In this document: one piece after another, positions 1 through 51,789 of the stretch | How positions within the stretch are numbered: position 1 is the first letter of the stretch | Layout of the letters: every line of letters starts with the position of its first letter | Source of the DNA: an uncultured archaeon | GTDB lineage: Archaea; Thermoplasmatota; Penumbrarchaeia; JASLWR01 | Assembly (NCBI GenBank): GCA_964430885.1 | Contig: CAYSHM010000023.1 | Location: forward strand, 1 to 51,789 | Direction: 5' to 3' | Length of the DNA stretch: 51,789 nucleotides | Notes under the pieces: model-generated | What the model saw: the letters and a program-made list of their open reading frames with translations, nothing else | What the model was told of the DNA's origin: nothing | The model's database searches: none | Translations under genes and position numbers: made by a program

Positions 1-127
1 CCGCTTCCTCTGCACCTTCTTCGGCAGCCTCTTCCACCGCTTCCTCTGCACCTTCTTCGGCAGCCTCTTCCACCGCTTCCTCTGCACCTTCTTCGGCAGC
101 CTCTTCCACCGCTTCCTCTGCACCTTC
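1..127. repeat. 36-bp perfect tandem repeat (3.5 copies visible, continues to edge)
   Basis: Unit CCGCTTCCTCTGCACCTTCTTCGGCAGCCTCTTCCA at 1, 37 and 73, partial at 109. Encodes EGAEEAVEEAAE on the minus strand. Confidence 0.95.
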
Positions 128-1708
128 GGCAGTGTCCGGGCTGAAATCCTCGGGCATATAATCCTCGCACGCATAGCAGTACCATCTCTGGTAATCCTCG
201 ATATAGTCTACATCACCTTGGCAATTGGGACATATCGGAGCAGCAGGTTTCACCTCTTCTTGGACCACTTCTTCTTCTTCGGTCTGTTCTTCTTCATGTT
301 TTTCCTCAGCGGCCTCTTGAGCAAAGTCTTCGGGCATATATTCCTCACATGCGTAGCAGAACCATCTCTGGTAATCCTCGATATAATCCGCATCACCGCC
401 GCACTTGGCGCATTTTGCTTCAGGTTTTTTCTCTTCTTCGGCGGGCTTTTCGTCATCTGTTTCTTCAGGTTCCTCCACCTTTTTCTTTACCCTTCTCTTC
501 ACGATTCTCTTCTTGATAGGTTTACAGATCACTCTTTTACCGGAAGGCAAGATGGCTATCCTTTCACCCTCTTTTGGAACTAGTTCTTCTTCAACTGGCT
601 CCTCTTCAATTGGTTCTTCGGCGGCTTCTTCTACCTGTTCGGCTTGTTCTTCCTTCGGCTGTTCTTCAAGTGTTTCTTCTTCAGCCGCATCCTTTGTTTT
701 CTCTTCCTCTGAAACCGGTTCGGCCCGGAAGTCCTCGGGCATGTATTCCTCACAAGTATAGCAGTACCATCTCTGGTAATCCTCGACATAATCTACATCA
801 CCGTCGCATTTGACACAGCTTGGTTTTGCCCCCACTGGCGTTTCCTCTTCCTCGCCTGCCGCTTCTTCTATCAGTTCTTCTTCCTCGATTTCCACTTCTT
901 CGGTGGGCTGCTCCTCTTCCTCTGGACTTTCCCCCTCTTCAATAGGAGCTTCAGCAGTTCCAGGAGTAAAATCTTCCGGTAAATAATCTTCGCACGCGTA
1001 GCAGTACCATCTCGAATATTCTTCAATATAATTAACTTCCCCAGAGCATTTTGGACATACATTTGTGGGCGTTTCCTCCTCGGGTTCTTCTTCCACAGCT
1101 TCTTCAGTTATTTCTTCAGCTGCCTCTTCCTTATCCCCGTGATCATGAGGCTGAAAATCCTCCGGCATATATTCTTCACACTTATCGCAGTACCATCTCT
1201 GGTATTCCTCTATGTATCGAATGGAATCCTTGCATGAAATACAGGTGGGTCCTTCCTCCTGGGCTTCGGGTTGGAATTCTTCCGGCATATAATCCTGGCA
1301 TTGGTCGCAGTACCATCTTTGATATTCCTCTATGTACCTGATTGGACCACTGCATTTATCGCATTTAGGCCAGGCGCCTTCCTCCTTCACTTCTTCTTCC
1401 CCCTGTCCCTTTTCCTCAGAAGGAGTTTCTTCAGGGATTTCCTCAGGTGCTTCAGCAGCTTCATCCTCAGAAGGCAATTCCTCAGGTGCTTCTTCCTGAG
1501 TCGCCTCTTCTTCGGCCACTTCCTCTGCAGCTTCTTCAGGTGCTTCTACCTTCTCTTCGGTTTCAGCAGCTTGATCTTGGGATTCTACCTTGGTTTCGTC
1601 ATCGTCACCCAGAATATCATCTGCTAGCATATCAAGAAGATCTTCTATCTCTTCAGTACCTTCATCTGTATTATTTTGTACATTATTTCCGGAGGTTTCT
1701 TCATCCAT
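1..1708 (-). CDS. Hyper-acidic protein with six tandem Cys4 Zn-ribbon repeats (3' partial, >=569 aa; absent from ORF track)
   Basis: Manual minus-strand translation from ATG 1708 (GGAGAGGT SD-like motif upstream) gives MDEETSGNNVQNNTDEGTEEIEDLLDMLADDILGD... with no stop seen before the window edge. Six repeats of CxxCxxxxxY[IV]E[ED]YxRW[YF]CxxCxxY[ML]PE[ED]F lie in Glu/Ala/Pro-rich linkers. No signal peptide or TM segment in the visible part. Confidence 0.9.
   Translation of the reverse strand, partial: MDEETSGNNVQNNTDEGTEEIEDLLDMLADDILGDDDETKVESQDQAAETEEKVEAPEEAAEEVAEEEATQEEAPEELPSEDEAAEAPEEIPEETPSEEKGQGEEEVKEEGAWPKCDKCSGPIRYIEEYQRWYCDQCQDYMPEEFQPEAQEEGPTCISCKDSIRYIEEYQRWYCDKCEEYMPEDFQPHDHGDKEEAAEEITEEAVEEEPEEETPTNVCPKCSGEVNYIEEYSRWYCYACEDYLPEDFTPGTAEAPIEEGESPEEEEQPTEEVEIEEEELIEEAAGEEEETPVGAKPSCVKCDGDVDYVEDYQRWYCYTCEEYMPEDFRAEPVSEEEKTKDAAEEETLEEQPKEEQAEQVEEAAEEPIEEEPVEEELVPKEGERIAILPSGKRVICKPIKKRIVKRRVKKKVEEPEETDDEKPAEEEKKPEAKCAKCGGDADYIEDYQRWFCYACEEYMPEDFAQEAAEEKHEEEQTEEEEVVQEEVKPAAPICPNCQGDVDYIEDYQRWYCYACEDYMPEDFSPDTAEGAEEAVEEAAEEGAEEAVEEAAEEGAEEAVEEAAEEGAEEA
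137..1363 (-). repeat. Six dispersed coding repeats (Zn-ribbon units)
   Basis: The DNA core GCAG(T/A)ACCATCT recurs near 176, 356, 761, 1001, 1187 and 1307, all in the same minus-strand frame (RW[YF]C). Confidence 0.9.
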
Positions 1709-1749
1709 GTTTTACCTCTCCTATCACTTTTATTACGTAGCGGTAAGGG

Positions 1750-1760
1750 TTTTATAAAAG
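1750..1760 (-). promoter_or_regulatory. Putative archaeal TATA box for the Zn-ribbon repeat gene
   Basis: CTTTTATAAAA on the minus strand ~45 nt upstream of ATG 1708. Confidence 0.45.
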
Positions 1761-1855
1761 AACTTGAATTGGTTACTTCATATATGTATTTTTTTATGGA
1801 TTATATTTATTTATGAGCCAAAAGAGTGAAAATTTTGGGTATTCCATCGGTATTA

Positions 1856-4800
1856 TCACTGCAGCATGCTTTGAGTTCTGCAGCTCGGACATTCAATGGT
1901 TACGGGTCTTTCATCCGCCAAAACCTGCATTGCCGATTCGCAATTATAACAGATGACAGTTTCTCCCTGCGGTGTTTCAACTTCTTTCTTCATGGGAGGT
2001 TTCGGAGGTTTTTTCAGTTTTTTCTCCATTTTTCCCGCTTCGGGAGGTTCATAATCGCCAGGTTTCTTAAAGGTCAGGCCATCATCATCCCCCAGATCAA
2101 GCTTGGCATGTTCAGATACCTGAATGATCTCTTCTTCCCCTGTAGGACCTATCATATCATCCAAGGCCCCGTCCAGCAGATCGTCGATGTCGTCTTCATC
2201 CTCATCTGAGCCCTTTTCACCATCTACGGGGAATTCCTCTTCAAAAGCTTCTCCCTTGGGTTTGGCCTTTCCTTTTCCAGGCGGCGGAGGGGGTGCTTTC
2301 TTCTTTGGTTTGGGCAAGGGTTTTTCTTTTTCACCTTGGTCGACAATTCCATCCTTTTCATCCTCATCATCTTCTTTTGATTCTTCTCTCTCATCTTTTT
2401 CTTCTTTCTTTTGGGAGAGGTCAGATGTTGTTACTAGGGGTTCATCTTCTGATTTATCCTCATCAATATCGCCTTCTTCATCTTCGGTTTCCTTTCCATC
2501 CATATCAATATGCTGCGGCTGGACATCCTCCTTTTTCCTCTTCCGTATCACGATGATTATTATGAGTATTATGAAGAGGACTATTATTAATGCTATTATC
2601 AGCCAAAGAGCTGGAATCGCCCTATCTTGGTCATCATCCGATGATTTGGAGTCGGAAATGACATCAATCGTCCAGTTAAATGAATCATATGTATCTCCAT
2701 CGGGACTCTGAAGCTCAACTCTGAGAATTATCTGTTTTCCAACATATCCCTTCACCATCTTTTTGGAAAACTTATCACCTTTACTTTTCTTATCTTCAAT
2801 GTTGTTCAGGTACCATTTAATTTCGTACTCGTCATCCAAGGGATTGTCAACGTCGATCTCAACTATGAGCATTTTCTCAGCTATAACGGTAACATTGTCC
2901 GCATGGTCATCATCAAAATCCAAAATGGGGAATATATTCTTTATGGGTCTGAATGGTCCAGAACACTGGATTTCTTCAAGATGATTTCCCTCGTAATCGT
3001 ATGCAATAACGGCGATCCAGTAGGAATCACCACCTTTCAATTTTCTGCTCTGGTAATGGTCAATACGAAGGCTTGTATCGTCAATGAGGAATAGCTCCGT
3101 GCTTCCAGTCTCCTCCTTCACCACATGTGCTACATGGTTAGGTAGAAGTAAACTCACATTGTTGTCGAACACGAATACTTTATAATAAGCAAAGTCAGAA
3201 TCAGTTGCAGGTTCCCATTGGACATCCAGGGCGGAACCGTCGTCATTCGGAACATCTGCAGCTCCTATTCCAATCACCCTGCCGGGGGGCAGATTGTCAA
3301 AGCATTTCACTGGACCAAAGGGCACTACGGAAAGGTCTTGGTTCCCCGTAAGATCTTTGGCGGAAACCGCGAAGTAATAATTTCTATTATTGGAGAGGGC
3401 GCTTCCATCAATGGAATCGATCTGTAGTGTTACACTGTCATCGTCATCATTGAGATCCTCTTTATCCAAATATATTATCGGGTCCTCACCCGCAATAGTA
3501 TAGAATTCAGTTTCTTTGATATATATTTCATATGCAACCACATCTTCTTCATCACTCAGTTCGAAGGTTAATGTGAACTCTCCGCCACTATCGCCAGGAG
3601 TGTCAATGACCTTGCTGATCTCAATAGGTTCAGGAGGATAATTCTCTTTACAGATGACGGGTCCGGCCAGATTGATGCCGAACTCTACATTTTTATCCTC
3701 GTTCCATCTTTCATCAACTACTGTAACAGCGATATAATATTCCTTGTCCAGGTTGACCAAGGGCTTTCCTCCGCTAGTGGTAAGAAGAACCTGCTGAGTG
3801 GAGTGCAGATATAGGCTTATTTCGGGGGTCAGACCTTCCACACTGACAAAGGAATAATTGGCGATATATATATTATAGTGATGGAAATCATAGCTGTCAA
3901 ATGATGTCCACATTACACTTATGGCTCTTCCGCCAATATCTTTATAGGTTTCATTTGCTACAGCGTCAGCCACATAAAGCCCTGTCACTGGGCCAGGGGC
4001 AATGTTTTCATAGTTGATGACCGAGGGTGAGGAAGCGATCCGTTCATTGAAATTGCCGGAAGTATCAACTGCAACAACTGCAGCGTAATACTCCTCTCCT
4101 TCGACCAGATTTTCTCCGTCCATTTTCGTGAGGGTCGTATGATTGGTCAGTACATTACCAGCTTCCGGTCCATCGAGTTCACTTACATTAGTGATTCGCT
4201 CATCATCAATGAATACCTCATAATGCTCAAAATCCAAGGCAGTACACTCCTCCCAGTATACTTCTATACTTCCTCCCTGGTCATTGGGCGTATCATATAC
4301 CGTGACATTAGAAACCTGATCCGGAGCTATATTGTCCAGAGGAATCAGCTGTCCTACCTTGTTGTGACTATTTACAGTTCGGTTCTCCAACCTCTCGACA
4401 GAATTATCCACACTGGTTACGGCAAAAAAGTAACCCTGGTCATTGGATAGATTGGTAATATTGTATGAGGTACCAGTATAATTTGTTTCAATAGGATTCA
4501 GTGCATTCAGTGATACAATGTTATTGTTGCTTTGGTAGATATTATAGGTTCCGAAGTCGGGACTGGTGTTTGGCTCCCATTCTATGTGGAGTGCAAATCC
4601 TTCATCATTGGGGATGTCACCACCGGTAACACCGGTTACGCCGACGGGCGGATTGTTCAGGCTGTGTCCTGATCCGTTCACCACCTCAAGGTTTACATTC
4701 CCGTTGTAATCGGTGGCTGAAACTGCAAAGTAATAATCCACCTCATCCTGGAGAGGGTTGCCCTGGTAGCTTTCTATTAGATGGGTAGTGTTAGCAGGGT

Positions 4801-6211
4801 CAATTACCTCTGAGAACAGCGGTGTCATACCTGATACGTTATAGATAGGGTCGGTGCTTGCGTAAACATCATAGTGTTCAAAATCCCACATCTGACATTT
4901 GTTCCATTCCAGAACAAAGGCTCCGCCATTATCGTTTGGAACGTCAGTTACTCTAACGTTCTGGATTGGTGGTGGGGCGGTCAAATCGGGAACATAGTTC
5001 TCCAAACCGTATATTATGACATCATCAATGTAGAAACCGGTATTGTTCCCTCCTGCATCAGCCTCAAAAAAGAACCTGAATTGGATATTAGAAAAGTCGC
5101 GTACCGGGGATTGGAAATCCCACATGGTGAAACCCATGGGAACACCTATGCCCTTTGGTTCCGTGGGATCGACCTGCTGGTTTTGGTTTTCATCCAGATA
5201 CCAATTGGTGCTGATCCAGTTGGGATAGTTGCCCGCATATCCTTGAGGCGGGTCGTTAGCGTTGCCGAAAATATGGTCATAATTGGCGAATCCATCATCA
5301 CTCACCTGATCGGTATATATATGGTCATCACCCCCGCCAGTTCTTCCGCTGAGTTTGTATGCGTAGCTCAGAGGGTATGTGAAATCTTGGGGCCAGGAGG
5401 CACCTGCTTTTCTAAAATTGGACAGGTCGATTACCGGAGATCTGAGTTCCATTGCTGCATTATTGGGATATCGGTCGGGTGTCCCGTCATATCCATGGTA
5501 CCATGCATTTGGGACTGAGTGCGTACCAGCACCCACTGGTGTATCTGTGACATGCCACAAGTCGGTCTGTCCAAGGTCGCTGGGGACATGGGTCCACAAT
5601 CCTTCCCCGTTCTCGCAATCGTCTGCCCATTTATTCACCCAGCCAAGGAGGGTGAAGTGATCGTTTGACCGATTGGTATCATCAGTCACGTTTACGCTAG
5701 CAGTAATGTTGTATAGAAAAGCAAAAAGGAATTGATGAGAAAACTGGACATTGATCGTTGCACCACCAGCAATGTTGTTTATGGTCCTTGTAACATTCAT
5801 GACCTCAATGATTTCGAATTCCTCTGTGGTATTTGCGGTCCATATCTCACAGTAAACATCCACATTGGAAACGGGGTTTCCCAGGTTGTTGGTTACGGAA
5901 ACAGTGAATTCAGTGATCTTTCCCACTATACCAATGCTATAATTCCCTTCGTATCCCGGATCTGTGACCTCCCATCCTTCTATACCGCCATTATAATCAA
6001 TATTATCTACAGATACTTCGGTATCGGCTCGGGATGATATTGTAAATGAATCATGTCCTGCCTGCATGTTTTCTGGTTGGCTCAAGGGTTTGACCTTTGA
6101 ATCTGTTTTCAATTTACTGCTGAATTTGTCATCAACGATGGAATATAAGCTGGCCGAGAAAACAAGTAACATCAGTACAACAGTAATGGTTGTTTTTATT
6201 TTACAATTCAT
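1856..6211 (-). CDS. Large single-pass surface protein: CARDB-like + MAM/immune-inhibitor-A-like jelly roll + six FN3-like repeats + TM + acidic/Pro-rich tail with C-terminal Zn ribbon
   Basis: N-terminal signal peptide and a GFYIDDV strand. Six repeats of PP..V..V...DxPND.G......W...DF..Y..Y...YY.AV.A.D..GN. TM helix LWLIIALIIVLFIILIIIIVI followed by RKRKK. Ends CYNC-x17-CPSC. Confidence 0.85.
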   Translation of the reverse strand: MNCKIKTTITVVLMLLVFSASLYSIVDDKFSSKLKTDSKVKPLSQPENMQAGHDSFTISSRADTEVSVDNIDYNGGIEGWEVTDPGYEGNYSIGIVGKITEFTVSVTNNLGNPVSNVDVYCEIWTANTTEEFEIIEVMNVTRTINNIAGGATINVQFSHQFLFAFLYNITASVNVTDDTNRSNDHFTLLGWVNKWADDCENGEGLWTHVPSDLGQTDLWHVTDTPVGAGTHSVPNAWYHGYDGTPDRYPNNAAMELRSPVIDLSNFRKAGASWPQDFTYPLSYAYKLSGRTGGGDDHIYTDQVSDDGFANYDHIFGNANDPPQGYAGNYPNWISTNWYLDENQNQQVDPTEPKGIGVPMGFTMWDFQSPVRDFSNIQFRFFFEADAGGNNTGFYIDDVIIYGLENYVPDLTAPPPIQNVRVTDVPNDNGGAFVLEWNKCQMWDFEHYDVYASTDPIYNVSGMTPLFSEVIDPANTTHLIESYQGNPLQDEVDYYFAVSATDYNGNVNLEVVNGSGHSLNNPPVGVTGVTGGDIPNDEGFALHIEWEPNTSPDFGTYNIYQSNNNIVSLNALNPIETNYTGTSYNITNLSNDQGYFFAVTSVDNSVERLENRTVNSHNKVGQLIPLDNIAPDQVSNVTVYDTPNDQGGSIEVYWEECTALDFEHYEVFIDDERITNVSELDGPEAGNVLTNHTTLTKMDGENLVEGEEYYAAVVAVDTSGNFNERIASSPSVINYENIAPGPVTGLYVADAVANETYKDIGGRAISVMWTSFDSYDFHHYNIYIANYSFVSVEGLTPEISLYLHSTQQVLLTTSGGKPLVNLDKEYYIAVTVVDERWNEDKNVEFGINLAGPVICKENYPPEPIEISKVIDTPGDSGGEFTLTFELSDEEDVVAYEIYIKETEFYTIAGEDPIIYLDKEDLNDDDDSVTLQIDSIDGSALSNNRNYYFAVSAKDLTGNQDLSVVPFGPVKCFDNLPPGRVIGIGAADVPNDDGSALDVQWEPATDSDFAYYKVFVFDNNVSLLLPNHVAHVVKEETGSTELFLIDDTSLRIDHYQSRKLKGGDSYWIAVIAYDYEGNHLEEIQCSGPFRPIKNIFPILDFDDDHADNVTVIAEKMLIVEIDVDNPLDDEYEIKWYLNNIEDKKSKGDKFSKKMVKGYVGKQIILRVELQSPDGDTYDSFNWTIDVISDSKSSDDDQDRAIPALWLIIALIIVLFIILIIIIVIRKRKKEDVQPQHIDMDGKETEDEEGDIDEDKSEDEPLVTTSDLSQKKEEKDEREESKEDDEDEKDGIVDQGEKEKPLPKPKKKAPPPPPGKGKAKPKGEAFEEEFPVDGEKGSDEDEDDIDDLLDGALDDMIGPTGEEEIIQVSEHAKLDLGDDDGLTFKKPGDYEPPEAGKMEKKLKKPPKPPMKKEVETPQGETVICYNCESAMQVLADERPVTIECPSCRTQSMLQ

Positions 6212-6563
6212 TCGCTACACCTCATTCTTCAGTAAACATCTCGTTGGAGTTTGGAAAGTAGATTTTTTCCATATTATTAATGTAATATTCACTGCAGAGT
6301 ATCGCTTACACAATTCGGTAATATCAAATAAACATTTCTGTATAGTATGAACCTAACTTGATTAAAGGAAATCCAGTTTTTAAGTATTTTGGTCAAATGA
6401 AACCTCGTCCCGATTATTAATAATACAGACTGAGTTTCGAGGTGTTTATCCCTTTTTTATTATTCAAATATTTGGGAAAGTTGGTTTTAATAAGGTGAGA
6501 GTTATAATCTCGTTCTTGGTTCCATTAAACCTCATAATACCTTGGTACACTATGAAAGTCATG

Positions 6564-6587
6564 AAAGAATTGCAGGTGAATGAATGA
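6564..6587 (+). repeat. Direct repeat copy 1 (SD + start region)
   Basis: AAAGAATTGCAGGTGAA-TGAATGA. First 17 bp are identical to 7122-7138. Confidence 0.85.
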
Positions 6588-7159
6588 TGACTAAAAGAAT
6601 CATATCGATGCTGCTGCTAGCAGGGATTTTACTCACAATTTTCACCCCGTCAGTAACATCTTCATCAGTAAAGGAATATTATCTTAAAACCAAGGATATC
6701 AAGTACGAAAAGATCGAACCGGTTAACGAGAAGATCGAACTTGAACTGTATGTGAAGGGCAATGTATCCAAAATTGATATCTACATCATGACCTTAAGTG
6801 ATTATTCAAACAATATGTTTCTGGAGCGGAACTTCACCAATGAGACCATAATGTTCTCCCATAATGTTTATAGTTGTAACATCACATTCGAACCTGAAGA
6901 TGATGATGACTATGTTATAGTCATGGACAATTCAGATAATTATCTCTCAAATGACACGGTCCCCGATGAGGATGTGAGGGTTATGGTCAGGATAAAATAT
7001 ACTAAGTCCGCCAAACCCATGACAATCAAAGGACTGATAATTTCCTTTCTAGCTCTGGTCTTTATAGTTTATTCACTGGTCCTTTATAGAAGAAAGGTAA
7101 ACAGGATCAGAGAAAAGGAAAAAAGAATTGCAGGTGAAGTGAATGAAGAAAAGCAGTAA
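6584..7159 (+). CDS. Small exported protein with C-terminal TM anchor (beta-sandwich-like ectodomain), hypothetical
   Basis: AGGTGA SD, signal peptide, C-terminal hydrophobic helix followed by YRRK. Overlaps the next gene by 17 nt. Confidence 0.8.
   Translation: MMTKRIISMLLLAGILLTIFTPSVTSSSVKEYYLKTKDIKYEKIEPVNEKIELELYVKGNVSKIDIYIMTLSDYSNNMFLERNFTNETIMFSHNVYSCNITFEPEDDDDYVIVMDNSDNYLSNDTVPDEDVRVMVRIKYTKSAKPMTIKGLIISFLALVFIVYSLVLYRRKVNRIREKEKRIAGEVNEEKQ
7122..7146 (+). repeat. Direct repeat copy 2 (SD + start region)
   Basis: AAAGAATTGCAGGTGAAGTGAATGA, identical to 6564-6587 except for one inserted G. Confidence 0.85.
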
Positions 7160-8690
7160 TGAGAAATCCAAAGGGATGCTTCGGGCAGATGATCCTGACC
7201 TGCTAAAAAAAATTAACTATTCCAGTGAAATGGTGATCCCTAAAGATCCAATCGAGAGGGTAATAGGCCAGGATGAAGCAGTGGAACTGGCAAAAATTGC
7301 AGCCAGACAAAAACGTCATTTGCTGCTTGGGGGGCCCCCTGGTACCGGGAAATCCATGATCGCTCAGGCCCTTGCTCTGCATCTGCCTGCCCCCACTGAA
7401 GAAATATATGTGGTTCACAATCCGGAAAATCCAGAGCGTCCTTTTGTGGAGCGAAAGAGCGCAGAGGAGATCATGAAGAAGGAGAGGAGCCGGGATATTG
7501 CCGAGGGGATCATGCTGTCGGCTACTGAGGTCCCGGGTGAGATAGCCATCAAACTAGGTTTCAAATGCAATAAATGCGGCATATATTCTCCGCCTCAGGT
7601 CTCGTCCTGCCCTGCTTGCGGTCAGACCAAGGTCGGAACTGAATCTGAAAATGATAAACGTTTCATATCCTTTGGTAATATAAAGATGGCCTTTGGACCG
7701 GGACGGCCTGCAAAGAAACAGGTAACTACCACAAGGAAGATTGACGGCAGGGAAGAAGTGGTCATCTATGAGAGGGTCAATGACCGAATCCTAATGATCG
7801 ACCAGGAGGCCTTGGAGAAGCGCAAGGAATTGAAATCCGAATCGCCCAAGAAGAGGCTTGTTAAACTTGACCGCAACCCCTTTGTATTAGCAACTGGGGC
7901 TTCTGAGACCGAATTCTTAGGTGATGTGAGACATGATCCCTACGGTGGTCATGCGGGATTGGGAACTCCACCCTATGAACGTGTAGTTGCAGGAACCATT
8001 CATGAGGCTCATGAAGGAGTACTTTTCATAGATGAATTGCCCCATATCGCTCATCTCCAGAGGCAGATTCTCACTGCGATGCAGGAAAAGGTATACACTA
8101 TAAGCGGAAGGAATCCACAGAGCGCAGGTGCCTCTGTGAGGGTGGAGGAAATACCGTGCAATTTCATTTTGGTGGCAGCATGCAATATTCAAGATCTGGA
8201 TAAAATACTCTCACCTCTGAGGTCAAGGATAATCGGTGAAGGTTACGAGGCTTTGATGGCCACGACAATGGAGATAAATGATAAGAACACCGGACTTCTT
8301 GTCCAGTTCATTGCCCAGGAAATTATTATGGACGGCAAGATACCTCATGCGAATAGAAGCGGAATTTTGGCCATCCTCGAGGAGTGTAAAAAGAGGGCAA
8401 AGGATACGGATGATGAAGATGATTCCTATTCACTCCGGTTAAGGGATATGGGCGGACTTATCAGGACCGCCGGTGATCTGGCCGTTTTCAGCGGTGATGA
8501 GTTTATAACTGAGCAGCACGTAAAGAGCGCTATCAAGAGATCCCGTTCCCTTGAACAGCAGATAGAAGACCGGTACGGAAGTTATTATGGTGGACTTGCC
8601 AGGGATATATCATCGGCACAGAAGAGCGCGTCATCGCCATACAACTACTGGAATACCCACGTCCATGATGATAAGAAAGGGTATGACTAA
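7143..8690 (+). CDS. Archaeal LonB-related AAA+ ATPase lacking the protease domain and TM insert, with Zn-ribbon insertion
   Basis: VIGQDEAV, Walker A GPPGTGKS, GDVRHDPYG, Walker B VLFIDE, NPQSAGASV, Arg finger PLRSRI and LRLRDMGGLIR are LonB hallmarks. CNKC..CPAC insert. Protein ends ~30 aa after LEQQIEDRY. Confidence 0.88.
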   Translation: MKKSSNEKSKGMLRADDPDLLKKINYSSEMVIPKDPIERVIGQDEAVELAKIAARQKRHLLLGGPPGTGKSMIAQALALHLPAPTEEIYVVHNPENPERPFVERKSAEEIMKKERSRDIAEGIMLSATEVPGEIAIKLGFKCNKCGIYSPPQVSSCPACGQTKVGTESENDKRFISFGNIKMAFGPGRPAKKQVTTTRKIDGREEVVIYERVNDRILMIDQEALEKRKELKSESPKKRLVKLDRNPFVLATGASETEFLGDVRHDPYGGHAGLGTPPYERVVAGTIHEAHEGVLFIDELPHIAHLQRQILTAMQEKVYTISGRNPQSAGASVRVEEIPCNFILVAACNIQDLDKILSPLRSRIIGEGYEALMATTMEINDKNTGLLVQFIAQEIIMDGKIPHANRSGILAILEECKKRAKDTDDEDDSYSLRLRDMGGLIRTAGDLAVFSGDEFITEQHVKSAIKRSRSLEQQIEDRYGSYYGGLARDISSAQKSASSPYNYWNTHVHDDKKGYD

Positions 8691-8734
8691 TGGAAAAACA
8701 AAACCTAAATAATATGTGATTGTTATATTGGGAT

Positions 8735-9193
8735 ATGAGCTTTCAGATACAGATAGTGGACAATGTACCAATATCCAGGGAAGCGGATTTAGATGATGCC
8801 CTGAGATTGTTTCTTTCTAATATCGGATATCTGCTGAGGGAGAAGGAAACCGATGTTGCGGTAGGGCTTTTTAAAACGTTTCTATTACTGCCTAACAAAT
8901 TCTGGACGGTAGAGGAGATGATGCATAGGCTGAACACATCTAAACCTACCTTATACTACCATCTGAACAAACTTAAATCATTGGATCTGATCGAGGGCAA
9001 CATGGTTGAATTGGAAGGATATGAAAAGAAAAAAAAGGTTTATTCCCTTCGGTTCAAGAATCTGGAGAGGGCATGGCATTTTGTTGAGTACCATATTGAG
9101 GATTCCCTGAAGAACTACGGGAAGTCCATAACCAATATATGGTCAATTGCTGAGAGGGTAAGGGAAAAGACACTTGAGAATGAAGGTCTCTGA
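8735..9193 (+). CDS. Winged helix-turn-helix (ArsR-like) transcriptional regulator
   Basis: WTVEEMMHRLNTSKPTLYYHLNKLKSLDLIE HTH plus a beta-wing (KKKVYSLR). ATG 8735 preferred over TTG 8720. Confidence 0.8.
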   Translation: MSFQIQIVDNVPISREADLDDALRLFLSNIGYLLREKETDVAVGLFKTFLLLPNKFWTVEEMMHRLNTSKPTLYYHLNKLKSLDLIEGNMVELEGYEKKKKVYSLRFKNLERAWHFVEYHIEDSLKNYGKSITNIWSIAERVREKTLENEGL

Positions 9194-9214
9194 TCCCTGT
9201 ACTCATATTTACGA

Positions 9215-12200
9215 TTGGAAGTGTATGTTTTGAAACCAACAATAGCATTGAATAGATCAGGTAAAATCGCTGCACTTCTCGCAGCTACTATTCTTTTTTC
9301 CAATTTACTATTTTTTTTCCTTTTCGGTAGCAGTTCAATTTTGCACAACGAAATGAACCCTTCCATCAGCAGTGTTGAAGTCACATATTGGATTTCAACA
9401 GATCGCGATTCTAGAGATATTGATTTTATAGTCGAGAGGCCCCGCCAGGCTTTACCTGCAATAAGAATTCCAGGTGATGATTTTGAGGTTTGGCTGTCAG
9501 GAGAGGGTCTGAGCGAAGCCAGCTCAGTAACGGTTACTGCCGAGGCTTATGGAAGCCAGGTTATTTTGGATGTATTGGGATTCAATGAGACCGGCGGACG
9601 TTTGATAATAGAGACGGATATCCCCTTGTTCATTAAACCAGGTTTATATGATCTTGATTTTTCTGTAAACGGTGTATTAAGGACAACGGTCAAGTCGTTG
9701 TCCATAGTGAATGAATACCGGGATGACTTCAAATTCATTCAGCTGACAGACGTTCATATCGATGATAAAAACTCAGAGAATAATCTAAGAGCAGTAATAG
9801 ATGAAGTGAATCTCATCAATCCGGCTTTTGTGGTATTTACTGGCGACACTTTGGATGCAGATCCAACCGGTTCATCTACCAGTACCCAGGAACAAGCAAA
9901 TATATTCATGTCTATAGCAAATAATTTAGAAGTTCCGTTCTATGCGGTACCTGGGAATCATGAATACGGTTACCTGACCGCCGATGGTATTGAAGTTTAT
10001 CTTGGCACTATAAACCCGCTTTTGGATTATTCCTTCAACTACGGGCCGTATCATTTCATTGGCATGAACTGCGGAAAATATCAGACCATGACTGGGGGCA
10101 TACCAAGTCCTAGCAATAATGTCCAATCGTTCACGGAAGAGCAGGTTACATGGTTAACCCAGGACCTCGCGGAACATAATAATGATCACAATATGGCGAT
10201 CTTTCAGCATGCACCTCTAAAGACAGAAAACGGTAAGGAACTGCCTCTCTGGAATCGCGAGGAAGTTGAAAATCTCATGAGACAGTATGGAGTAAAGACC
10301 TATTTTGCGGGTCATACACATGCGGATTTCATTATGGATGGTAATGACGAGATACTACAAGGTGACTGGTCTCTACCTACTTATCCTCTTTTTATTCAAA
10401 CAGACACAGCAGGTGCAGAGGATACTGTCGAAGCTTGCAGGTATAGGGTATATAAGGTCAATCAAGGGAATATTGAGTATTGCACCTATGATGATAATAA
10501 TGACGGTATCAAGAGCGCGTTCAGGTCCACTCCAGCAGGTCTCCTGGAAGTTTCCTATGAATCTAATAATGATTTTTCTCAATCAGCAAACACCTTTACA
10601 GTAAAAAACTTTCAAACCGAGGATATAGTAAATGCCAAAGTTGAGCTCAGGCTTGCTTCGCCTGCCTCTGGTTTCGACTATGTTCCTGATACTGGCTATG
10701 TTTCCAGGATATTCGACACTCCCGATGGCCAATTGGTGGATGTTTCCTTCAATCTGACCAAGAATTCCCAATGGGCGATAGGTGTGGAGCAGAAGGATAT
10801 AACCCCGCCCTGCATTGCTAACCTGACGTCTTCAGTAGGTCAGGATAGTGACGGCATCTATGATGTAGGACATGAAGTGGAGATAATAATCGTGGATGAT
10901 AATAATGAATCCGGTCTTTGGGCAACAATAGATATCACCGATGAGAATGATAGGTCGATAGTCGACGGAGGTGTTTTGGATTCCTTGGGATTCGGAAGAT
11001 ATTCATATATATGGAACACATCAGAGATCATTCCCTGGGTAAATTATTCTGTCAAAGGTAAACTGGAAGACCCGGCAGGGAATATGGATATCGGTGAGAA
11101 ATTCAATCTTACTTCGATCAATATATATATGGTGGATACAACCCCACCAGTCATTTCCAGGGTCACCGCAAGCTCAGAAGGTGAGGAAGCCGAGACCTTT
11201 TCTCTTGGGTCGGAAATAATAATATCGGTATTGGAAGGGAAGAGCGAAAGCGGATTGACTGGGTCCATACAAGTTGAATTGCTGAATGCCAAGAACAAGA
11301 CCTATAATCATACATTCATTCTTGAGGAAGAATATCTCGGGAATTACATTTATGAATGGGATACGGTCCAGTTGAATCATGGTTTCTACGGAATAAAGGC
11401 TGAACTCCAAGATCCCTGGGGTAACATAGTTCAAGGGGTTCATGCAGATTTGGACCTTAAGATCGGCCTCATTGACGATATTCCTCCTGAGGTATTTTCC
11501 GCGGTTCCATATGTTATTTCCAATGAAGAACGTATTGAAGATGATGAGTTTGCACTTGGTGACGTGGTTCATTTTGAAGTGATCGAGAAGAACCTGGAGG
11601 GAGAATTGAACGGCAATATTTGCATACAGCATTCCACAGGTGAACTGGTGACGGTGTTTCCTTTAGCGCCACTTTCGGATGTGGGGCATTACGGGGCTTC
11701 GTGGAATACCATTGGGAATATGGAAGGGAGCTATACTGCCAATGTGACACTATGGGATGATGCCGGCAACAGGGACGAGGATGGACTATTGGCCAATCCA
11801 GACATACGGTTCGACCTGGTAGACAAACAACCTCCTGCTATTATCCACACCTATCCATTAGATGGAGCCACTGGATTAGATCCAAATGTGACGATCTGGG
11901 TCGCCTTTAGTGAGCCGATAATCCAGGATGCGTTGGTTTATAGTGTTGAGCTCAGAGAATTGTCAAATGCAGCCGGACCTAAGAAGATGCCTGCGGATAT
12001 TTTATGGCATCCTGATAATTATTCCATTTCTTTAAAACCTATCAATCCTCTGGTTCTAGAGACCCAATATGAGGTTCTAGTCGGGACGAATATATATGAT
12101 CTGGCAGGGAACAATCTGGCAAATGAGTTCAGATTTTCTTTCAAGACAAAGGATTTCTCTATTTCAGATCCCCTCGATCTATCATTTACTGTCATTCCCC

Positions 12201-12835
12201 AGCAGCTCAAGGTCAATATAGATCATGGTGATACGCAAAATTTCAGTGTTATTCTGCTGAACAACAATACACGGAATTTATCCTTGAATTATAAATGGTT
12301 CCTGAACCGCGACCTTCTAGCTTCAGGTAATAATAACACCTTTTACCTTTTGAATACCACTGGTCTATCCATGGGCAGCTCGTATAATTTCAGGATCCAA
12401 ATTGGATATGCATCAAACATTGAGGAATATACCTGGACCCTTTTAATTAAAAAAGAAACCCTTAGGGATGATGAAGACAATGATCGGAATAAGGCGAGAA
12501 ACCCTACCTTTCTGAACTGGATACTGATATTGGGCATTGCAGGAGCGGTTTTGGGTATCTTATTGATTCCGGTATTTTTCATTATTCGCAGAAAGCGGAG
12601 AGAAAGAGAGCTAGAGAAAAATGTTAACAAGTTATTGACCGAAAAGAATGGGGAGGATTGGATTTCTGATGATTCGGAAAAAGAGGGGGAAGAATCCAAT
12701 AATGTAATCAGTGGAGAAAAGGAAATCCTTGACCATTTGGATATAAGTGTTCCTAATGAAGATAATGAAATTGATGATGACGGATGGTCTGAGAACGAGG
12801 ATGATTTTTATCCGGGCAATTTTTTCGATGAATAA
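9215..12835 (+). CDS. Membrane-anchored extracellular calcineurin-like metallophosphoesterase with Ig-like repeats, Big_5-like domain, TM and acidic tail
   Basis: All five MPP motifs: TDVH, TGD, PGNHE, QH, GHTH. Ig-like repeats are delimited by DITPP, DTTPP, DDIPP and DKQPP. TM followed by RRKRR. Start codon uncertain. Confidence 0.85.
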   Translation: MEVYVLKPTIALNRSGKIAALLAATILFSNLLFFFLFGSSSILHNEMNPSISSVEVTYWISTDRDSRDIDFIVERPRQALPAIRIPGDDFEVWLSGEGLSEASSVTVTAEAYGSQVILDVLGFNETGGRLIIETDIPLFIKPGLYDLDFSVNGVLRTTVKSLSIVNEYRDDFKFIQLTDVHIDDKNSENNLRAVIDEVNLINPAFVVFTGDTLDADPTGSSTSTQEQANIFMSIANNLEVPFYAVPGNHEYGYLTADGIEVYLGTINPLLDYSFNYGPYHFIGMNCGKYQTMTGGIPSPSNNVQSFTEEQVTWLTQDLAEHNNDHNMAIFQHAPLKTENGKELPLWNREEVENLMRQYGVKTYFAGHTHADFIMDGNDEILQGDWSLPTYPLFIQTDTAGAEDTVEACRYRVYKVNQGNIEYCTYDDNNDGIKSAFRSTPAGLLEVSYESNNDFSQSANTFTVKNFQTEDIVNAKVELRLASPASGFDYVPDTGYVSRIFDTPDGQLVDVSFNLTKNSQWAIGVEQKDITPPCIANLTSSVGQDSDGIYDVGHEVEIIIVDDNNESGLWATIDITDENDRSIVDGGVLDSLGFGRYSYIWNTSEIIPWVNYSVKGKLEDPAGNMDIGEKFNLTSINIYMVDTTPPVISRVTASSEGEEAETFSLGSEIIISVLEGKSESGLTGSIQVELLNAKNKTYNHTFILEEEYLGNYIYEWDTVQLNHGFYGIKAELQDPWGNIVQGVHADLDLKIGLIDDIPPEVFSAVPYVISNEERIEDDEFALGDVVHFEVIEKNLEGELNGNICIQHSTGELVTVFPLAPLSDVGHYGASWNTIGNMEGSYTANVTLWDDAGNRDEDGLLANPDIRFDLVDKQPPAIIHTYPLDGATGLDPNVTIWVAFSEPIIQDALVYSVELRELSNAAGPKKMPADILWHPDNYSISLKPINPLVLETQYEVLVGTNIYDLAGNNLANEFRFSFKTKDFSISDPLDLSFTVIPQQLKVNIDHGDTQNFSVILLNNNTRNLSLNYKWFLNRDLLASGNNNTFYLLNTTGLSMGSSYNFRIQIGYASNIEEYTWTLLIKKETLRDDEDNDRNKARNPTFLNWILILGIAGAVLGILLIPVFFIIRRKRRERELEKNVNKLLTEKNGEDWISDDSEKEGEESNNVISGEKEILDHLDISVPNEDNEIDDDGWSENEDDFYPGNFFDE

Positions 12836-12888
12836 TTTTTGATGTTCGCTAATGAGGGCGATAAGCCGGATAAGATCTGGTAATCCCT

Positions 12889-12928
12889 AAAAAATAATAA
12901 AATAGGGACGATATTTTTAATTCGTCCC
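12889..12928 (-). terminator. Hairpin + U-rich terminator after groEL
   Basis: GGGACGA(12905-12911)/TCGTCCC(12922-12928) stem followed on the minus strand by TATTTTATTATTTTTT. Confidence 0.55.
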
Positions 12929-12987
12929 ATATGATATTTCTTCTATTATGTGTTCGGTTTTAGCAAGAATAATGAATATACTAAAAA

Positions 12988-14661
12988 TTATAGACCACCC
13001 ATTCCACCCATTCCGCCCATTCCGCCCATTCCGCCCATTCCACCCATACCTCCCATGCCCATGCCTCCAAGGTCATCATCCTTTTCTTTAGGCTTGTCTA
13101 CAATAGCGACCTCACTAGTTAGAAGCATTCCAGCAGCGGAGATGGCATTTTCAATTGCCATTCTGACCACTTTCTTCGGATCTATGACTCCATCATCCAC
13201 CAGATCGCAGTATTCGAGACTGGCGGCATTGAAACCGAAGTTCCCTGAATTCTCCCTGATCTTCTCCACAACTATATCGCCGTTCACACCTGCGTTGTTA
13301 GCTATCCATTTGGTAGGACTTGATAAAGAAGAAGCGATGATGTTCGCACCCTTTTTCTCATCCCCATCAAGTTGGAGCTCAATGACCCTGTCGTATGATC
13401 TTAAAAGAGCTATGCCTCCTCCGGCTACCACTCCCTCTTCTACTGCTGCACGGGTGGCCTGAAGGGCATCCTCCACACGGTCCTTCCTCTCCTTCAATTC
13501 TGTTTCAGTAGCTGCTCCGACCCTGATTACACCCACGCCGCCGGATAACTTGGCAAGTCTCTCACGGAGATTTTTTTTCTTATAATCGGAGGTGGCATCC
13601 TCAATTTGCGCCTTGATCTCATTAATCCTGCCCTCAATGGCTGACTTTTCTCCCAATCCGCCGATTATTGTGGTATTGTCCTTTGTTACCTCGATTCTCT
13701 TTGCCTGTCCCAGATTTTCCAGCCCTGTAGATTCCAGTTTTCTTCCGAAATCCTCACTAATCACATCTCCGCCTGTAAGAATAGCGATGTCCTCCATTAA
13801 AGCCTTTTTCTTGTCTCCGAATCCGGGAGCTTTCACAGCACACACATTTATTGCTCCTCGCATCTTGTTGAGGATCAAAGTTGCCATGGCGTCTCCTTCG
13901 AGATCATCTGCAATTATGAAGAATGGTTTTCCGCTCTGGACTACCTTTTCCAAAAGAGGCAGGAAATCCTGCATTCCACCAATTTTCTTATCATAGAGCA
14001 GAATGTATGGATCCTTTAACTCAGCAGTCATTCTCTCCTTGTCAGTTGCAAAGTATGGAGAGACAAATCCCTTGTCGAACTGCATACCTTCAACCACTTC
14101 AACCTCTGTTTCAACGGTCTTTCCCTCTTCCAGGGTCACCACTCCGTTCTCTCCCACCTTTTCCAGTGCATCTGCCAGCCTCAATCCAATCTCTTTGTCA
14201 TTGTTTGCAGCTATGGTAGCAACCTTGATCAGGTCGTCCTTTCCCTTAACCTCAACTGCAATTTCTCCGAGGTATTTCTTGATTTCTCCGAGAGCCTTTT
14301 CCATACCTCTGTATAAATAGATAGGATTTGCTCCCGCAGCAATGTTCTTCGCTCCTTCATGAATGATGTCCTGGGCCAATATGGTGGCGGTAGTAGTTCC
14401 ATCTCCAGCGTTCTTTCCGGATTTTTCAGCTACTTCTATCAGCATCTTAGCTCCGAGATTTTCCACATTGTCTTCAAGCTCGATCTCCTTGGCGACAGAT
14501 ACTCCATCCTTGGTTACCTTAGGGGATCCCCAGCTCTGTCCAATGATGACATTCCTGCCCCGGGGTCCTAAGGTTGTCTTGACTGCATTAGCAACCTTGT
14601 TCACGCCATTGATCAGCTTTCTTCTAGCTTCATCTTGAAAATATATGTTCTTTGCACCCAT
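12988..14661 (-). CDS. groEL: Group I chaperonin GroEL (Cpn60)
   Basis: [53 protein letters not shown] and C-terminal GGM repeats. Confidence 0.98.
12991..13069 (-). repeat. 9-bp coding repeat encoding the GroEL (GGM)n tail
   Basis: CC(A/G)CCCATT units, seven GGM triplets. Confidence 0.9.
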
Positions 14662-14689
14662 TTCTATTCCTCCGTAATCCTTTCAATAT

Positions 14690-14986
14690 TCACTCCAATA
14701 TAATTCCGTATATGTCATCGTCTTTCATGAGCAGATATTCCTTGCCCTTTATCTTGACTTCGTTTCCGCCCCATTTTCCAAACAGGACAATATCTCCAAC
14801 TTTAACATCCATAGGGAAGAGGTTGCCTGCTTTATCACGTTTGCCAGGTCCCACCGCTAGGATGCGACCCTTGTTCTGTTTCTCCTTTGCAGTATCGGGT
14901 ATAAAAATACCGCTTGCGGTCATTTCTGCTTCTTCTATCCTTTCTACCAAAACTCTATTACCCAATGGTTTCAGATTGATATTCAT
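14690..14986 (-). CDS. groES: Co-chaperonin GroES (Cpn10)
   Basis: LKPLGNRVLV, mobile loop TASGIFIPDTAKEK, AVGPG, VKVGDIVLF. GGAGG SD. Confidence 0.98.
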   Translation of the reverse strand: MNINLKPLGNRVLVERIEEAEMTASGIFIPDTAKEKQNKGRILAVGPGKRDKAGNLFPMDVKVGDIVLFGKWGGNEVKIKGKEYLLMKDDDIYGIILE

Positions 14987-15064
14987 GGTCCTTCCTCCAA
15001 ATTTTTCAAATTATTCCAATACAGGATTAAAAATATTCTACTATATATTTTCCAATTTACTTCA

Positions 15065-15137
15065 GGGCGGGTGGTATGTAATTTCAGCATTATTAATGAC
15101 TAATCATACCGATTCTACCGTGAAATTATTATCGCCC
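15065..15137 (-). promoter_or_regulatory. Nested imperfect inverted repeat in the putative groES leader
   Basis: GGGCG/CGCCC outer arms, GGTATG/CATACC middle arms, CATTA-T-TAATG core. Confidence 0.4.
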
Positions 15138-15153
15138 CATATGTCAGAACTTC

Positions 15154-15171
15154 TATAAAAATTTTTTTTTC
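15154..15171 (-). promoter_or_regulatory. Putative BRE + TATA promoter for groESL
   Basis: GAAAAAAAAA-TTTTTATA on the minus strand. The same TTTTATAG core occurs upstream of alaS and of the 186-aa gene. Confidence 0.5.
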
Positions 15172-15449
15172 ATAGTTAAGTGGTAATATAAGGTGTACCG
15201 TTCAAATTCTATTAGGTAAAATATCAACGGAAAACGAACAGCCTAAAAGGTTGCGGCTAATAATGGCCTTGCTTTGCAGTTGATAAAAACACAGAAACCC
15301 TATTATACAATAAAATGAAGTTAGGGCAAGGAAAAATGTTCTAAATATCGATAGAATAACAATGAATAATCGGTATCATTAGAATAATAAAAATCAGGAT
15401 CAATAGTATCATAAGAAGTAAGTTCAGATTAATATGAGGTGGATGGGCG

Positions 15450-15902
15450 ATGACAACAATATATGATGTTCCAGCAGATAAGCTTATAGAGATCACATCA
15501 GTAAAATTGAGCGCGATGGAAGATTTGGAAGCACCAGATTGGAGTAAATTTGTTAAAACCGGGGTTCATAAGGAAAAGGCACCCACCCAGGAAAATTGGT
15601 GGTTTATCAGGATGGCCTCAATATTACGAAGGATCTATATCAAGGGTCCTATTGGCGTATCCCGTCTTAGAGGTGATTATGGCGGTAAAAAAAGAAGAGG
15701 TGCCAAACGGTCCAAGGCCGCTAAAGGAAGCGGTAAGATAATAAGGGTTTGCCTGCAGGATCTTGAAAAGGTGGGTTTAATAAAGAATGTGGAAGAGGAC
15801 GGAAGAATTATCTCGCCCAAGGGACAGAGCTTTCTGGACAACAACGCTCATGAAGTTCTAAAAACATTGGTTGAGAGCAACCCTGAATTGGGAAAATATT
15901 GA
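15450..15902 (+). CDS. rps19e: 30S ribosomal protein eS19 (S19e)
   Basis: MTTIYDVPAD, PDWSKFVKTG, WWFIRMASILRRIY, GSGKIIR, GRIISPKGQS. Confidence 0.97.
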   Translation: MTTIYDVPADKLIEITSVKLSAMEDLEAPDWSKFVKTGVHKEKAPTQENWWFIRMASILRRIYIKGPIGVSRLRGDYGGKKRRGAKRSKAAKGSGKIIRVCLQDLEKVGLIKNVEEDGRIISPKGQSFLDNNAHEVLKTLVESNPELGKY

Positions 15903-15958
15903 ATAATGGAAATTTAATAGAGTTCACAGAATTCCTTAAGGTCTACGGAGCATCTGGA

Positions 15959-16303
15959 ATGAATGATGACGATGATGAGATAATAAAATTTAAGCAGAAG
16001 AGAATGCAGCAGCTTAGGGAGCAGCTTGCGGTCGAGGAGATGGAGAACAGAAGAAGAGAGGAAGACGAACTCAAGACATCTCGAAGAAAAATGTTGCTTA
16101 AAAGATTGCTTGAACCCGCGGCAAGGGAGAGGCTGGCCAGGATAAGGATAGTTAGGCCCGATTTTGCCGAGGCAATCGAACAGCAGATACTGATATTGGC
16201 ACAGAGAGGAACATTGAAGAAAAGGATTGATGATCCGCTGCTCAGGGAAATGCTGGAAAAATTAAAACCCAAGAAAAGAGAGATAAATATCACAAGGCGA
16301 TAA
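15959..16303 (+). CDS. PDCD5/TFAR19-family double-stranded DNA-binding protein
   Basis: [28 protein letters not shown] and REINITRR. Conserved position after rps19e. ATG 15959 preferred over TTG 15899. Confidence 0.93.
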
Positions 16304-16305
16304 TC

Positions 16306-16461
16306 ATGGCATCCAATAAGAACTATGCAAAGAAAAGAAGATTGTTAAAGGCGGGAAACTCCAACAGAAGAGTACCTGGTTGGGTAATGCAAAGGACAGG
16401 GAGGAAATTCCTCAGACACCCCAAAAGGCATCATTGGAGGAGGGGCCGGCTGAAGAAATAA
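16306..16461 (+). CDS. rpl39e: 50S ribosomal protein eL39 (51 aa; not in ORF track)
   Basis: Manual translation [51 protein letters not shown], lying between the PDCD5-like gene and rpl31e. Confidence 0.96.
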
Positions 16462-16514
16462 GTGTAATATTGGTTTAGTATTGGATATAACAATTAAAAT
16501 GAGGGGATTGGAAA

Positions 16515-16787
16515 ATGGCTGATGAACCTATCGAGAGAATATATATTATTCCGCTCAGGAAAGTATACGATAGACCCCGTAGCAAACGGGCAAAACTAGC
16601 GATCACACTGATAAGAAAATTTATTTCACAACACATGAAATCCGATTTGGATATGGTCTGGTTGGACCGTTCAGTTAATGAGAAAGTATGGGAAAGGGGC
16701 ATTCAGAAACCTCCGCGAAAAATACAGGTCAGGGCTGTTAAATTTCCAGAAGATGGTCTGGTAGAGGTATCTATACCTGAGGAGTAA
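16515..16787 (+). CDS. rpl31e: 50S ribosomal protein eL31
   Basis: ERIYIIPLR, KRAKLAI, NEKVWERGIQKPPRKIQVRA. Confidence 0.97.
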   Translation: MADEPIERIYIIPLRKVYDRPRSKRAKLAITLIRKFISQHMKSDLDMVWLDRSVNEKVWERGIQKPPRKIQVRAVKFPEDGLVEVSIPEE

Positions 16788-16794
16788 ATCAAAA

Positions 16795-17331
16795 CTATAG
16801 AATTATGAGTTTCCCTGATTCACATTCTATTCGGACTCTCATCCCGCTGTGTAATTTTTCAGTTATGTCCGCATCGAAACTGTGGATATGAGGTATGCTT
16901 GCTATGGCGCATCCTATAAGCAGAACTGGGTCGGACCTGTTTACTATTATTGCTCGCGGTGCCTTCTCGTTCAATGCAAGATTTATTATGGAATAACTGC
17001 CGACTGTTGACCCTGCGCCTGAAGGGAACACCAGAATGCTGTCCTCAATGCTCATCTCAACAATATCGTGTTCAGGATTTATGCATATACCGGTATTGAT
17101 ATCGAAGTCGCCAAAGAATGAAATAGGTTGAGAGTTGATCAAAATCTTTCCTTCGACAATGTTGTTCTCAAGCCCTTTTAATCCCTTCCCATGGTATGTG
17201 GCAGGGGTCTTTTGGTTTTCTTCATTTAAATATTCCTTTTTTAACGTCTTTTCAATATTATCCCCCTTTCCGTTTAATTCCCGTTCTACCTTTCCTTCGA
17301 TGGTACTGTATATATCTTCCCTGCCTTTCAT
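16795..17331 (-). CDS. Aconitase X swiveling-domain subunit (DUF126), probable phosphomevalonate dehydratase small subunit
   Basis: PISFFGD, ILVFPSGAGSTVGSY, APRAII. ATGA overlap with the large-subunit stop. Confidence 0.9.
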   Translation of the reverse strand: MKGREDIYSTIEGKVERELNGKGDNIEKTLKKEYLNEENQKTPATYHGKGLKGLENNIVEGKILINSQPISFFGDFDINTGICINPEHDIVEMSIEDSILVFPSGAGSTVGSYSIINLALNEKAPRAIIVNRSDPVLLIGCAIASIPHIHSFDADITEKLHSGMRVRIECESGKLIIL

Positions 17332-18566
17332 AATTCGCCCTCCATTGCGGTTTGTATCATCTCCTTCAATGGGAAGAAAGCAGTATCTATGTTGCCCATT
17401 TTGGGCAGGTAATGAAATGCTTTCCCGGAATTGGTTACTACAAGATCCAGTTTAATATTGTCAAGCTCGCTGACCACGATGCAGGTGTCTGAGAATACCT
17501 TCACACCTTTAGATTCCAGAGAATCGACCAAACCCTGTCTCTGTGCCAGGATCCTCGTCTGCTCTGAAGTAAAAATCCAGAATTTTGTGTTCTTAACGGG
17601 TCTTTGCATTAATCTGTCGATCTTAATAATCTCCCGAATACTGGAATGGGGGCATCCCACCGCCATCAATGAGGGCATTCTATCTGGTCTGCTATCTGCC
17701 AATAGCTCAACTATGGAACTATCATCGATATGAAGATGTTCAAAATCGCTAGATTTGCAGCTCTCAATATTTCCGTCAACATAGTTACGGGCCCAATTCG
17801 CTTCGGGAGTTTCGTTTTCTACATGATATAGAGATATATTACCAGATGCGGCCATTGAAGCGCCGAAGCCCTTGTATAGATCCACATCATGGGGTTTAAT
17901 TCCTCGAATATAAGGAATTGATGACGGGTATCTTTTACCTATGAGCAGTCCGATCATGAATAGTTTTTCTCCGGGGTCTTGGTAATTCAGAACATCTTCC
18001 CCAACTTCAACCAATAGATCCGGGACCCGGTTCTCCTTGATAAGGAGACCGTAATATGGAGTTCGGCCTAGAATAGCGGTTGCCAGGGCAGATAATCCGC
18101 TCTCCCTATTGGTTCGGGCCCCAATAACCGAATTTGCAAAACTTACAGCAGATGATTCGGCCCAGGCCAAAATATCTCCCTTCTTCGGATAAAGCCCGTT
18201 CAGATAAGGTGTGCACGTCATTGTCGGTGAGATACCCAAGTTCAGGAATTTATCAATGATGCTCAGCTGTCTTCTTTGAAATTCATGGGATATAGACATC
18301 TCGTCATATCTTTTGAGATCGAATCCTGCCGGATTTAAAAATGTGGGGACCTTTACCCTCCCTCCTTTGGTAAGGGTTTCAAGCACCTTTTCCAGAGCTA
18401 GCCCCCCGGTTTTAAAGGATACCCCTGATACATGAACAGAACTGACCTTCACCGTTTTTGGGGCATCGAAGAATTCACCGAGGTTTGTAACTATCTTGGC
18501 TGCCAGGGCCATTCCTTCACCGTATTCACCTTTCAAAGCTTTAATCTCATAATCGGTCAATTCCAT
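17328..18566 (-). CDS. Aconitase X catalytic subunit (DUF521), probable phosphomevalonate dehydratase large subunit
   Basis: HVSGVS, TCTPY, AWAESSAVSFANSVIGARTNRE, GCPH, DTCIVVS (three putative Fe-S Cys), TNSGKA. Confidence 0.92.
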   Translation of the reverse strand: MELTDYEIKALKGEYGEGMALAAKIVTNLGEFFDAPKTVKVSSVHVSGVSFKTGGLALEKVLETLTKGGRVKVPTFLNPAGFDLKRYDEMSISHEFQRRQLSIIDKFLNLGISPTMTCTPYLNGLYPKKGDILAWAESSAVSFANSVIGARTNRESGLSALATAILGRTPYYGLLIKENRVPDLLVEVGEDVLNYQDPGEKLFMIGLLIGKRYPSSIPYIRGIKPHDVDLYKGFGASMAASGNISLYHVENETPEANWARNYVDGNIESCKSSDFEHLHIDDSSIVELLADSRPDRMPSLMAVGCPHSSIREIIKIDRLMQRPVKNTKFWIFTSEQTRILAQRQGLVDSLESKGVKVFSDTCIVVSELDNIKLDLVVTNSGKAFHYLPKMGNIDTAFFPLKEMIQTAMEGEL

Positions 18567-18854
18567 ATTTATCCCTGATATTTCTCATTTTCAATTTAAA
18601 TCGTTTTTCTACTATTGATGACTTCCACAATTTCCATAGGGGATTCTCATTACATTCAATGAATTGTTGATACTTATATTATTATTTAGAATTATTCAGG
18701 ATTTATTAATAGAGATTGTTGAAAAGACCAAAATTTATCTTTGACTGTGATGATCACAATGTGCCGTGATTATTCAGGGTATTTTAAGGGGATAGGCATC
18801 ATCCTCTGTCCTCTTATTTATATATAATACTATGTGTGTGGTATCTGATTTTTT

Positions 18855-18868
18855 GGAAAGTTTTATAA
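18855..18868 (+). promoter_or_regulatory. Putative BRE + TATA promoter
   Basis: GGAAAG-TTTTATAA, 65 nt upstream of ATG 18934. Confidence 0.55.
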
Positions 18869-18933
18869 GTAAGATAATTATTCAGTCATATGGATATCTT
18901 TATAGTTAGTCAAAAAGAGAAAGGGGGAAAAAT

Positions 18934-21900
18934 ATGAAAAATATTAAAAAAATATTTGCGGCAACAGTCGCATTGACAATGTTGTTAAGCATATTTCCAT
19001 TATTTGGAACTACTGCTGGAGCTCCGAACAGAGCTGGTGAGATTGTAATTTCTACAATTGAATTGAAAGATGATACCAATGTGAGTGGGGTTTATTCTCA
19101 AGGTATGCACATTATTGGGTTGAACTACACACTTTCGGTGGAATTGATTGATGTTAACATTACCTTATCCATCAACAATACTAATGAAACATATACTGAT
19201 ACCAACGCGTCAAATCCTGGCAATTTGGCAGCGGGAGATTATGTCGCATCCTTGGGTGTTGATTTCCAGGCAGTCGGTTGGTATGAGATAATTTACTTTG
19301 TTGAAGGTTGGGATGTGATTTCAGGAGGTATGGTTAACGAGAGCATTACCCGCTACATGGAATTTGAGTCCTTGTATTACTATCTGATTTATTACGAAGT
19401 GACAAATACCGTAATGCATCAGGGTAAGTATCCCCAGAGCGCCATGGCTCTCAATGTGGATGTTTACAATTTCGGTAATGATGATGCAGGATTGTTGAAC
19501 GTAAGTTTAGAGATAGAGGACAGCGGGTCCCAGGCGGAGGATCTCATGAATCCTTTCAGAGAAACCCAGGTTGAACCAGGTAACATGGCCCATGTGCTGC
19601 CATTCCCTTGGGTTCCTTCCGATGAAGATACCTTCGATCTAACAATCAAGGTTACGACCGACCCTGTCACAAGTCCGAATGCAAGTACAAATATAAGTGA
19701 ATTCCAATTATTGATTGAGAACACAACCTCTGCCCACATCAATATTTCAACTCCTCAGCCTGATACCTTGTATACCGGAGAGGATTTCACCCTGCGGGCA
19801 GCGGTGAGAAATTATGGTAATTCCAAATTATTTACCACTTTCATACTCTCCTATTATCCGGATGGTAATCCCGGAGCAGCCCAGGAGTTAGCTGATTTCT
19901 ATGTTGAAAACCTTCAGCCCTACGATAAGTATTTCTTGGAAGCTGACCTCCTCTACAACGAAGTATCCATCCTGGAGGCCGGATCATTTGTTCTGGAGAT
20001 TGCTGATGAAAATTCATCTTCCAAGAATACTACCATGATCACCGTAGATCCCATGCCGAATCAGGCTCCTGAGCTGATGAATGTTTCAGTCCTTCCGGCA
20101 TCCCCGGTGAATGTGGGCGACCCTGTAACATTCGATATAAACTACACCGATGTTGACGCCGATCCAGGCAGTGTTTCAGTTTTCATCGATGGGACCGAAT
20201 ACCCCATGATGCCTGTGATTGAAACTGTAAACTGGAATCAGCGGGTTCTATTTAGATATGAATGGACTGCTACCTGGGATTTAGCCCAGGATCCCGATGA
20301 GGATGGTCAGGAATTCGAATATAATTTCAGGGCAAACGACGGTCAGGGACACAATGCAACGCTGGATGATGGTGGACAGAACTTCACACTGGTTGTGAAT
20401 CCTCCGATGTACGGAGAGTTCAAAGGAATTGTCAAAGATACAGAAGACATTGGAGTAGCCGGTGCGGAGATAATTATTCTCGGAAATGATTATTTCAATG
20501 CGACCTGCGATGCCAACGGGAATTTCTCTGCGATGTTGGCTTTCGGTCAATATAATATTTGGCTGAATGACACGTGGTATGAGGAGAACGGTTACCTTGA
20601 CGGCTATCCCGAGGGCCAAATGGGTGTCAGGATAGTAACTATCACACTATCCAGGGATAATTATCCACTAACCCAGAATTTCGTCCTTCAAGAAGAGGAA
20701 ATCATTCCTTTGCCAGTTTTCAATGGCAGTGTTAATGATACCGATGGAAATCCTCTTGCCGATGTTGATGTGACCTTGGTGATATTCATTGATGAAATGA
20801 GCACTCTGAACACCACCGAACTGGTTGGAGGAGTTGTGAAGAATATTACCGTAAATGTGACCACTAGAACATGGTATAATCTGACGGCTACCACAGACAG
20901 CAATGGTAGTTATACGATTATCGGCGTACCCTTGAACACTTTTGATATAATGAAGCTTACCCAAACCGGAATGAAGAAGTACAGGGAAGATCTGGAGACC
21001 TTGCCTTCAAGTGCAGTAAGCAATGTCTGGTCACTAATGGTGGATAAACCGAATAAATTTGAATTCTCCGAGGCAACCTTCTCCAAGAAGGGTGCACAGG
21101 ACACAATGGTGAATGATACCACCTTCAATGAACTGGCTGTGAAGGTATACTTCGAGCTGGGTAAAACAAGTTTTGGCAATGTTACACTTGAGTTCGTCAA
21201 TGGTTCTGTTGTAGAGGACAAAGAATTCACAGTAACCGGGACCATCACACCTGCAAATGCAACCGTGAAGATCGACGACAATGAGGTGACTGTTACAAGC
21301 GGTAAGTTCAGCATTGTATTGAAAGGCGGAAACCATACCATAGTGGTATCCCTGGCAGGTTATGATGAGTATACTGATACATTTACCCTTGCCAAGAATG
21401 AGGATATGATCATCGAACTTCAGCTTTCTAGCGTCACGGTTACCATCGGTCCTTTCCTTGACGGGGATGGAAATGGTCTTCCGGGTGTTAAGGTTACCTA
21501 CAACGGTGTTGAAAGATTGACGGATGCCCAAGGAATTGCTACATTCGAAGAGGTCCTTGAAAGCGACACTGATGGTGGCAATATTCCTGCAGGAACTGAG
21601 ATCAAATTCGAATTCGACAGTGAGAAAAAGACAGCGAACTGGCCTCTCTCAGAAAAGGATTACAATTCATTTGATCAGGATACTGGCGATAAGAAAAGCG
21701 AGGAGAGCAATCTCCTGCTTATCATTGCTATTATCGTGATAGTTCTGATCATAATAATCCTGGTGGTACTCGCTTTGAAATCAAAGGGCGTACCAGAAGA
21801 TGAACTAATGGATGATGAGATCAGGGAGTATGAATGTCCCAGCTGCGGAGCTATTGTTACTTCCGATATGGCCGAGTGTCCGGAATGCGGCGAGATGTTT

Positions 21901-22158
21901 GAGGAGGAGGAGTTCAGATGTCCCGAGTGCGGTGAACTAGTTGAGATGGATGCGACCTTATGTGATAACTGCGGAGCAGAGTTCGAGTTCCCCGTACCTG
22001 ATGAAATGGATGACGAGGATATGGATGAGGCTCTGGATGAGGATCCGGATATAATAGACGATTTTGAAGTGGAACCGGATCTGGACGAAGAAGAACTGTT
22101 CAAGGATGAGGAAGAACTCCCTGATCCTGATGATCTTCCAGCTCCCGAAGACCTGTAG
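18934..22158 (+). CDS. Single-pass surface glycoprotein (CARDB/Ig-like, carboxypeptidase-regulatory-like, PEGA-like domains) with cytoplasmic double Zn ribbon
   Basis: Signal peptide, many N-x-S/T sequons, TM LLLIIAIIVIVLIIIILVVLAL. Tail CPSC..CPEC..CPEC..CDNC followed by an acidic end. Confidence 0.87.
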   Translation: MKNIKKIFAATVALTMLLSIFPLFGTTAGAPNRAGEIVISTIELKDDTNVSGVYSQGMHIIGLNYTLSVELIDVNITLSINNTNETYTDTNASNPGNLAAGDYVASLGVDFQAVGWYEIIYFVEGWDVISGGMVNESITRYMEFESLYYYLIYYEVTNTVMHQGKYPQSAMALNVDVYNFGNDDAGLLNVSLEIEDSGSQAEDLMNPFRETQVEPGNMAHVLPFPWVPSDEDTFDLTIKVTTDPVTSPNASTNISEFQLLIENTTSAHINISTPQPDTLYTGEDFTLRAAVRNYGNSKLFTTFILSYYPDGNPGAAQELADFYVENLQPYDKYFLEADLLYNEVSILEAGSFVLEIADENSSSKNTTMITVDPMPNQAPELMNVSVLPASPVNVGDPVTFDINYTDVDADPGSVSVFIDGTEYPMMPVIETVNWNQRVLFRYEWTATWDLAQDPDEDGQEFEYNFRANDGQGHNATLDDGGQNFTLVVNPPMYGEFKGIVKDTEDIGVAGAEIIILGNDYFNATCDANGNFSAMLAFGQYNIWLNDTWYEENGYLDGYPEGQMGVRIVTITLSRDNYPLTQNFVLQEEEIIPLPVFNGSVNDTDGNPLADVDVTLVIFIDEMSTLNTTELVGGVVKNITVNVTTRTWYNLTATTDSNGSYTIIGVPLNTFDIMKLTQTGMKKYREDLETLPSSAVSNVWSLMVDKPNKFEFSEATFSKKGAQDTMVNDTTFNELAVKVYFELGKTSFGNVTLEFVNGSVVEDKEFTVTGTITPANATVKIDDNEVTVTSGKFSIVLKGGNHTIVVSLAGYDEYTDTFTLAKNEDMIIELQLSSVTVTIGPFLDGDGNGLPGVKVTYNGVERLTDAQGIATFEEVLESDTDGGNIPAGTEIKFEFDSEKKTANWPLSEKDYNSFDQDTGDKKSEESNLLLIIAIIVIVLIIIILVVLALKSKGVPEDELMDDEIREYECPSCGAIVTSDMAECPECGEMFEEEEFRCPECGELVEMDATLCDNCGAEFEFPVPDEMDDEDMDEALDEDPDIIDDFEVEPDLDEEELFKDEEELPDPDDLPAPEDL

Positions 22159-22205
22159 ATATAGTTCTTGAATTATTGGGTCATCAGTGTGATGGAGAAC
22201 CATGC

Positions 22206-22241
22206 AAGTCCCGGGGAACCGGGACTTTTTTATTTTTTTTT
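22206..22241 (+). terminator. Strong hairpin + poly-U terminator
   Basis: AAGTCCCGG-GGAA-CCGGGACTT perfect 9-bp stem with GNRA loop, then a T tract. Confidence 0.8.
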
Positions 22242-22311
22242 AGATTTAAAATACTCGATTTATTCCAAATACTATCTAAAAATAATCTGATTTGGAAAGG
22301 ATGGTTTTAAA

Positions 22312-24036
22312 TTATTTTAGATCCAAGAAGCTAATAAGCGCCTCTACATTCACTTCAAAGGCAATAATTGGGTTGGAGAGTGAAAACCGGGTGATAGTCC
22401 TCGGGTGAACCTCTCCGAATTCCATCAGCCCTTCATTATCAACCTTTACAGTGCATCTTCTGCCTTTGATTAACGCAGGATTATCAACTTCTACCAAATT
22501 ATAATCATCAATAGATAGGTATCTCAGGAATGCTTTGATTATTCCCTTGATCTCGGTAAAAGATGCCTTATTATGGATAACAACCCCCCCGGCCTTTCTA
22601 AGGTTCTTTCCCTTGATGACAACATCACCTATCTCAAATATTTTTTGAGGAAGGTCCCTATGAAGATTCTTCTTCAGAATTTCAAGCATGGAAGGCAAGA
22701 GGGTCACTCTGATATTGGTATGGTCTTTACTGATGGGATTTTGGATAATAACGCGATCTCCAACCTCTTTTCCCAAATGTCGGAATTCCTTGTCATCATT
22801 GGATAGTGCCAATGTCATTATTTCCAGAAATCCCTGCCCTATGAAGAACTCTCTGATAGTGTAACATAGGGATTCCAGAGCCAATGGATTACCGAACGTC
22901 ATACCTTTTGGGAGCACCATGGGGAACTTATCATACCCGAATCCGATGGCGATATCTTCAATTATATCTATTGGGTGCAAAATGTCAGTTCGGTATGGTG
23001 GCGAATCAACCAAAAATATGTTATTTCCAATATTGTCAGTTTTTCCCTCTGGATAATTGACTTCATGCCCGGTTAGTGAAAGGCATTCAATGATCTTTTC
23101 TTTATCAATTCCCTCACCCAAATACCTATCGACCATGGATTGCTCCAAACTGATTCGCTGAGAGCTCAGGTTAGGCAGGGTTTCCGAATGATCGGGATAG
23201 GCGACCTCAACGGAATATATTGTACCGCCTCTTTCTGCAAGCATTGTTGCCATTATGTTCAATGCATAGTAAACTGAATTCCGATCATTGCCGGTGATAT
23301 CCAGAAAAATATCCTTTGTTTCCTCGGAAACAGCCGTAAGTTCCCCGTTTATTATCGGCGGGAATGATAACACGTCCCACTTCTTGTCGATTATTATGGG
23401 ATATCTATCAAACTGTTCAAGGGTGAAGGCGTAGTCTTTTCCTTTGTCATGTCTCATGAGGATTTCTTTCAGGTCCATCTCCTGATCCATATCCAAGGGG
23501 ATGAAGGTAATATCGGAAGGATGGATTGCCTTGTAGGTGAATGGAGGTTCGATGTATTCGTAATCATGAACCCCTATGGCCACCTTGACCCTGTTCCTGC
23601 CCAATGTTATATGGAGTTTCTCCTGAATACCCATGATGGATTGTATCAGGGGATCAGTCATGGTGACTCCCTTGATAAGTGCAGCGCCGATAAAGGGCCT
23701 CACGTTCAGGATTGATTCTTCCACATTCATCACAATGTCCGATTCCTTCACCTCATACTTCCTAAGTCCTGGCTGGATCTCCAAGAAAGCTCGGAGTGAA
23801 CGGGCAACTCCCTCTACGGAGTACATATCTGGTCTATTGGGAAAAAACTCTGCCTCTAAGATACCTTCATTTATATCTCCTACATCAGAACCAAGCATAG
23901 CCAGTTTATGCAGGAGTTCTTCAATCTGAAGTTCTTTTTTTTCTCCTTGAGAAGTTCTATATGATATAGTATCATTTTCTCTATTGCATCCGATAAGTTG
24001 GAGCATGTCATCGAATTCTATGGATATTGTAGGCAT
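22312..24036 (-). CDS. pheT: Phenylalanine--tRNA ligase beta subunit (archaeal type)
   Basis: MPTISI, PNRPDMYSVEGVAR, QEKLHITLGRNR, VLSFPPIING, YRTDILHPIDIIEDIAIGFGY, FGEVHP. ATG 24036 preferred over 24057. Confidence 0.96.
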   Translation of the reverse strand: MPTISIEFDDMLQLIGCNRENDTISYRTSQGEKKELQIEELLHKLAMLGSDVGDINEGILEAEFFPNRPDMYSVEGVARSLRAFLEIQPGLRKYEVKESDIVMNVEESILNVRPFIGAALIKGVTMTDPLIQSIMGIQEKLHITLGRNRVKVAIGVHDYEYIEPPFTYKAIHPSDITFIPLDMDQEMDLKEILMRHDKGKDYAFTLEQFDRYPIIIDKKWDVLSFPPIINGELTAVSEETKDIFLDITGNDRNSVYYALNIMATMLAERGGTIYSVEVAYPDHSETLPNLSSQRISLEQSMVDRYLGEGIDKEKIIECLSLTGHEVNYPEGKTDNIGNNIFLVDSPPYRTDILHPIDIIEDIAIGFGYDKFPMVLPKGMTFGNPLALESLCYTIREFFIGQGFLEIMTLALSNDDKEFRHLGKEVGDRVIIQNPISKDHTNIRVTLLPSMLEILKKNLHRDLPQKIFEIGDVVIKGKNLRKAGGVVIHNKASFTEIKGIIKAFLRYLSIDDYNLVEVDNPALIKGRRCTVKVDNEGLMEFGEVHPRTITRFSLSNPIIAFEVNVEALISFLDLK

Positions 24037-24137
24037 GTTATCAAGTCGGTAATTCACAATACTGCTATTTTAGGTTTAGCCTACACAATATCAAATTATG
24101 TGATATGAAATTCGTTTTAAATGAACTGAGTAAAATC

Positions 24138-27100
24138 CTAATCCCAAGAGAACAAATCATCATCCTTTCCTTTGCTGTCGTTATCCCAGTTCATATCACT
24201 ATTTTCATTATCCCAGGAATCATCGTTGTTGCCCAGGTCAAAGAGTTCATCAAGAAGATCTCCAGAGTATCTATCACTTGGTTCTGAATTTTTATTTTGG
24301 TCAAGGTCTTCAAAGATGTATTCCCCATCGTCATTGAAATCATTGTCCGCACTGTAATCCTCACCCCATTCCAGCTCCTCATTTTTATCGTTTTCATAGG
24401 GATCTTCATCCCAATCCTGTCTTCCTCGGTAATTCGAATCATTTGATGAATGCTGGTGATTATCCAATTCACCCCCGCTTTGGCGGGGATTATTGTTTCT
24501 TCGGGAAATATTAGGCATGTTTGAATATAGGTCAGAATAGTCTCTTTTATCCTCAACGGTTTCAGAAGGTCGTGTTTCAACTTTACTACTCGCTCTTTTC
24601 TTTCTATCTTTTTCCTTCTTTTTATTGCCCTTTTTTCTTACTAGAAGGGCAATAATGATTATGAATAAAATGATAGCTGAAATGACAATGATTATTATCC
24701 ACATGAGGTTATCCTTTACAAGTTCACCAGCATTGTCCAGAGCGCTGTCCTTTTCCTTTATATTTATATCAGTTCCATAATTTGCGCTTGTGCCTTCGTC
24801 AAGCAGGGATCTAAGCTGAATGTCCAGGTCATACTTCCCACTGGGTATATTTTCAGGAATAGTTATGTTGATCTTCAGATCATATACCCTGTCAGCTTCT
24901 ACCTGGAAGGAATTGAATTCAACTTTGGCCCATTTGGCAGCTTCACCGCTTATCAGTATTTCATAATTATCGATCCCGTTTCCAGTGTTCTTGATCTCCA
25001 GGTTCCAATCGGAATTATAGGCATTTCCTTGAGTAATATTAAGATTTTCAGGAAAATCCGGAAGGATTTTCAATCCGTAGAGTTGCTCTACATTTATCTC
25101 GATTGTCAGCTTATCCGATACCACTGGATCGCCGGGTGGGTCCTGGGCCGATACGGCTATCAGCTCAATAAGGTGTTTACCGGCCAAGGCGTTTTCGTCT
25201 ACCTGAATGGACAGTTTTCCTTCACAGCTTGAGAAACATTCCAATGGATAGGTGGAATTGACTAACTGTCCGCTGATCCATGAAACCGTATTGAATGATA
25301 CGTACAAAGTATCTCCAGAATTACCGAGATTGGATAGGTCGAATTGAATATCCTTGCTTTCACCAGTCTTCATATTAAATGCTGATTCCGCGCAGGTTAT
25401 TTCACAGCTGTACAAGGGTTTGATCACTACTTTTATTCTCTGAATGCTGCATATGCTTGAATTCTTACTGGAAGAAGCCTTGAAGTCGAAATAATATGTG
25501 CCTGCCTCTACATGTTCACCGGGTGTGACCCTGATCTCACTGAAATGTGTCTCATAGGCGTCTATCGATACCAGAGTTGATGGGATGTCGATATCCCAAA
25601 GGCTCTCCCCGCCAATTTCTAGCTGGTGGGAAAAATTGGACAGCGATATATTAATCATGTCCCTGAAGTTACCCCGATTCCTGATTTCCATGGATGTGTT
25701 GGTGGCATTACCATTGACGGTTTCCAGATTGTTGGAACCGAATTGCAGTTCAACATCGGGAATTTCCGCAACACTAAGGTTAACAGTTTTGATCTTGGCA
25801 ATATCTTGTGAGATGGATTCAACTCTAATATTAAAGGAATATCCTCCGGCAGTTGCATATTCGGGCACTTCCACCCTCACTGTTGCATTATGATGAGAGA
25901 ACTCATCTATTCTTACATCAAGATCATCAAGTGTTATTGCCCAGTTCGAAGGATATGTGATGATCTCCAGGTTGAAATCATCTTTTCCATTCCCTGAATT
26001 GATTATTGGAATATCTATCCATACCTGCTGGTTGGGAATAACATCGTAAGCCATAGGGGGCTCGATCTCGAATCCGTAGGTTCGATTAATAATGACATTG
26101 AATGCATGGTGATCATAAGCTGTTCCATTTGACATGACGGATGTAGCAGTAAAAACCAGCTGTCGGTTTCCAGCAGTACTTTTCGAAACTGGTATAATAT
26201 TTGCAGTTATCCTATCTTCGGAAAAGGCTTCCATGGTGAAATTATCCCTTGATAGCTCTACTTCCCAACCCTGGGGGATGTCTTGAAGTTCAATGCCCAC
26301 TATGTCCTGACAATTGGCCTGATTCGAAATATTCAGCTTGAATGATACAGGTTCACCCGGATAGGTTGATATATCTTCTACTGGAGAGGACAGTTCCAAA
26401 CCAAATTCTTCGGTCACGCTACATGTCATGTTCACAAATGTCCCCCTACCACCACTCATCACTCCTATGGGGAGAATATGGTTTGAATGGGCCAGAAGCC
26501 CTTCTGGCAGAGTTACTTGTATTGTTATGTTCTTTTCCTCTCCCGAAGCGATAGGTGTGTTCTGAGCAGAGCTGCCAGAAAATGATTCAGGGAGCTTTGA
26601 GAAATCTATATCTATCCTTTCCGCGAATGGTCCGTTATTAACCACCTTGATCTCATAAGTGCATGTTTCTCCAGGTTTTGCTTCATCAATTTCTTTCAAA
26701 ACGGTGAAATCTGTAGGCATTCCTCCTATAGCTAAAGAAGGATCACCAAGAAGATTGTATTCCGCCAGAGTCTTATGGTCCATGACATCATTGTTCCCCA
26801 CATCGTTCATATAATATGTGCAGGCTCTAGCTAGCATACGGCCAGGAGTTCTATGCCCCTCCTGAAAGCTTTTGTATAGATGGACATCCATAAAACCTGA
26901 TCGATGCTTGTAATAGTCGGTCCCCCAATCCCCCCATCCAACTCGAGTGCAGGAGATGACTGCAATTCCTCCCCCTTCTTCGTTCAGAAGCAATTCTTCT
27001 GAAATCGCCTCACCAGGATTATCCGGCCAAAATGTGGGTTTAAGTTCATTGTCGAAGGATCCGCACAGGCATGCGTCGAAGGTGAAAACAGGTAATTTAT

Positions 27101-28697
27101 TTCCATTACTGAGTCCCGCAGCATCATTTTTGTCGAATATTCCGCTCCCCTGTCCTGTGGCACCCCAGCAGTGATGGTCTCCATGGTCAGAAAAGGCCGC
27201 AAAACCGCAACCCTGGTTGAGACCACTCACAATCTCATTTTTATTGCAATTGCCCAGGCTTTCGTAGTACTTGGCGATATCAAAACCGCTTAGGTATCCG
27301 TTATCCACAATCTGGTCAAGCGTCATTTCACCTTCGTGTCCTGGTGCGTGACCATAAGGAAATGTATCAGTACCATGTAGATTTGCATCCTGAAACCAAT
27401 CCTGTCCCAGTGTGTTCTTCTCATAATAGATAATTCTATTTATCAGATGTTCCAGCTCAGAGGTGTCGCCTGCCGGCAGCCTACCAACATATATGTCATA
27501 GTAAAAATCGCAACCATCAGTTTCTTCCCCATATTGGCCGTTCCCATCTCCTTTCCAATCACAGAAATCACCGGTGGAATTGTAGATGTCCGCATAATAG
27601 GTGTCAGTCGGAACATCATCTCCATCAATATGATTGGCGCCGCCATCGTCATATCCGTCTCTTATATAAGAATATCTTACAGGGCACACATCGCTATCTC
27701 CCATTAGCATCACATACATGGAATCCCATGTTTCAACGGCATTTTTCAAGAAATATTTTATCTTCTCGGGATTGTCAACTCCCTCTACTGGAAAATAAGT
27801 GGAATCATAAATCTCTTCAAGTGAAACATATATGGTGTCCAAACCCGTATTGGTTTTGTGGGTGATGAGTTCGGACGAATGGGCTCGAAATGATTCCGGG
27901 CCGATTAAAATCATCTCCGCACTATCGTCTCTCACTGCCTTATTTTCCTGATTCTTCTTTAAAACTGGATGATTTGATAATGCTGGGTCCTTGTATCTCT
28001 CTATTTGAATGTGCATTTTAGTTGAGGCACGAATGTTCTTTAGCGCAGGATAATATACAACTGGATAAAGGTCTATGTTCACATATCTGACGAATTCTTC
28101 TGAATCATAATCCCTGCCAAATCCTTCCCTTATGTTGAAATCCATAGATGGATAGGGTTTCTTCGAATTGTATATTGAGCTCTCTTCAAAATATCCTTCC
28201 TTCGGTGTACTGCCATCTTCTTTATTCTGCATATTGTTGTTATCATGAATTGCAGGGAGGGTAGTTGCAGTGGGGATTATATTTTTCTCCAGCTTCATAA
28301 TTTCATATGATAGATGTTCCACATTTTCAATCTTGATCCGTTCATCCACAGGGATCTTTAAGGTTCTAGTGAAGATTGGTATTTTGGGTTCTCCTTCTCT
28401 GAGAGTGTATAAACATCCATCGAAGGATATTCTTGAGAATTCTCCTTCTTCGATTATATCTGGTAATGGAAATTCTAATGTCATTTCTTCAAAATGGCCC
28501 CCTTCCAATTCCATATTTATCGAAAGGTCATTATTCATAAACTGTTCACCGGATGGGATAGTTAGGTCATTTAATTGAGCCCAAATTTTCATGTAATTAG
28601 AATTGTTTTGCCGAGTCCCGAATGCAGATATGGCGGAAATGGAAGATAGCATTATCAGGATTAGAAAAATGGAGTAGAATTTCTGTTTCGATTTCAT
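24138..28697 (-). CDS. Membrane-anchored C25 (gingipain-like) cysteine peptidase with propeptide and NEW3/COG1470-like Ig repeats
   Basis: ATG 28697 with GGTGA SD and a signal peptide. Propeptide (GEPKIP), YVMLMGD, TDTYYAD, VGRLPA, catalytic His (SDHG) and Cys (DACLCG), YNLLGDPSL. Repeated I.N.GN..D domains, TM + RKK, acidic Trp-rich tail. Confidence 0.9.
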   Translation of the reverse strand: MKSKQKFYSIFLILIMLSSISAISAFGTRQNNSNYMKIWAQLNDLTIPSGEQFMNNDLSINMELEGGHFEEMTLEFPLPDIIEEGEFSRISFDGCLYTLREGEPKIPIFTRTLKIPVDERIKIENVEHLSYEIMKLEKNIIPTATTLPAIHDNNNMQNKEDGSTPKEGYFEESSIYNSKKPYPSMDFNIREGFGRDYDSEEFVRYVNIDLYPVVYYPALKNIRASTKMHIQIERYKDPALSNHPVLKKNQENKAVRDDSAEMILIGPESFRAHSSELITHKTNTGLDTIYVSLEEIYDSTYFPVEGVDNPEKIKYFLKNAVETWDSMYVMLMGDSDVCPVRYSYIRDGYDDGGANHIDGDDVPTDTYYADIYNSTGDFCDWKGDGNGQYGEETDGCDFYYDIYVGRLPAGDTSELEHLINRIIYYEKNTLGQDWFQDANLHGTDTFPYGHAPGHEGEMTLDQIVDNGYLSGFDIAKYYESLGNCNKNEIVSGLNQGCGFAAFSDHGDHHCWGATGQGSGIFDKNDAAGLSNGNKLPVFTFDACLCGSFDNELKPTFWPDNPGEAISEELLLNEEGGGIAVISCTRVGWGDWGTDYYKHRSGFMDVHLYKSFQEGHRTPGRMLARACTYYMNDVGNNDVMDHKTLAEYNLLGDPSLAIGGMPTDFTVLKEIDEAKPGETCTYEIKVVNNGPFAERIDIDFSKLPESFSGSSAQNTPIASGEEKNITIQVTLPEGLLAHSNHILPIGVMSGGRGTFVNMTCSVTEEFGLELSSPVEDISTYPGEPVSFKLNISNQANCQDIVGIELQDIPQGWEVELSRDNFTMEAFSEDRITANIIPVSKSTAGNRQLVFTATSVMSNGTAYDHHAFNVIINRTYGFEIEPPMAYDVIPNQQVWIDIPIINSGNGKDDFNLEIITYPSNWAITLDDLDVRIDEFSHHNATVRVEVPEYATAGGYSFNIRVESISQDIAKIKTVNLSVAEIPDVELQFGSNNLETVNGNATNTSMEIRNRGNFRDMINISLSNFSHQLEIGGESLWDIDIPSTLVSIDAYETHFSEIRVTPGEHVEAGTYYFDFKASSSKNSSICSIQRIKVVIKPLYSCEITCAESAFNMKTGESKDIQFDLSNLGNSGDTLYVSFNTVSWISGQLVNSTYPLECFSSCEGKLSIQVDENALAGKHLIELIAVSAQDPPGDPVVSDKLTIEINVEQLYGLKILPDFPENLNITQGNAYNSDWNLEIKNTGNGIDNYEILISGEAAKWAKVEFNSFQVEADRVYDLKINITIPENIPSGKYDLDIQLRSLLDEGTSANYGTDINIKEKDSALDNAGELVKDNLMWIIIIVISAIILFIIIIALLVRKKGNKKKEKDRKKRASSKVETRPSETVEDKRDYSDLYSNMPNISRRNNNPRQSGGELDNHQHSSNDSNYRGRQDWDEDPYENDKNEELEWGEDYSADNDFNDDGEYIFEDLDQNKNSEPSDRYSGDLLDELFDLGNNDDSWDNENSDMNWDNDSKGKDDDLFSWD

Positions 28698-28850
28698 TTT
28701 TTCACCAGGTAGTTGAATGATAGGATTTTTCAAGTTTCTCAAGTTTATTGAACTCACATTGGGACGAAAATATCTTAGAAGGATTTTAGGTTTATGACTC
28801 TTACGGCCCGTATCCATAGCGAATCAGCTTATTTGAAGGTGATGATTAAA

Positions 28851-28865
28851 ATAACACAGTGTTAT
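28851..28865. promoter_or_regulatory. Perfect palindrome, candidate operator upstream of the C25 peptidase gene
   Basis: ATAACAC-A-GTGTTAT, ~20 nt downstream of a minus-strand TTTATATA (28883-28890). Confidence 0.4.
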
Positions 28866-29036
28866 ACCATAAACCCCTAGATTATATAAAAAAATGGGTA
28901 GGAATTTATCAGTACATATGAATTTATGTAAATAGTCATTTTATTAATTAATTAACATGAAAGCTGAATTATTTCAAACCTAATTGAAACTTAGGGCCAT
29001 CAAGTTTTCTTTATGATGTCGGACCTTGATCAATCT

Positions 29037-32000
29037 CTACCAGTCATCATCGCTCCATTCATCATCCGCGTCGTCTTCAATATCGTCCCAATCCCTATTG
29101 AGTTCCTCATTTGCAGCTATTACAAGATAGGTATCTTCTTCATAATAATCATCATCTTCTGAGCCCCAATCATCGTCATCCATGTCAGACTCTACGATCT
29201 CTGCGTCTATGATTTTAGCTTTGGTTTTACTGCTTCTTTTGGACGGTTTAGGAGGTTTAGGTGGTTTTTTCTTCCCTTCGAATCTAGCATGTTTAGACTT
29301 CGGTTTTTTCCGTTTATTCCCCTCAACCAAATCAGACTTCTGCCCTTTTTTCCTTTCTTTACTCATTTTTTCAGTTGTCAATTGAGTATCCGCCCTATCC
29401 CCGGGCCTGGTATCATATACTCGGACTCTCCCAGGCGGTGAATCATCCTTCTTGCGGTCTATACTACCGTATAACTTCTGATATTCCTCATCATATTCCC
29501 TTGACTTCTCCTTATTACTGCTTCTTTTCTTTATGAGGATCAGCAGGATTATGATGAAACCCAGAAACAGGACCAATCCGATTATCAATCCAATTGTCAA
29601 TCCCTTACCCAGGCCGCTCTTGCTTTCCTCCTTATCATCGTTTCCATTAGGGCCTATATCATCGTCATCTGCCGGATTGATGTCATCATCATTGTCATCA
29701 TCAGTCAGGTCAGGATTATTTACTGTGATGATCACTTCATCGGTATCATTGTTCCCGAATTTATCCTTGACCATCAAAGTTATTTTAAATGTGCCGGATT
29801 CAAAGAAGTTGAATTCGGTGACCTCACCGTATAGGACATACAGTGTGGAATTATATGTGAAAGACCATGTGTAATTAACTATGCCCACATTGTCATAACT
29901 TCCTGTAGCATTTAGTGATAGTGTCTCGCCCTTCATTATTGTTTGATCACTTCCGGCCTTGGCAAGGGGTTGAACACTATCCTTAAGCGTGACATTTACC
30001 CGATCAGAGGCGGTATTGCCTTCCGAATCAGTCACAGTAAGAACAGCAGTGTATCTTCCAGGTATGTTGAATATGAATGAAAAGGTCTTATCGTATTTAA
30101 GGTGAAAGGTATCGTCATAGCTCAGATTCCAGGTATAGTTCACAATGCCGACGTTATCTCTGCATATTTTTGGATCGATGTTCACGGGCCCAGGGTTGAG
30201 CAGGGTTGTGTCATCACCTATCACAACCCTCGGCGGTTCCGTATCTCTAACAGTGATAATAATAATATCTGAATGAGTATTACCCATTCCATCCTCCACC
30301 ACAAGAGTGACCTTGTATTCACCGACAATGGTGAACATGAAGGATGCTGATGCGCCGTAAACCCTGTTCATAACCTGATCATAAATGAATTCCCAGGTGT
30401 AGTTCATTATGCCGATATTGTCAGTTGAACCCTTGCCATTAAAATGGTGCAGGGAATTTTGATCTATTGTCAGATCGTTTCCTGCATCAGCTTCAGGCGG
30501 AACAATATCCACCAATCCCACATAGGGGAAATCATCATCTGAATTTCCACTACCATAAATGCTGTATGGTGTAAGCCATTTATTACCTGAGAACTGGGCT
30601 GATGGATAACGGTCACCGTAATCCGACCAGTAATTACCCTTTCCCACTCCGTCATCCCAATTGTTCTGGCTTCCATTGTCCAATCCCTGGGATGAGTCTC
30701 CGCCATTGTCAATGAAATTGTTGGAATGGACTTCGTTATTACTGCCGGATTCCAGGTAAAAACCGAAATTGCCATTGTTCTTTATATCATTCTTCTGAAT
30801 AGAGTTCAAGGAACTGCTCCCCCAGGATCTGATGCCGTATCGGTCATTGGAGCTGATGGTGTTCTCAAAGACCTCTCCGTTGCTGGAGTCCGAAACCAAT
30901 ATTCCATCCAGTGAATTCATATGGATCTTGTTATGGGAAATTATACTGTCCTGTGAGCTTGAAACCACCATCCCATAGGAATTGTTATCTGCATTATTTT
31001 GCTCAATTATAATATCTTCAGAATCTCTGACATTGATCCCGTCCCCATTGTCAGGGCCGCAATCATTCCCTATTATATCGGATAATGATACGAAATTGAA
31101 ATGGATGCCTGAACCGTTGTTCATTGTGCATGTGTTCTGAAGAACCCTATTAGATGTGGAGTGGTCGACATATATTCCGTACTGGTTGTCATTACACGTG
31201 CTTCTTTGTATTGTGTTGCTGGCACTTCCGCTCCTAATAATGATCCCATATTCAGAGTTGGATATTAGCTGGGAATCCGCTACCTGATTGTTGGAGGAAA
31301 GGAGTTCTATACCGTTATCGTTATGATGAGATGAATGATTGCTCACCGAATTCTGGTTGGAATGGGGTGAGATATAGATCCCTGCATTATCATTGTAATT
31401 ACAGGAGTTTGAATCCATTTCATTGTATATGCAGAATTCATCGATATATATTCCGTGCTTGTTGTTGTTGCATCTATTATTGAGTATCCTGTTGTAGTTG
31501 CTGTTGCTCTGAAGCATTATCCCATAAAGACGATTATTGATACATTCGTTATCCTGGATAGTGTTGAATGAGGAAAATGCAAGCATGATGCCGATACTTC
31601 CGTTGGAGGCTGCAACTCCCTTGACAGTGATATTGGTGCAGTTGGCCAATATCACTTCACCGTAATTATTTCCGACCAGGACTCCAGTCTCTTTATTCTT
31701 GAAATAACCGATTGTCTTGCCCTGAACTGAATTGCTCTCCTCTATTATGTGAGTGTTCCAGTTCTCCAGATCATAACCTGCGATGAAAATTCCGCTCTCC
31801 TCAAGTGTATTGTTCTTCATCCGTATGTGTTGGCATGAATCCAGCACAATGCTGTGTTCCAGGTTCCCGAAGCAATCGTTCTTGTCTATATTGATACTGG
31901 CTGAATTGTGGAGGTGGATTCCAGATCCGTCATTGTCATGAGCGGAATTATCAATTATGTCATTGTTATTGGCTGATAAAAGGTAAATCCCCGCACCGCC

Positions 32001-32834
32001 GTTGTTCTCACATACGTTATCGGTGAACTCATTGGCTGAGGATTTGAACATATATATTCCATGGTCACCGTTATTTGAGCAGATATTGTCATCGAAAGTG
32101 TTCCCGTTGGAATTCTCATCTAAGTAGATCCCAGTAGAGGTGAAGAAGTCTCTACCTCTCCCGTCACCCCTCCTTTGTTCATTCTCCTCACAGGTGTTCA
32201 GCTGGAATTCATTGTTGTCAGCCCCTGACAGATATATGCCGTAATAATTTCTTCTTATGACGCAGTTGGATATTTCATTATTCTCAAATCCGTCATCAAG
32301 CCTCATTGCATAGTTATTGCCATTGGCTGTGCAGTCGTCGATATTATTGCTGAAACAATCTCCGTTGGACTTGATACCTGCAAAATCGTTGTTAACAAAA
32401 TAACAATCGATTATAACATTTTCAGAACTGGATGACAGCACTAATCCATTTTGAGTGTCCTCTATCCAAATGCTTTCTATATGATTCCCATCGCTCTGGA
32501 GTTCCAGACCGGTTCCTACTTCCTCTCCGTCTATCTTTACCTCTTGAGCGTCCTCACCTGTAATTGTCAAGCTCTTTTCACTCACTACAACATGCTCGTA
32601 GTATGTTCCGGTTTCAATTATAATAGAATCGCCAGAATCAGCGGCATCCACCGCAGCTTGAATGGTTGTATAATCTCCGCCCCCGGTTCGGTTTACTATA
32701 AATGTCTGAGCTCTTGTGTCAGTTCTTTCCTCGAATCCGCGGACCGAACTAATTGTATGTTCAGCTCCAGAGGATAGAATTAATAGTAATATCAATCCCA
32801 CGATCAATCCCTTTAGATGGCTTCTATTGAACAT
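29037..32834 (-). CDS. Surface protein with long right-handed beta-helix (NosD/CASH-like) + three PKD domains + TM + tail
   Basis: DYTTIQAAVDAA...GTYYE start, many N..GI.L..S.NN.I..N repeats, GNYWSDY cap, three S.DN.GI.NYTW PKD units, TM + KKR. ATG 32834 has a GAGGT SD (track start is TTG 32843). Confidence 0.88.
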   Translation of the reverse strand: MFNRSHLKGLIVGLILLLILSSGAEHTISSVRGFEERTDTRAQTFIVNRTGGGDYTTIQAAVDAADSGDSIIIETGTYYEHVVVSEKSLTITGEDAQEVKIDGEEVGTGLELQSDGNHIESIWIEDTQNGLVLSSSSENVIIDCYFVNNDFAGIKSNGDCFSNNIDDCTANGNNYAMRLDDGFENNEISNCVIRRNYYGIYLSGADNNEFQLNTCEENEQRRGDGRGRDFFTSTGIYLDENSNGNTFDDNICSNNGDHGIYMFKSSANEFTDNVCENNGGAGIYLLSANNNDIIDNSAHDNDGSGIHLHNSASINIDKNDCFGNLEHSIVLDSCQHIRMKNNTLEESGIFIAGYDLENWNTHIIEESNSVQGKTIGYFKNKETGVLVGNNYGEVILANCTNITVKGVAASNGSIGIMLAFSSFNTIQDNECINNRLYGIMLQSNSNYNRILNNRCNNNKHGIYIDEFCIYNEMDSNSCNYNDNAGIYISPHSNQNSVSNHSSHHNDNGIELLSSNNQVADSQLISNSEYGIIIRSGSASNTIQRSTCNDNQYGIYVDHSTSNRVLQNTCTMNNGSGIHFNFVSLSDIIGNDCGPDNGDGINVRDSEDIIIEQNNADNNSYGMVVSSSQDSIISHNKIHMNSLDGILVSDSSNGEVFENTISSNDRYGIRSWGSSSLNSIQKNDIKNNGNFGFYLESGSNNEVHSNNFIDNGGDSSQGLDNGSQNNWDDGVGKGNYWSDYGDRYPSAQFSGNKWLTPYSIYGSGNSDDDFPYVGLVDIVPPEADAGNDLTIDQNSLHHFNGKGSTDNIGIMNYTWEFIYDQVMNRVYGASASFMFTIVGEYKVTLVVEDGMGNTHSDIIIITVRDTEPPRVVIGDDTTLLNPGPVNIDPKICRDNVGIVNYTWNLSYDDTFHLKYDKTFSFIFNIPGRYTAVLTVTDSEGNTASDRVNVTLKDSVQPLAKAGSDQTIMKGETLSLNATGSYDNVGIVNYTWSFTYNSTLYVLYGEVTEFNFFESGTFKITLMVKDKFGNNDTDEVIITVNNPDLTDDDNDDDINPADDDDIGPNGNDDKEESKSGLGKGLTIGLIIGLVLFLGFIIILLILIKKRSSNKEKSREYDEEYQKLYGSIDRKKDDSPPGRVRVYDTRPGDRADTQLTTEKMSKERKKGQKSDLVEGNKRKKPKSKHARFEGKKKPPKPPKPSKRSSKTKAKIIDAEIVESDMDDDDWGSEDDDYYEEDTYLVIAANEELNRDWDDIEDDADDEWSDDDW

Positions 32835-33011
32835 GATTGTCAACCTCTACTTGTTTTGGTCACTTCAATTCAATGCTAAATTTAATTTGCTGATTTTTGG
32901 AGAAAGTGTCCCGATCAATGCAATAATCAGATAGAATTAGTATGTAAAGATAAATCAAATAGAAATATCTTTTTGGTTTTTTAATAAAGAATCAGGTTAT
33001 AAAAAACCAGT

Positions 33012-34562
33012 TCAAGACCTTCTCTTGGATATCAAAAGGATCACCAGTACAACTGCACAAATTATCATGAAAATTGAAAGGACGATCCATAAGGTATTTT
33101 TGTTTTTTTCTACATCATCCTTTTGAAGTTCCATATCCAGACTGATATCCATTGATATTTGATCGTCCATTGTCAAGAATCCCTTAGATGATGCAGAATC
33201 TTTATTTCCACTCTCCTTTTTATAAGTGGTATTGTATTTAATGTAGCCGAAGAAATCGGTTCCAGCATTGGATACTGTCGCGGTATGTACAATAAACTCG
33301 ATTGTTCCGCTGTTATCGGTTTCCCCCTGTTTCAGAACATTATCCGATATGTCTTCTGTAATCACTATTAATGCGCTTTTAACAGGTTCATCATTCCGAT
33401 CCTTGACCGTGATTTTCAGTGTTCGAAACAACTGGATACGTCCGGCTCCTGATGCTTTCAAACCGGGGATGAAGAATTCCGGGACCTGCTCTTCATTCAT
33501 AGATATGTCAGTTATCCTATCCCAATTGGTCAAAATAACATTGGAATTCTCAGTTGCATTTACCAGGGGAACAGTTATGTTGGTCAGAACCGCCTCTGTC
33601 TCCTGAGAGAAGCGCAGCGGGTAGGAGAAAACGCACCCGTGGGATGCAGAGAACTCTTTAGCGGTGCATAGATTGTCCATGAAAACCGGGGATGACGGGG
33701 TCACATGTCCCCCTTTGATGGTAATTTTTGTAGGAACGTCAACAATAAGGTCCCTTGTAGTGCAGTTATGGAGTTCCAGTAAATCCATGGTGTTGGGTTC
33801 TGGACATGCGATCATATGCTCTATCAGGGAGTCCCATATGGTAATATTTCTGTAGGAGCAGATCGTGATATTCCTGATGTTTGAATTTCTCATGCCTACA
33901 TTTTCTGAAACCTGACCCAAGACAGATTCTCCGGATATTGAACAGTATGACAGACTTAAGGATCCGCATTTATCAATGTTCATGTTCCTGAATGTTACAT
34001 TGCTTGCATCAATACTACCTAAGCAGTTGACAATTCTGAGCCCTTCAATTTCATTCATGCCTGATACGTCTTCTACAGTCAGTGTTTTCAATTTCCTGAT
34101 ATCCATGGCAGTTATATTGAGTAAGCTTCTGGAAATGTGGATGCTGCAGCCATCTCCATTGACAATAAGTTTGGAATAATCAATGGTTGATCGATTTGCT
34201 AAATATAATGCCGATTGATCATACAGAAAAATCCTGAAATTTTTGCTGCTGACAATACTGCTCCGGTCCATGATCAATTTGCTCCGCCCTTCCAATTTAA
34301 TAAAAAATTGTTCATGATCATCCTGAGCTAAATTGAGGGTTGAATTCTTTAGTATCAGAGTTGCCTGTTCACGAATGATTATGTCGCTTTCAACAATGCG
34401 GTTTTCCATGTTCTCTAGTTCCACTACCCTATTCTCGTCGAAGGTCCAATCATTTTGAGCCCGGTCACTGAAGGCCGAAACTGTGTTAAATAAACCAGAA
34501 CTGATTAAAGGAATTAAAATTAGGAAGGAGAATATTATCCTATTATCGGGTTCCCAACTCAT
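33012..34562 (-). CDS. Exported beta-solenoid-like protein with C-terminal TM anchor, hypothetical
   Basis: Signal-like segment after ATG 34562, a repetitive beta-rich region, a carboxypeptidase-regulatory-like segment (ITVKDRNDEPVKSALIVI...GETDNSG), TM + SKRRS. Start uncertain. Confidence 0.75.
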   Translation of the reverse strand: MSWEPDNRIIFSFLILIPLISSGLFNTVSAFSDRAQNDWTFDENRVVELENMENRIVESDIIIREQATLILKNSTLNLAQDDHEQFFIKLEGRSKLIMDRSSIVSSKNFRIFLYDQSALYLANRSTIDYSKLIVNGDGCSIHISRSLLNITAMDIRKLKTLTVEDVSGMNEIEGLRIVNCLGSIDASNVTFRNMNIDKCGSLSLSYCSISGESVLGQVSENVGMRNSNIRNITICSYRNITIWDSLIEHMIACPEPNTMDLLELHNCTTRDLIVDVPTKITIKGGHVTPSSPVFMDNLCTAKEFSASHGCVFSYPLRFSQETEAVLTNITVPLVNATENSNVILTNWDRITDISMNEEQVPEFFIPGLKASGAGRIQLFRTLKITVKDRNDEPVKSALIVITEDISDNVLKQGETDNSGTIEFIVHTATVSNAGTDFFGYIKYNTTYKKESGNKDSASSKGFLTMDDQISMDISLDMELQKDDVEKNKNTLWIVLSIFMIICAVVLVILLISKRRS

Positions 34563-34749
34563 TTCACGTCCTCTGGTTCCAGGTATGATTATCAAAACAT
34601 GTTTCCTGTACGATGGCATTTCATGTTATTGATATTACTTACTACAAGGTGCGATAATTGATCCAATTATTATTATTGATAATGGAAAGGATACGGTGCA
34701 ATCCCTTATCCCTGTGTTTAATAATCGGATAATGATTATTATTTCACAA

Positions 34750-35307
34750 TTATTTCAATTTGGCATCACAGTTGATACATGTCTTGTTGTCAGAACCCTG
34801 TACCTTGGCGCACTCAGGGCAAGCGATCTTTGATGGGTTTTTCAGTTCCTGTCTGACAGCAAGTATGAACCATCTCTTCTCCCTGTCATCTGCAAATTTG
34901 ACCCCTGAGAAAATCAGTGTTCCTAGGAAAATGAATATACAGGCGATGGGAATTGCGATCATTCTGTAAGAATATTGGGTGTCAGTCTGGTCGAATAATT
35001 TAGGATAAATTCCGATGAATATCAATGCTGCCAGCGATGTATAGAGGATAAATAATGCAAGTGTTCCCAATCCGCCCAATTTCTGGTTCTTGATCAGCAG
35101 CCCGTTTATGAACATGACAATAATCAACAGACATGCAAAAGCAAAGCATGCGATCATTATCCATCCTTGGGTATTACTGATGGTCGGAGGTGTGGATAGG
35201 TCGGAGAAATGGACATCTTTGACGGCTAAAAACGATAAGATGATTAGCATAATCCCTATAAAGTGGACATAGATTATTCCTGGTACTCTCAATCTGGTCA
35301 TTGACAT
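34750..35307 (-). CDS. Four-TM membrane protein with C-terminal Zn ribbon
   Basis: Four hydrophobic segments, then CPEC-x10-CINC at the C-terminus. Confidence 0.8.
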   Translation of the reverse strand: MSMTRLRVPGIIYVHFIGIMLIILSFLAVKDVHFSDLSTPPTISNTQGWIMIACFAFACLLIIVMFINGLLIKNQKLGGLGTLALFILYTSLAALIFIGIYPKLFDQTDTQYSYRMIAIPIACIFIFLGTLIFSGVKFADDREKRWFILAVRQELKNPSKIACPECAKVQGSDNKTCINCDAKLK

Positions 35308-35671
35308 CACTCTTATTATATATATGGTGGATCAAAATTGAATGGGAATGTTGATGATATTATTTATCTAAACCTAATAAGTCTATAAAAAATTAACCAT
35401 ATTTTTAAGGTCCTCCTTCTTTTTATGAAGTAGTCTGGCCAATATTATTCTACATTTAAGGACCAATTGAAAGAATCGATGTAAAATGCCAATGATAATT
35501 ATTGAAGAAGGTCATCTTCAATTGAGAAATATCAAATAACAATTATGAAGGGTTTTCTATGTATTTCCAACAATTAATTATAAGATTTCATTGACGAATA
35601 CTGTTAAATATAGTGAATCGTATTTAATAAAACGATTTGAACAAAGAATTTTTGAGTTAAAAGGTGAAAAT

Positions 35672-38600
35672 ATGTATTCAATATTGTCGACTAGATTGAC
35701 TAAATCAAAATGGATGAGCCTATTTTTCGTCCTATTGTTGTTGGCCCCAATGGGTTGGATGAACTTGTTCAGTTTTAGCACCAATGCAGTAAATCCTCCA
35801 GATGCTAATCTCGAAGAAGCTACAATGATATCAGGTCTAAGTTCTTTCGGCTCTGATGAACCCCTGCTCATATGGGATAATGACGGGGGAGACCAGCCTG
35901 ACGGTCTGAACGGCTGTGAAAGTTTCATAAATGACTCCCTTGCATCCAATGGGTATCAGAACATTACCATATCTGCACAGGGTGAAAACCTAACTGCTTT
36001 TAATTTGACCAACTATACAGTGGTTTTCATAGTATTGGGTATGGGCCCGGGAACAGGTAATATTTCAGCGCCCGAAATGGCCGAATTAACTGCTTTTCTG
36101 GACAATGGCGGCAGGTTATATGTAGAGGGTGGAGACATAGGTTTCCAAGCCGAAGATGCCTCGGGAAGCGGAGAATACGCAAACCTTTGGCCTTATTTGG
36201 GAGCCCAGTATCAGAGCAACGGAACCAATCAGGAATATGTTGTTGGCTGTGCTCCGGTGATCACCCAGAATCTGTCATTTGCCTATACCGGCGATAACGC
36301 ATCAATGGATGAAATAGGTTCGGCAAACGGGGGTTTTGAAATACTCAACAACAGTGGCACAGGATTTGGTATTGCAAATAACAAGAGCTACCGAACTGTT
36401 CTTTTCACCTTTCAGTTCGGAGGTCTGGTCGATTGGGGTAACTTCACCACCAAGGATGAGTTGATGAGACGCCTGATGCATTTCTTTGCCTATGAAAAAA
36501 AGGTCGACATTTCAGTTGGCAAGGAAAACCTGCCCACAGCTTCGTTCACAGATTTCGAGACTGAGTCCGACGAAGGATGGACCCATGGAATAGTCCAGGG
36601 GAACATTGATTGCTGGGAAAGAGGACTCCCCACTTCAGGTCCCAACTCTGCCCATTCCGGGACCAATGTTTGGGCCACAGATCTTTCAGCAAATTATCTT
36701 GATTTTACTGACTGCGCCCTATATATGCCTAGAGTGGATCTTTTCCCCAACTCAAAGCTGGAATTCTGGCATTGGTATAATATTGAGAGGGGATGGGATT
36801 TCGGCCAGATAGAGGTTCAGAGCCAGCCAGGAGGAAATTGGCAGATGATTTCATCCTTCACGGGTCAGAGCAACGGATGGGTGAAGGAAACGATATCCAT
36901 TCCGAATCAGTTCTCTGGGAACGTTCAGATCCGGTTCAGGATAATTACTGATTTCATCATCACAGCACCGGGATGGTATATTGATGATATAGGTCTCATT
37001 TCCGACAACGGGATGTTCGATCACGATGACGGATATTTTGTCAGTAATGAGGTTGAAATAGAACCCAATGTGACAGTAAAGAATGAAGGGAATGTACCTG
37101 CAGCTTTTGATCTGAGAGCCCGAGTTTATAATCAGAACAACGGAACTGAGGTCTATAATCAGAGCGTTCTGGTAAATCTTACACCTCGGGAGACAATGGA
37201 TGTGGGTTTCCCGCAGAAATGGAATACAAGTACCGATGTCAACGCTACTTACATAATGGAATTCATGTCACTGGCCAATGAGGAGAATGGCACAGATGCC
37301 AACAATGTCACATCATTCTGGATATATGTGGGAATATTCACGGACCTCGCCAGTCAGGATGTGATGTTCAATGTTAGCGATCCCTTCCTACCGGGTATCA
37401 ATCTTACTCCTAAGGGCAAGTTCCTTAACCTCGGTAATGCTAATATCAGCGCATTTACAGCTTCTTTGAAGATCACCGACACCAATTCAACCGTTATTTA
37501 CTGGCAGAACGTTTCCGGCAATTATCTGAACCTTTCTTGGGGAAACAGTACAATTATCGAATTTCCGGTCTGGCAGGTTCCAAACGGTGAGGACGATTAT
37601 CTGGTGAATCTTTCCCATGATTTTGTCGATAAGGACAGTGGAAATGACATATATCGCACATGGGTCAAGGGTGAGGAATACTATGATGCTATGGTTGAAG
37701 AGGTTCTGTTCAACGTCTCCCTTCCGCTCAATTCCTCGGATGTGGTAAATATCACTGTTCCAATAGTCAATAATGGGAATATAGATGCCCTGAACTTTGC
37801 GGTAACCTGTGTAGTTCTCAATCAAACAGGGTCCGAGATATATAATGCCACGAATGCTTCGGTGAGTGTAGGTTTGCCAAACGGCAATATCACAAGAGTG
37901 GCCTTTGACAACATACAGCTGCCTTCCGAAGAAGGCGATATTACTGTAATAATAATCATAACTTGGCCTAACGATGAGAATCAGTCCAACAATCTCTTTA
38001 TGGATGATTTTCCCATCGATGACCATCACGACGTGGGTTTCCCTGATCCCCTGGATGTTCAGATAGTTGGTGAGAAGCAGTATGATTACTTCCCCCTTGG
38101 TCCCCGAGAGATCCGGACGAACATTGCCAATTTCGGAAATGTCAACCAAACCCCCACAGTGAGATTCGATTATGCCATAGAGGGTCCGCCCCGATATCTT
38201 TTCTTCGATGATGTTGAGGGAAGTGTGGCCAATGATACCTGGACAAAGGTGAACTTTGCAGGTGGCCAATCCCAGTTCCACGTGGTGGAGCCTAATTCAC
38301 CTCACAGTGATTTTCATTCCCCCGATCACTCATGGTGGCTGGGTCAGGAAGCTACCGGGGATTATGCCGATAATAATGATGCTGAACTCATATGCACCAG
38401 GATGGATCTGAGGGGGGAGACAGAGGCCACATTGAACTTCTGGCATGATTTCAAGATCGCACAGGATGATATTCTTGGAATTGCTTACAGTTTGACGTCT
38501 CTGGATGATCCGCCGAACGGTATGTGGCAGTGGTATGCAAACTGGCAGGGAGGTAACAGCGGCGGATGGACTCAAGCCACATATGATCTGACCCCCTTTG

Positions 38601-41600
38601 CAGGTCAGGAGTTCCTGTTGGGTTTTGTTGCTCTTACACAGGATAATGCAGGAGTTCCAACCGTGGATGATGGATGGTATATCGACGATATAAACATAAC
38701 GGGTCCCAACCCCATTGTTATTGACAGCCATTTTGTGCAAGCACCTGAACTGGCACCAGGACAGAATGCCACCGTGACAGACGTTTATGATTTTCAGCAG
38801 AATAATACCTATTTTATTCTTCCGACAACTGTCCTTCAAGGAGATGAGAACGTGGCCAATAATGACGGCTACAATACTTCAATGTTCATGGATTTCTATG
38901 ACCTCTCACCCACCTCCATTGAGGTCCAGGGTGCTAGGACGACCTTCGAGAAACTGGACCTCAGTGAGAACGATGGCGGATTGATACCTGGAGGAAGATG
39001 GTCATTTGAATGGGGACTGCCTACAAACCCCACCGGTCCGTTGAGCACAGGATTCAATGATAACTGCTGGGCGGTAAATCTGGATTCTGATTATAGGGAG
39101 CACCAGGACATTACTCTTACTTACATGCTGGATCTTAAGAACTACACCGGGGCGCAGCTTACCTTTGATCACTGGTATCTTACAGAAGAAGGTAATGACG
39201 GTCTTTGGCTGGAGATAAAGAATGGGACAAATGATGATTACCTAAATTTGACTCCCCTTGGCGGTTATCCGTCCTTTACAAAGGTGCCATGGGATGGTAC
39301 TCGTATACCTGCTTACAGTGGAAAGAGCGGCTTCGATCCCTTTTTCCCCGAATGGAGGCAGCCGATTTTCAATATATCCGAATATGTCGGTTATGTGGTG
39401 GAGATAAGGTTCCATTTCTGCAGTGATAATGTCCCAAATGATCCAGGGTGGTTTATGACCAATCTCTCGGTCATTGATCCGTATACAAATGCCTGGTACA
39501 GGATGAACTCAGGTGAGGATTGTACTGTGAATTTCGATTTCACAAATCTGGGCAATATCCCTTCAATTCAGGCTTCAGCTCATCTTAATGTCAGGGGTAT
39601 TACCGATCCAGGCTATTCTTATCAGGATACCATCACCATTTCAGGTATTGATCCACTTGCATTGGAAAGCGATGTATTTACAACCCCATGGACCCCGCCG
39701 GCAGTTGAGGGTCTCTACTGGATGAATATAACTCTGGACATACCCAATGATCTTAAACCTGAGAATTCTGAGATTGGCATTATTGTTGAGGTGGAGGATT
39801 TCCATGCTTTAGCTGCAAAGGACATACTGCTGCCTATTGAGAACCAGGCCTATGCTTTGGGAGACACTATTGGGATAGGCGCTCTTGTAAGGAACTGGGG
39901 CACCCATCCGGAACAGGATGTGGATGTGGAGATAGAGATAGTAGATATTGATAATGCCAGCTGGGCACCTGTGGTATTGACCGATACCCTGGATGATATC
40001 CCTCTCAAGGAAGATGCCTTGATGGAGTTTGATTGGACCATCCCGGATAGGTTGGGTGCGAGATATATGATCACATTGACGGTAACCCATCCGCTGGATG
40101 AAAATGCTACCGACAATGTTTATTCTCACATTTTCTACGGCCTGCACAAGAGATCCGCCAATGGGCTGTTCGGTTTCATTGTTGACAACTCCTCAGATTC
40201 ACCTTACTACAGCCAAGCTCTGAGCGGTGTTGATGTGCTCCTTGTGAGCAGGAATACCGGAGACCTTATGAACACCACCCAGACCGATGAGTTGGGTTAT
40301 TATTACTTCGATCTATGGGACCAGGTGCCTGGAAGGGAATACTGGGTCTATTACCAGAAGGATTGGTACTATCGAAGCACCTATCTGCTGTCACTCATGC
40401 CTAGAACAGTCTACAGAATGGATATGGAAATGGAATCCAGCAACCTGCTGCCTATAGCCCGGTTGATGATAAATGGCGGTGAATCCATGACACATTATTT
40501 CATAGATAATATGGAACTAGAATTTGATTTCTCCTCTACCTTGGATAATGATGATCCTGGTCAGATGCTCACCTACAGATTGGAGTCCGATATTTCGGGT
40601 CTTCTTTTCCAGGGTGAGAATGACAGTTTTGTCACATCTCTTGTCAGCGGCAGCCATAACATTACTTTAACTGTATCTGATGAGATGGGCGGTTTTGCCA
40701 GCACGAGCACTACGGTCATATCGATGAATACAAGCTGGAAATCCTACAATATAGGAGTTCTAACTGTTGAGCTCCTCTGTGCAGGACCTGGTGCTATAAT
40801 TATTGAGAATCAGGAAGTAATGCCACATTTACCAGCTGGATACGTGGATATTCATGAGGATTTCCATTTCAACCTGAAGATCCAAGGTGATTTTTTCATT
40901 GAGGGGATGATCATTACAATGACCTATACCGACGATATCCTTCACCATAATGCTTATGAGACTGATCTGGGAATATTTGTATATTACCACCGGCCGCAGA
41001 CACGCAGCCTGGCAGGGTGGTCTGAATTAGAGGTCATTGAGAGAGATTTCGAGAATAATACCCTTTCAGTCCTAAATGATAATCGAACCTGGCAAATGGA
41101 TATAGATATATCCATGATGGCTCCGGAGGATGTCACACCTCCAGCAGTATTGGAAACCGTACCGGTGGACAAGGAAAAGAATGCAAGTATCTATACGGAC
41201 ATTTACATTGTGTTCAGTGAACCCATTCAGTTCAACCTTCTGAAGAAGAGCGATATGACAGTGAAGGTGGATGTTGTGGAGACCAAGGATTACAGTCTTC
41301 GCTATAATGACACGGAGAGAACACTCTATATTGTCATGGACTCCCATCCCCTGGATCCAAATGAGAAGTATTCTGTAAAAATTGACCGGGTCTTCGATCT
41401 GGTGGGGAATGCCCTTGAAGAGATCACATTTTCCTTCAGGACCAAGGAACCTGCAGTATTGAAGGAAAAGGTTCATGGTTATGTCAGGGATAAGAATCTC
41501 AATCCGCTTTCAGGAGCCAGTCTGCTGGTCGATGGAGATATGGTAGCTGTTACCGATGACTGGGGTTATTTTTCGTTCTATATCCAAGCTGGAACCTATA

Positions 41601-43090
41601 TACTCACAGCCAATCGTTCAGGATATCTTGACCGGACCTATGATGATCTAAAGGTTGAACTTGGAAGGGTAGCTGACAGGAGCTTCATTCTTGAGAAATT
41701 CATGGTCTATGATATGGTGGAGGTTAGAGGAACGGTCACAAATGAGGACGGAAGGGCCTTAGGCGGTGTGAATATTTATTTGGGTGAGGCAGGAGGCTCA
41801 TTATATTGGGAAGCCAAATCCAATGCCAGTGGCGGATTCAGATTTGATACTATATACGGTTCATACCAGGTAGTGTTCAGAAGAGACGGATTCCGCGATC
41901 TGACCATAGATTTTGATCCAATTAACCAAACAGAAATATTGGATGTGGTGATGTCGGACGATACCCTTCTCCGAATAATTGTAAAGGATGAGGACGGCAA
42001 TCTGCTTGAAAGGGCTGAAGTTTCCATACAGAATGGTCCCACGGTGGTAGAAACCGGGACCACGGATGCTATGGGATTCTTAGAGCTTGACGGTATCCTC
42101 ATCCCTGGTACTTATATTATTGTCTTCAAAGCCGATGGATACAAGGAGGCCAGGAGGACCGGTATTGAACTGAGTTCAGGAAATGTCACGGAAGTACAGA
42201 TCAATCTAAAAGCCGAAGCTGTTTCAGACGATGGCGATAGCAGTTCCGCGCTTTCGTTGATCGGCTGGATATTGTTCATTATTGTGCTGATAATTGTCGT
42301 CCTGCTGGTAATAATTGTTGCCAGGAGACCTGCGGTAGACGGTAAGGAAGAATCCATAGATGATAATGAATCTGCTGATGAAGCGGAACCGGAGTCCGAT
42401 CTCACAGAGGGTGAGGGAGGGGATGCTGAGCCGTCAGCAGGGGCGGGAACAGAAGAAGTAATTGGCGATGGAACCGGAGCTGAAACAGGTGCTCAGGAAT
42501 ATCAAGCCCCGCAATTGGGTTCTGCTCCTATTGCAGATGAAAAATTGGCTCTTGATGATGGAGCGCAAAGAGACCTTCCGGCCTTACCTTCAGCTCCAGT
42601 CTGTCCCTCCTGCGGTATGGAAGCAGATTTCAGAAAGGATACGGATTCATACTGGTGCAAGGATTGCAAGGAGGAACTTACCAAGGACGTCGGTATATTA
42701 TCCGTGGAGGAATCGGAATCTTTGGCAGATGAGAGTGCTGTAGACGGGGAAAGTACGGAAGCTACTAAAGAAATCCCGGCGGATTCGGCTGAATCATCCG
42801 TTTCTCCACAAGGAGAGGATAGTGAAGTGGAAATTGAGCTCCAATCCGAACTTCAGGATGATAGTGGGGATGAAGAACAGAGGACCCATCAGGATCAATC
42901 TGCTATAGATGATGCAGCCGAGGCTTCGGACGAAGAGGCCGGTGCAACAGAAGATACGTCAACCACTGAGAACCCTGAAGAAAATAGTGAAGATGGTACC
43001 GTAACCGAAGGGGAAGGCCAGGAAGAGAGCCAGGATATAAACGAAGACGATCTTGATGATATGCTGGATGGAATAATGGACGATATCTGA
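35672..43090 (+). CDS. Giant (~2470 aa) single-pass surface glycoprotein: MAM/InhA-like jelly rolls, CARDB-like, Big_5-like and carboxypeptidase-regulatory-like domains, TM, acidic tail with Zn ribbon
   Basis: ATG 35672 with AGGTGA SD and a signal peptide. Three jelly-roll modules (FWHWY..GWYIDDI; FWHDF..GWYIDDI; FDHWY..GWFMTNL). DVTPPAVLETVP...VFDLVGN. TM + ARR. Tail CPSC..YWCKDC. Confidence 0.88.
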   Translation: MYSILSTRLTKSKWMSLFFVLLLLAPMGWMNLFSFSTNAVNPPDANLEEATMISGLSSFGSDEPLLIWDNDGGDQPDGLNGCESFINDSLASNGYQNITISAQGENLTAFNLTNYTVVFIVLGMGPGTGNISAPEMAELTAFLDNGGRLYVEGGDIGFQAEDASGSGEYANLWPYLGAQYQSNGTNQEYVVGCAPVITQNLSFAYTGDNASMDEIGSANGGFEILNNSGTGFGIANNKSYRTVLFTFQFGGLVDWGNFTTKDELMRRLMHFFAYEKKVDISVGKENLPTASFTDFETESDEGWTHGIVQGNIDCWERGLPTSGPNSAHSGTNVWATDLSANYLDFTDCALYMPRVDLFPNSKLEFWHWYNIERGWDFGQIEVQSQPGGNWQMISSFTGQSNGWVKETISIPNQFSGNVQIRFRIITDFIITAPGWYIDDIGLISDNGMFDHDDGYFVSNEVEIEPNVTVKNEGNVPAAFDLRARVYNQNNGTEVYNQSVLVNLTPRETMDVGFPQKWNTSTDVNATYIMEFMSLANEENGTDANNVTSFWIYVGIFTDLASQDVMFNVSDPFLPGINLTPKGKFLNLGNANISAFTASLKITDTNSTVIYWQNVSGNYLNLSWGNSTIIEFPVWQVPNGEDDYLVNLSHDFVDKDSGNDIYRTWVKGEEYYDAMVEEVLFNVSLPLNSSDVVNITVPIVNNGNIDALNFAVTCVVLNQTGSEIYNATNASVSVGLPNGNITRVAFDNIQLPSEEGDITVIIIITWPNDENQSNNLFMDDFPIDDHHDVGFPDPLDVQIVGEKQYDYFPLGPREIRTNIANFGNVNQTPTVRFDYAIEGPPRYLFFDDVEGSVANDTWTKVNFAGGQSQFHVVEPNSPHSDFHSPDHSWWLGQEATGDYADNNDAELICTRMDLRGETEATLNFWHDFKIAQDDILGIAYSLTSLDDPPNGMWQWYANWQGGNSGGWTQATYDLTPFAGQEFLLGFVALTQDNAGVPTVDDGWYIDDINITGPNPIVIDSHFVQAPELAPGQNATVTDVYDFQQNNTYFILPTTVLQGDENVANNDGYNTSMFMDFYDLSPTSIEVQGARTTFEKLDLSENDGGLIPGGRWSFEWGLPTNPTGPLSTGFNDNCWAVNLDSDYREHQDITLTYMLDLKNYTGAQLTFDHWYLTEEGNDGLWLEIKNGTNDDYLNLTPLGGYPSFTKVPWDGTRIPAYSGKSGFDPFFPEWRQPIFNISEYVGYVVEIRFHFCSDNVPNDPGWFMTNLSVIDPYTNAWYRMNSGEDCTVNFDFTNLGNIPSIQASAHLNVRGITDPGYSYQDTITISGIDPLALESDVFTTPWTPPAVEGLYWMNITLDIPNDLKPENSEIGIIVEVEDFHALAAKDILLPIENQAYALGDTIGIGALVRNWGTHPEQDVDVEIEIVDIDNASWAPVVLTDTLDDIPLKEDALMEFDWTIPDRLGARYMITLTVTHPLDENATDNVYSHIFYGLHKRSANGLFGFIVDNSSDSPYYSQALSGVDVLLVSRNTGDLMNTTQTDELGYYYFDLWDQVPGREYWVYYQKDWYYRSTYLLSLMPRTVYRMDMEMESSNLLPIARLMINGGESMTHYFIDNMELEFDFSSTLDNDDPGQMLTYRLESDISGLLFQGENDSFVTSLVSGSHNITLTVSDEMGGFASTSTTVISMNTSWKSYNIGVLTVELLCAGPGAIIIENQEVMPHLPAGYVDIHEDFHFNLKIQGDFFIEGMIITMTYTDDILHHNAYETDLGIFVYYHRPQTRSLAGWSELEVIERDFENNTLSVLNDNRTWQMDIDISMMAPEDVTPPAVLETVPVDKEKNASIYTDIYIVFSEPIQFNLLKKSDMTVKVDVVETKDYSLRYNDTERTLYIVMDSHPLDPNEKYSVKIDRVFDLVGNALEEITFSFRTKEPAVLKEKVHGYVRDKNLNPLSGASLLVDGDMVAVTDDWGYFSFYIQAGTYILTANRSGYLDRTYDDLKVELGRVADRSFILEKFMVYDMVEVRGTVTNEDGRALGGVNIYLGEAGGSLYWEAKSNASGGFRFDTIYGSYQVVFRRDGFRDLTIDFDPINQTEILDVVMSDDTLLRIIVKDEDGNLLERAEVSIQNGPTVVETGTTDAMGFLELDGILIPGTYIIVFKADGYKEARRTGIELSSGNVTEVQINLKAEAVSDDGDSSSALSLIGWILFIIVLIIVVLLVIIVARRPAVDGKEESIDDNESADEAEPESDLTEGEGGDAEPSAGAGTEEVIGDGTGAETGAQEYQAPQLGSAPIADEKLALDDGAQRDLPALPSAPVCPSCGMEADFRKDTDSYWCKDCKEELTKDVGILSVEESESLADESAVDGESTEATKEIPADSAESSVSPQGEDSEVEIELQSELQDDSGDEEQRTHQDQSAIDDAAEASDEEAGATEDTSTTENPEENSEDGTVTEGEGQEESQDINEDDLDDMLDGIMDDI

Positions 43091-43251
43091 TCATGAGCGT
43101 TCCCAGAAACCAATTTTCCTCTTTGATCATGATCCAACAAATTAAACAAGTCCTATGCTGACAAAACAATCTATGGCCATCAATATTTACTGAATAATAT
43201 GATTGATGTCGGCTGTACGTATTGATAGAAAGAGATAATGAGGCGTGATAG

Positions 43252-43824
43252 ATGAGAACTGGAACTTATACAGCAATATTGATTTCAGCAATTATGATTT
43301 TGGGAGTCGCAGCTTTGATCGCCGGGGGGGAAGGAACCCGCAACGAAGCTGATTTCACGATAGTTACCACTAGGCCGGTGAATGGAGCCACGAATGTACC
43401 TGCTGACAGCAGCATAGTGATAAAATTTTCTGCTCCGGTCAACGATACTGCGCTCAGCATTTCCAATTTCATAATAATGAACACCGGTGACGGCGATATT
43501 TTCGAGGGTGAGGTAAGTTATGATAATACAACCTACGAGGTTACCATTTCCAACATGTATCATCACAGGGAAGGTTCCCAGAATTACAGTGGTAGAGAGG
43601 ACCAGGGCGGCATCCATAAGGGAGCTACAATTGAGGTGAAGATTATTAATGTGGTATCTGCTGATGGTAAACCGCTGATCGGAAGCACAGGCAATCCAGG
43701 GGACAATTATATATTCAATTTCGAGGTTGAACCAAGGGAAGCTGATGAGGACTCTCCAGGTTTTGGGTTGATAGCTGCCTTCTTGGTCATAGCCTTGGTA
43801 GTCGTATTGGCACGCAAGAGATAA
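43252..43824 (+). CDS. Big_5/SbsA-like Ig-domain protein with PGF-CTERM sorting signal
   Basis: Signal peptide, TRPVNGATNVPADSSIVIKFSAPV, C-terminal SPGFGLIAAFLVIALVVVLARKR. Confidence 0.88.
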   Translation: MRTGTYTAILISAIMILGVAALIAGGEGTRNEADFTIVTTRPVNGATNVPADSSIVIKFSAPVNDTALSISNFIIMNTGDGDIFEGEVSYDNTTYEVTISNMYHHREGSQNYSGREDQGGIHKGATIEVKIINVVSADGKPLIGSTGNPGDNYIFNFEVEPREADEDSPGFGLIAAFLVIALVVVLARKR

Positions 43825-43840
43825 TTTCAGGGCTGAATAG

Positions 43841-45379
43841 ATGAGATTTGAATTTACAAATGTTGAAACCCAGTTTAGACCAATTCTAATAAACGGCTGT
43901 TACAGGAAAAACTTCAGGTTCTTTACGGTTTTATTAGGCCTATCTCTATTGCTGTTTCAGAGTTTTCCGAGTTTCAGTGCAGAAGGAAATACCGAAAATT
44001 CCAAAGATACTTTGGATGTGAAGGAAGGAGATTTTTTCAGATATAACTTCACCCATAGAACTGAAACCAACGGGAGGGGAGATTATGTAAGAGGGGATGT
44101 TCTTCTGAAGATACTCTCCGTAAGTGATTTCCAAATAAATATCCACTATGAAAGCAGAGGTGAAGTGTTCTTCTTTGGACAAACCGATGAATGGAATGTT
44201 AATGTAGGGTATTATTCTGATTATTCAAGTCTGGAATTTGATCTGTTTAGAGGAAATATAAGCGACGCCTCTCGAGTAGCTGCCGGCAAGGGGAACTATC
44301 ATTTCATCAATGATTATAATGTGATAATAGACCGATCCAAACCCCTGGTAGAACGATCTCTGGATTGGTCAATCCTTTCATCCACCGATCCTGTTGTAGG
44401 GCTCGCCTTTTCTGTGGATGAAGGCTCTTTAAATAGGTTTTTAGGTTTCAAAATCCCGCTTATTCCTGAGGAAAGGGGTAATTCTACCTTCTTACACCTA
44501 GATATTAATGAAATCCCTGAAATAATAAATTTCAGGGGTGATCTGCATTATTTCGGCGAGACCACAAAGATATTCAGCGGTTACCGCACCAGTGTCCACA
44601 GCTACAGTCTTGAGGATACTTGGTATATGGATTTTTCAACACATACCGGGTTTCTTCTGTTCTATGGATACAACGATCTTTTCATTGAAAATGTTCCCTA
44701 CACCTTCAGATATGAACTAATGGAAACCAATACCGATGTTCTTGAGAAATCTCAACAAGAGGATGTTGGTAATCCGGTGAAAAGCGTGGCCCGTTTCATC
44801 CCAACACTCTTCATTTTTTCCATTGCATTCGCTCTTATAGGCGAATATTTCACTGACCGTTTGACCCTGATGTCCCCAAAAAAACGCGGTGTGTTCCTTC
44901 TAATCACTCTGATAATCATCAGTGGGCTGGTCCCCGTTCAGTTATTGACATTGGAGAAAGGGATAATAATTCCTACGGATGCAGAATATCTGGAAATAAA
45001 TTATGGTGTGGATGCCACAAGGCTTGAAGTACCGGTGCAGAAGGACGATCAGTTGTTCAATGCCAATATAACTATTAGGCTTACCAATGTAGGTGCCGAG
45101 ACACTTATTGAACGGAGCTTGGAGATAGTTGTGGAGGTGTATAAGTTCGGGATAATGACTTACACCAACAGGGATATTGCAGGCCCTGACACGGCTGCCT
45201 TGGCCAACGAGTGCTCCCTTGCGGTTGATCAATCCGTAACCTTCTCGAATATAATAGTGCCTTTAGGGTTGGAGGATCCTAGATATGTTGAACTTGATTT
45301 AATTGTGATAGTGGAGCTGGGGATTGATAAAAATGATGGGGATTTCACACTGTTAGAAGAACGCATTTCATTGGGTTAA
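43841..45379 (+). CDS. Hypothetical membrane protein (signal peptide, ectodomain, TM hairpin, second ectodomain)
   Basis: 512-aa ORF with a hydrophobic N-terminal segment and two central TM helices separated by a basic loop (SPKKRG). Confidence 0.7.
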   Translation: MRFEFTNVETQFRPILINGCYRKNFRFFTVLLGLSLLLFQSFPSFSAEGNTENSKDTLDVKEGDFFRYNFTHRTETNGRGDYVRGDVLLKILSVSDFQINIHYESRGEVFFFGQTDEWNVNVGYYSDYSSLEFDLFRGNISDASRVAAGKGNYHFINDYNVIIDRSKPLVERSLDWSILSSTDPVVGLAFSVDEGSLNRFLGFKIPLIPEERGNSTFLHLDINEIPEIINFRGDLHYFGETTKIFSGYRTSVHSYSLEDTWYMDFSTHTGFLLFYGYNDLFIENVPYTFRYELMETNTDVLEKSQQEDVGNPVKSVARFIPTLFIFSIAFALIGEYFTDRLTLMSPKKRGVFLLITLIIISGLVPVQLLTLEKGIIIPTDAEYLEINYGVDATRLEVPVQKDDQLFNANITIRLTNVGAETLIERSLEIVVEVYKFGIMTYTNRDIAGPDTAALANECSLAVDQSVTFSNIIVPLGLEDPRYVELDLIVIVELGIDKNDGDFTLLEERISLG

Positions 45380-45427
45380 GGTGCAATGGCATCATGAATC
45401 ATTAGTCTTTAATAGTGTCTTCGCTCC

Positions 45428-48289
45428 TCATACCATTTTTTCTTTTAGAAGAGAAATAACGACCTCTTTGGCCTTGGGGATTCCTTCGGGATAACTCCCG
45501 CCGCCCTGGGCAAAGTTAGGTCTGCCGCCTCCGCTTCCGCGAACCTCTTTGATGCTTGCTCTCAGGAGCTGGTTCATATCTATATCAACATCCTTGCTCC
45601 TTGTCAGCAGCATCTTTACGCCACCAGTTCTTGAAACGAGCATGGCAACCACCTTTTCCTCATTGCTCAGTTCTCTGCCTAGTGCCTGAAGTTCGTTCAT
45701 ATCCATGTCGCCTTCATAGAACACGAACCTTATATCCGCAATCTTCACTGCATCGGTTACCAGGCTTCTCTGTTTACACTCGGCAACCTCCCTTTTCAGT
45801 CTGGAGATCTCTTTCTTCTGTTCTTTCCACTCCTTGAAGAACCGATCAACGGTATCTTGAAGTTTTTCTGCTGGAACTCCAAGGGGTTTTCTGGTATCCT
45901 CAATGATCTTCTCCCTTTCCTGAATATATTTCACCGCTGCAGACCCTGCTGAATATTCCAGTCTTTCCACTCCATCCTGAAGCCTCTCAGTATGAATTAT
46001 TTTGATCATGCCTATCTCGAAGGTGTTGTCTATGTGGGTTCCCGCACAGGCTTCTCTATCCCATTCTTCCACTTCCACAATACGGACGTTCTCACTTTTT
46101 GGGGGGCCCCCCTGAAATAGTTCCGAACCGAAGGTATCCATGGCCTGATCCAGGGTATACCACTTCTTTATCACCACTTTTCCCTCAAGAACGGCCTTGT
46201 TTGCTTCCATCTCTATCTGGGCAGCCTCTTCAGGTGTTAGTCTTTTAAAATGTGAAATGTCGAATCTTGCCCTGTCAGGGAACTTCTGGGCCCCCTGTTG
46301 CCAAACATGATCCCCAAGAACCTTTCGGGATGCTCCAAGAATGATGTGGGTGGATGTGTGATGGCGCATTAGTGAATATCTTCTTTCCCAGTCAATTTCC
46401 ATTTCTACCTCTTTTCCTCTCTGGAGCACTTTCTGGATAGACTCATTTTTCGCAGTCTTCTTGTCCAGCACATGGAACACCGTTTCCTTTGATTTGATAG
46501 TGTCCACTACTGGAAACACCTTGCCATCTATCCTTATGCAGCCAGTATCCCCCAGCTGTCCGCCCCCTTCGGGATAAAATACTGTCCGGTCTAGGACCAA
46601 TCCATGCTCGGTATAGGCTATAATAATACCTTTTGCCTTGGTCCTGTACTCGTCATCATAGAAAAGCAGTTCAGTCTTTGGCAGATCCATATCTATTTCC
46701 TCCTTTTCAACTTCTTCCTGGCCCTGGGCATGTTTCTCGGCCAGCATCTGTGAGAATCCGTCGGGAACTGTGAAACTCCGCCCCTCTCTTTCAATTACAT
46801 TTTTTACAACCGAGGGGTGAATGCCGTGAGAATCATAGAGCTCGATCATTTTATCAAGGGTTATTGAAACATCATCTTTTCCACCCGTATCCATGTCTTT
46901 ATCTGAAATATGGGCTCCTTTGCTTTTCTTCTTCCTTACCTTTTCGGTTTCCGTGCAGTCTCCCATACCTGTCAGTCTGTTAATTATCCGCTTTCCCTTT
47001 CTCAAAGTGTCCCTGTATTTATCGGTCTCCCTCTCCACCATTTCCATAACCATATCCTTATTCTGTGTCACGGAAGGGAAATTACTTAGAGAACCTATAT
47101 GCTCCTGGACGATCCAATCGATGTCTACCTCTCCTCCCAGATCCTCGATATTTCTCAAAGCTCTTCTTAGCAGCAATCTGGCAAGATATCCGCCCTTAAT
47201 ATTGGATGGAACAATGCCGTCTGCCAGCATAAAGGTAAGGGCCTTGGTATGATCCGCAATAATGAAGACACTTTCAAGGGGTTTCAGTCCTTTTTCTATC
47301 TCTCCGGGGCTTATGTCATGACCCATTTTATTTAATTTATTGGAAAGTGTTTCTCTGAGGTCTCTTTTTCCCTTCTGGGTTGATATCTCCATCTGCCCAC
47401 ATAGCTTAACATGTTCAACTACCATATCCCTGAACTTGGCATCGTCCAGGTCATGATAGACGCCGTAAGCATCATACATCTTTTCCAAGAGTTCCGGATA
47501 AATAGACTCATAGAGTGTTGGGGTGCCCTCAGCCATCCAAAGGAAACGCTCTAGGCCGTATCCAGTGTCTACAATGTACATGTCCATCTTGCTGTAGCGT
47601 TCATTTGCGATCTCATATTTGCCCTTGGGATCTCTTTCCATATTCATGAACACGAGGGTTGCCAATTCCAAACCGCCGACCTCTGCCTCAAGTGCAGGGC
47701 CTGCATTACCGCCGCCGAACCACGGTTCTTCCCTGTATGTTATCTCCTTCTCAGGGATTCCCAGGTCATCAACCAACAGTTCGTTGCATAGTCTTACAGT
47801 GTCCTCCTTCCAGTATATTTCTTCCTCGGGATTGTTAAAAACGTGATGGGCCATCATCTCGAACTCTGTCAAGTGTCTCCCGCTCCGGCCTATATTATCG
47901 AGATCATTGAGCCTTATACAGGGTTGGGAAATGGTCAATGGGTTTGCAGGGGGTTTTACCCTTCCGGATGTAACGTGGGGCTGAAAATCCGCTATGGATG
48001 CGATAGTCAGATAGATGTCGTCCCTCCACCTTGCCACGACAGGATAGGGTTCGAGCTCGGTATGATCGTTCTGCACAAAGAAATCCAGATATTTCCGTCT
48101 CATGGAATCCAGGTTGAAATCTTCCTTGATAAGAGGATTACCGATAAAGGTGTATCCGCAGCACTGTGAATCCCCGCAAAGCTTCTTTTCAGGGTCGACA
48201 GCCCAAAAACCGGCACCGCAGCTGGGACAAACCTTCCTAACGTAGTTGTTTTCCTTGAAATAATCCAATTCCAAATCCTTTTCGAACAT
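45428..48289 (-). CDS. alaS: Alanine--tRNA ligase (archaeal type)
   Basis: N-terminal CPSC..CGD, YPVVARWRDD, ASIADFQP, GRHLTEFEMMAHH, DTGYGLER, FYPEGGGQ, editing HHTSTH and ACAGTH, GSGGG. Alternative starts at 48295 and 48298. Confidence 0.97.
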   Translation of the reverse strand: MFEKDLELDYFKENNYVRKVCPSCGAGFWAVDPEKKLCGDSQCCGYTFIGNPLIKEDFNLDSMRRKYLDFFVQNDHTELEPYPVVARWRDDIYLTIASIADFQPHVTSGRVKPPANPLTISQPCIRLNDLDNIGRSGRHLTEFEMMAHHVFNNPEEEIYWKEDTVRLCNELLVDDLGIPEKEITYREEPWFGGGNAGPALEAEVGGLELATLVFMNMERDPKGKYEIANERYSKMDMYIVDTGYGLERFLWMAEGTPTLYESIYPELLEKMYDAYGVYHDLDDAKFRDMVVEHVKLCGQMEISTQKGKRDLRETLSNKLNKMGHDISPGEIEKGLKPLESVFIIADHTKALTFMLADGIVPSNIKGGYLARLLLRRALRNIEDLGGEVDIDWIVQEHIGSLSNFPSVTQNKDMVMEMVERETDKYRDTLRKGKRIINRLTGMGDCTETEKVRKKKSKGAHISDKDMDTGGKDDVSITLDKMIELYDSHGIHPSVVKNVIEREGRSFTVPDGFSQMLAEKHAQGQEEVEKEEIDMDLPKTELLFYDDEYRTKAKGIIIAYTEHGLVLDRTVFYPEGGGQLGDTGCIRIDGKVFPVVDTIKSKETVFHVLDKKTAKNESIQKVLQRGKEVEMEIDWERRYSLMRHHTSTHIILGASRKVLGDHVWQQGAQKFPDRARFDISHFKRLTPEEAAQIEMEANKAVLEGKVVIKKWYTLDQAMDTFGSELFQGGPPKSENVRIVEVEEWDREACAGTHIDNTFEIGMIKIIHTERLQDGVERLEYSAGSAAVKYIQEREKIIEDTRKPLGVPAEKLQDTVDRFFKEWKEQKKEISRLKREVAECKQRSLVTDAVKIADIRFVFYEGDMDMNELQALGRELSNEEKVVAMLVSRTGGVKMLLTRSKDVDIDMNQLLRASIKEVRGSGGGRPNFAQGGGSYPEGIPKAKEVVISLLKEKMV

Positions 48290-48342
48290 CAGCATCAATC
48301 TCCAAACCCTAAAATTGGAAGTTCTTGCATTATATGGTCTTT

Positions 48343-48360
48343 CTATAAAATATTTTTACC
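48343..48360 (-). promoter_or_regulatory. Putative BRE + TATA promoter of alaS
   Basis: GGTAAAAATA-TTTTATAG on the minus strand, ~50 nt upstream of the start. Confidence 0.5.
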
Positions 48361-48475
48361 CTTTTTATGGGGGAGAATATCTCCAGCAATGATCTGGTTC
48401 AACCTTTTTATGCTTATTAAACACAAATACAAAACAGATACCAGTTACATTTAAATGAATGATGATTTCAATTTT

Positions 48476-48510
48476 AAAAAATAAAAATGGGGAGGATATT
48501 TCATCCTCCC
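48476..48510 (-). terminator. Hairpin + U-rich terminator
   Basis: GGGAGGAT(48490-48497)/ATCCTCCC(48503-48510) stem, followed on the minus strand by CATTTTTATTTTT. Confidence 0.65.
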
Positions 48511-48551
48511 TTCTGCAAGGTCACATCGAGTACACGAAAAACCATTGGAAT

Positions 48552-51500
48552 TCAGAAATCAAAATCTTCATCCCAATTGTCATCCTCGTCCTCATCCCTG
48601 TAATCATCATCATCATCTTCCCAGGAATCTTCCTCGTCGCCCCCTTCTTCTTTATCATCCCAACCATCGTCTTCGCTATCCACATCAATTTCCTCTTCAT
48701 CGTCCCATTCTCCCCCCTCATCATCCAAGGCGTCCTCGTCGTCTTCTCCCCAATCATCATCATCATCGTCTTCCAGGTCATCAATGATCTCATCTTCCAG
48801 GGTGTCCGTATCCTCAGTTCTCTTATTCTTCTGACGTAGGGCCAAGAAAATTATGATAACAAGAATGATAACAGCTATTACAAGGAACAATATCCACATC
48901 TTGGAGCCATCCTTATCATCCCCGTTATCCCCATCACCCTTTTTGTCAGGGCTGATTGTGGATTCTGGTGAGGTCCAGCCAGTTAGATGGGTTCCCGGGA
49001 CAAAGCTACCTGCAATTAAATTGTTCAGGATTCCGGAAGAGCTAGTATAATCCTTGTGGCTGAAAGTAACATTCAACTCATAACCGGCCCATTTTGCCGG
49101 TATTGAGAATGTGACCTTCCCATTTTCTCCAGTAACTGCACTATCGTTGTAAATACCTCCACCTATAACTATTCTGATGGTTGCATTGGCGATCTTCTCC
49201 CCATCCCCGTCTACAAAGGGTCCGAGTGTTATAACAATGGGTTTCTTTACTGGCGCTGACCATCCCTGAAGGGCCTCAGGTGAAATTGATGTATCACCCT
49301 GGATGTTCACAAGCTTACCAGATGCAGAGCGGTAATCAGGATGGGTGAAAACGACACTGATGTTCCATCCTTTCCATTCCAGAGGTATGGTGAATGAAAC
49401 ATTTCCATTGACATCAGTAGATGTCCAGTAGGTATAGTTACCATCTTCCACCTGGATTGTTATAGTGGCGCCCTCTATGCCGTTACCATCACTGTCGGTA
49501 AAAGGCCCCATATTCAGTACCAAATCAGGTATTTCAGGAACCGACGCCTGTGTGCTGACTGCAGCGGTTCTATTTAGCATAGGAACCTTTCGGGATATGC
49601 CCTTTACTGTGACGTTCCCGATCTCACCCCCCAGGGCATCAGCCGAAGCAGTCACTTCCAGGGTGATTATCACCGTTTCGCCGATGCCTAATTCCGCTGA
49701 TTGGGATGATAGAACCGCCTTCCATCCGCTTGTGTTGTAGATTATCTCAAGGTCCACCGTATCCATGCCTTCTCCCTTGTTTTTCAGGGTGAGATTGTAT
49801 ACTGCCGTTTCACCAGGTTCAACGATCATCCCGTTATCAAGCTTTATACTGAAATTGTATTCCAGGTTCAGCACCTCGATGTTTATGGGAATGAACCGTG
49901 ATCCCTGGGAACTGATTACATTCAATTTTCCTATGAACACACCTTCTGAAGTGGCTTCAGGTATATCTATGGTTATTTCCACCATCCTATGAGTGCCCCC
50001 GTTCAGATCAAATGATCCTGGGGTGATATCTATAGTGCTGCCCGGAATTGTACCACTTCCGGATTCAAGGTCAGTAACAGAAAGCTGAATATTGTTTATC
50101 GCGCCTAAACCGGAATTCTCACTGAAATTAAGTGTCCAAGTTTCATTGTATCCATCTTCCAATTCCCCGAATATTCCGCCGGGACTGATCGTCAGGGCAG
50201 TAGCCTCCTCGGGTTCCTGTGAATACAATGTCAGAGGACCCACCATTGCAGTAACTTCTATTGTTGTTACATGCACCTCGCCTGGATTAATGAAACCCTC
50301 ATAGGACTCCCGACTTGCTTCCCGGTGGTCAATGAATCCCTGAATGTCTAGTTCATAATCTCCAGTGGAGATTCCTATGAGCTCTAGGGTGTAAGTTCCT
50401 ACATCGTAGATGGGAAGTAAGATCATTTCCTCGATAATACCCCCGTCGGCAATATTCTGAGCTTCTTCTGAATAGTGGTAGGTGTAACCATTGTAGGTGA
50501 ACTCAGCACCAGGTATCCCCACTTCCAGCTTGCCGGAGTCTCCAAGAAGACCCACATGATTTCCGTGCTCGTCATAAAGGTGTAGTGTAGCATTGGAGTG
50601 CAGAGTGAAAACAGCGGATAGATTTGCCCCTTCGGCAAGGGTCTGGGTTTCCAGGCTGAGCAATGCATAGGCTGTCGCCATTTCGCCATTTTCCTCATAG
50701 AATGATGTTCCAAGCCAGTAACTTTCATTCCAGACACGAAGACCGGTAAGGTTCTCCACCATGTCGTCCACCCAAACATAGTTTCCGTCCTCTGTGAAGT
50801 ATCCGTCCGCTACCTCGATGGTTTCGGTATCGGTCATTGTAAAAGCCTTTGCCAGTGTCAAATAATAGTAATATAGAGCTGAATCCTCGCCCCATCCGGG
50901 ATTCGCCTCCCATGTGTAATTCCTTGTGAACCAATCCAAACCTGCCTGTATTCGCTCATCTGCTGCATCTATGCCGCACAGCATATATGACCAGATACCA
51001 GCGGCAGTCATGCTTCCGTAGGCTTCCATCTGCTGTAAACCATGAGGCCCTTCTTCCTCGTTATTTGGAAGATAGACGAATCCTCCGCTGTTGTGTGACA
51101 TATACGACTCATTATGGGCCCATGGTTCTGTGTTGTATTCTTCGAGATATTGGCATCTTTCTATGAAATAGATTGCTTTCTCCCACATCTCATGATCCTT
51201 TGAAAGGTTGCCCCAGGCATCCAAACCCATGAGGGCCCATTGAGTGTTGGAAAGGTCCGATCGGGAATGCCCTCCATATCCGAATCCCCCATATTTCCAG
51301 TTGGTATTATTGATGTTCTCCCAGGGACAATCCTCATCCCACTGTGACCATGCCAGCCATTCACCAAGGGTGTTGATCTCGTCCAGGTATTCTGGGTTCA
51401 GGGTGGCCTTCAATGCCAAAATCGCCATTGAAGCATAGTATGTGCCCCTCCCTTCATCGCCTATGGGGGGATAATGGAAGGATATGTTTCCGGTTCCATT

Positions 51501-51789
51501 CACATACTTGGCGCTCATATCTATCTGGTCCACCAGATAATCGATAGCGTTTGCCACAGTGTCATTCTCTTCGGTAATATTATTGTTCAGATAGGAAAGT
51601 ACACACAAAGCCGTAACCCCTACGTCCCATATCCATGAACCGTCGTGGTTCTGCCGGCTGGTCAGCCAGTCGAGACCTTCCTCAATGATAAGGGTCACAT
51701 TGATAGGAGGATGTATTCCTGGATCCATAGGATCTGGATCCTCCCAATCACCGAAACCGTCATTATCATCATCAGGGTCTATCACATCC
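48552..51789 (-). CDS. Surface protein (5' partial): TSP3-like Ca-binding repeat + prenyltransferase/squalene-cyclase-like alpha/alpha barrel + Ig-like domains + TM + acidic Trp tail
   Basis: Frame is open to the right edge (DVIDPDDDNDGFGDWEDPDP). GLDWLTSRQNHDGSW, GGFGY..RSDLSNTQWALMGL, GGFVY, YGSMTAAGIWS, YYYYLTLAKA. TM + RQKNKR. Confidence 0.85.
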   Translation of the reverse strand, partial: DVIDPDDDNDGFGDWEDPDPMDPGIHPPINVTLIIEEGLDWLTSRQNHDGSWIWDVGVTALCVLSYLNNNITEENDTVANAIDYLVDQIDMSAKYVNGTGNISFHYPPIGDEGRGTYYASMAILALKATLNPEYLDEINTLGEWLAWSQWDEDCPWENINNTNWKYGGFGYGGHSRSDLSNTQWALMGLDAWGNLSKDHEMWEKAIYFIERCQYLEEYNTEPWAHNESYMSHNSGGFVYLPNNEEEGPHGLQQMEAYGSMTAAGIWSYMLCGIDAADERIQAGLDWFTRNYTWEANPGWGEDSALYYYYLTLAKAFTMTDTETIEVADGYFTEDGNYVWVDDMVENLTGLRVWNESYWLGTSFYEENGEMATAYALLSLETQTLAEGANLSAVFTLHSNATLHLYDEHGNHVGLLGDSGKLEVGIPGAEFTYNGYTYHYSEEAQNIADGGIIEEMILLPIYDVGTYTLELIGISTGDYELDIQGFIDHREASRESYEGFINPGEVHVTTIEVTAMVGPLTLYSQEPEEATALTISPGGIFGELEDGYNETWTLNFSENSGLGAINNIQLSVTDLESGSGTIPGSTIDITPGSFDLNGGTHRMVEITIDIPEATSEGVFIGKLNVISSQGSRFIPINIEVLNLEYNFSIKLDNGMIVEPGETAVYNLTLKNKGEGMDTVDLEIIYNTSGWKAVLSSQSAELGIGETVIITLEVTASADALGGEIGNVTVKGISRKVPMLNRTAAVSTQASVPEIPDLVLNMGPFTDSDGNGIEGATITIQVEDGNYTYWTSTDVNGNVSFTIPLEWKGWNISVVFTHPDYRSASGKLVNIQGDTSISPEALQGWSAPVKKPIVITLGPFVDGDGEKIANATIRIVIGGGIYNDSAVTGENGKVTFSIPAKWAGYELNVTFSHKDYTSSSGILNNLIAGSFVPGTHLTGWTSPESTISPDKKGDGDNGDDKDGSKMWILFLVIAVIILVIIIFLALRQKNKRTEDTDTLEDEIIDDLEDDDDDDWGEDDEDALDDEGGEWDDEEEIDVDSEDDGWDDKEEGGDEEDSWEDDDDDYRDEDEDDNWDEDFDF

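Follow-up and report, generated by a model that had tools for sequence, protein, structure and literature searches.

Haloferax volcanii CdpC (HVO_0399, DUF7093) is the membrane anchor of FtsZ1 (10.64898/2026.07.16.738847). In the available text of that source, CdpC has, in this order, a zinc ribbon that contains an amphipathic helix, 243 aa of disordered linker and an FtsZ1-binding zinc ribbon, and distant multi-zinc-ribbon relatives are mentioned across archaea (10.64898/2026.07.16.738847). This haloarchaeal protein appears to be the closest functional analogue of P0001, an acidic multi-zinc-ribbon protein encoded at the edge of the window (the whole stretch of DNA that was analysed, 51,789 nt from an uncultured archaeon); homology between the two was compared through Pfam DUF7093 only. 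As far as the available text describes CdpC, both proteins have ribbons split by a long disordered linker and an N-terminal amphipathic helix, in P0001 a predicted one, and CdpC is a cytoplasmic adaptor working at the membrane, a likeness to P0001 by proposed role. In the same text CdpC has two ribbons, whereas P0001 has six or more, and the CdpC helix is membrane-binding, Leu-rich and located inside a C3H ribbon, whereas that of P0001 is acidic and lies outside any ribbon.

The ribosomal protein eS31 (S27a/S27ae, PF01599) resembles the P0001 repeat unit in its hydrophobic residue 10 and in the Glu and the Asp-Arg that precede the second knuckle. However, eS31 is a single-copy ribosomal protein while the unit is a repeat or tail tag, and eS31 lacks the unit's Y12, Y16, W19-Y20 and Y27. 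Generic zinc ribbons (Pfam DZR, DZR_2, Zn_ribbon_6, Zn_ribbon_19 and Zn_Ribbon_1) share with the unit two CxxC knuckles that flank a β-hairpin, in the unit a predicted one. P0001 scores below the generic cut-offs (10.7 bits against 27 for DZR_2, 7.5 against 27.3 for DZR), and the family is set apart from these models by a conserved aromatic and Arg signature, a habit of acting as a terminal tag, and tandem arrays. A seven-unit paralog on contig C27 passes the Pfam double zinc ribbon cut-off only by summed units (36.3 bits) and through no single stretch.

Paxillin combines LD motifs with LIM domains, and multi-PDZ scaffolds and RanBP2-type zinc-finger arrays are likewise multi-module adaptors of eukaryotes. 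P0001 is like them in organisation alone (a helix with a string of zinc modules, or modules that read membrane-protein tails), with no homology. A LIM domain consists of two contiguous zinc fingers of ~55 aa, in contrast to the single Cys4 module of ~27 aa found here, and LIM is not among the Pfam matches of P0001 at E ≤ 10. The LD motif has the consensus LDxLLxxL; EDLLDMLADDIL resembles it in pattern only, and the same motif ends surface-protein tails in the lineage. A preliminary description of this DNA had likened the N-terminal helix and the fingers that follow it to paxillin, in organisation only. The helix is present (aa 19-32, in a low-confidence model), and paxillin is kept as an analogy only.

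The open reading frame and its six ribbons

The preliminary description had also reported a frame that runs off the contig edge and encodes six tandem zinc-ribbon units joined by Glu-rich linkers, all of which was found as described, the units letter for letter. The frame begins with an ATG at 1708 on the minus strand and has no stop up to the window edge. Its features are as follows.

2..1708, minus strand: open reading frame of P0001, acidic multi-zinc-ribbon protein, 569 aa, 3' end off the contig
1751..1758, minus strand: TATA-box-like TTTATAAA, ~43 nt upstream of the ATG; pattern match only
1714..1721, minus strand: Shine-Dalgarno-like GGAGAGGT, 5 nt before the ATG; read directly from the sequence
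1613..1654, minus strand: N-terminal acidic amphipathic helix EEIEDLLDMLADDI, aa 19-32; regex match, internal copy of a tail-end motif
1274..1363, minus strand: zinc-ribbon unit 1, aa 116-145; 58.3 bits against the 19-unit profile
1154..1243, minus strand: zinc-ribbon unit 2; 54.5 bits against the same profile
968..1057, minus strand: zinc-ribbon unit 3; 52.9 bits
728..817, minus strand: zinc-ribbon unit 4; 52.5 bits
476..568, minus strand: basic patch GERIAILPSGKRVICKPIKKRIVKRRVKKKV between units 4 and 5, aa 381-411; read from the translation
323..412, minus strand: zinc-ribbon unit 5; 53.9 bits
143..232, minus strand: zinc-ribbon unit 6; 53.7 bits
1..127, no strand: perfect 36-nt tandem repeat, 3.5 copies, encoding (AEEAVEEAAEEG)n; the contig ends inside it

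P0001 is the product of a genuine archaeal gene that the contig edge truncates: its six units score 52-58 bits each and both Shine-Dalgarno-like and TATA-like elements precede the ATG. Scans for sigma-70 promoters and intrinsic terminators around the start found none. The profile was built from 19 units of the same genome, P0001's own six included, and against it the whole frame gives E 1.9e-89 among 33,134 ORFs. The product is a cytoplasmic, strongly acidic and mostly disordered protein (28.8% Glu, 6.9% Asp, pI 4.05) with Glu-rich, low-complexity linkers. No close whole-length ortholog was found in the 40 relatives searched, where the best matches are other multi-unit proteins with 41-43% identity over the units only. 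A word-based homolog search with the whole protein returned nothing at E ≤ 1e-3, acidic low complexity probably swamping it, and an ESM Atlas search gave no usable match.

All six units have the spacing CxxC-x14-CxxC, with 56-71% identity to the first unit; of 34 alignment columns, 13 do not vary. The 22-aa cores occupy 1298-1363, 1178-1243, 992-1057, 752-817, 347-412 and 167-232. The unit is a Cys4 zinc ribbon of 27-30 aa in which the four Cys are invariant across the 19 units of the genome. Modelled by AF2 on the 19-unit alignment (pLDDT 92), it forms a two-strand hairpin (strands 9-13 and 18-21) between the two knuckles, and it is predicted to fold autonomously as a zinc ribbon. Foldseek ranks zinc ribbons first for this model (TM 0.6-0.7, rmsd 1.3-1.8), the top rows being those of RPA, TFIIB and NudC together with a 49-residue chain of an archaeal 30S subunit; none of 272 rows reaches E ≤ 1e-3, the domain being too small for a significant E. 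The P0001 units carry a net charge of -2 to -5, whereas the mean over the family is +0.5, and being so unusually acidic they may not bind what other units of the family bind. An AF2 model of the whole protein, made without an alignment, has a mean pLDDT of 43.6, mis-models the units as helices and places a short hairpin at 383-395 within the basic patch; it is unusable save as a weak hint of the helix at 19-32. The beads-on-a-string scaffold put forward in the preliminary description is borne out in its anatomy, with a ribbon predicted to be autonomous and low-complexity linkers; that the protein acts as a multivalent scaffold we infer.

The 36-nt tandem repeat is the cause of the assembly break. 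Public contigs extend the gene past the window edge by at least three more unit-like stretches. An ordinary enzyme at the unseen C-terminus, as the preliminary description had allowed for, appears unlikely, because at least three further unit-like stretches follow and in complete relatives only 1-7 residues come after the last unit's conserved Tyr. The minus-strand end of contig C19 encodes the second half of a unit and then a stop. This contig, which overlaps a 538-nt bridging contig by only ~4 nt, is plausibly joined to the cut gene. It is exceedingly improbable that the repeats were mis-assembled or that the frame is decaying and unexpressed. The contig does end within a perfect repeat, a 35-mer inside unit 6 has double depth and the C8 paralog contains an assembly gap, yet the six units are mutually distinct and share a single uninterrupted reading frame of 569 codons, and the family is conserved across phyla. 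Moreover, 12.8-kb contigs from two runs reproduce window positions 176-1708 without difference and pieces of the region recur in two further runs of the same study, although two of these runs may be the source sample.

A ribbon family of tail ends and arrays

The ribbon family is large and widespread, as judged by profile matches, and has no curated model. Compared with Pfam and NCBIfam, where a match to a characterised domain was sought, neither P0001 nor the unit reaches a curated cut-off, and literature searches found no published description of the subfamily. A search with the 19-unit profile, of the kind envisaged in the preliminary description, matches 1262 representatives of 50% identity clusters at E ≤ 1e-3; the number falls to 204 at ≤ 1e-10 and to 52 at ≤ 1e-30. 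Within the phylum, 96 of 301 genomes have matches, with at least 22 per genome in the host's archaeal family, and the genome records carrying the family are titled Heimdallarchaeota, Thermoplasmata and Bathyarchaeia. The consensus is CPxCG-x2-L-x-[YF][IV]-xx-Y-x-R-[WY][YW]-C-xx-C-xx-Y-[AM]-P. Over 455 units, the conserved non-Cys positions are Y16 (413 units), R18 (341) and Y27 (447), and the fourth Cys is replaced by Glu or Asp in 59. One relative carries the source name 'zinc-ribbon domain-containing protein'. Among 116 relatives examined, some exceed Pfam generic zinc-ribbon cut-offs when their units are summed, nine contain SAP or SAP_new25 domains and one has a PRC-barrel domain.

Where the unit occurs singly, it forms the extreme cytoplasmic terminus of a membrane or surface protein, and in the genome under study it is found in the tails of proteins on contigs C1, C3 and C17. 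Arrays contain 2-10 units with Pro/Glu/Ala-rich linkers and are soluble or held by a C-terminal TM hairpin. By regex count, the 150 best family hits have 1-10 units per protein, all but one of them at least two. In 47 of these hits the units lie N-terminal of all TMs, in 26 C-terminal of all and in one on mixed sides, while 76 have no TM; in 66, no more than 10 aa separate the end of the last unit from the C-terminus. The terminal placement is also seen in eight single-unit proteins from Heimdallarchaeota-, Thermoplasmata- and Bathyarchaeia-titled records, all of which stop 1-2 residues after Y27. Taken with six multi-unit relatives, one of them (L028) from an ORF cut at its 5' end, they place the C-terminus 1-7 residues past the last unit's conserved Tyr. 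Across the family, unit number, linker length and linker charge are all free to vary. No gene neighbourhood beyond large surface proteins is common to the multi-unit genes on C27, C8, C6 and the end of C19. Large surface proteins are everywhere in this genome.

Acidic helices and the tails of surface proteins

Judging from its other occurrences, the helix near the N-terminus of P0001 is more aptly seen as an instance of an acidic motif, specific to the lineage, that ends surface-protein tails. In this genome, the motif is carried by P0001, its upstream neighbour, the window's giant protein, a 1910-aa protein on C24 and a protein with units and TPR on C6. The relevant features in the window are listed below.

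1856..6211, minus strand: upstream neighbour, a 1451-aa fn3 surface protein with one TM at ~aa 1204
42602..42667, plus strand: CxxC-x14-CxxC in the tail of the 2499-aa giant protein; 19.9 bits, borderline
43055..43087, plus strand: DDMLDGIMDDI, a copy of the acidic helix motif at the very C-terminal end of the giant protein; regex match

The tail of the upstream neighbour contains two basic poly-Pro patches and the acidic helix motif at 2153-2185, and ends in a CxxC-x17-CxxC that is unrelated to the ribbon unit. The preliminary description had seen the P0001 spacing again in the tail of the giant protein. The CxxC-x14-CxxC is there, but with a borderline score (E 7e-4) obtained only when the tail is scored alone, and it lacks the family's conserved Tyr/Ile/Arg positions. 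It would be a divergent family member at best, and the tie between P0001 and the giant protein is stronger through the acidic helix than through the zinc motif.

The helix motif is conserved at C-termini in a sister genus (29-aa protein query). A degenerate DNA pattern for it, run on this genome and 40 relatives (41 genomes), matched just a single copy of this genome and was too strict to be informative. The motif occurs in none of the 150 best family hits and hence cannot be the family's general ligand. Mimicry of the FtsZ C-terminal peptide by the helix was considered and rejected, as the FtsZ ends here (GIDFIR, NIPYIE) differ. A complex prediction with units 1-4 and the neighbour's cytoplasmic tail scored 0.00 and, being made without controls, is evidence neither way. 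The archaeal identity of the genome rests on eS31, PCNA and ABCE1; a chaperonin at 12988-14661, tried as a thermosome, matches GroEL.

Candidate roles of the ribbons

The placement of the unit, at extreme cytoplasmic tail ends or in long arrays, is unusual and consistent. In eukaryotic signalling and sorting, docking modules and tags show such terminal or array placement. From this anatomy, the ribbons may well, though far from surely, be docking modules, with the P0001 array binding or clustering a cytoplasmic partner. Each ribbon would then dock independently. L10, Y12 and W19 probably pack round the zinc. A Tyr/Arg surface, probably exposed and made up of I13, Y16, R18, Y20 and the near-invariant Y27, would bind one partner in the cytoplasm, the same for all ribbons and most likely a protein; this division into core and surface follows strand alternation and not measured coordinates. 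A single ribbon would tag the tail of a membrane protein for the common partner, and an array such as P0001 would bind several copies at once, so as to cluster or tether the partner or to compete for it with the tagged tails. The N-terminal helix of P0001 might plug into the reader of the same acidic helix on giant surface-protein tails, that of the upstream gene included.

A specific case of docking would be a tether like CdpC, in which the ribbons bind the globular domain of an FtsZ/tubulin-family protein, with the disordered linkers setting the distance between that protein and membrane-bound partners. Three tubulin-family genes are present in the genome (91.6% complete), while Snf7 and Actin Pfam matches are absent from it, and the PRC-barrel of one family member is a fold linked to archaeal division proteins in the available part of PMC5906684. 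That part otherwise concerns Cren7-type ribbons, and the paper was rejected as an account of the unit family. An Asgard-type cytoskeleton or ESCRT context was discarded on the same lack of Actin and Snf7 matches. Such a tether is nonetheless unlikely, since DUF7093 is absent both from the Pfam matches of P0001 at E ≤ 10 and from the single-unit matches listed (25 families). In the available text, moreover, the N-terminal CdpC ribbon is C3H with ~27 residues between ligand pairs, as opposed to CxxC-x14-CxxC, and the remote CdpC homologs have no evident disordered linker and are missing from Thermoproteota (10.64898/2026.07.16.738847), while the unit is found in Bathyarchaeia-titled records.

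The ribbons could instead bind RNA or DNA, having descended from the eS31 zinc ribbon or converged on it, and their arrays would then bind a repetitive or long nucleic acid. Tyr/Arg surfaces are characteristic of base stacking, which counts in favour of this reading, and the SAP domains of relatives, with the weak eS31 resemblance, point to nucleic acid and away from protein docking. The eS31 proteins of 30 phylum genomes have the same knuckle spacing as the unit and share CPxCG ... E..DR..C..C with it, hhalign of 465 distinct units against these 30 sequences gives a probability of 92.4 (score 26.9), 11 of the 116 relatives exceed the Pfam Ribosomal_S27 cut-off with scores summed over units, and eS31 chains are among the weak PDB matches (sequence E 0.06-0.4; fold rank 20, 4v5o_A9). 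However, when the eS31 inter-knuckle columns are permuted, 6 of 150 trials (mean 17.9, sd 3.7) score at least as high as the unpermuted columns, so that much of this signal is Cys scaffold, and an hhalign comparison of the genome's own eS31 with the 19 local units yields a probability of 58. Ribosomal_S27 (PF01599, cut-off 22.3 bits) finds only the true eS31, on C38, in the whole genome at E ≤ 1e-3, and is absent from the P0001 Pfam matches at E ≤ 10 and from the matches listed (25 families) for single units of the genome. With ~36% Asp+Glu and acidic units, P0001 would be a poor nucleic-acid binder, and linker charge that is free to vary also argues against the reading, which is on balance improbable. 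There is finally little chance that the ribbons have no specific partner and are small metal-binding knots, the protein serving as an acidic entropic spacer or as a buffer or store of zinc. A single very acidic disordered chain with at least six to nine Cys4 sites, the free variation in unit number and linker length, and the fact that no partner was found are consistent with it, but a zinc store needs neither the conserved Y16, R18 and Y27 nor a consistent terminal placement, and the loss of the fourth Cys to Glu or Asp in some units would weaken a pure metal-storage role.

Zinc ribbons are common, and the present subfamily, which has no curated model, is abundant, being found in a third of sampled phylum genomes; a curated model would name more than 1000 protein clusters matched by the profile. 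To our knowledge, very little is known of how archaeal surface proteins are linked to the cell interior, and a defined partner for the docking ribbons would be a first handle on that link. Going further, and doubtful as yet, the tails of surface proteins in this archaeon and its relatives could form a cytoplasmic code that multivalent soluble adaptors (P0001 and proteins with ribbons and TPR) read and cross-link. Its signals may be the ends of ~150 giant single-pass surface proteins, which would finish in one of a few short C-terminal types: a zinc ribbon, an acidic LD-like helix, poly-proline, an acidic-Trp or an FKIDL end. If this is true, prokaryotes would have an equivalent of the adaptor and scaffold systems of eukaryotes, one that couples the cell surface with the machinery of division, the cytoskeleton or sorting, and the ribbon would count as a new protein-docking domain of wide distribution, which Heimdallarchaeia and Bathyarchaeia have as well.

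An array of zinc ribbons at a contig edge

The window is the beginning of contig C23 of an archaeal genome (44 contigs, 91.6% complete) that encodes eS31, PCNA and ABCE1 along with three tubulin-family genes, and in which no Pfam match to Actin or Snf7 was found. Its edge carries the following features.

2..1708, minus strand: multi-zinc-ribbon ORF, a single open frame of 569 codons with ATG at 1708 and no stop up to the window edge
1298-1363, 1178-1243, 992-1057, 752-817, 347-412 and 167-232, minus strand: 22-aa cores of units 1-6
1-127: perfect 36-nt tandem repeat, 3.5 copies; the window start lies inside it
1714-1721, 5′ of the ATG: Shine-Dalgarno-like GGAGAGGT, pattern match only
1751-1758, 5′ of the ATG: TATA-like TTTATAAA, pattern match only

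The six 30-residue units quoted in the preliminary description recur letter for letter in this frame, which does run off the contig as had been reported; an artefact is highly improbable. Each unit is a Cys4 ribbon (CxxC-x14-CxxC); identity to unit 1 ranges from 56 to 71%, and of the 34 aligned columns 13 do not vary. Glu makes up 28.8% of the protein and Asp 6.9%, the pI is 4.05, and the units are acidic too (net charge -2 to -5).

Against Pfam the 569-aa protein gave 11 weak matches at E ≤ 10, none approaching its cut-off (the top, zf-C17orf113, scored 19.9 bits versus 29.5), and no match exceeded an NCBIfam cut-off; no characterised domain of the sort that might have overturned the earlier proposal reached a cut-off in either collection. 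When the 19 units of the genome were scanned singly, their Pfam matches were spread over 77 zinc-binding families, with a best E of 1.3e-4. An AF2 model of the 19-unit alignment, the kind of structure prediction previously called for, is a zinc ribbon (mean pLDDT 92) with strands at 9-13 and 18-21 between the two knuckles; core and surface roles of residues were deduced from strand alternation, not coordinates. The top Foldseek rows against the PDB are zinc ribbons (RPA, a 49-residue archaeal 30S subunit chain, TFIIB and NudC), and none of the 272 rows reaches E ≤ 1e-3, as expected because the model has only 34 residues. A profile search of PDB sequences returned no significant match across the whole unit. 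As modelled, the unit is an autonomous zinc-ribbon module. Zinc ribbons as such are a known kind of fold. Neither Pfam nor NCBIfam has a curated entry for this subfamily, for its signature, for its habit of sitting as a terminal tag or for its arrays, and the literature searched offered no description of them, the nearest being a preprint on CdpC.

The assembly breaks because of the perfect 36-nt repeat. Logan contigs matching window 1-1708 came from four runs of one marine-metagenome study, two of them possibly the source sample. A bridging contig of 538 nt (543 nt in a second run) is single-copy by depth (14.8 and 16.3; the main contig has 15.6 and 20.2). It terminates in an exact copy of window 84-200; leftward, which is downstream in the gene, come 19 other letters and then three unit-like stretches that resemble unit regions 328-415, 728-811 and 1001-1077 at approximately 85-90%. 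On our reading the gene would go on beyond the collapsed repeat and add at least three units, at least nine in total; a 35-mer in unit 6 at double depth makes further copies possible. Contig C19 has, at its minus-strand end, the latter half of a unit (...CYACEEYMPEDYNPREKKN) and then a stop, and this could be the true gene end. The join of C19 to the bridging contig, over only ~4 nt of overlap, is no more than plausible. At this locus (L012, C19 5406-5948) a run of ten A, reproduced in a contig of run X2, immediately precedes the stop after the half unit, and one extra A would join the frame to a coiled-coil frame of ~170 aa. In the assembly as it stands, a coiled-coil ORF of 145 aa, without a Pfam match, lies separately 45 nt further on. 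Six multi-unit relatives end 1-7 residues past the conserved Tyr of the last unit (the ORF at L028 is cut 5′), so that a hidden enzyme domain, raised earlier as a possible unseen C-terminus, is unlikely.

The zinc-ribbon family and its architectures

At E ≤ 1e-3 the 19-unit profile matched 1262 of 1.84 billion representatives; 204 of these reach ≤ 1e-10 and 52 reach ≤ 1e-30. Architectures, as had been suggested, were tabulated for the best 150 of the 1262, and these 150 hold 1-10 units each. By regex count there is one unit in 1 protein, two in 59, three in 32, four in 22, five in 17, six in 11, seven in 5, and eight, nine and ten in 1 each. The consensus of 455 units is CPxCG-x2-L-x-[YF][IV]-xx-Y-x-R-[WY][YW]-C-xx-C-xx-Y-[AM]-P, with strongly conserved non-ligand Tyr and Arg positions (Y16 in 413/455, R18 in 341/455, Y27 in 447/455). 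Glu or Asp replaces Cys as fourth ligand in 59 of the 455 (e.g. ...WYCYAESKY...); such units are Cys3-carboxylate sites or else lack zinc. Units occur in tandem, joined by disordered linkers (median 26 aa, n=368; Pro 16.6%, Glu 15.1%, Ala 14.9%). In this respect the beads-on-a-string arrangement stands; the scaffold role attached to it is reasonable and unproven, and the likeness to paxillin is an analogy of organisation only.

By crude hydropathy, 76 of the 150 have no TM segment, in 47 every unit precedes a C-terminal TM hairpin, in 26 the units follow all TMs, and 1 is mixed. In 66/150, at most 10 aa separate the last unit from the C-terminus. In membrane proteins the units lie at cytoplasmic termini. 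A Pfam scan of 116 of the 150 found SAP or SAP_new25 in nine, protein kinase in four, TPR in three, and MMPL, VWA and PRC-barrel in one each. Source names, where present, are 'zinc-ribbon domain-containing protein' and 'hypothetical protein'; one JGI record (P0008) is named 'chemotaxis protein histidine kinase CheA'.

A narrower query with the six window units found eight loci in a species-level genome collection, titled Heimdallarchaeota (2), Thermoplasmata (2) and Bathyarchaeia/Bathyarchaeota (4). All eight have one unit, the protein terminating 1-2 residues past Y27, and six are visibly membrane proteins, judged by eye. Profile matches occur in 96/301 genomes of a phylum sample (54/214 high-quality genomes), and genomes of the organism's own family have 22-26 each, with counting capped at 26. 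In the source genome itself (33,134 stop-to-stop ORFs) the unit HMM found nine proteins and one fragment. Three are arrays: ORF 2..1708, a TPR+7-unit protein (C27) and a 7-unit protein (C8). Six have a single unit, located on a membrane-protein tail in three (C1, C3, C17); the others are on C3, C6 and C14. The C8 paralog (L031, 4956-6770, minus) has seven nearly identical units (CPDCSGKIRFIEQYKRYYCDACKKY), interrupted by an assembly gap, after an N-terminal helical domain of ~130 aa with no Pfam match; 6-unit orthologs are present in the sister genus, and a fragment from a third genus of the same family is cut at a contig end. The C6 protein (L009, 273-4017) combines an N-terminal unit, a TPR region and an acidic helix end. 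Immediately upstream of it is ABCE1/RLI, the ATPase of ribosome recycling; this adjacency may be coincidence.

Tails of giant surface proteins

A crude script defined 156 giant tailed ORFs in the genome (stop-to-stop, ≥800 aa, last predicted TM 80-500 aa from the end), and 981 other ORFs of ≥300 aa served for comparison. With classes drawn post hoc and TM calls crude, recurrent C-termini are far commoner in the giants.

C-terminal classes in giant tailed ORFs and other ORFs; as the classes are post hoc, counts are descriptive and not a test.
CxxC end: 28/156 giant, 32/981 other
Acidic-Trp end: 20/156 giant, 15/981 other
Poly-Pro end: 19/156 giant, 2/981 other
FEVQIEQ paralogs: 9/156 giant, 0/981 other
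Acidic-helix end: 7/156 giant, 2/981 other
FKIDL end: 5/156 giant, 0/981 other
Other C-termini: 68/156 giant, 930/981 other

Single-pass examples with cytoplasmic tails are window 1856-6211 and 35591-43090 and C24:21954-27683. The first, the upstream neighbour (minus), has fn3 repeats, one TM, two basic poly-Pro patches, an acidic helix and a C-terminal ribbon unrelated to the unit. This second ribbon type, the last 31 aa of the neighbour, ends many giants (...P[AV]LVTCPHCG[VT][EQ]G[EQ]I... and ...ERPVTIECPSCRTQSMLQ). Ten giant paralogs (~1500-2400 aa; C2, C15, C26, C37) have an identical C-terminus, 25 aa long and closing with FEVQIEQ; five form a tandem array on C26. The zinc motif in the tail of the 2499-aa giant protein, earlier likened to the unit, is a borderline relative (19.9 bits).

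Large secreted or surface proteins are dense in the window, including a C25 gingipain-like peptidase, beta-helix/NosD+PKD and CarboxypepD_reg proteins (24138-28817 and 29037-32843, minus; 18934-22158, plus), and one large surface protein has ordinary Zn_ribbon_3/DZR ribbons in its tail. A Cpn60/TCP-1 family chaperonin (12988-14661, minus) is 57-66% identical to proteins named GroEL at source from bacterial MAGs and is likely a horizontally acquired GroEL in an otherwise archaeal genome.

An acidic helix near the N-terminus of the array shares its motif with surface-protein tails. Its regex matched six ORFs of the genome, five at the strict setting:

ORF 2..1708, near the N-terminus
2153-2185, minus strand: tail of the upstream neighbour
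43055-43087, plus strand: extreme C-terminus of the giant protein
C24: extreme C-terminus of a 1910-aa protein
C6: extreme C-terminus of the unit+TPR protein

The sixth, non-strict match (C14) looks like chance, and none of the 150 best family representatives has the motif. With a 29-aa query, the sister genus showed it at the C-termini of 1394-aa and 1567-aa ORFs and of one short open frame (e.g. ...NLDDMLDGLLEDL and ...DLDEMVDGLLDDL, a stop right after each); E-values are weak but the motif is clearly readable. The pattern is [DN]LD[DE]M[LV]DG[LI][LM][DE]D[LI], and the sister-genus loci, within the same family, are L033, L034 and L035. At C-termini the motif is a candidate recognition signal.

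Possible roles of the ribbon

We tentatively favour, at somewhat short of an even chance, a ribbon that serves for docking to a single common partner in the cytoplasm, with single units tagging tails and arrays being multivalent. A more specific version, in which the proteins would tether FtsZ as CdpC does, is unlikely. As far as the preprint describes it, CdpC consists of two ribbons around a 243-aa linker and anchors FtsZ1, and distant multi-ribbon relatives of CdpC occur across archaea (10.64898/2026.07.16.738847). However, DUF7093, the Pfam family given for CdpC, gave no signal among the listed matches of the 569-aa protein or of single units, and any kinship between CdpC and ORF 2..1708, with its six ribbons in the window, is hypothetical.

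Binding of nucleic acid or the ribosome is comparably unlikely. The unit shares knuckle spacing and several residues with the eS31 ribbon, and hhalign aligned the two at a probability of 92.4; against this, 6/150 column permutations equal the hhalign score, local units of the genome do not match the eS31 Pfam model, and the extreme acidity of the array counts against nucleic-acid binding. Less probable still is a spacer or zinc buffer acting without a partner.

Under the docking reading, the ribbon would bind a single shared cytoplasmic partner and single-copy ribbons would mark membrane-protein tails. Arrays like ORF 2..1708 would engage several partners together, and so may cluster, tether or compete.

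Follow-up and report, generated by a model that had tools for sequence, protein, structure and literature searches.

What do the long acidic stretches that follow the C-terminal transmembrane (TM) helices of the surface proteins encoded at this locus do, and on which side of the membrane do they lie? We analysed a stretch of DNA of 51,789 nucleotides from an uncultured archaeon, here called the window. A preliminary description of it had proposed that about two-thirds of the window encodes exported proteins, and this agrees with our measurement: 12 genes with a signal-like or TM segment occupy 35,283 of the 51,789 bases (68%). In a TM map made by a hydropathy scan, not by a trained predictor, nine window proteins have an N-terminal hydrophobic segment and a single C-terminal TM helix. 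In a tenth, 48552-51788, the C-terminal TM helix was seen and the N-terminus lies beyond the window. Seven of these ten proteins carry long tails containing 27-62% D+E, compared to 15.4% elsewhere, and the remaining three end in short basic tails (lengths in Table 1). The common plan of the seven large proteins is an ectodomain, one TM helix, a K/R cluster and an acidic tail of 83-255 aa, as had been described. The N-terminal segment of a type-I (N-out, C-in) single-pass protein is present in six of the seven, and the N-terminus of the seventh is off the window.

Pfam supported fn3, Metallophos + Big_5, CARDB / CarboxypepD_reg, Peptidase_C25, Beta_helix / NosD + PKD and InhA-like MAM + Big_5 ectodomains. 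The view that these ectodomains are unrelated holds for their main domains (all-against-all BLASTP gave only two weak Ig-module matches) but not for their stalks, where Pfam found Ig-like modules in common. The "prenyltransferase barrel" proposed for 48552-51788 has matches, but these fall below the Pfam cut-offs (SQHop_cyclase_C 20.9 versus 26.1; Prenyltrans 17.4 versus 26.5). The true start of the C25 peptidase is probably 40 codons downstream of the longest-ORF start; the database copy of this protein, P0162, has 1519 aa. With the small protein 34750-35310 the window has one more membrane protein whose ribbon lies on the cytoplasmic side. The window also contains a perfect tandem-repeat expansion (36 bp × 3.5) at 1-127 and another tandem-repeat expansion at 48754-48801.

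Table 1. Coordinates of the surface proteins, their tails and tail elements, the multi-ribbon protein and the comparators in the window
Feature	Coordinates	Strand	Remarks
Multi-zinc-ribbon acidic protein	2-1708	−	569 aa visible; C-terminus off window
Its six ribbon repeats	1262-1378, 1142-1258, 956-1072, 716-832, 311-427, 131-247	−	
Its N-terminal acidic amphipathic D-L-L-D motif	1613-1654	−	
FN3-repeat type-I surface protein	1856-6211	−	Pfam fn3; TM 2546-2611
Its cytoplasmic tail	1859-2545	−	229 aa; D-L-L-D 2153-2194; K-K-P-P-K-P-P 1994-2014; terminal Cys4 ribbon ∼1868-1957
Metallophosphoesterase + Big_5 type-I surface protein	9215-12835	+	
Its tail	12584-12832		83 aa; W-acidic motif 12773-12787; aromatic-acidic C-terminus
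CARDB / CarboxypepD_reg type-I surface protein	18934-22158	+	
Its tail	21775-22155		127 aa; double zinc ribbons ∼21823-21993, then acidic stretch
C25 cysteine peptidase, type I	24138-28817	−	Peptidase_C25
Its tail	24141-24638	−	166 aa; Tyr motif 24516-24539; W-acidic 24405-24416, 24360-24371; D-L-L-D-E-L-F-D-L 24234-24260; C-terminal W-D
Beta-helix / NosD + 3 PKD type-I surface protein	29037-32843	−	
Its tail	29040-29531		164 aa; K-K-P-P-K-P-P 29250-29270; W-acidic 29154-29180, 29082-29093, 29049-29060; terminal W
Giant MAM / Big_5 / CarboxypepD_reg type-I surface protein	35591-43090	+	2499 aa
Its tail	42323-43087		255 aa; zinc ribbon of 2-1708 family 42596-42673; D-L-L-D at extreme C-terminus 43046-43087
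Surface protein, alpha/alpha-toroid-like (sub-threshold) + MG4 + CarboxypepD_reg	48552-51788	−	N-terminus off window
Its tail	48555-48833		93 aa; 62% D+E; five W-acidic sites
Small 4-TM protein	34750-35310	−	C-terminal Cys4 ribbon ∼34756-34824, not of 2-1708 type
Internal comparator, small type-I protein	6584-7159	+	23 aa basic tail
Short-tailed comparator	33012-34619		5 aa tail
Short-tailed comparator	43252-43824		3 aa tail

The tails were placed in the cytoplasm because of three indicators. The flank preceding the TM helix is net negative in 7/7 proteins and at least two K/R occur within the first five tail residues of each. Sequon density per 100 aa is 2.26 in the ectodomains (200 per 8859 aa), 0.36 in the tails (4 per 1117 aa) and 0.30 in cytosolic proteins (11 per 3640 aa). 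Lastly, Cys4 ribbons are located within tails. A reversed topology with extracellular tails is therefore highly improbable, as it goes against the flank charges, the tail sequon density, which is at the cytosolic level and ∼six-fold below that of the ectodomains, and the ribbons; no observation speaks in its favour. The description of the tails as disordered was also borne out: relative to the charge-hydropathy line, all seven and the 2-1708 protein lie in the unfolded region, and five of five housekeeping proteins and six of the seven ectodomains in the folded one. When six of the seven tails were scanned against NCBIfam at E ≤ 0.01, five had no match at all, that of 18934-22158 matched zinc-ribbon models only, and none matched a sorting-signal model.

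We compared the best common 12-mer of each tail pair with those of 200 composition-preserving shuffles. In 5 of the 28 pairs the shared 12-mer was reached by at most 1/200 shuffles, against ∼0.3 pairs expected; the proposed enrichment of motifs over shuffled acidic sequence was thus observed in these pairs but not in the other 23, which share nothing above shuffles. The 9215-12835 and 29037-32843 tails have a motif in common (0/200 shuffles), as do those of 1856-6211 and 35591-43090 (0/200). For the 18934-22158 tail the test gave no significant motif in common with another tail. The acidic amphipathic D-L-L-D motif was found by regular expression in the 2-1708 protein and in the 1856-6211 and 35591-43090 tails; among these proteins, only the pair of the two tails was significant. 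The 12-mer score of the 2-1708/1856-6211 pair was reached by 26/200 shuffles and is not significant. Over their terminal 70 aa, a length chosen post hoc, the four W-tails together (280 aa) contain 14 W (p = 6e-5 against a background of 1.42%); when the tails are taken singly, only that of 48552-51788 reaches nominal significance (p = 0.011; others p = 0.09-0.33). The motifs form at least two sets, one of W-acidic tails and one of zinc-ribbon tails with D-L-L-D. A single code common to all seven tails was rejected on account of this split and of the 18934-22158 tail, which shares none of the motifs.

Orthologue tails were compared for two of the seven families, the FN3 protein and the C25 peptidase, at 38-46% identity, and in both the tails and their motif islands are kept. 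All 10 FN3 orthologues retain a long tail (308-415 aa) with the terminal ribbon, and all six C25 orthologues have tails of 198-233 aa with all four islands. Measured against shuffle controls that ignore common descent, so that at ∼40% identity some residual similarity is expected without selection, the FN3 tails have 16 invariant columns and 56 columns at ≥80% (shuffled means 0.45 and 4.1; maxima 2 and 8; 40 shuffles) and the C25 tails have 13 and 27 (shuffled 0.65 and 2.9; maxima 3 and 6; 60 shuffles). Invariant positions make up 7.8% of the C25 tail versus 27.3% of the ectodomain, and 11 of the 13 in the tail lie within four residues of another, which random placement achieves in 131 of 10,000 trials. 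The orthologue tails consist of conserved islands amid variable linkers, and the Y-x-D-L-Y-S-N-L-P and L-D-x-L-F-D-F islands are kept residue by residue. Some islands kept by the orthologues are missing from the FN3 protein of the window, namely the L-A-L-P-P-H and F-A-P-L motifs and a stretch resembling a coiled coil. Two more distant homologues, both at 27% identity, deviate from the plan: the tail of P0161 has 22 aa, and P0169 ends in 245 aa that contain only 17% D+E and lack a W-acidic C-terminus. From the excess over shuffles, the conservation in orthologues and the topology indicators, we concluded that the tails are genuine, lie in the cytoplasm and evolve under selection.

The 2-1708 protein had been described as a soluble scaffold reusing two motif types of the tails. 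Its 39-aa repeat occurs in six copies with 13 invariant columns, separated by acidic linkers, and is predicted with confidence (pLDDT 88.4) to fold as a generic two-strand zinc ribbon. The repeat reaches no Pfam cut-off (best zf-C17orf113, 19.9 bits versus 29.5). Its signature is C-x2-C, ∼11 residues, an aromatic-R-W-Y-C-x2-C core around Y-I-E-E-Y-Q-R-W-Y-C, and a trailing Y-M-P-E-D-F. A profile built from the six repeats retrieved 700 representatives at E ≤ 1e-3, and the ribbon defines a wide, unnamed archaeal family absent from Pfam, with scattered matches of relatives to Zn_ribbon_6, DZR and Ribosomal_S27a. The ribbon frequently occupies the cytoplasmic end of a membrane protein, and it is found fused to MMPL transporters, S8 and reprolysin-like ectoenzymes, Ser/Thr kinases and SAP-domain proteins. 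Among the best 150 of the 700 representatives, 68 have all their ribbons on the same side of the TM helices (24 after the last TM, 44 before C-terminal TMs), and the ribbon follows the last TM in six of eight genomic loci (Heimdallarchaeota, Thermoplasmata, Bathyarchaeia); four Bathyarchaeia loci carry a ribbon of the 2-1708 type. No TM-like segment was found by the hydropathy scan in the visible 569 aa of 2-1708. However, its ORF leaves the window end inside the perfect 36-bp tandem repeat, so its C-terminus is unseen, and since, in addition, those 44 of the best 150 relatives end in TM helices, "soluble" is unproven and the protein may itself be membrane-anchored.

The tail zinc ribbons differ in type. 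Only that of 35591-43090 matches the widened family profile (529 instances; E = 9e-8); those of 1856-6211, 18934-22158 and 34750-35310 do not. The reuse of tail motifs by 2-1708 is therefore upheld for the ribbon, and for D-L-L-D by regular expression, but not for D-L-L-D above shuffles with 1856-6211. The 18934-22158 tail is a true member of the Pfam double zinc ribbons (DZR PF12773, Zn_ribbon_3 PF13248, Zn_ribbon_6 PF07191), passing the cut-offs of DZR (33.2 bits; 27.3) and Zn_ribbon_3 (49.6; 27), which are not reached by the ribbons of 2-1708, 1856-6211 and 35591-43090. These models do not describe the core or the trailing element of the 2-1708 ribbon.

Among known systems, PGF-CTERM / archaeosortase substrates are short-tailed archaeal surface anchors. 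This ordinary kind is represented in the window by 6584-7159, 33012-34619 and 43252-43824 (tails of 3-23 aa). The seven proteins resemble such anchors in the N-terminal signal, the large Ig-rich ectodomain, the single C-terminal TM helix and the basic cluster after it, but they run 83-255 aa past this cluster, with acidic disorder, islands and zinc ribbons; together with the NCBIfam result on six tails, this led us to reject them as short-tail anchors. TM-anchored S-layer proteins likewise have a short, highly basic cytoplasmic tail, in the accessible text of one preprint (bioRxiv 10.64898/2026.08.21.746120).

The nearest precedent is the haloarchaeal CdpC. In the accessible text of its preprint, CdpC of Haloferax volcanii (HVO_0399, Pfam DUF7093) is a zinc ribbon-disordered linker-zinc ribbon protein that acts at the cytoplasmic membrane face and binds FtsZ1 through its C-terminal ribbon, and remote multi-ribbon homologues occur in Thermoplasmatota (bioRxiv 10.64898/2026.07.16.738847). 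The 2-1708 protein is similar in its ribbons and long disordered linkers, with six ribbons, acidic linkers and a position on the unfolded side of the charge-hydropathy line. It differs in having at least six ribbons, where CdpC has two ribbons and an N-terminal amphipathic helix that binds the membrane, and is no surface-protein tail; the N-terminal motif of 2-1708 is acidic, unlike a membrane-binding helix. A single-sequence Pfam scan found no DUF7093 match at E ≤ 10 for 2-1708, the tails or the relatives P0001 and P0003, and membership of 2-1708 in DUF7093 was rejected.

As for the way docking would work, the tails recall those of eukaryotic type-I receptors, with several short conserved islands on a disordered tail. 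Calsyntenin carries W-acidic kinesin-light-chain motifs, and the tails contain Y-x-x-hydrophobic, acidic-dileucine-like and [LM]-E-W-[DE]-[DE]-like strings, an apparent resemblance of strings that implies no homology. The eukaryotic readers (adaptor complexes, kinesin light chain) are not known in archaea of this phylum. Receptor tails bear tyrosine-based and acidic dileucine sorting signals, according to the available part of PMC2882754.

The explanation we favour, to which as a whole we give about an even chance, is that the islands and ribbons in the cytoplasmic tails are docking sites for cytoplasmic or cortical partners. In this archaeon, of Thermoplasmatota type, one C-terminal TM helix anchors each of the large surface hydrolases and adhesin-like proteins, which continue in the cytoplasm as long acidic intrinsically disordered tails. 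Each tail consists of a K/R cluster next to the membrane, acidic linkers that vary, in some cases a Lys/Pro-rich basic block, and short conserved islands of four kinds: the Tyr motif (Y-x-D-L-Y-S-N-L-P), W-acidic sites including a C-terminal W-[DE], acidic amphipathic D-L-L-D-x-L / L-D-x-L-F-D-F, and Cys4 ribbons of at least three types. Partners docking on these would position, cluster or turn over the surface proteins, and 2-1708, whose ribbons number at least six and which also has acidic linkers and a single D-L-L-D motif, would be a multivalent member of the same network. The docking code for adaptors proposed earlier survives in part: none of the three outcomes named beforehand as refuting it was observed, since the tails are cytoplasmic, conserved in the two families compared, and have motifs above shuffles in 5 of 28 pairs, but there is not one common code and no tool identified an adaptor or binding partner, for which reason docking is plausible and we infer both the binding of partners by islands and who these partners are.

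The tails might also cluster without any reader. As block polyampholytes, in which K/R or Lys/Pro blocks take turns with acidic blocks studded with aromatic residues, the tails would self-associate, or bind the inner leaflet with the help of divalent cations and interfacial Trp, and so gather the surface proteins in a cortical condensate; we consider this unlikely. Basic and acidic blocks do alternate in the 1856-6211 and 29037-32843 tails and in the orthologues of both tested families, W and F lie within acidic runs, and 2-1708 is multivalent; however, charge-pattern association needs no conservation residue by residue as seen in the islands, and the 9215-12835, 18934-22158 and 48552-51788 tails have no mid-tail basic block. 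A specific version of docking with a named partner, in which the ribbon tails and 2-1708 tether membrane proteins to the FtsZ cytoskeleton in the manner of CdpC, appears quite unlikely. It is consistent with 2-1708 being a multi-ribbon protein with disordered linkers from a Thermoplasmatota-type lineage, with the C-terminal TMs that anchor 44 of the best 150 ribbon-family representatives, and with the anchoring of FtsZ1 by CdpC via a zinc ribbon and its remote multi-zinc-ribbon homologues "in all classes of Thermoplasmatota", as the available part of the preprint states (bioRxiv 10.64898/2026.07.16.738847). In the same text, however, an unstructured linker is not apparent in these homologues and Thermoproteota have almost none of them, whereas the present family has long linkers and four Bathyarchaeia loci. 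Moreover, DUF7093 did not match 2-1708, an FtsZ gene is absent from the window, and S8 proteases, MMPL transporters and kinases are hard to explain as all being Z-ring anchors.

The islands, especially the C-terminal W-[DE], could instead be turnover signals, acting as degrons or as tags for extraction that membrane-proximal AAA+ machines recognise when they control the quality of very large surface proteins. Motifs do stand at the extreme C-terminus in the C25 peptidase and its six orthologues (7/7 sequences), 29037-32843, 48552-51788 and 35591-43090, and one gene of the window (7143-8690) encodes a LonB-related AAA+ protein; but this AAA+ protein has no protease domain (333 bits versus the lon_rel cut-off of 516.6), nothing ties the ATPase to the tails, and several islands are internal, not terminal, so that we regard this reading as improbable. 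We give equally little credence to tails without specific function, that is, low-complexity acidic ballast or entropic spacers keeping the C-terminus cytoplasmic. Their extreme composition (up to 62% D+E), the wide variation of linkers in length and sequence, the tandem-repeat expansions at 1-127 and 48754-48801 and the 23 of 28 pairs with nothing above shuffles would suit ballast. On the other side stand the islands, clustered and many-fold over shuffled controls in both tested families, the folded zinc ribbons embedded in tails and the three type-I proteins of the same window that do without such tails.

Partner docking on islands and ribbons is the reading we favour, and the tails suggest that surface enzymes are linked to cytoplasmic partners in a manner not described before. 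More tentatively, and with considerable doubt, we propose that Thermoplasmatota-type archaea may have a cortical docking system in which surface enzymes and adhesins are coupled, through a small vocabulary of motifs in their cytoplasmic tails, to a multivalent scaffold or a cytoskeleton inside the cell. Four elements would make up this vocabulary: the Tyr motif; W-acidic sites, with the C-terminal W-[DE]; a helix of the acidic amphipathic L-F-D-F / D-L-L-D type; and a zinc-ribbon module specialised for this role. That module would also be in use where transporters, proteases and kinases of Asgard archaea, Bathyarchaeia and Thermoplasmata end in the cytoplasm. If true, this would be a prokaryotic counterpart, of independent origin, of eukaryotic receptor-tail sorting and anchoring.

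The long C-terminal tails of seven surface proteins in the window are cytoplasmic and disordered. In a hydropathy scan, nine proteins showed one C-terminal TM helix and, at the N-terminus, a hydrophobic segment; the N-terminal end of a tenth lies beyond the window edge. Of these ten, seven continue for 229, 83, 127, 166, 164, 255 and 93 residues after the TM helix, and the remaining three have only 23, 5 and 3 mostly basic residues there. D and E account for 27-62% of the residues in the seven tails compared to 15.4% elsewhere. The charge-hydropathy line put all seven tails on its unfolded side, and five of five housekeeping proteins and six of the seven ectodomains on its folded side. By Pfam, the ectodomains contain fn3, Metallophos, CARDB/CarboxypepD_reg, Peptidase_C25, Beta_helix/NosD with PKD, and InhA-like MAM domains. 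This agrees with the domains named in the preliminary description, apart from its 'prenyltransferase barrel', which remained sub-threshold. All-against-all BLASTP among the seven gave two weak Ig-module matches and nothing else, and therefore these proteins are not recent paralogues.

The flank preceding the TM helix is net negative in all seven proteins, and every tail has at least two K/R among its first five residues. The density of N-x-S/T sequons per 100 aa is 2.26 for the ectodomains, 0.36 for the tails and 0.30 for the cytosolic housekeeping proteins. As N-glycosylation is common on archaeal surface proteins, such an asymmetry would be expected from an N-out, C-in topology. Of the seven long tails, three contain Cys4 zinc ribbons, as does the short C-terminal segment of a small 4-TM protein (34750-35310); such ribbons are expected on the reducing side, and hence support cytoplasmic tails. 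The flank charges, the sequon asymmetry and the Cys4 ribbons thus place the tails inside the cell; tails outside it, which would have refuted the preliminary description, are not indicated.

The window has a G+C content of 37-47%, is 93% coding, and its 51,789 bases gave no tRNA or Rfam matches. Proteins with signal-like or TM segments are encoded by 12 genes (35,283 bases, 68% of the window). Housekeeping genes are those for GroEL and GroES, ribosomal protein S19e, a PDCD5-like DNA-binding protein, both aconitase-X subunits, PheRS beta, AlaRS, a LonB-related AAA+ ATPase and an ArsR-type HTH protein, along with two small L39e- and L31e-like ORFs. GroES and GroEL are arranged as a bacterial-type operon in an archaeal setting (12988-14986, minus strand), and a 168-aa ORF antisense to GroES (14652-15158, plus strand) looks spurious. 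The LonB-related AAA+ ATPase has neither a protease domain nor a TM segment and carries a Cys4 insertion. Its gene overlaps 6584-7159 by 17 bases, and appears to form one operon with the genes of a small type-I membrane protein, the ArsR-type HTH protein and the metallophosphoesterase surface protein. A search for exact 8-residue peptides of PheRS beta in one genome each of 185,579 species yielded 35 pattern matches and 0 relatives, and the closest homologues of two surface proteins were only about 40-46% identical. From these comparisons, the lineage seems to be poorly represented among the reference genomes.

Positions of the genes discussed, and tail pairs sharing a 12-mer, with the number of composition-preserving shuffles reaching the observed score
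Feature	Position or pair	Strand	Remark
Acidic multi-zinc-ribbon protein (1-1708 protein)	2-1708	-	C-terminus outside the window
FN3 tail protein	1856-6211
LonB-related AAA+ ATPase, 515 aa	7143-8690	+	333 bits against the TIGR00764 cut-off of 516.6
Metallophosphoesterase tail protein	9215-12835
GroEL	12988-14661	-	G-G-M repeat tail
GroES, bacterial-type, 98 aa	14690-14986	-	by eye from the sequence, without a family scan
L39e-like small ORF	16306-16461	+	by eye; downstream of S19e and the PDCD5-like gene
L31e-like small ORF	16515-16787	+	by eye; downstream of S19e and the PDCD5-like gene
CARDB tail protein	18934-22158
C25 peptidase tail protein	24138-28817
Beta-helix/NosD tail protein	29037-32843
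Giant MAM tail protein	35591-43090
Prenyltransferase-barrel-like tail protein	48552-51788		barrel sub-threshold
Acidic amphipathic D-L-L-D-x-x-L-D-D	1856-6211 / 35591-43090		0/200 shuffles
W-acidic	9215-12835 / 29037-32843		0/200 shuffles
D-D-D-D-W-G-x-E-D-D	29037-32843 / 48552-51788		1/200 shuffles
K-K-P-P-K-P-P	1856-6211 / 29037-32843		1/200 shuffles
Zinc ribbon start	35591-43090 / 1-1708		1/200 shuffles

Conservation among orthologues, compared for two of the seven families (FN3 and C25), is the strongest line of evidence. The FN3 search gave 11 matches; ten of them, at 39-46% identity, all have tails of 308-415 aa, and the eleventh (27% identity) has a tail of just 22 aa. The short conserved stretches, or islands, in the FN3 tails are a juxtamembrane A-V-P-R-H-I, L-A-L-P-P-H, a basic R-K-V-R-x-R-K block, an acidic-hydrophobic D-D-I-F-A-P-L-E or I-D-D-I-L, a coiled-coil-like stretch and a nearly invariant terminal zinc ribbon. 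When aligned together with the window's own tail, a shorter variant without some of these islands, the FN3 tails had 16 invariant columns and 56 columns at 80% or more. Shuffled tails gave means of 0.45 and 4.1 (maxima 2 and 8 in 40 shuffles), a control that ignores shared descent. In the orthologues P0151-P0160, the coiled-coil-like stretch is Q/E/A-rich, about 70 aa long and located right before the terminal ribbon; it is absent in the window's tail. This stretch hints that the tails may oligomerise in relatives.

With the C25 peptidase as query, the search recovered the protein of the window itself, six orthologues (39-42% identity by BLASTP, 38-40% in the full-length alignment) and one 27% homologue. 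One orthologue is NCBI-named 'Candidatus Thermoplasmatota archaeon', in keeping with the phylum assumed in the preliminary description. Tails of 198-233 aa with four islands are present in all six orthologues: P-[ST]-Y-x-[DE]-L-Y-S-[ND]-L-P, G-W-D-D-E-x-E-x-x-F, N-[IV]-L-D-[SA]-L-F-D-F and a C-terminal E-W-[ED]-[DE]. The linkers are otherwise unalignable. Invariant columns numbered 13, and 27 columns reached 80% or more, versus 0.65 and 2.9 (maxima 3 and 6) in 60 shuffles, where shared descent is likewise ignored. Eleven of the 13 invariant positions lie within four residues of another, and random placement achieved this in 131 of 10,000 trials. In the full-length alignment, invariant positions make up 7.8% of the tail compared to 27.3% of the ectodomain. 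The islands are under selection, and such sharp islands amid low overall conservation are characteristic of short linear motifs within disordered sequence. The 27% homologue also has a long tail, though a less acidic one that does not end in the W-acidic motif. For the C25 peptidase, the longest ORF begins 40 codons (window 28698-28817) upstream of the start in the identical database protein P0162 (1519 aa), and the signal-like segment agrees with the downstream start.

For recurrence between families, the best ungapped 12-mer (BLOSUM62) in each of the 28 pairs formed by the seven tails and the 1-1708 protein was compared with 200 composition-preserving shuffles. The preliminary description had proposed motifs recurring among the tails; an excess over shuffled acidic sequence was found in five of the pairs (at most 1 of 200 shuffles; about 0.3 pairs expected), and the other 23 had none. 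The 18934-22158 tail had nothing in common with any other tail in this test. On the pairwise test together with inspection, L-F-D-F/D-L-L-D and W-acidic motifs recur between families, with 9215-12835, 24138-28817, 29037-32843 and 48552-51788 constituting the W-acidic set, and 1856-6211, 35591-43090 and the 1-1708 protein the ribbon and D-L-L-D set. In the four W-tails, the final 280 residues taken together, a stretch picked after viewing the data, contain 14 Trp against 1.42% elsewhere (p = 6e-5), and the enrichment per tail is nominally significant for 48552-51788 only. Reading the islands as PIP-box, MIM1/MIM2, PPxY or clathrin-box motifs was dropped, since these are string likenesses with no sign of a reader. 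Homology of a nine-residue string after the TM helix of 29037-32843 to the ribbon core was also dropped, because 58 of 200 shuffles reach it.

The visible 569 aa of the 1-1708 protein consist of an acidic N-terminus with a D-L-L-D motif, six 39-aa repeats having 13 invariant positions over the six copies, and acidic linkers. The repeat is confidently predicted to fold as a two-strand zinc ribbon (pLDDT 88.4). It reached no Pfam or NCBIfam cut-off, its best profile match among solved structures was the ribosomal eS31 ribbon (E 0.19), and no PDB entry was matched by Foldseek at E <= 0.001. As predicted, this fold is generic and without a functional clue. None of 7,998 candidates emerged as a homologue in a search with the whole protein, in which low-complexity words probably drowned any signal, and the Atlas look-up of the whole protein gave no usable match. 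Residues 105-335 matched an archaeal (mostly Thermoplasmatota) double-zinc-ribbon cluster in the Atlas with a best score of 0.85, which is a lead only.

The zinc-ribbon module is promiscuous and cytoplasmic. Out of 1.84 billion, the six-repeat profile retrieved 700 representative proteins at E <= 1e-3, 145 of them at E <= 1e-10. Among the best 150 of the 700, 81 are without a TM-like segment, 44 combine ribbon repeats at the N-terminus with TM helices at the C-terminus, 24 have ribbons after the last TM helix and one is mixed. The group of 24 includes type-I ectoenzymes (a 1850-aa subtilase and a reprolysin-like protease), and Pfam analysis of 30 of the best 150 revealed fusions with MMPL transporters, Ser/Thr kinases (P0033 and P0035) and SAP-domain proteins. 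In P0015, P0019, P0022, P0025, P0029, P0037 and P0039, N-terminal ribbon repeats are followed by a SAP (DNA-binding) domain, a linker and 1-2 C-terminal TM helices, an architecture that suggests a membrane-to-DNA or membrane-to-filament tether. A genome scan found ribbons at eight loci (two in Heimdallarchaeota, two in Thermoplasmata and four in Bathyarchaeia), and in six of these the ribbon is the C-terminal end beyond the last TM helix. At two Bathyarchaeia loci (L006 5653-6084 and L008 5656-6105), the I-E-E-Y-Q-R-W-Y-C core is kept, the fourth cysteine is missing and the proteins end a few residues further on. A wider profile, of 529 instances, assigns the 35591-43090 tail ribbon to this family (E = 9e-8); the ribbons of 1856-6211, 18934-22158 and 34750-35310 are of other types. 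The 1-1708 protein had been called soluble, which we can not assert, as its ORF exits the window in a perfect tandem repeat and those 44 of the 150 relatives end in TM helices. This repeat (window 1-127, 36 bp x 3.5) codes for the A/E/G-rich end of the visible ORF.

To our knowledge, archaeal surface proteins are described as ending right after the membrane anchor. PGF-CTERM, an ordinary archaeal surface anchor, ends shortly after the TM helix. The use of short linear motifs in long cytoplasmic tails for signalling or sorting is regarded as a eukaryotic habit, and the eukaryotic signals likened here are Y-x-x-hydrophobic, acidic dileucine and the W-acidic kinesin-light-chain motif; the likeness to receptor tails is in working mode, not in ancestry. 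According to a preprint (bioRxiv 10.64898/2026.08.21.746120), the tail at the end of ordinary archaeal TM anchors is short and basic; three window proteins are alike in this respect, whereas the seven tail proteins are not. Our literature searches turned up no archaeal surface proteins described as having long cytoplasmic tails with motifs, and no description of the 1-1708-type ribbon family. Type-I anchoring and zinc ribbons are known; as far as we found, this tail vocabulary and this ribbon family are not.

Our preferred reading, to which we give roughly an even chance, is that the islands and ribbons would dock cytoplasmic or cortical partners, which would position, cluster or turn over the surface proteins, and that the multivalent 1-1708 protein would belong to the same docking network. 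Co-folding of two 1-1708 ribbons (with Zn) and the C25 tail (alignment of 7) scored 0.00 twice, in runs without controls and with a partner pLDDT <50, and counts neither way on binding. The nearest functional precedent is CdpC of Haloferax volcanii. Its preprint describes two zinc ribbons on either side of a long disordered linker, with FtsZ1 bound by the second ribbon, remote multi-ribbon homologues in all Thermoplasmatota classes, and an assignment to DUF7093 (bioRxiv 10.64898/2026.07.16.738847). The 1-1708 protein gave no match to DUF7093 even at E <= 10, and is therefore not filed as a CdpC/DUF7093 member; a specific FtsZ tether is rather unlikely.

Adaptor-free clustering or lipid binding by the tails as polyampholytes is unlikely. 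We consider it quite improbable that the islands are degrons, and equally so that the tails are functionless ballast. A reversed topology, given the charges, sequons and ribbons, is very improbable.

The islands have remained fixed across roughly 60% sequence divergence, and these long, disordered cytoplasmic tails make a concrete case for a wall-less or S-layer archaeon having inside-outside coupling of its surface enzymes. An unnamed zinc-ribbon module is defined with 700 representative clusters, and it recurs at the cytoplasmic ends of archaeal membrane proteins of very different kinds, as well as in multivalent repeat proteins. The FtsZ1-binding haloarchaeal zinc ribbon offers a first candidate for what these ribbon modules may read.

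Follow-up and report, generated by a model that had tools for sequence, protein, structure and literature searches.

An acidic amphipathic motif recurring in cytoplasmic tails of unrelated archaeal surface proteins: a putative docking element with likeness to LD motifs

Introduction

The linking of receptor tails to common cytoplasmic partners by short linear motifs is regarded as a eukaryotic trait. Among the closest described systems are the LD motifs, helices in disordered regions whose docking site is a hydrophobic patch with basic charges beside it (10.1101/278903). Those of the paxillin family (LDxLLxxL) bind FAT, vinculin-tail, parvin and talin domains, and the same source places the origin of LD signalling in unicellular eukaryotes (10.1101/278903); a similar motif in an archaeon is therefore to be read as convergence unless shown otherwise. 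CheZ's C-terminal peptide and the N-terminal peptide of FliM are described as occupying a common face on CheY receiver domains (PMC3774744).

The window, by which we mean the whole stretch of 51,789 nucleotides analysed here, is contig C23 of a 3.13-Mb Thermoplasmatota genome (G000, 92% complete). This non-Asgard archaeon encodes ~180 single-pass surface proteins; their tails are disordered, and one element recurring in them appears to converge on the LD motif.

Methods

Genes of G000 were called by a custom script, which gave 1,956 predicted proteins, and membrane helices were assigned by hydropathy, so that all protein counts are approximate. A total of 179 single-pass proteins have cytoplasmic tails of 30–600 residues; removal of the carriers named in the original prediction left the 176 tails used for enrichment. 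The disorder of motif regions was assigned from composition. The relaxed pattern was [LIFMV][DE][DES][LMIVF][LF]xx[LIFMV], and it was frozen before being applied to a sample of 0.4 Mb each of the related genomes G003 and G002.

Results

Four sites in the window and the anatomy of the motif

The original prediction held that four unrelated proteins of the window share an acidic, LD-like motif. All four peptides are present as described: DLLDMLADDI (1613–1642, minus strand), DLLDGALDDM (2153–2182, minus), DLLDELFDL (24234–24260, minus) and DMLDGIMDDI (43058–43087, plus), the last directly preceding the stop codon. As judged from sequence, three of them belong to one motif, whereas the C25 copy is a variant outside the proposed consensus and matches neither the original regex nor the relaxed pattern. 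Tails behind a membrane helix hold three of the four sites only, since hydropathy shows no membrane helix within the 569 visible residues of the Zn-ribbon protein, which runs off the contig end.

The Zn-ribbon protein carries six CxxC..WYCxxC zinc ribbons at about 167–1363, and its continuation was not found on other contig ends. Because a ribosome-binding-site-like sequence precedes its ATG, the motif copy lies near what should be the true N-terminus. A zinc ribbon closes the tail of the FN3 protein. The giant protein has MAM, Ig-like and carboxypeptidase-regulatory-like domains, followed by an acidic tail of 255 aa with one zinc ribbon at about 42602–42667. The Lon-like ATPase gene adjoins the FN3 gene, in G002 too, and its product is 66–67% identical to two archaeal records, one of which is labelled Thermoplasmatota. 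No Rfam match was found within the window. The coordinates are collected in Table 1.

Table 1. Positions of the motif copies, their carriers and further features (window positions unless a genome and contig are given)
Feature	Position	Strand	Details
Motif copy IEDLLDMLADDI, residues 21–32 of Zn-ribbon protein	1613..1648	-	helical moment 0.60, net charge -5
Acidic Zn-ribbon protein, 569 aa, open at contig end	2..1708	-	from translation
Ribosome-binding-site-like GGAGAGGT ahead of ATG at 1708	1714..1721	-	
Basic VVRRKVV-type motif within Zn-ribbon protein	about 470..515	-	
Motif copy IDDLLDGALDDM, internal to cytoplasmic tail of FN3 protein	2153..2188	-	moment 0.52, net charge -5
FN3-domain single-pass surface protein, 1,451 aa	1856..6211	-	membrane helix about 2546–2602
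Variant copy SGDLLDELFDLG in C25 peptidase tail	24231..24266	-	from translation
C25-family peptidase, single-pass, 1,559 aa	24138..28817	-	membrane helix about 24642–24698
Motif copy LDDMLDGIMDDI, extreme C-terminus of giant protein	43052..43087	+	moment 0.59, net charge -5
Giant single-pass surface protein, 2,499 aa	35591..43090	+	membrane helix about 42266–42322
Lon-like AAA ATPase, 515 aa	7143..8690	+	CxxC motifs, no predicted membrane helix
GroES/GroEL pair of bacterial type in an archaeal genome	12988..14986	-	GGM-repeat tail; from translation
Type I polyketide or fatty-acid synthase, 3,047 aa	G000:C5:108864-118007 (L171:10665-19808)		
Soluble protein with seven identical zinc-ribbon repeats	G000:C8:72955-74769 (L173)		relatives L044-L046
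Receiver-domain protein	G000:C36:11642-12430		fused to roadblock-like domain
Receiver-domain protein	G000:C6:138999-139817		fused to roadblock-like domain

The motif appears to be better read as an acidic amphipathic helix of 12 residues starting two residues before the register first proposed. Hydrophobic residues stand at positions 0, 3, 4, 7 and 11, the net charge is -4 to -6 per 12 residues, and the hydrophobic moment is 0.48–0.60 at helical periodicity versus 0.18–0.24 at strand periodicity. The terminal class has the consensus DDLDDLLDDLxDxL, and the copies sit in tails or linkers of low complexity. The spacing comes in at least three forms: that of the C-terminal 12-mer, that of an FG variant in one cluster of tails, and the LDxLFD[LF] of the C25 peptidase. 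The N-terminal copy of the Zn-ribbon protein and the internal one of the FN3 protein indicate that a free C-terminus is not needed. Motif profiles matched no PDB sequence at E ≤ 10, and the ESM Atlas returned no usable match for the last 46 residues.

Enrichment over chance

The original regex, D[LM]LDx[ALI]xDD[IM], has four matches in the 1,956 proteins, three being the sites from which it was derived and one being independent, at the C-terminal end of a surface protein of 1,910 aa encoded on contig C24; local shuffles gave an expectation of 0.01, with a maximum of 1 in 100 shuffles. With the relaxed pattern, 21 matches were found in the 176 tails against 1.29 expected from whole-tail shuffles and 1.75 from local shuffles (maximum 6 in 200), an excess that is partly circular since the pattern was written after reading these tails. 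The ectodomains of the same single-pass proteins gave 8 matches versus 16 expected, and the soluble proteins 76 versus 43–45, a 1.7-fold excess as ordinary helices do give. In acid-rich windows, the counts were 11 versus 0.78 expected for tails, 0 versus 1.2 for ectodomains and 10 versus 2.3 for soluble proteins. The proteome scan that had been proposed as a check thus places the motif in tails above compositional chance. When one tail was taken per sequence cluster, a mean of 8.5 matches in 136 tails remained (0.83 expected); the reversed pattern, given beside these counts, yielded 4.

The matches are biased towards the C-terminus. Ten of 22 end within 7 residues of it, with 0.96 expected, and such matches occur in 10 of 178 single-pass proteins versus 7 of 1,652 others (P = 6e-7). 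Eight of the 22 matches, mostly of the FG-type variant, come from a single cluster of related tails, so that they are not independent of each other. A refined 12-mer pattern, which was fitted to known carriers, gave 7 matches versus 0.5 expected.

Retention, gain and loss among orthologues

We regard orthologue retention as the strongest evidence for the motif. Aligned sequences indicate that in at least three orthologue groups outside the window the relatives keep the motif while the linkers diverge. In the soluble protein C3:150346, the terminal motif is kept in all three relatives and its window ranks first of 99 for identity among windows of the last 135 residues; a protein-database search with residues 560–847 returned only the self-match. 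In the C6:46160 group, the linker is acidic in G000, and Gln/Pro/Ala-rich in the orthologues of G001 and G003, which end in LDDMLGELLEGL as against IDDMLGDLLDDL; a 71-aa fragment of G002 has the same ending. With the motif kept across this switch of linker, composition gives no explanation. The C24:21954-like proteins keep the motif in three of three relatives (rank 3 of 246), their repeated domains making orthology less certain, and C8:118369 keeps it in three of three as well, at rank 38 of 230, its zinc ribbons being better conserved. An orthologue of C19:17447 was found in one of the three relatives and has the motif, and C5:47184 has no orthologue in the three.

The conservation by which the original prediction was to be checked is therefore borne out by other carriers, whereas its own four are poor in this respect. 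The three orthologues of the giant protein (43% identical) lack the motif and have a basic VVRRKVV-type ending instead; two of three FN3 orthologues lack it, the third having a weak IDDILRSA; the C25 orthologues carry only the variant, as LDALFDF or LDSLFDF; and searches of five relatives and of metagenome contigs gave no orthologue of the Zn-ribbon protein. The counterparts in the C25 and C19 groups were assigned by eye, MAFFT having left these motifs unaligned. There is also a reverse case, a gene that has the motif in G001–G003 and whose best match in G000, C18:51385, has none. The absence from all three giant orthologues and two of three FN3 orthologues means that the motif is gained and lost. 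The giant protein and the C24 protein have 13 of their last 14 residues in common, with four synonymous codon differences, which would fit either an old copying of the tail end or convergence.

Spread among relatives

The frozen pattern gave 4 matches in 37 tails of G003 (0.26 expected) and 1 in 24 tails of G002 (0.17 expected), or together 5 in 61 versus 0.43; of these five, one was known beforehand and two come from the same protein. In 58 tails from nine genomes of other families there was no match. In G005, a profile search of the whole genome revealed a C-terminal copy of the FG type. Across the phylum, 22 of 351 genomes matched the motif profile, and 14 matches outside the class were examined, of which nine are a folded FtsY N-domain helix, four lie in other proteins that are folded or in frames that are doubtful, and one (G121) is a C-terminal copy behind an acidic linker. 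Taken with the 58 empty tails, the copies in G005 and G121 indicate that the motif is concentrated in the family and not confined to it.

A modular set of tail elements

Of the 179 tails, 55 have polyproline runs, 51 have paired CxxC motifs and 30 have acidic-Trp motifs, and the acidic helix is hence one part of a modular set. The tails also reuse LPALPPAP-type runs, a Y[DEQ][KR]LYG motif (nine proteins) and an F[KN]I[DS]L-type C-terminus (five), and hold roadblock-like, kinase, DnaJ and winged-helix domains. A terminal zinc ribbon is found in tails and on soluble proteins too (27 pattern matches). A PCNA-like gene adjoins the relatives of the soluble protein with seven zinc ribbons in G001 and G002.

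Discussion

A putative docking motif and its alternatives

Judged by its sequences, we take the motif to be real, under selection and not named before; a literature search for LD motifs and amphipathic helices in archaea, with subscription journals mostly outside its reach, found nothing. Its recurrence in the disordered cytoplasmic tails of many unrelated proteins probably marks a shared attachment tag. We consider it fairly likely that this tag is a lineage-enriched short linear docking motif, which recruits unrelated proteins to one shared cytoplasmic partner. A disordered cytoplasmic stretch of ~12 residues would fold upon binding into an amphipathic helix, with Leu, Ile, Met or Phe at positions 0, 3, 4, 7 and 11 on one face and Asp or Glu on another, and this helix would enter a hydrophobic groove lined by basic residues on one cytoplasmic protein or domain family. 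Many unrelated surface proteins, together with a few soluble ones, would thereby be recruited or anchored to one scaffold. The motif would have arisen by convergence on the LD principle, with gain and loss between orthologues. The common partner that the original prediction supposed for its four proteins may then exist, and the motif provides a defined peptide bait in the search for it.

Short acidic amphipathic helices are, alternatively, a common solution to binding, and the sites could be several unrelated micro-motifs with different partners, so that the four proteins would share none. The three or more spacings, together with the N-terminal position of the Zn-ribbon copy and the internal one of the FN3 copy, speak for this, and variants of the motif may indeed bind different proteins. 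The 12-mer class, however, keeps the same form in membrane and soluble proteins that are unrelated, and we hold this alternative to be unlikely, if the most serious of those weighed here.

Within the preferred reading of one shared partner, a tentative and rather doubtful candidate may be named. G000 encodes several giant soluble helical-repeat proteins; such rods reach 7,295 aa in the family and are built of three-helix units of ~66 aa (G000:C17, C18 and C22; G001:C92, G003:C3 and G002:C42; L166-L168). A conserved basic unit recurs every five to eight units along them, at a spacing of 330–530 residues, and in it lysines and extra hydrophobic residues replace glutamates of the ordinary units, so that it looks like a repeated binding site. 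At positions 20, 31, 52 and 59, the frequencies of Lys/Arg are 1.00, 0.93, 0.64 and 0.79 in 14 high-scoring units versus 0.72, 0.46, 0.12 and 0.21 in 125 low-scoring ones, and the extra hydrophobic residues of the former stand at 22 and 64. Of 50 columns, 25 are invariant in the first basic unit, compared with 4–22 in other blocks. The unit is predicted to be a three-helix bundle (pLDDT 87), and its best PDB profile match is alpha-spectrin (E = 2e-4); no Pfam spectrin match was obtained among 29 rod units at E ≤ 0.5. The spectrin repeat is ~106 aa long, and the rod unit is shorter. On the model, the unit would complement the motif in charge and shape. It is a first candidate for the partner, which would tie the surface proteins to a spectrin- or talin-like cortical scaffold.

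The distribution of the rods bears on this candidate in both directions. Matches to a 1,502-aa rod (E ≤ 1e-20) occur in all four family genomes and in none of 27 other genomes of the class, and at least two basic units are present in 9 of 156 rod sequences and in none of five rod fragments of other families, a restriction that is partly circular because the unit was defined from the family's own sequences. Generic rod units, however, occur in 29 of 31 genomes; four related genomes are too few and too closely akin for an argument from co-occurrence; two blocks further along the same rod come close to the first basic unit in conservation (21–22 of 50 columns); and the basic unit could serve rod–rod assembly instead. 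Prediction of a complex between the unit and a motif peptide scored 0.03 versus a mark of 0.32, with the controls not folded, and so speaks neither for nor against binding. A Foldseek search with a 500-aa rod model of low confidence gave no match at E ≤ 0.001. VIA-align with the unit returned generic bundles (top Z 9.8) and EzrA (Z 9.3, rmsd 3.7, 84 aligned), all below the level that is meaningful for helical bundles. Atlas clusters closest to a rod protein belong for the most part to Thermoplasmatota. A search for the MreB family found two Hsp70-type proteins only. Were the rods the partner, they would form a receptor-anchored cortical scaffold of independent origin; more speculatively, and at similarly low odds, the family would have evolved an adhesion-plaque-like code independently, with an LD-like helix docking on basic rod units, and hence a receptor-linked cortical skeleton without actin.

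Receiver domains were rejected as a likely partner on their counts, with two in G000, among the fewest of 31 genomes. The roadblock-like domain to which both are fused is also found in two surface-protein tails.

The motif could instead be a signal for degradation or quality control that an AAA+ unfoldase or protease of the PAN, Cdc48 or Lon type reads; this would account for the strong C-terminal bias, and genes for one PAN-like ATPase, two Cdc48-like proteins and Lon-like ATPases are present in G000. The motif may also have a likeness to the helix of actinobacterial Pup; searches for a Pup ligase or deamidase gave no match in the 92% complete G000, the C. glutamicum control being positive. 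We find this explanation improbable in view of the internal and N-terminal copies, and of the concentration of the motif in one family when PAN, Cdc48 and Lon-type ATPases are general archaeal equipment.

A still less probable reading is that the helix binds not a folded domain but the membrane, metal ions or basic motifs of neighbouring tails. Such binding would suit an amphipathic motif, and the giant and FN3 tails of the relatives (L008-L010, L032-L034) have a VVRRKVV-type stretch where G000 has the acidic motif. The net charge of the motif should, however, disfavour anionic lipids, and the VVRRKVV-type motif is found in none of the 179 G000 tails.

Mimicry of the FtsZ C-terminal peptide, which binds SepF and could so bring surface proteins to the division ring, seems very improbable. 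The M. smithii FtsZ peptide NEDQLDDFIDGIF resembles the end of the giant protein, and one SepF (E = 4.8e-13) and FtsZ homologues are present in G000; the M. smithii peptide, however, is described as binding in an extended form around a GID-centred motif (PMC8178401). The carriers have no GID-centred motif and show Leu, Met or Ile at the Gly of FtsZ, and the two full FtsZ proteins of G000 end in GDMGIDFIR and GASNIPYIE, unlike the motif.

Chance occurrence in low-complexity tails rich in Asp and Leu, with copying of tail ends as the means of spread, would suit the near-identical endings of the giant and C24 proteins and the relatedness of some carriers' tails, but it is hardly credible when shuffles, acid-matched windows, cluster-collapsed counts and the linker switch all exceed chance, and the Gln/Pro/Ala-linker orthologues of C6:46160 largely refute it.

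Comparison with known systems

The putative docking motif shares with the paxillin LD motif its shortness, acidity, amphipathic character, disordered context and hydrophobic spacing of 0, 3, 4 and 7. The LD resemblance asserted by the original prediction is fair in this helical spacing and in that 7 of 13 aligned family peptides, all seven from relatives, have the strict LDxLLxxL consensus; DLDSLLDDLE in G001 and G003 fits the paxillin LD1 form DLDXLLXDLE (10.1101/278903). It fails for the four sites themselves, none of which fits the strict consensus, and the other 176 G000 tails contain no strict match. No vinculin domain was found in four genomes, where the control was silent, and no FAT domain in one genome. 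With the four sites outside the strict consensus and neither of these LD-binding domains found, we do not file the motif as an LD motif. Different from paxillin LD, the archaeal motif is usually a single copy, often placed at the very C-terminal end of a membrane-protein tail, reaches a hydrophobic position 11, and tolerates Phe, Ile and Met.

The M. smithii FtsZ C-terminal peptide with SepF (PDB 7AL2; PMC8178401) is likewise archaeal, acidic-hydrophobic and C-terminal behind a disordered linker, with similar letters, but differs in its extended, GID-type binding, and the FtsZ tails of G000 differ from the motif. CheZ and FliM also use a short terminal helix as a prokaryotic docking tether, in a setting of receiver domains that is scarcely represented in G000. 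The N-terminal recognition helix of Caulobacter PopZ is a small amphipathic helix with a binding-motif core in a disordered prokaryotic protein, as the motif may be; PopZ is described as one soluble hub with many clients (PMC12682051), whereas here many proteins bear the helix. HubP/FimV resemble the carriers as single-pass proteins in which the client-recruiting cytoplasmic regions are long, acidic and unstructured; they are given as one per genome with a folded C-terminal TPR as the main interface (PMC12918733), in contrast to the numerous surface proteins and modular tails found here. By analogy, the motif may work like an LD motif or the PopZ recognition helix, placed in a HubP/FimV-like setting.

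Follow-up and report, generated by a model that had tools for sequence, protein, structure and literature searches.

Acidic tryptophan motifs on the intracellular tails of archaeal surface proteins: a conserved feature and a probable docking tag

Introduction

The acidic region of WASP is an acidic stretch with a conserved tryptophan (Trp) a few residues from the C-terminus, and it follows the WH2 and central (C) elements. In the PGF-CTERM/archaeosortase signal, a signature motif and a membrane helix are followed by a few basic residues at the end of the protein, and the NWETF-type pentapeptide is a Trp-containing C-terminal sequence of methyl-accepting chemotaxis proteins (MCPs). In those parts of two reports that deal with the TRAP/MIC2 tail, its hallmark is a cluster of negative residues with a penultimate Trp at the free C-terminus, which is needed for gliding, and aldolase binding is described as requiring both the Trp and the negative charges (PMC2688672, PMC3448169). 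In the kinesin W-acidic motif, as the relevant section of its description defines it, a Trp within disordered cytoplasmic sequence has Asp/Glu on its flanks and, in many cases, Leu or Met at position −2 (e.g., L-E-W-D-D in SKIP; PMC6214655).

Here we analyzed a window of 51,789 nucleotides (contig CAYSHM010000023.1, assembly GCA_964430885.1) from an archaeon of a Thermoplasmatota class, a sediment dweller, together with the genome to which it belongs. The original prediction for this window had divided the tails of its surface proteins into two classes for sorting or anchoring that exclude each other, one with acidic Trp motifs on enzyme ectodomains and one with zinc (Zn) ribbons on the rest.

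Results

Tails of the surface proteins in the window

A tail was defined as the segment C-terminal to the last predicted membrane helix, and a Trp was scored as being in acidic context if at least three D/E lie within ±3 residues of it; gene calls, membrane-helix calls, and motif definitions were custom-built for this analysis. All 16 of the motif strings quoted beforehand were found in the translations, after the last predicted membrane helix of four tails, none of which contains a Cys. The C25 (gingipain-like) surface peptidase ends in a tail of 162 aa (24141..24626, minus strand; ORF 24138-28817, aa 1398-1559) with five Trp (codons 24411, 24366, 24213, 24186, and 24144), four of them in acidic context, and the last one is penultimate and follows D-D-D (S-W-D-stop); the p value of this Trp count is 0.0074 at the tail background of 0.74% Trp. 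Four islands are invariant in the tails of its orthologues (39–42% identity), namely the terminal Trp, which is kept in 7/7 within ends of the form W-[ED](-[ED]) (E-W-E-D or E-W-D), and three others. In the beta-helix/NosD-PKD surface protein, the tail (29040..29516, minus strand; ORF 29037-32843, aa 1110-1268, 159 aa) consists of a basic Lys/Pro block and then four acidic Trp (codons 29166, 29088, 29055, and 29040), the last of which is the final residue of the protein (p = 0.031 at the same background); all three orthologues of the same family retain acidic Trp, with the end D-D-E-W-[ED]-[VM].

The alpha/alpha-barrel-like surface protein, whose N-terminus lies beyond the contig edge, has a 90-aa tail (48555..48824, minus strand; ORF 48552-51785, aa 988-1077) that is 64% D+E and carries five acidic Trp (codons 48750, 48705, 48660, 48621, and 48573; p = 0.00058 at 0.74%). 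It ends D-F-D-F, with the last Trp six residues from the end, and its orthologues retain three G-W-[DE]-[DE]-E motifs (3/3) and end E-F-Y-D. The surface phosphoesterase (calcineurin-like) is the weakest member of the four: its tail (12593..12832, plus strand; ORF 9215-12835, aa 1127-1206, 80 aa) has two acidic Trp (codons 12659 and 12785), which are weak evidence taken alone because the p value of the count is 0.12 at the 0.74% background, and the motif is kept in none of its three orthologues. Thus, the evidence for a Trp excess in single tails is modest, and the Trp positions are conserved in the orthologues of three of the four proteins, where the remaining tail sequence drifts. Apart from GAT runs, there is no tandem DNA repeat behind the motif copies, and they are not recent DNA duplications.

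Three further tails in the window bear Cys clusters and lack acidic Trp repeats (0, 0, and 1 Trp, respectively). The tail of ORF 18934-22158 (21799..22155, plus strand, 119 aa) contains no Trp and a double zinc ribbon with eight Cys that passes the Pfam cut-offs of Zn_ribbon_3 (PF13248, 49.6 bits vs 27), DZR (PF12773, 33.2 vs 27.3), and Zn_Ribbon_1 (PF13240, 31.4 vs 25). Zinc ribbons had been assigned to the other two as well; these have a CxxC-x(14-17)-CxxC pattern for which all Pfam ribbon matches are sub-threshold, the best being DUF5817 (22.7 bits vs 31) and Zn_ribbon_IS1595 (19.9 vs 25.4). One is the tail of the fn3-rich surface protein (1859..2530, minus strand; ORF 1856-6211, 224 aa), with a terminal four-Cys ribbon-like cluster and no Trp, and the other is that of a 2499-aa surface protein (42344..43087, plus strand; ORF 35591-43090, 248 aa), with one four-Cys ribbon-like cluster in which its sole Trp sits.

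Acidic Trp is enriched in tails genome-wide and anchored at the C-terminus

The genome-wide set comprises 178 tails of at least 40 aa. In these tails, 97 of 231 Trp are in acidic context, compared to 54.0 ± 5.4 (maximum 72) in 1000 within-tail shuffles, a null in which composition is controlled; the ratio is 1.80, an excess of about 8 SD. By comparison, Phe gives a ratio of 1.41, Tyr 1.33, and Gly, Ser, and Asn about 1.0, indicating that hydrophobic residues generally favour acidic blocks and that part of the Trp signal is therefore compositional. Acidic context applies to 42% of the Trp in tails, compared to 5.9% of those in ectodomains and 5.4% of those in ORFs that lack a membrane helix, and 13 tails (32,333 residues) vs six ectodomains (268,410 residues) have clusters of at least three within 60 aa. 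The ectodomain cases are one dense cluster (G000 C17 30541-33057, aa 548-570) and five looser ones, so that runs of acidic Trp are not confined to the cytoplasm. Trp is rarer in tails overall (0.74% vs 1.28%) and is concentrated, with at least four Trp in 23 tails (12.9 expected) and none in 91 (61.8 expected).

The units form clusters of two to eight, spaced mostly by 6–19 residues, and the last often occupies the free C-terminus, where Trp plus one acidic residue is the commonest form; many tails end D-W-D. A Trp falls within the last four residues of 26/178 tails (5.19 expected), and the pattern [DE][DE]W.{0,3}-end occurs 19 times in the proteome (2.16 expected); 15 of these 19 proteins have a membrane helix, as do 37% of all ORFs. 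With F, Y, or L in place of Trp, the terminal pattern is enriched 1.6–1.9 fold only. The motifs also occur beyond the surface proteins, on some of the other membrane proteins and on a small number of soluble ones, and the carriers include surface enzymes, a membrane AAA+ ATPase, a PrsW-family protease, a Tpt1-like enzyme, and membrane J-domain proteins.

The motif is also conserved within the class. In seven further genomes, 14 of 19 DNA matches to [DE][DE]W[DE]-stop end long ORFs with a membrane helix and a tail, and in C25 homologues of another family (L009-L012) the tails are just 28–32 aa long and almost pure motif. The motif is absent from C25 homologues of one family within the class (L005 and L006) and from all 20 C25 homologues in a sample from the rest of the phylum. 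Collectively, these results support the acidic Trp motif as a genuine and conserved element of the cytoplasmic tails.

Tail modules combine independently

To compare the two proposed classes, acidic-Trp tails were defined by at least two acidic Trp (23/178; a broader Trp class comprises 31/178), and Zn-ribbon tails by the pattern CxxC-x(6-30)-CxxC (52/178). The mutual exclusivity that had been proposed was not observed: a ribbon is present in 6/23 acidic-Trp tails vs 46/155 others, where 6.7 double positives are expected (Fisher p = 0.81), and in 7/31 tails of the broader class vs 45/147 (p = 0.51). Acidic Trp is thus independent of zinc ribbons, and 102 of the 178 tails carry neither a ribbon nor acidic Trp of the broader class. 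Both features also occur on single tails of a relative (L134 and L135) and on one soluble protein family. Arithmetic from the genome-wide frequencies gives the 4-vs-3 split in the window a chance of about one in six under independent assortment. Co-occurrence at random is what had been named as speaking against two classes, as had non-conservation of the Trp positions; the former was found, but the Trp positions are conserved.

The proposed link between the Trp class and enzyme ectodomains was not supported beyond a weak tendency, in that a catalytic Pfam domain is present in 7/31 vs 2/43 sampled others (p = 0.03), a difference inflated by three C25 paralogues; 19 of the 31 have no enzyme-like Pfam domain, and when beta-helix/NosD folds are added the comparison becomes 12/31 vs 10/43 (p = 0.20).

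A second motif, Y-x-x-L-Y-[GS], lies in the membrane-proximal part of the C25 tail (Y-S-D-L-Y, 24525..24539, minus strand), where it is invariant among orthologues in a Y.DLYSNLP-like form, and as Y-x-x-L-Y-G in the beta-helix tail (Y-Q-K-L-Y, 29469..29483, minus strand), where all three orthologues retain it. Y..LY is present in 12/178 tails vs 2.0 expected by shuffle. The best reading is that acidic Trp is one of several independent tail modules, alongside Y-x-x-L-Y-G, L-D-x-L-F-D-F, and zinc ribbons; these modules combine freely, and there are therefore no two exclusive sorting classes.

Discussion

The acidic Trp elements are probably short linear motifs for docking, located on the disordered tails that single-pass surface proteins have inside the cell. 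Any binding to a partner, and the nature of that partner, are inferences. In favour of this reading, eukaryotic sequences of like form, the TRAP/MIC2 tails (PMC2688672, PMC3448169) and the kinesin W-acidic motifs (PMC6214655), serve as docking sites. A Trp held exposed by flanking Asp/Glu would constitute one unit and would plug into a hydrophobic pocket that a cytoplasmic partner has within a positively charged surface; multiple copies may provide avidity, and the tag would serve as an internal tether or positioning device for the surface protein. The genome is rich in TPR proteins (37 TPR_16 matches), and one soluble TPR family, limited to two families of the class, is fused to acidic Trp repeats. 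A soluble TPR protein that bears the same motifs is a lead as a candidate reader. A protein with a TPR domain is encoded at G000 C27 20415-22067.

A possible but rather unlikely alternative is that there is no folded reader, and that the acidic Trp blocks act as stickers for basic Arg/Lys blocks, whether in their own tail, in adjacent tails, or in soluble scaffold proteins, binding them through charge and cation-pi contacts and giving a multivalent cortical mesh or condensate beneath the membrane that clusters surface proteins. Strongly basic blocks, with a net charge of at least +8 in 20 aa, are present in 8/31 Trp-class tails vs 11/147 (p = 0.007), an excess that tail-to-tail association without a folded reader fits equally well, although the classes do not differ in the median of the maximal basic charge (Mann-Whitney p = 0.45) and the 28–32 aa tails of the other C25 family have no basic block. 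The soluble TPR family points the same way, since its long arrays alternate basic and acidic Trp blocks (G001 orthologue, P0010), and AlphaFold2 predicts the motif region of the G000 member to be disordered, with no confident docking onto its own TPR domain. Against stickers, the extreme C-terminal preference and the invariance of individual Trp positions across orthologues of about 40% identity are more typical of pocket-type recognition.

We regard it as improbable that, in this possibly wall-less class, the acidic penultimate-Trp tag links an internal scaffold or force-generating system to surface enzymes and adhesins that are unrelated to one another and number in the dozens, with the soluble TPR/acidic-Trp/Zn-ribbon proteins as a multivalent connector. 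If so, the cell could position, cluster, move, or shed these surface proteins from within, and the class would have its own counterpart of eukaryotic TRAP/MIC2 or W-acidic tails. In the TRAP/MIC2 family, aldolase or a connector protein joins the tail to an actin-myosin motor. A search of the archaeal genome for cytoskeletal genes found one SepF and three FtsZ/tubulin-family genes only, with no Snf7, and the MreB model gave two matches, both Hsp70s, and no MreB.

The acidic Trp end could also serve turnover or quality control as a C-degron, read by a cytoplasmic or membrane AAA protease that clears surplus membrane proteins or leftover tail stubs. Very different proteins carry the motif anchored at their free C-terminus, from surface enzymes to the AAA+ ATPase, the PrsW-family protease, and the Tpt1-like and J-domain proteins, and such a spread over unlike carriers suits a general machine better than a specific adaptor. 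Nevertheless, internal repeats distant from the C-terminus are conserved too, no tie between the motif and any protease was found, and prokaryotic C-degrons, as far as is known, tend to be non-polar rather than acidic; we consider this reading highly improbable.

Harder still to credit is a compositional by-product, that is, acidic low-complexity tails that happen to contain functionless Trp. The tails are so rich in D+E (24% overall, up to 64%) that acidic neighbours are to be expected for any Trp, and the phosphoesterase tail is neither significant alone nor conserved; yet a 1.8-fold excess remains after composition-controlled shuffling, Trp is concentrated despite being depleted in tails overall, its positions are conserved, and the C-terminal excess is 5-fold to 9-fold.

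Two mutually exclusive classes have next to no probability left: the clean split inside the window, the catalytic domains somewhat enriched in the Trp class, and the presence of all three complete C25 paralogues in that class are in their favour, but the contingency test shows co-occurrence at the chance rate, which refutes them for this genome, and most tails have neither feature, some have both, and the majority of Trp-class ectodomains lack an enzyme-like Pfam domain.

Comparison with known systems

Likening the motifs to eukaryotic acidic Trp docking motifs proved apt in form. PGF-CTERM-type sorting signals were rejected, as tails of 80–248 aa follow the helix, and so were NWETF-type chemoreceptor pentapeptides, as no scanned carrier has an MCP signalling domain. 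Bitopic zinc-ribbon proteins cross the membrane once and have small four-Cys ribbons facing the cytoplasm, and 52/178 tails here match the Cys pattern, but two of the three window ribbons are below every Pfam cut-off; to our knowledge, a docking role of such tails is known for bacterial examples only. An acidic Trp end is common to WASP and the archaeal tails, but the latter belong to membrane proteins, and Pfam scans of the tail-bearing proteins found no WH2 or central helix. We do not expect Arp2/3 in Thermoplasmatota, as far as we know.

Archaeal C25 tails contain L-E-W-E-D, M-E-W-E-D, and G-L-E-W-E-S, which agree with the definition of the kinesin W-acidic motif as given in the relevant section of the source, and the motif is often present in two copies on the tail of a membrane protein. 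The acidic F-Y-D end of the barrel orthologues recalls kinesin C-terminal Y-acidic motifs, which need a free carboxylate. Kinesin is, however, eukaryotic, and its motif is read by the light chain TPR domain, in the concave groove.

In the TRAP/MIC2 system, as far as the cited parts of the reports describe it, the tail is likewise disordered, short or medium in length, and part of a type I surface protein, and the archaeal C25 tail has a penultimate Trp after an acidic run. The last Trp precedes one Asp in the C25 tail (S-W-D), is the final residue in the beta-helix tail, and lies six residues from the end in the barrel tail. By Pfam, the tail-bearing proteins have no TSR or vWA domains (Peptidase_C25, Metallophos, Beta_helix/NosD, PKD, CARDB, and others were found). 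Unlike the TRAP/MIC2 tail, the archaeal motif is usually repeated several times, and there is no homology; the resemblance is convergent and in form only.

Tail motifs of the seven surface proteins in the window

The window (51,789 bases) spans all of contig C23 of genome G000 (3.13 Mb, 44 contigs, 91.6% complete), which a database orthologue labelled 'Candidatus Thermoplasmatota archaeon' places in the Thermoplasmatota. It encodes seven large proteins of like build: a hydrophobic segment at the N-terminus, then a long ectodomain, and near the C-terminus a single membrane helix with Lys/Arg after it and a tail of 80–248 residues. According to Pfam, four of the ectodomains contain a calcineurin-like phosphoesterase with Big_5, Peptidase_C25 with its propeptide, Beta_helix/NosD with PKD, and CarboxypepD_reg/MG4 behind an unnamed barrel-like region, respectively; the other three contain fn3, CARDB/CarboxypepD_reg, and MAM/CarboxypepD_reg. 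A cytoplasmic location of the tails is suggested by the positive-inside rule, by the kinds of extracellular domain, and by the zinc ribbons that some tails carry. The original prediction divided them into two mutually exclusive classes, acidic-Trp motifs on enzymes and zinc ribbons on the others. Every motif string that it listed was found in the translations, and a clean four-to-three split was indeed seen: the Trp tails of the phosphoesterase, C25 peptidase, beta-helix, and barrel proteins (nt 12593–12832, 24141–24626, 29040–29516, and 48555–48824) lack Cys and contain 2, 5, 4, and 5 Trp, and the Cys-cluster tails of ORFs 1856–6211, 18934–22158, and 35591–43090 have 0, 0, and 1 Trp, the sole one being inside the ribbon itself. 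The ribbon assignment held fully for ORF 18934–22158, whose ribbons scored above the Pfam cut-offs; the other two tails have CxxC...CxxC patterns with sub-threshold matches. Measured against the tail background, the Trp numbers of the four Trp tails are modestly unusual one by one (p = 0.12, 0.0074, 0.031, and 0.00058). DNA tandem repeats were ruled out as the source of the motif copies in the window tails.

Other genes of the window were also inspected. The soluble, extremely acidic protein encoded at 2–1708 (minus strand), which runs off the contig end, has at least seven copies of a four-Cys ribbon of about 30 aa, in which an aromatic pair is conserved ahead of the second CxxC and the acidic trailer resembles Y-M-P-E-D-F; the protein matched no Pfam family above cut-off. 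The same ribbon type also terminates the soluble proteins at C27 22131–23642 and C5 77584–78114 on two other contigs of G000 and is similar to the tail ribbon of ORF 35591–43090. The gene at 7143–8690 (plus strand) encodes an AAA+ ATPase (Mg_chelatase/Sigma54_activat-type matches) with a CxxC...CxxC insert, in which neither a protease domain nor a membrane helix was detected. By its translation, the product of 12988–14661 (minus strand) looks like a GroEL chaperonin of bacterial type, here in an archaeal genome, with a tail of Gly-Gly-Met repeats.

Tail modules assort independently across the genome

Using a crude, home-made longest-first caller, we obtained 2015 ORFs that do not overlap and are 80 aa or longer, and membrane helices were predicted by a similarly crude, home-made Kyte–Doolittle window; by these calls, 277 proteins are type-I-like, 178 of which have tails of at least 40 aa. 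An acidic Trp was defined as a Trp with at least three D/E within ±3 residues, and a ribbon as CxxC-x(6–30)-CxxC. Of the 178 tails, 23 contain at least two acidic Trp and 52 contain a ribbon; the two features coincide in six, compared to 6.7 under independence (Fisher p = 0.81). When the Trp class was broadened to admit tails with an acidic Trp end besides those with at least two acidic Trp, a ribbon was present in 7 of its 31 members vs. 45 of the 147 others (p = 0.51), and 102 of the 178 tails had neither feature. Mutual exclusivity is therefore refuted, because double-positive tails arise at the rate of independence; the split in the window is a chance outcome of about 1 in 6 by our arithmetic from the genome frequencies.

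The link between enzyme ectodomains and the Trp class survived as a weak tendency. Pfam scans covered all 31 Trp-class proteins, 23 of the 45 Zn-only proteins (the three window proteins and 20 taken in list order from a random draw of 30, omitting its last four entries and three C16 paralogues that are nearly identical), and, of the 102 with neither feature, the first 20 in a random draw of 30. A catalytic domain was found in 7 of the 31 (Metallophos, three C25, and one each of C11, polysaccharide deacetylase, and CotH) vs. 2 of the 43 others (GHL10 and C11; p = 0.03), most Trp-class ectodomains being of Ig/PKD type only; with beta-helix/NosD folds counted too, the numbers are 12/31 vs. 10/43 (p = 0.20). 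This weak tendency is inflated by paralogy. Duplication can pass on the tail class, so simple class counts are confounded, as at C16 29568–50401, where five tandem paralogous surface proteins of about 1330–1376 aa have tails of 202–265 aa with one ribbon each; the one of the five that was scanned by Pfam has a Laminin_G_3 domain.

Another element, Y-x-x-L-Y-[GS], occurs in 12 of the 178 tails (2.0 expected by shuffle), 11 of them in a tight form, with motif matches in the window at 24525–24539 and 29469–29483 (both minus strand). It is present with and without acidic Trp, and orthologues retain it, as does another family of the class (locus L122). These data support the view that Y-x-x-L-Y-[GS], the LD.LFDF element, ribbons, and acidic Trp are mix-and-match tail modules rather than classes; because the modules assort independently, the tails cannot be used to split the proteins into two functional classes.

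Acidic Trp is enriched in the tails and anchored at the C-terminus

Trp is depleted in the tails (0.74% vs. 1.28% in the proteome). Despite this depletion, tail Trp is concentrated: there are 91 tails without Trp (61.8 expected) and 23 with at least four (12.9 expected). An acidic context surrounds 97 of the 231 tail Trp, compared to 54.0 ± 5.4 in 1000 within-tail shuffles, a ratio of 1.80; the same ratio is 1.41 for Phe, 1.33 for Tyr, 1.17–1.30 for aliphatics, and about 1.0 for small polar residues. Acidic context accounts for 42% of the Trp in tails, compared to 5.9% of those in ectodomains and 5.4% of those in ORFs that lack a helix. The residue after a tail Trp is Asp over Glu by about 4:1, and the distances between acidic Trp are mostly 6–19 residues.

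The motif is also anchored at the C-terminus, a feature that the original prediction had not stressed. Trp is among the final four residues in 26 of the 178 tails (5.19 expected), and the pattern [DE][DE]W.{0,3}-end occurs 19 times proteome-wide vs. 2.16 expected; 15 of these 19 proteins have a membrane helix, compared to 37% of all ORFs. With F, Y, or L in place of W, the enrichment is just 1.6–1.9 fold. By a looser definition of the end, the penultimate Trp is the most frequent (20/49). Among the carriers of the acidic-Trp end are a membrane AAA+ ATPase, a Tpt1-like enzyme, an intramembrane protease of the PrsW family, and proteins whose tails are very short, at 10 and 19 aa. In relatives, membrane-anchored J-domain proteins of 717–721 aa (loci L123 in G025 and L133 in G009) have an acidic ...D-W-D end that is kept in two genera.

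The densest acidic-Trp run of the genome (six in 23 aa) lies at aa 548–570 of the protein at C17 30541–33057, in a predicted ectodomain and not a tail. At C5 69105–72544, a soluble protein of 466 aa, whose acidic C-terminal region contains five acidic Trp, adjoins two identical 223-aa genes; the N-terminus of the latter presumably resembles an archaellin or pilin class III signal. A second Hsp70 paralogue (C2 44879–47002, 707 aa) has a terminal four-Cys ribbon like the tail ribbons, and the canonical DnaK (C7 101591–103432) has the acidic end D-Y-D-D-L-D.

Conservation and spread of the acidic-Trp tails

Trp positions are conserved, as anticipated, in three of the four proteins (C25, beta-helix, and barrel). 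The C25 peptidase and its six database orthologues (39–42% identity) all end in W-[ED](-[ED]), and their tails align in four invariant islands (Y.DLYSNLP, GW[DE]D..E..F, LD.LFDF, and the terminal Trp), the remainder being unalignable. Two same-family loci in other genomes of the class end in V-W-E-D and E-W-E-D, and a third runs off its contig. A homologue from family f5 of the class ends in D-D-W-A-D, and four from f7 have tails of just 28–32 residues with 2–3 acidic Trp; two from f8 have no acidic Trp. All three same-family orthologues of the beta-helix protein have several acidic Trp and a ...D-D-E-W-[ED]-[VM] end, and the three of the barrel protein have three G-W-[DE]-[DE]-E units and an E-F-Y-D end. 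The acidic-Trp motif of the phosphoesterase was found in none of its three orthologues, which have in common another C-terminal, helix-like motif.

As a census of all 37 genomes of the class, the DNA pattern [DE][DE]W[DE]-stop had no power (111 matches vs. 101 for a reversed-pattern control); it admitted TGG at the stop position, and its matches, which exceeded the control in the window's own family alone (35 vs. 13), were used merely as a source of examples. Nineteen true-stop matches came from seven other genomes: five are short spurious frames and 14 terminate long ORFs that encode a membrane helix and tail, spanning families f4, f5, f7, and f8 among others. Two of these 14 tails (L134 and L135) carry a Zn ribbon in addition to the acidic-Trp end. 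Outside the class, an acidic-Trp tail was found in none of 20 C25 homologues sampled from five other families of the phylum (three with a helix and then 1–25 residues, 17 without a helix). Among 150 representative homologues of the barrel protein, 118 have no C-terminal helix by our criterion, 24 have short tails, and eight have long tails, a small sample in which the query and its two closest relatives alone are of the Trp class. On this evidence, the acidic-Trp tag is an elaboration of this class.

Candidate partners

G000 has one SepF and three FtsZ/tubulin-family genes; Snf7 was not found in this 91.6% complete genome, and the two MreB-model matches are Hsp70s. SepF and FtsZ were set aside as readers: FtsZ C-terminal peptides are not acidic-Trp, and gene presence gave no ground for such a role. 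TPR proteins are numerous (37 TPR_16 matches). The TPR-like ORF at C32 141–1205, with an acidic Trp end, is the C-terminal piece of a P-loop/TPR protein of about 940 aa cut by the contig end, and it was rejected as a conserved player, its tail being absent in three orthologues and one paralogue. The TPR protein at C28 28475–30172 was also dismissed, with full-length orthologues in just two window-family genomes and a partial match in one other family.

The 550-aa protein at C27 20415–22067 (L151) has a six-repeat TPR domain, then a region with at least nine acidic Trp. AlphaFold2 (5-sequence alignment) gave pLDDT above 90 for the TPR residues 1–225 and a disordered motif region (pLDDT below 50), and no confident docking of the motifs onto the protein's own TPR domain; Foldseek returned generic TPR superhelices only. 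All six family members examined (L151, L156–L159, and database protein P0010; genomes G000, G001, G002, G003, and G007) have the TPR domain and the acidic-Trp region, and three have a terminal four-Cys ribbon similar to that of window ORF 1856–6211, so that TPR, acidic Trp, and ribbon are united on one soluble protein. The next gene (C27 22131–23642) encodes a Zn-ribbon/TPR/double-ribbon protein. The family could serve as a connector, as a competitor, or as a reader that carries a pseudo-ligand of its own. It was found in two families of the class only and the tails occur throughout the class, so that it cannot be the universal reader; the lack of predicted self-docking and the generic fold also speak against a universal role. 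In two of the six members, the acidic-Trp region alternates with Arg/Lys blocks, an arrangement that would suit an association of acidic Trp with basic blocks requiring no reader; we regard such an explanation as unlikely.

Implications and comparison with known systems

Taken together, these results indicate that the acidic-Trp element is a putative docking-type motif that is class-wide, conserved, C-terminally anchored, and independent of other modules. That it is read by a protein with a Trp pocket is the explanation that we favor, with some confidence. Besides the reader-free association, a turnover signal, exclusive classes, and functionless Trp jointly make up the small remainder, the second being at odds with the double-positive tails and the third with the conserved Trp positions.

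In eukaryotic cell biology, it is a hallmark that short linear motifs link surface proteins to the inside of the cell; to our knowledge, such motifs are almost unexplored in archaea, and no description of such tails in archaea was found in the literature searched. The archaea of this class are abundant in sediments and live on detrital protein, which they attack with surface peptidases such as C25. The motif is on about 30 of the 178 long tails of one genome, is kept across the class, and shares its form with two well-studied eukaryotic docking signals. A reader, once found, would reveal how these archaea arrange their cell surface from inside, and a defined tail peptide would serve as a pull-down handle for enrichments. 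The negative result on exclusivity is itself informative in that tail modules assort independently.

Closest in form is the cytoplasmic tail of TRAP/MIC2-family adhesins, which is acidic with a penultimate Trp (PMC2688672) and whose binding to aldolase needs Trp and negative charges (PMC3448169). Next are the W-acidic motifs of kinesin-1, in which an Asp/Glu-flanked Trp with Leu at −2 (e.g., SKIP L-E-W-D-D) is recognized by the groove of a TPR domain; Y-acidic motifs, which are related, use the free C-terminus (PMC6214655). The archaeal ends L-E-W-E-D and M-E-W-E-D agree in every letter with the W-acidic consensus given there. For want of homology, the archaeal tails belong to neither family, and their likeness to both signals is convergent.
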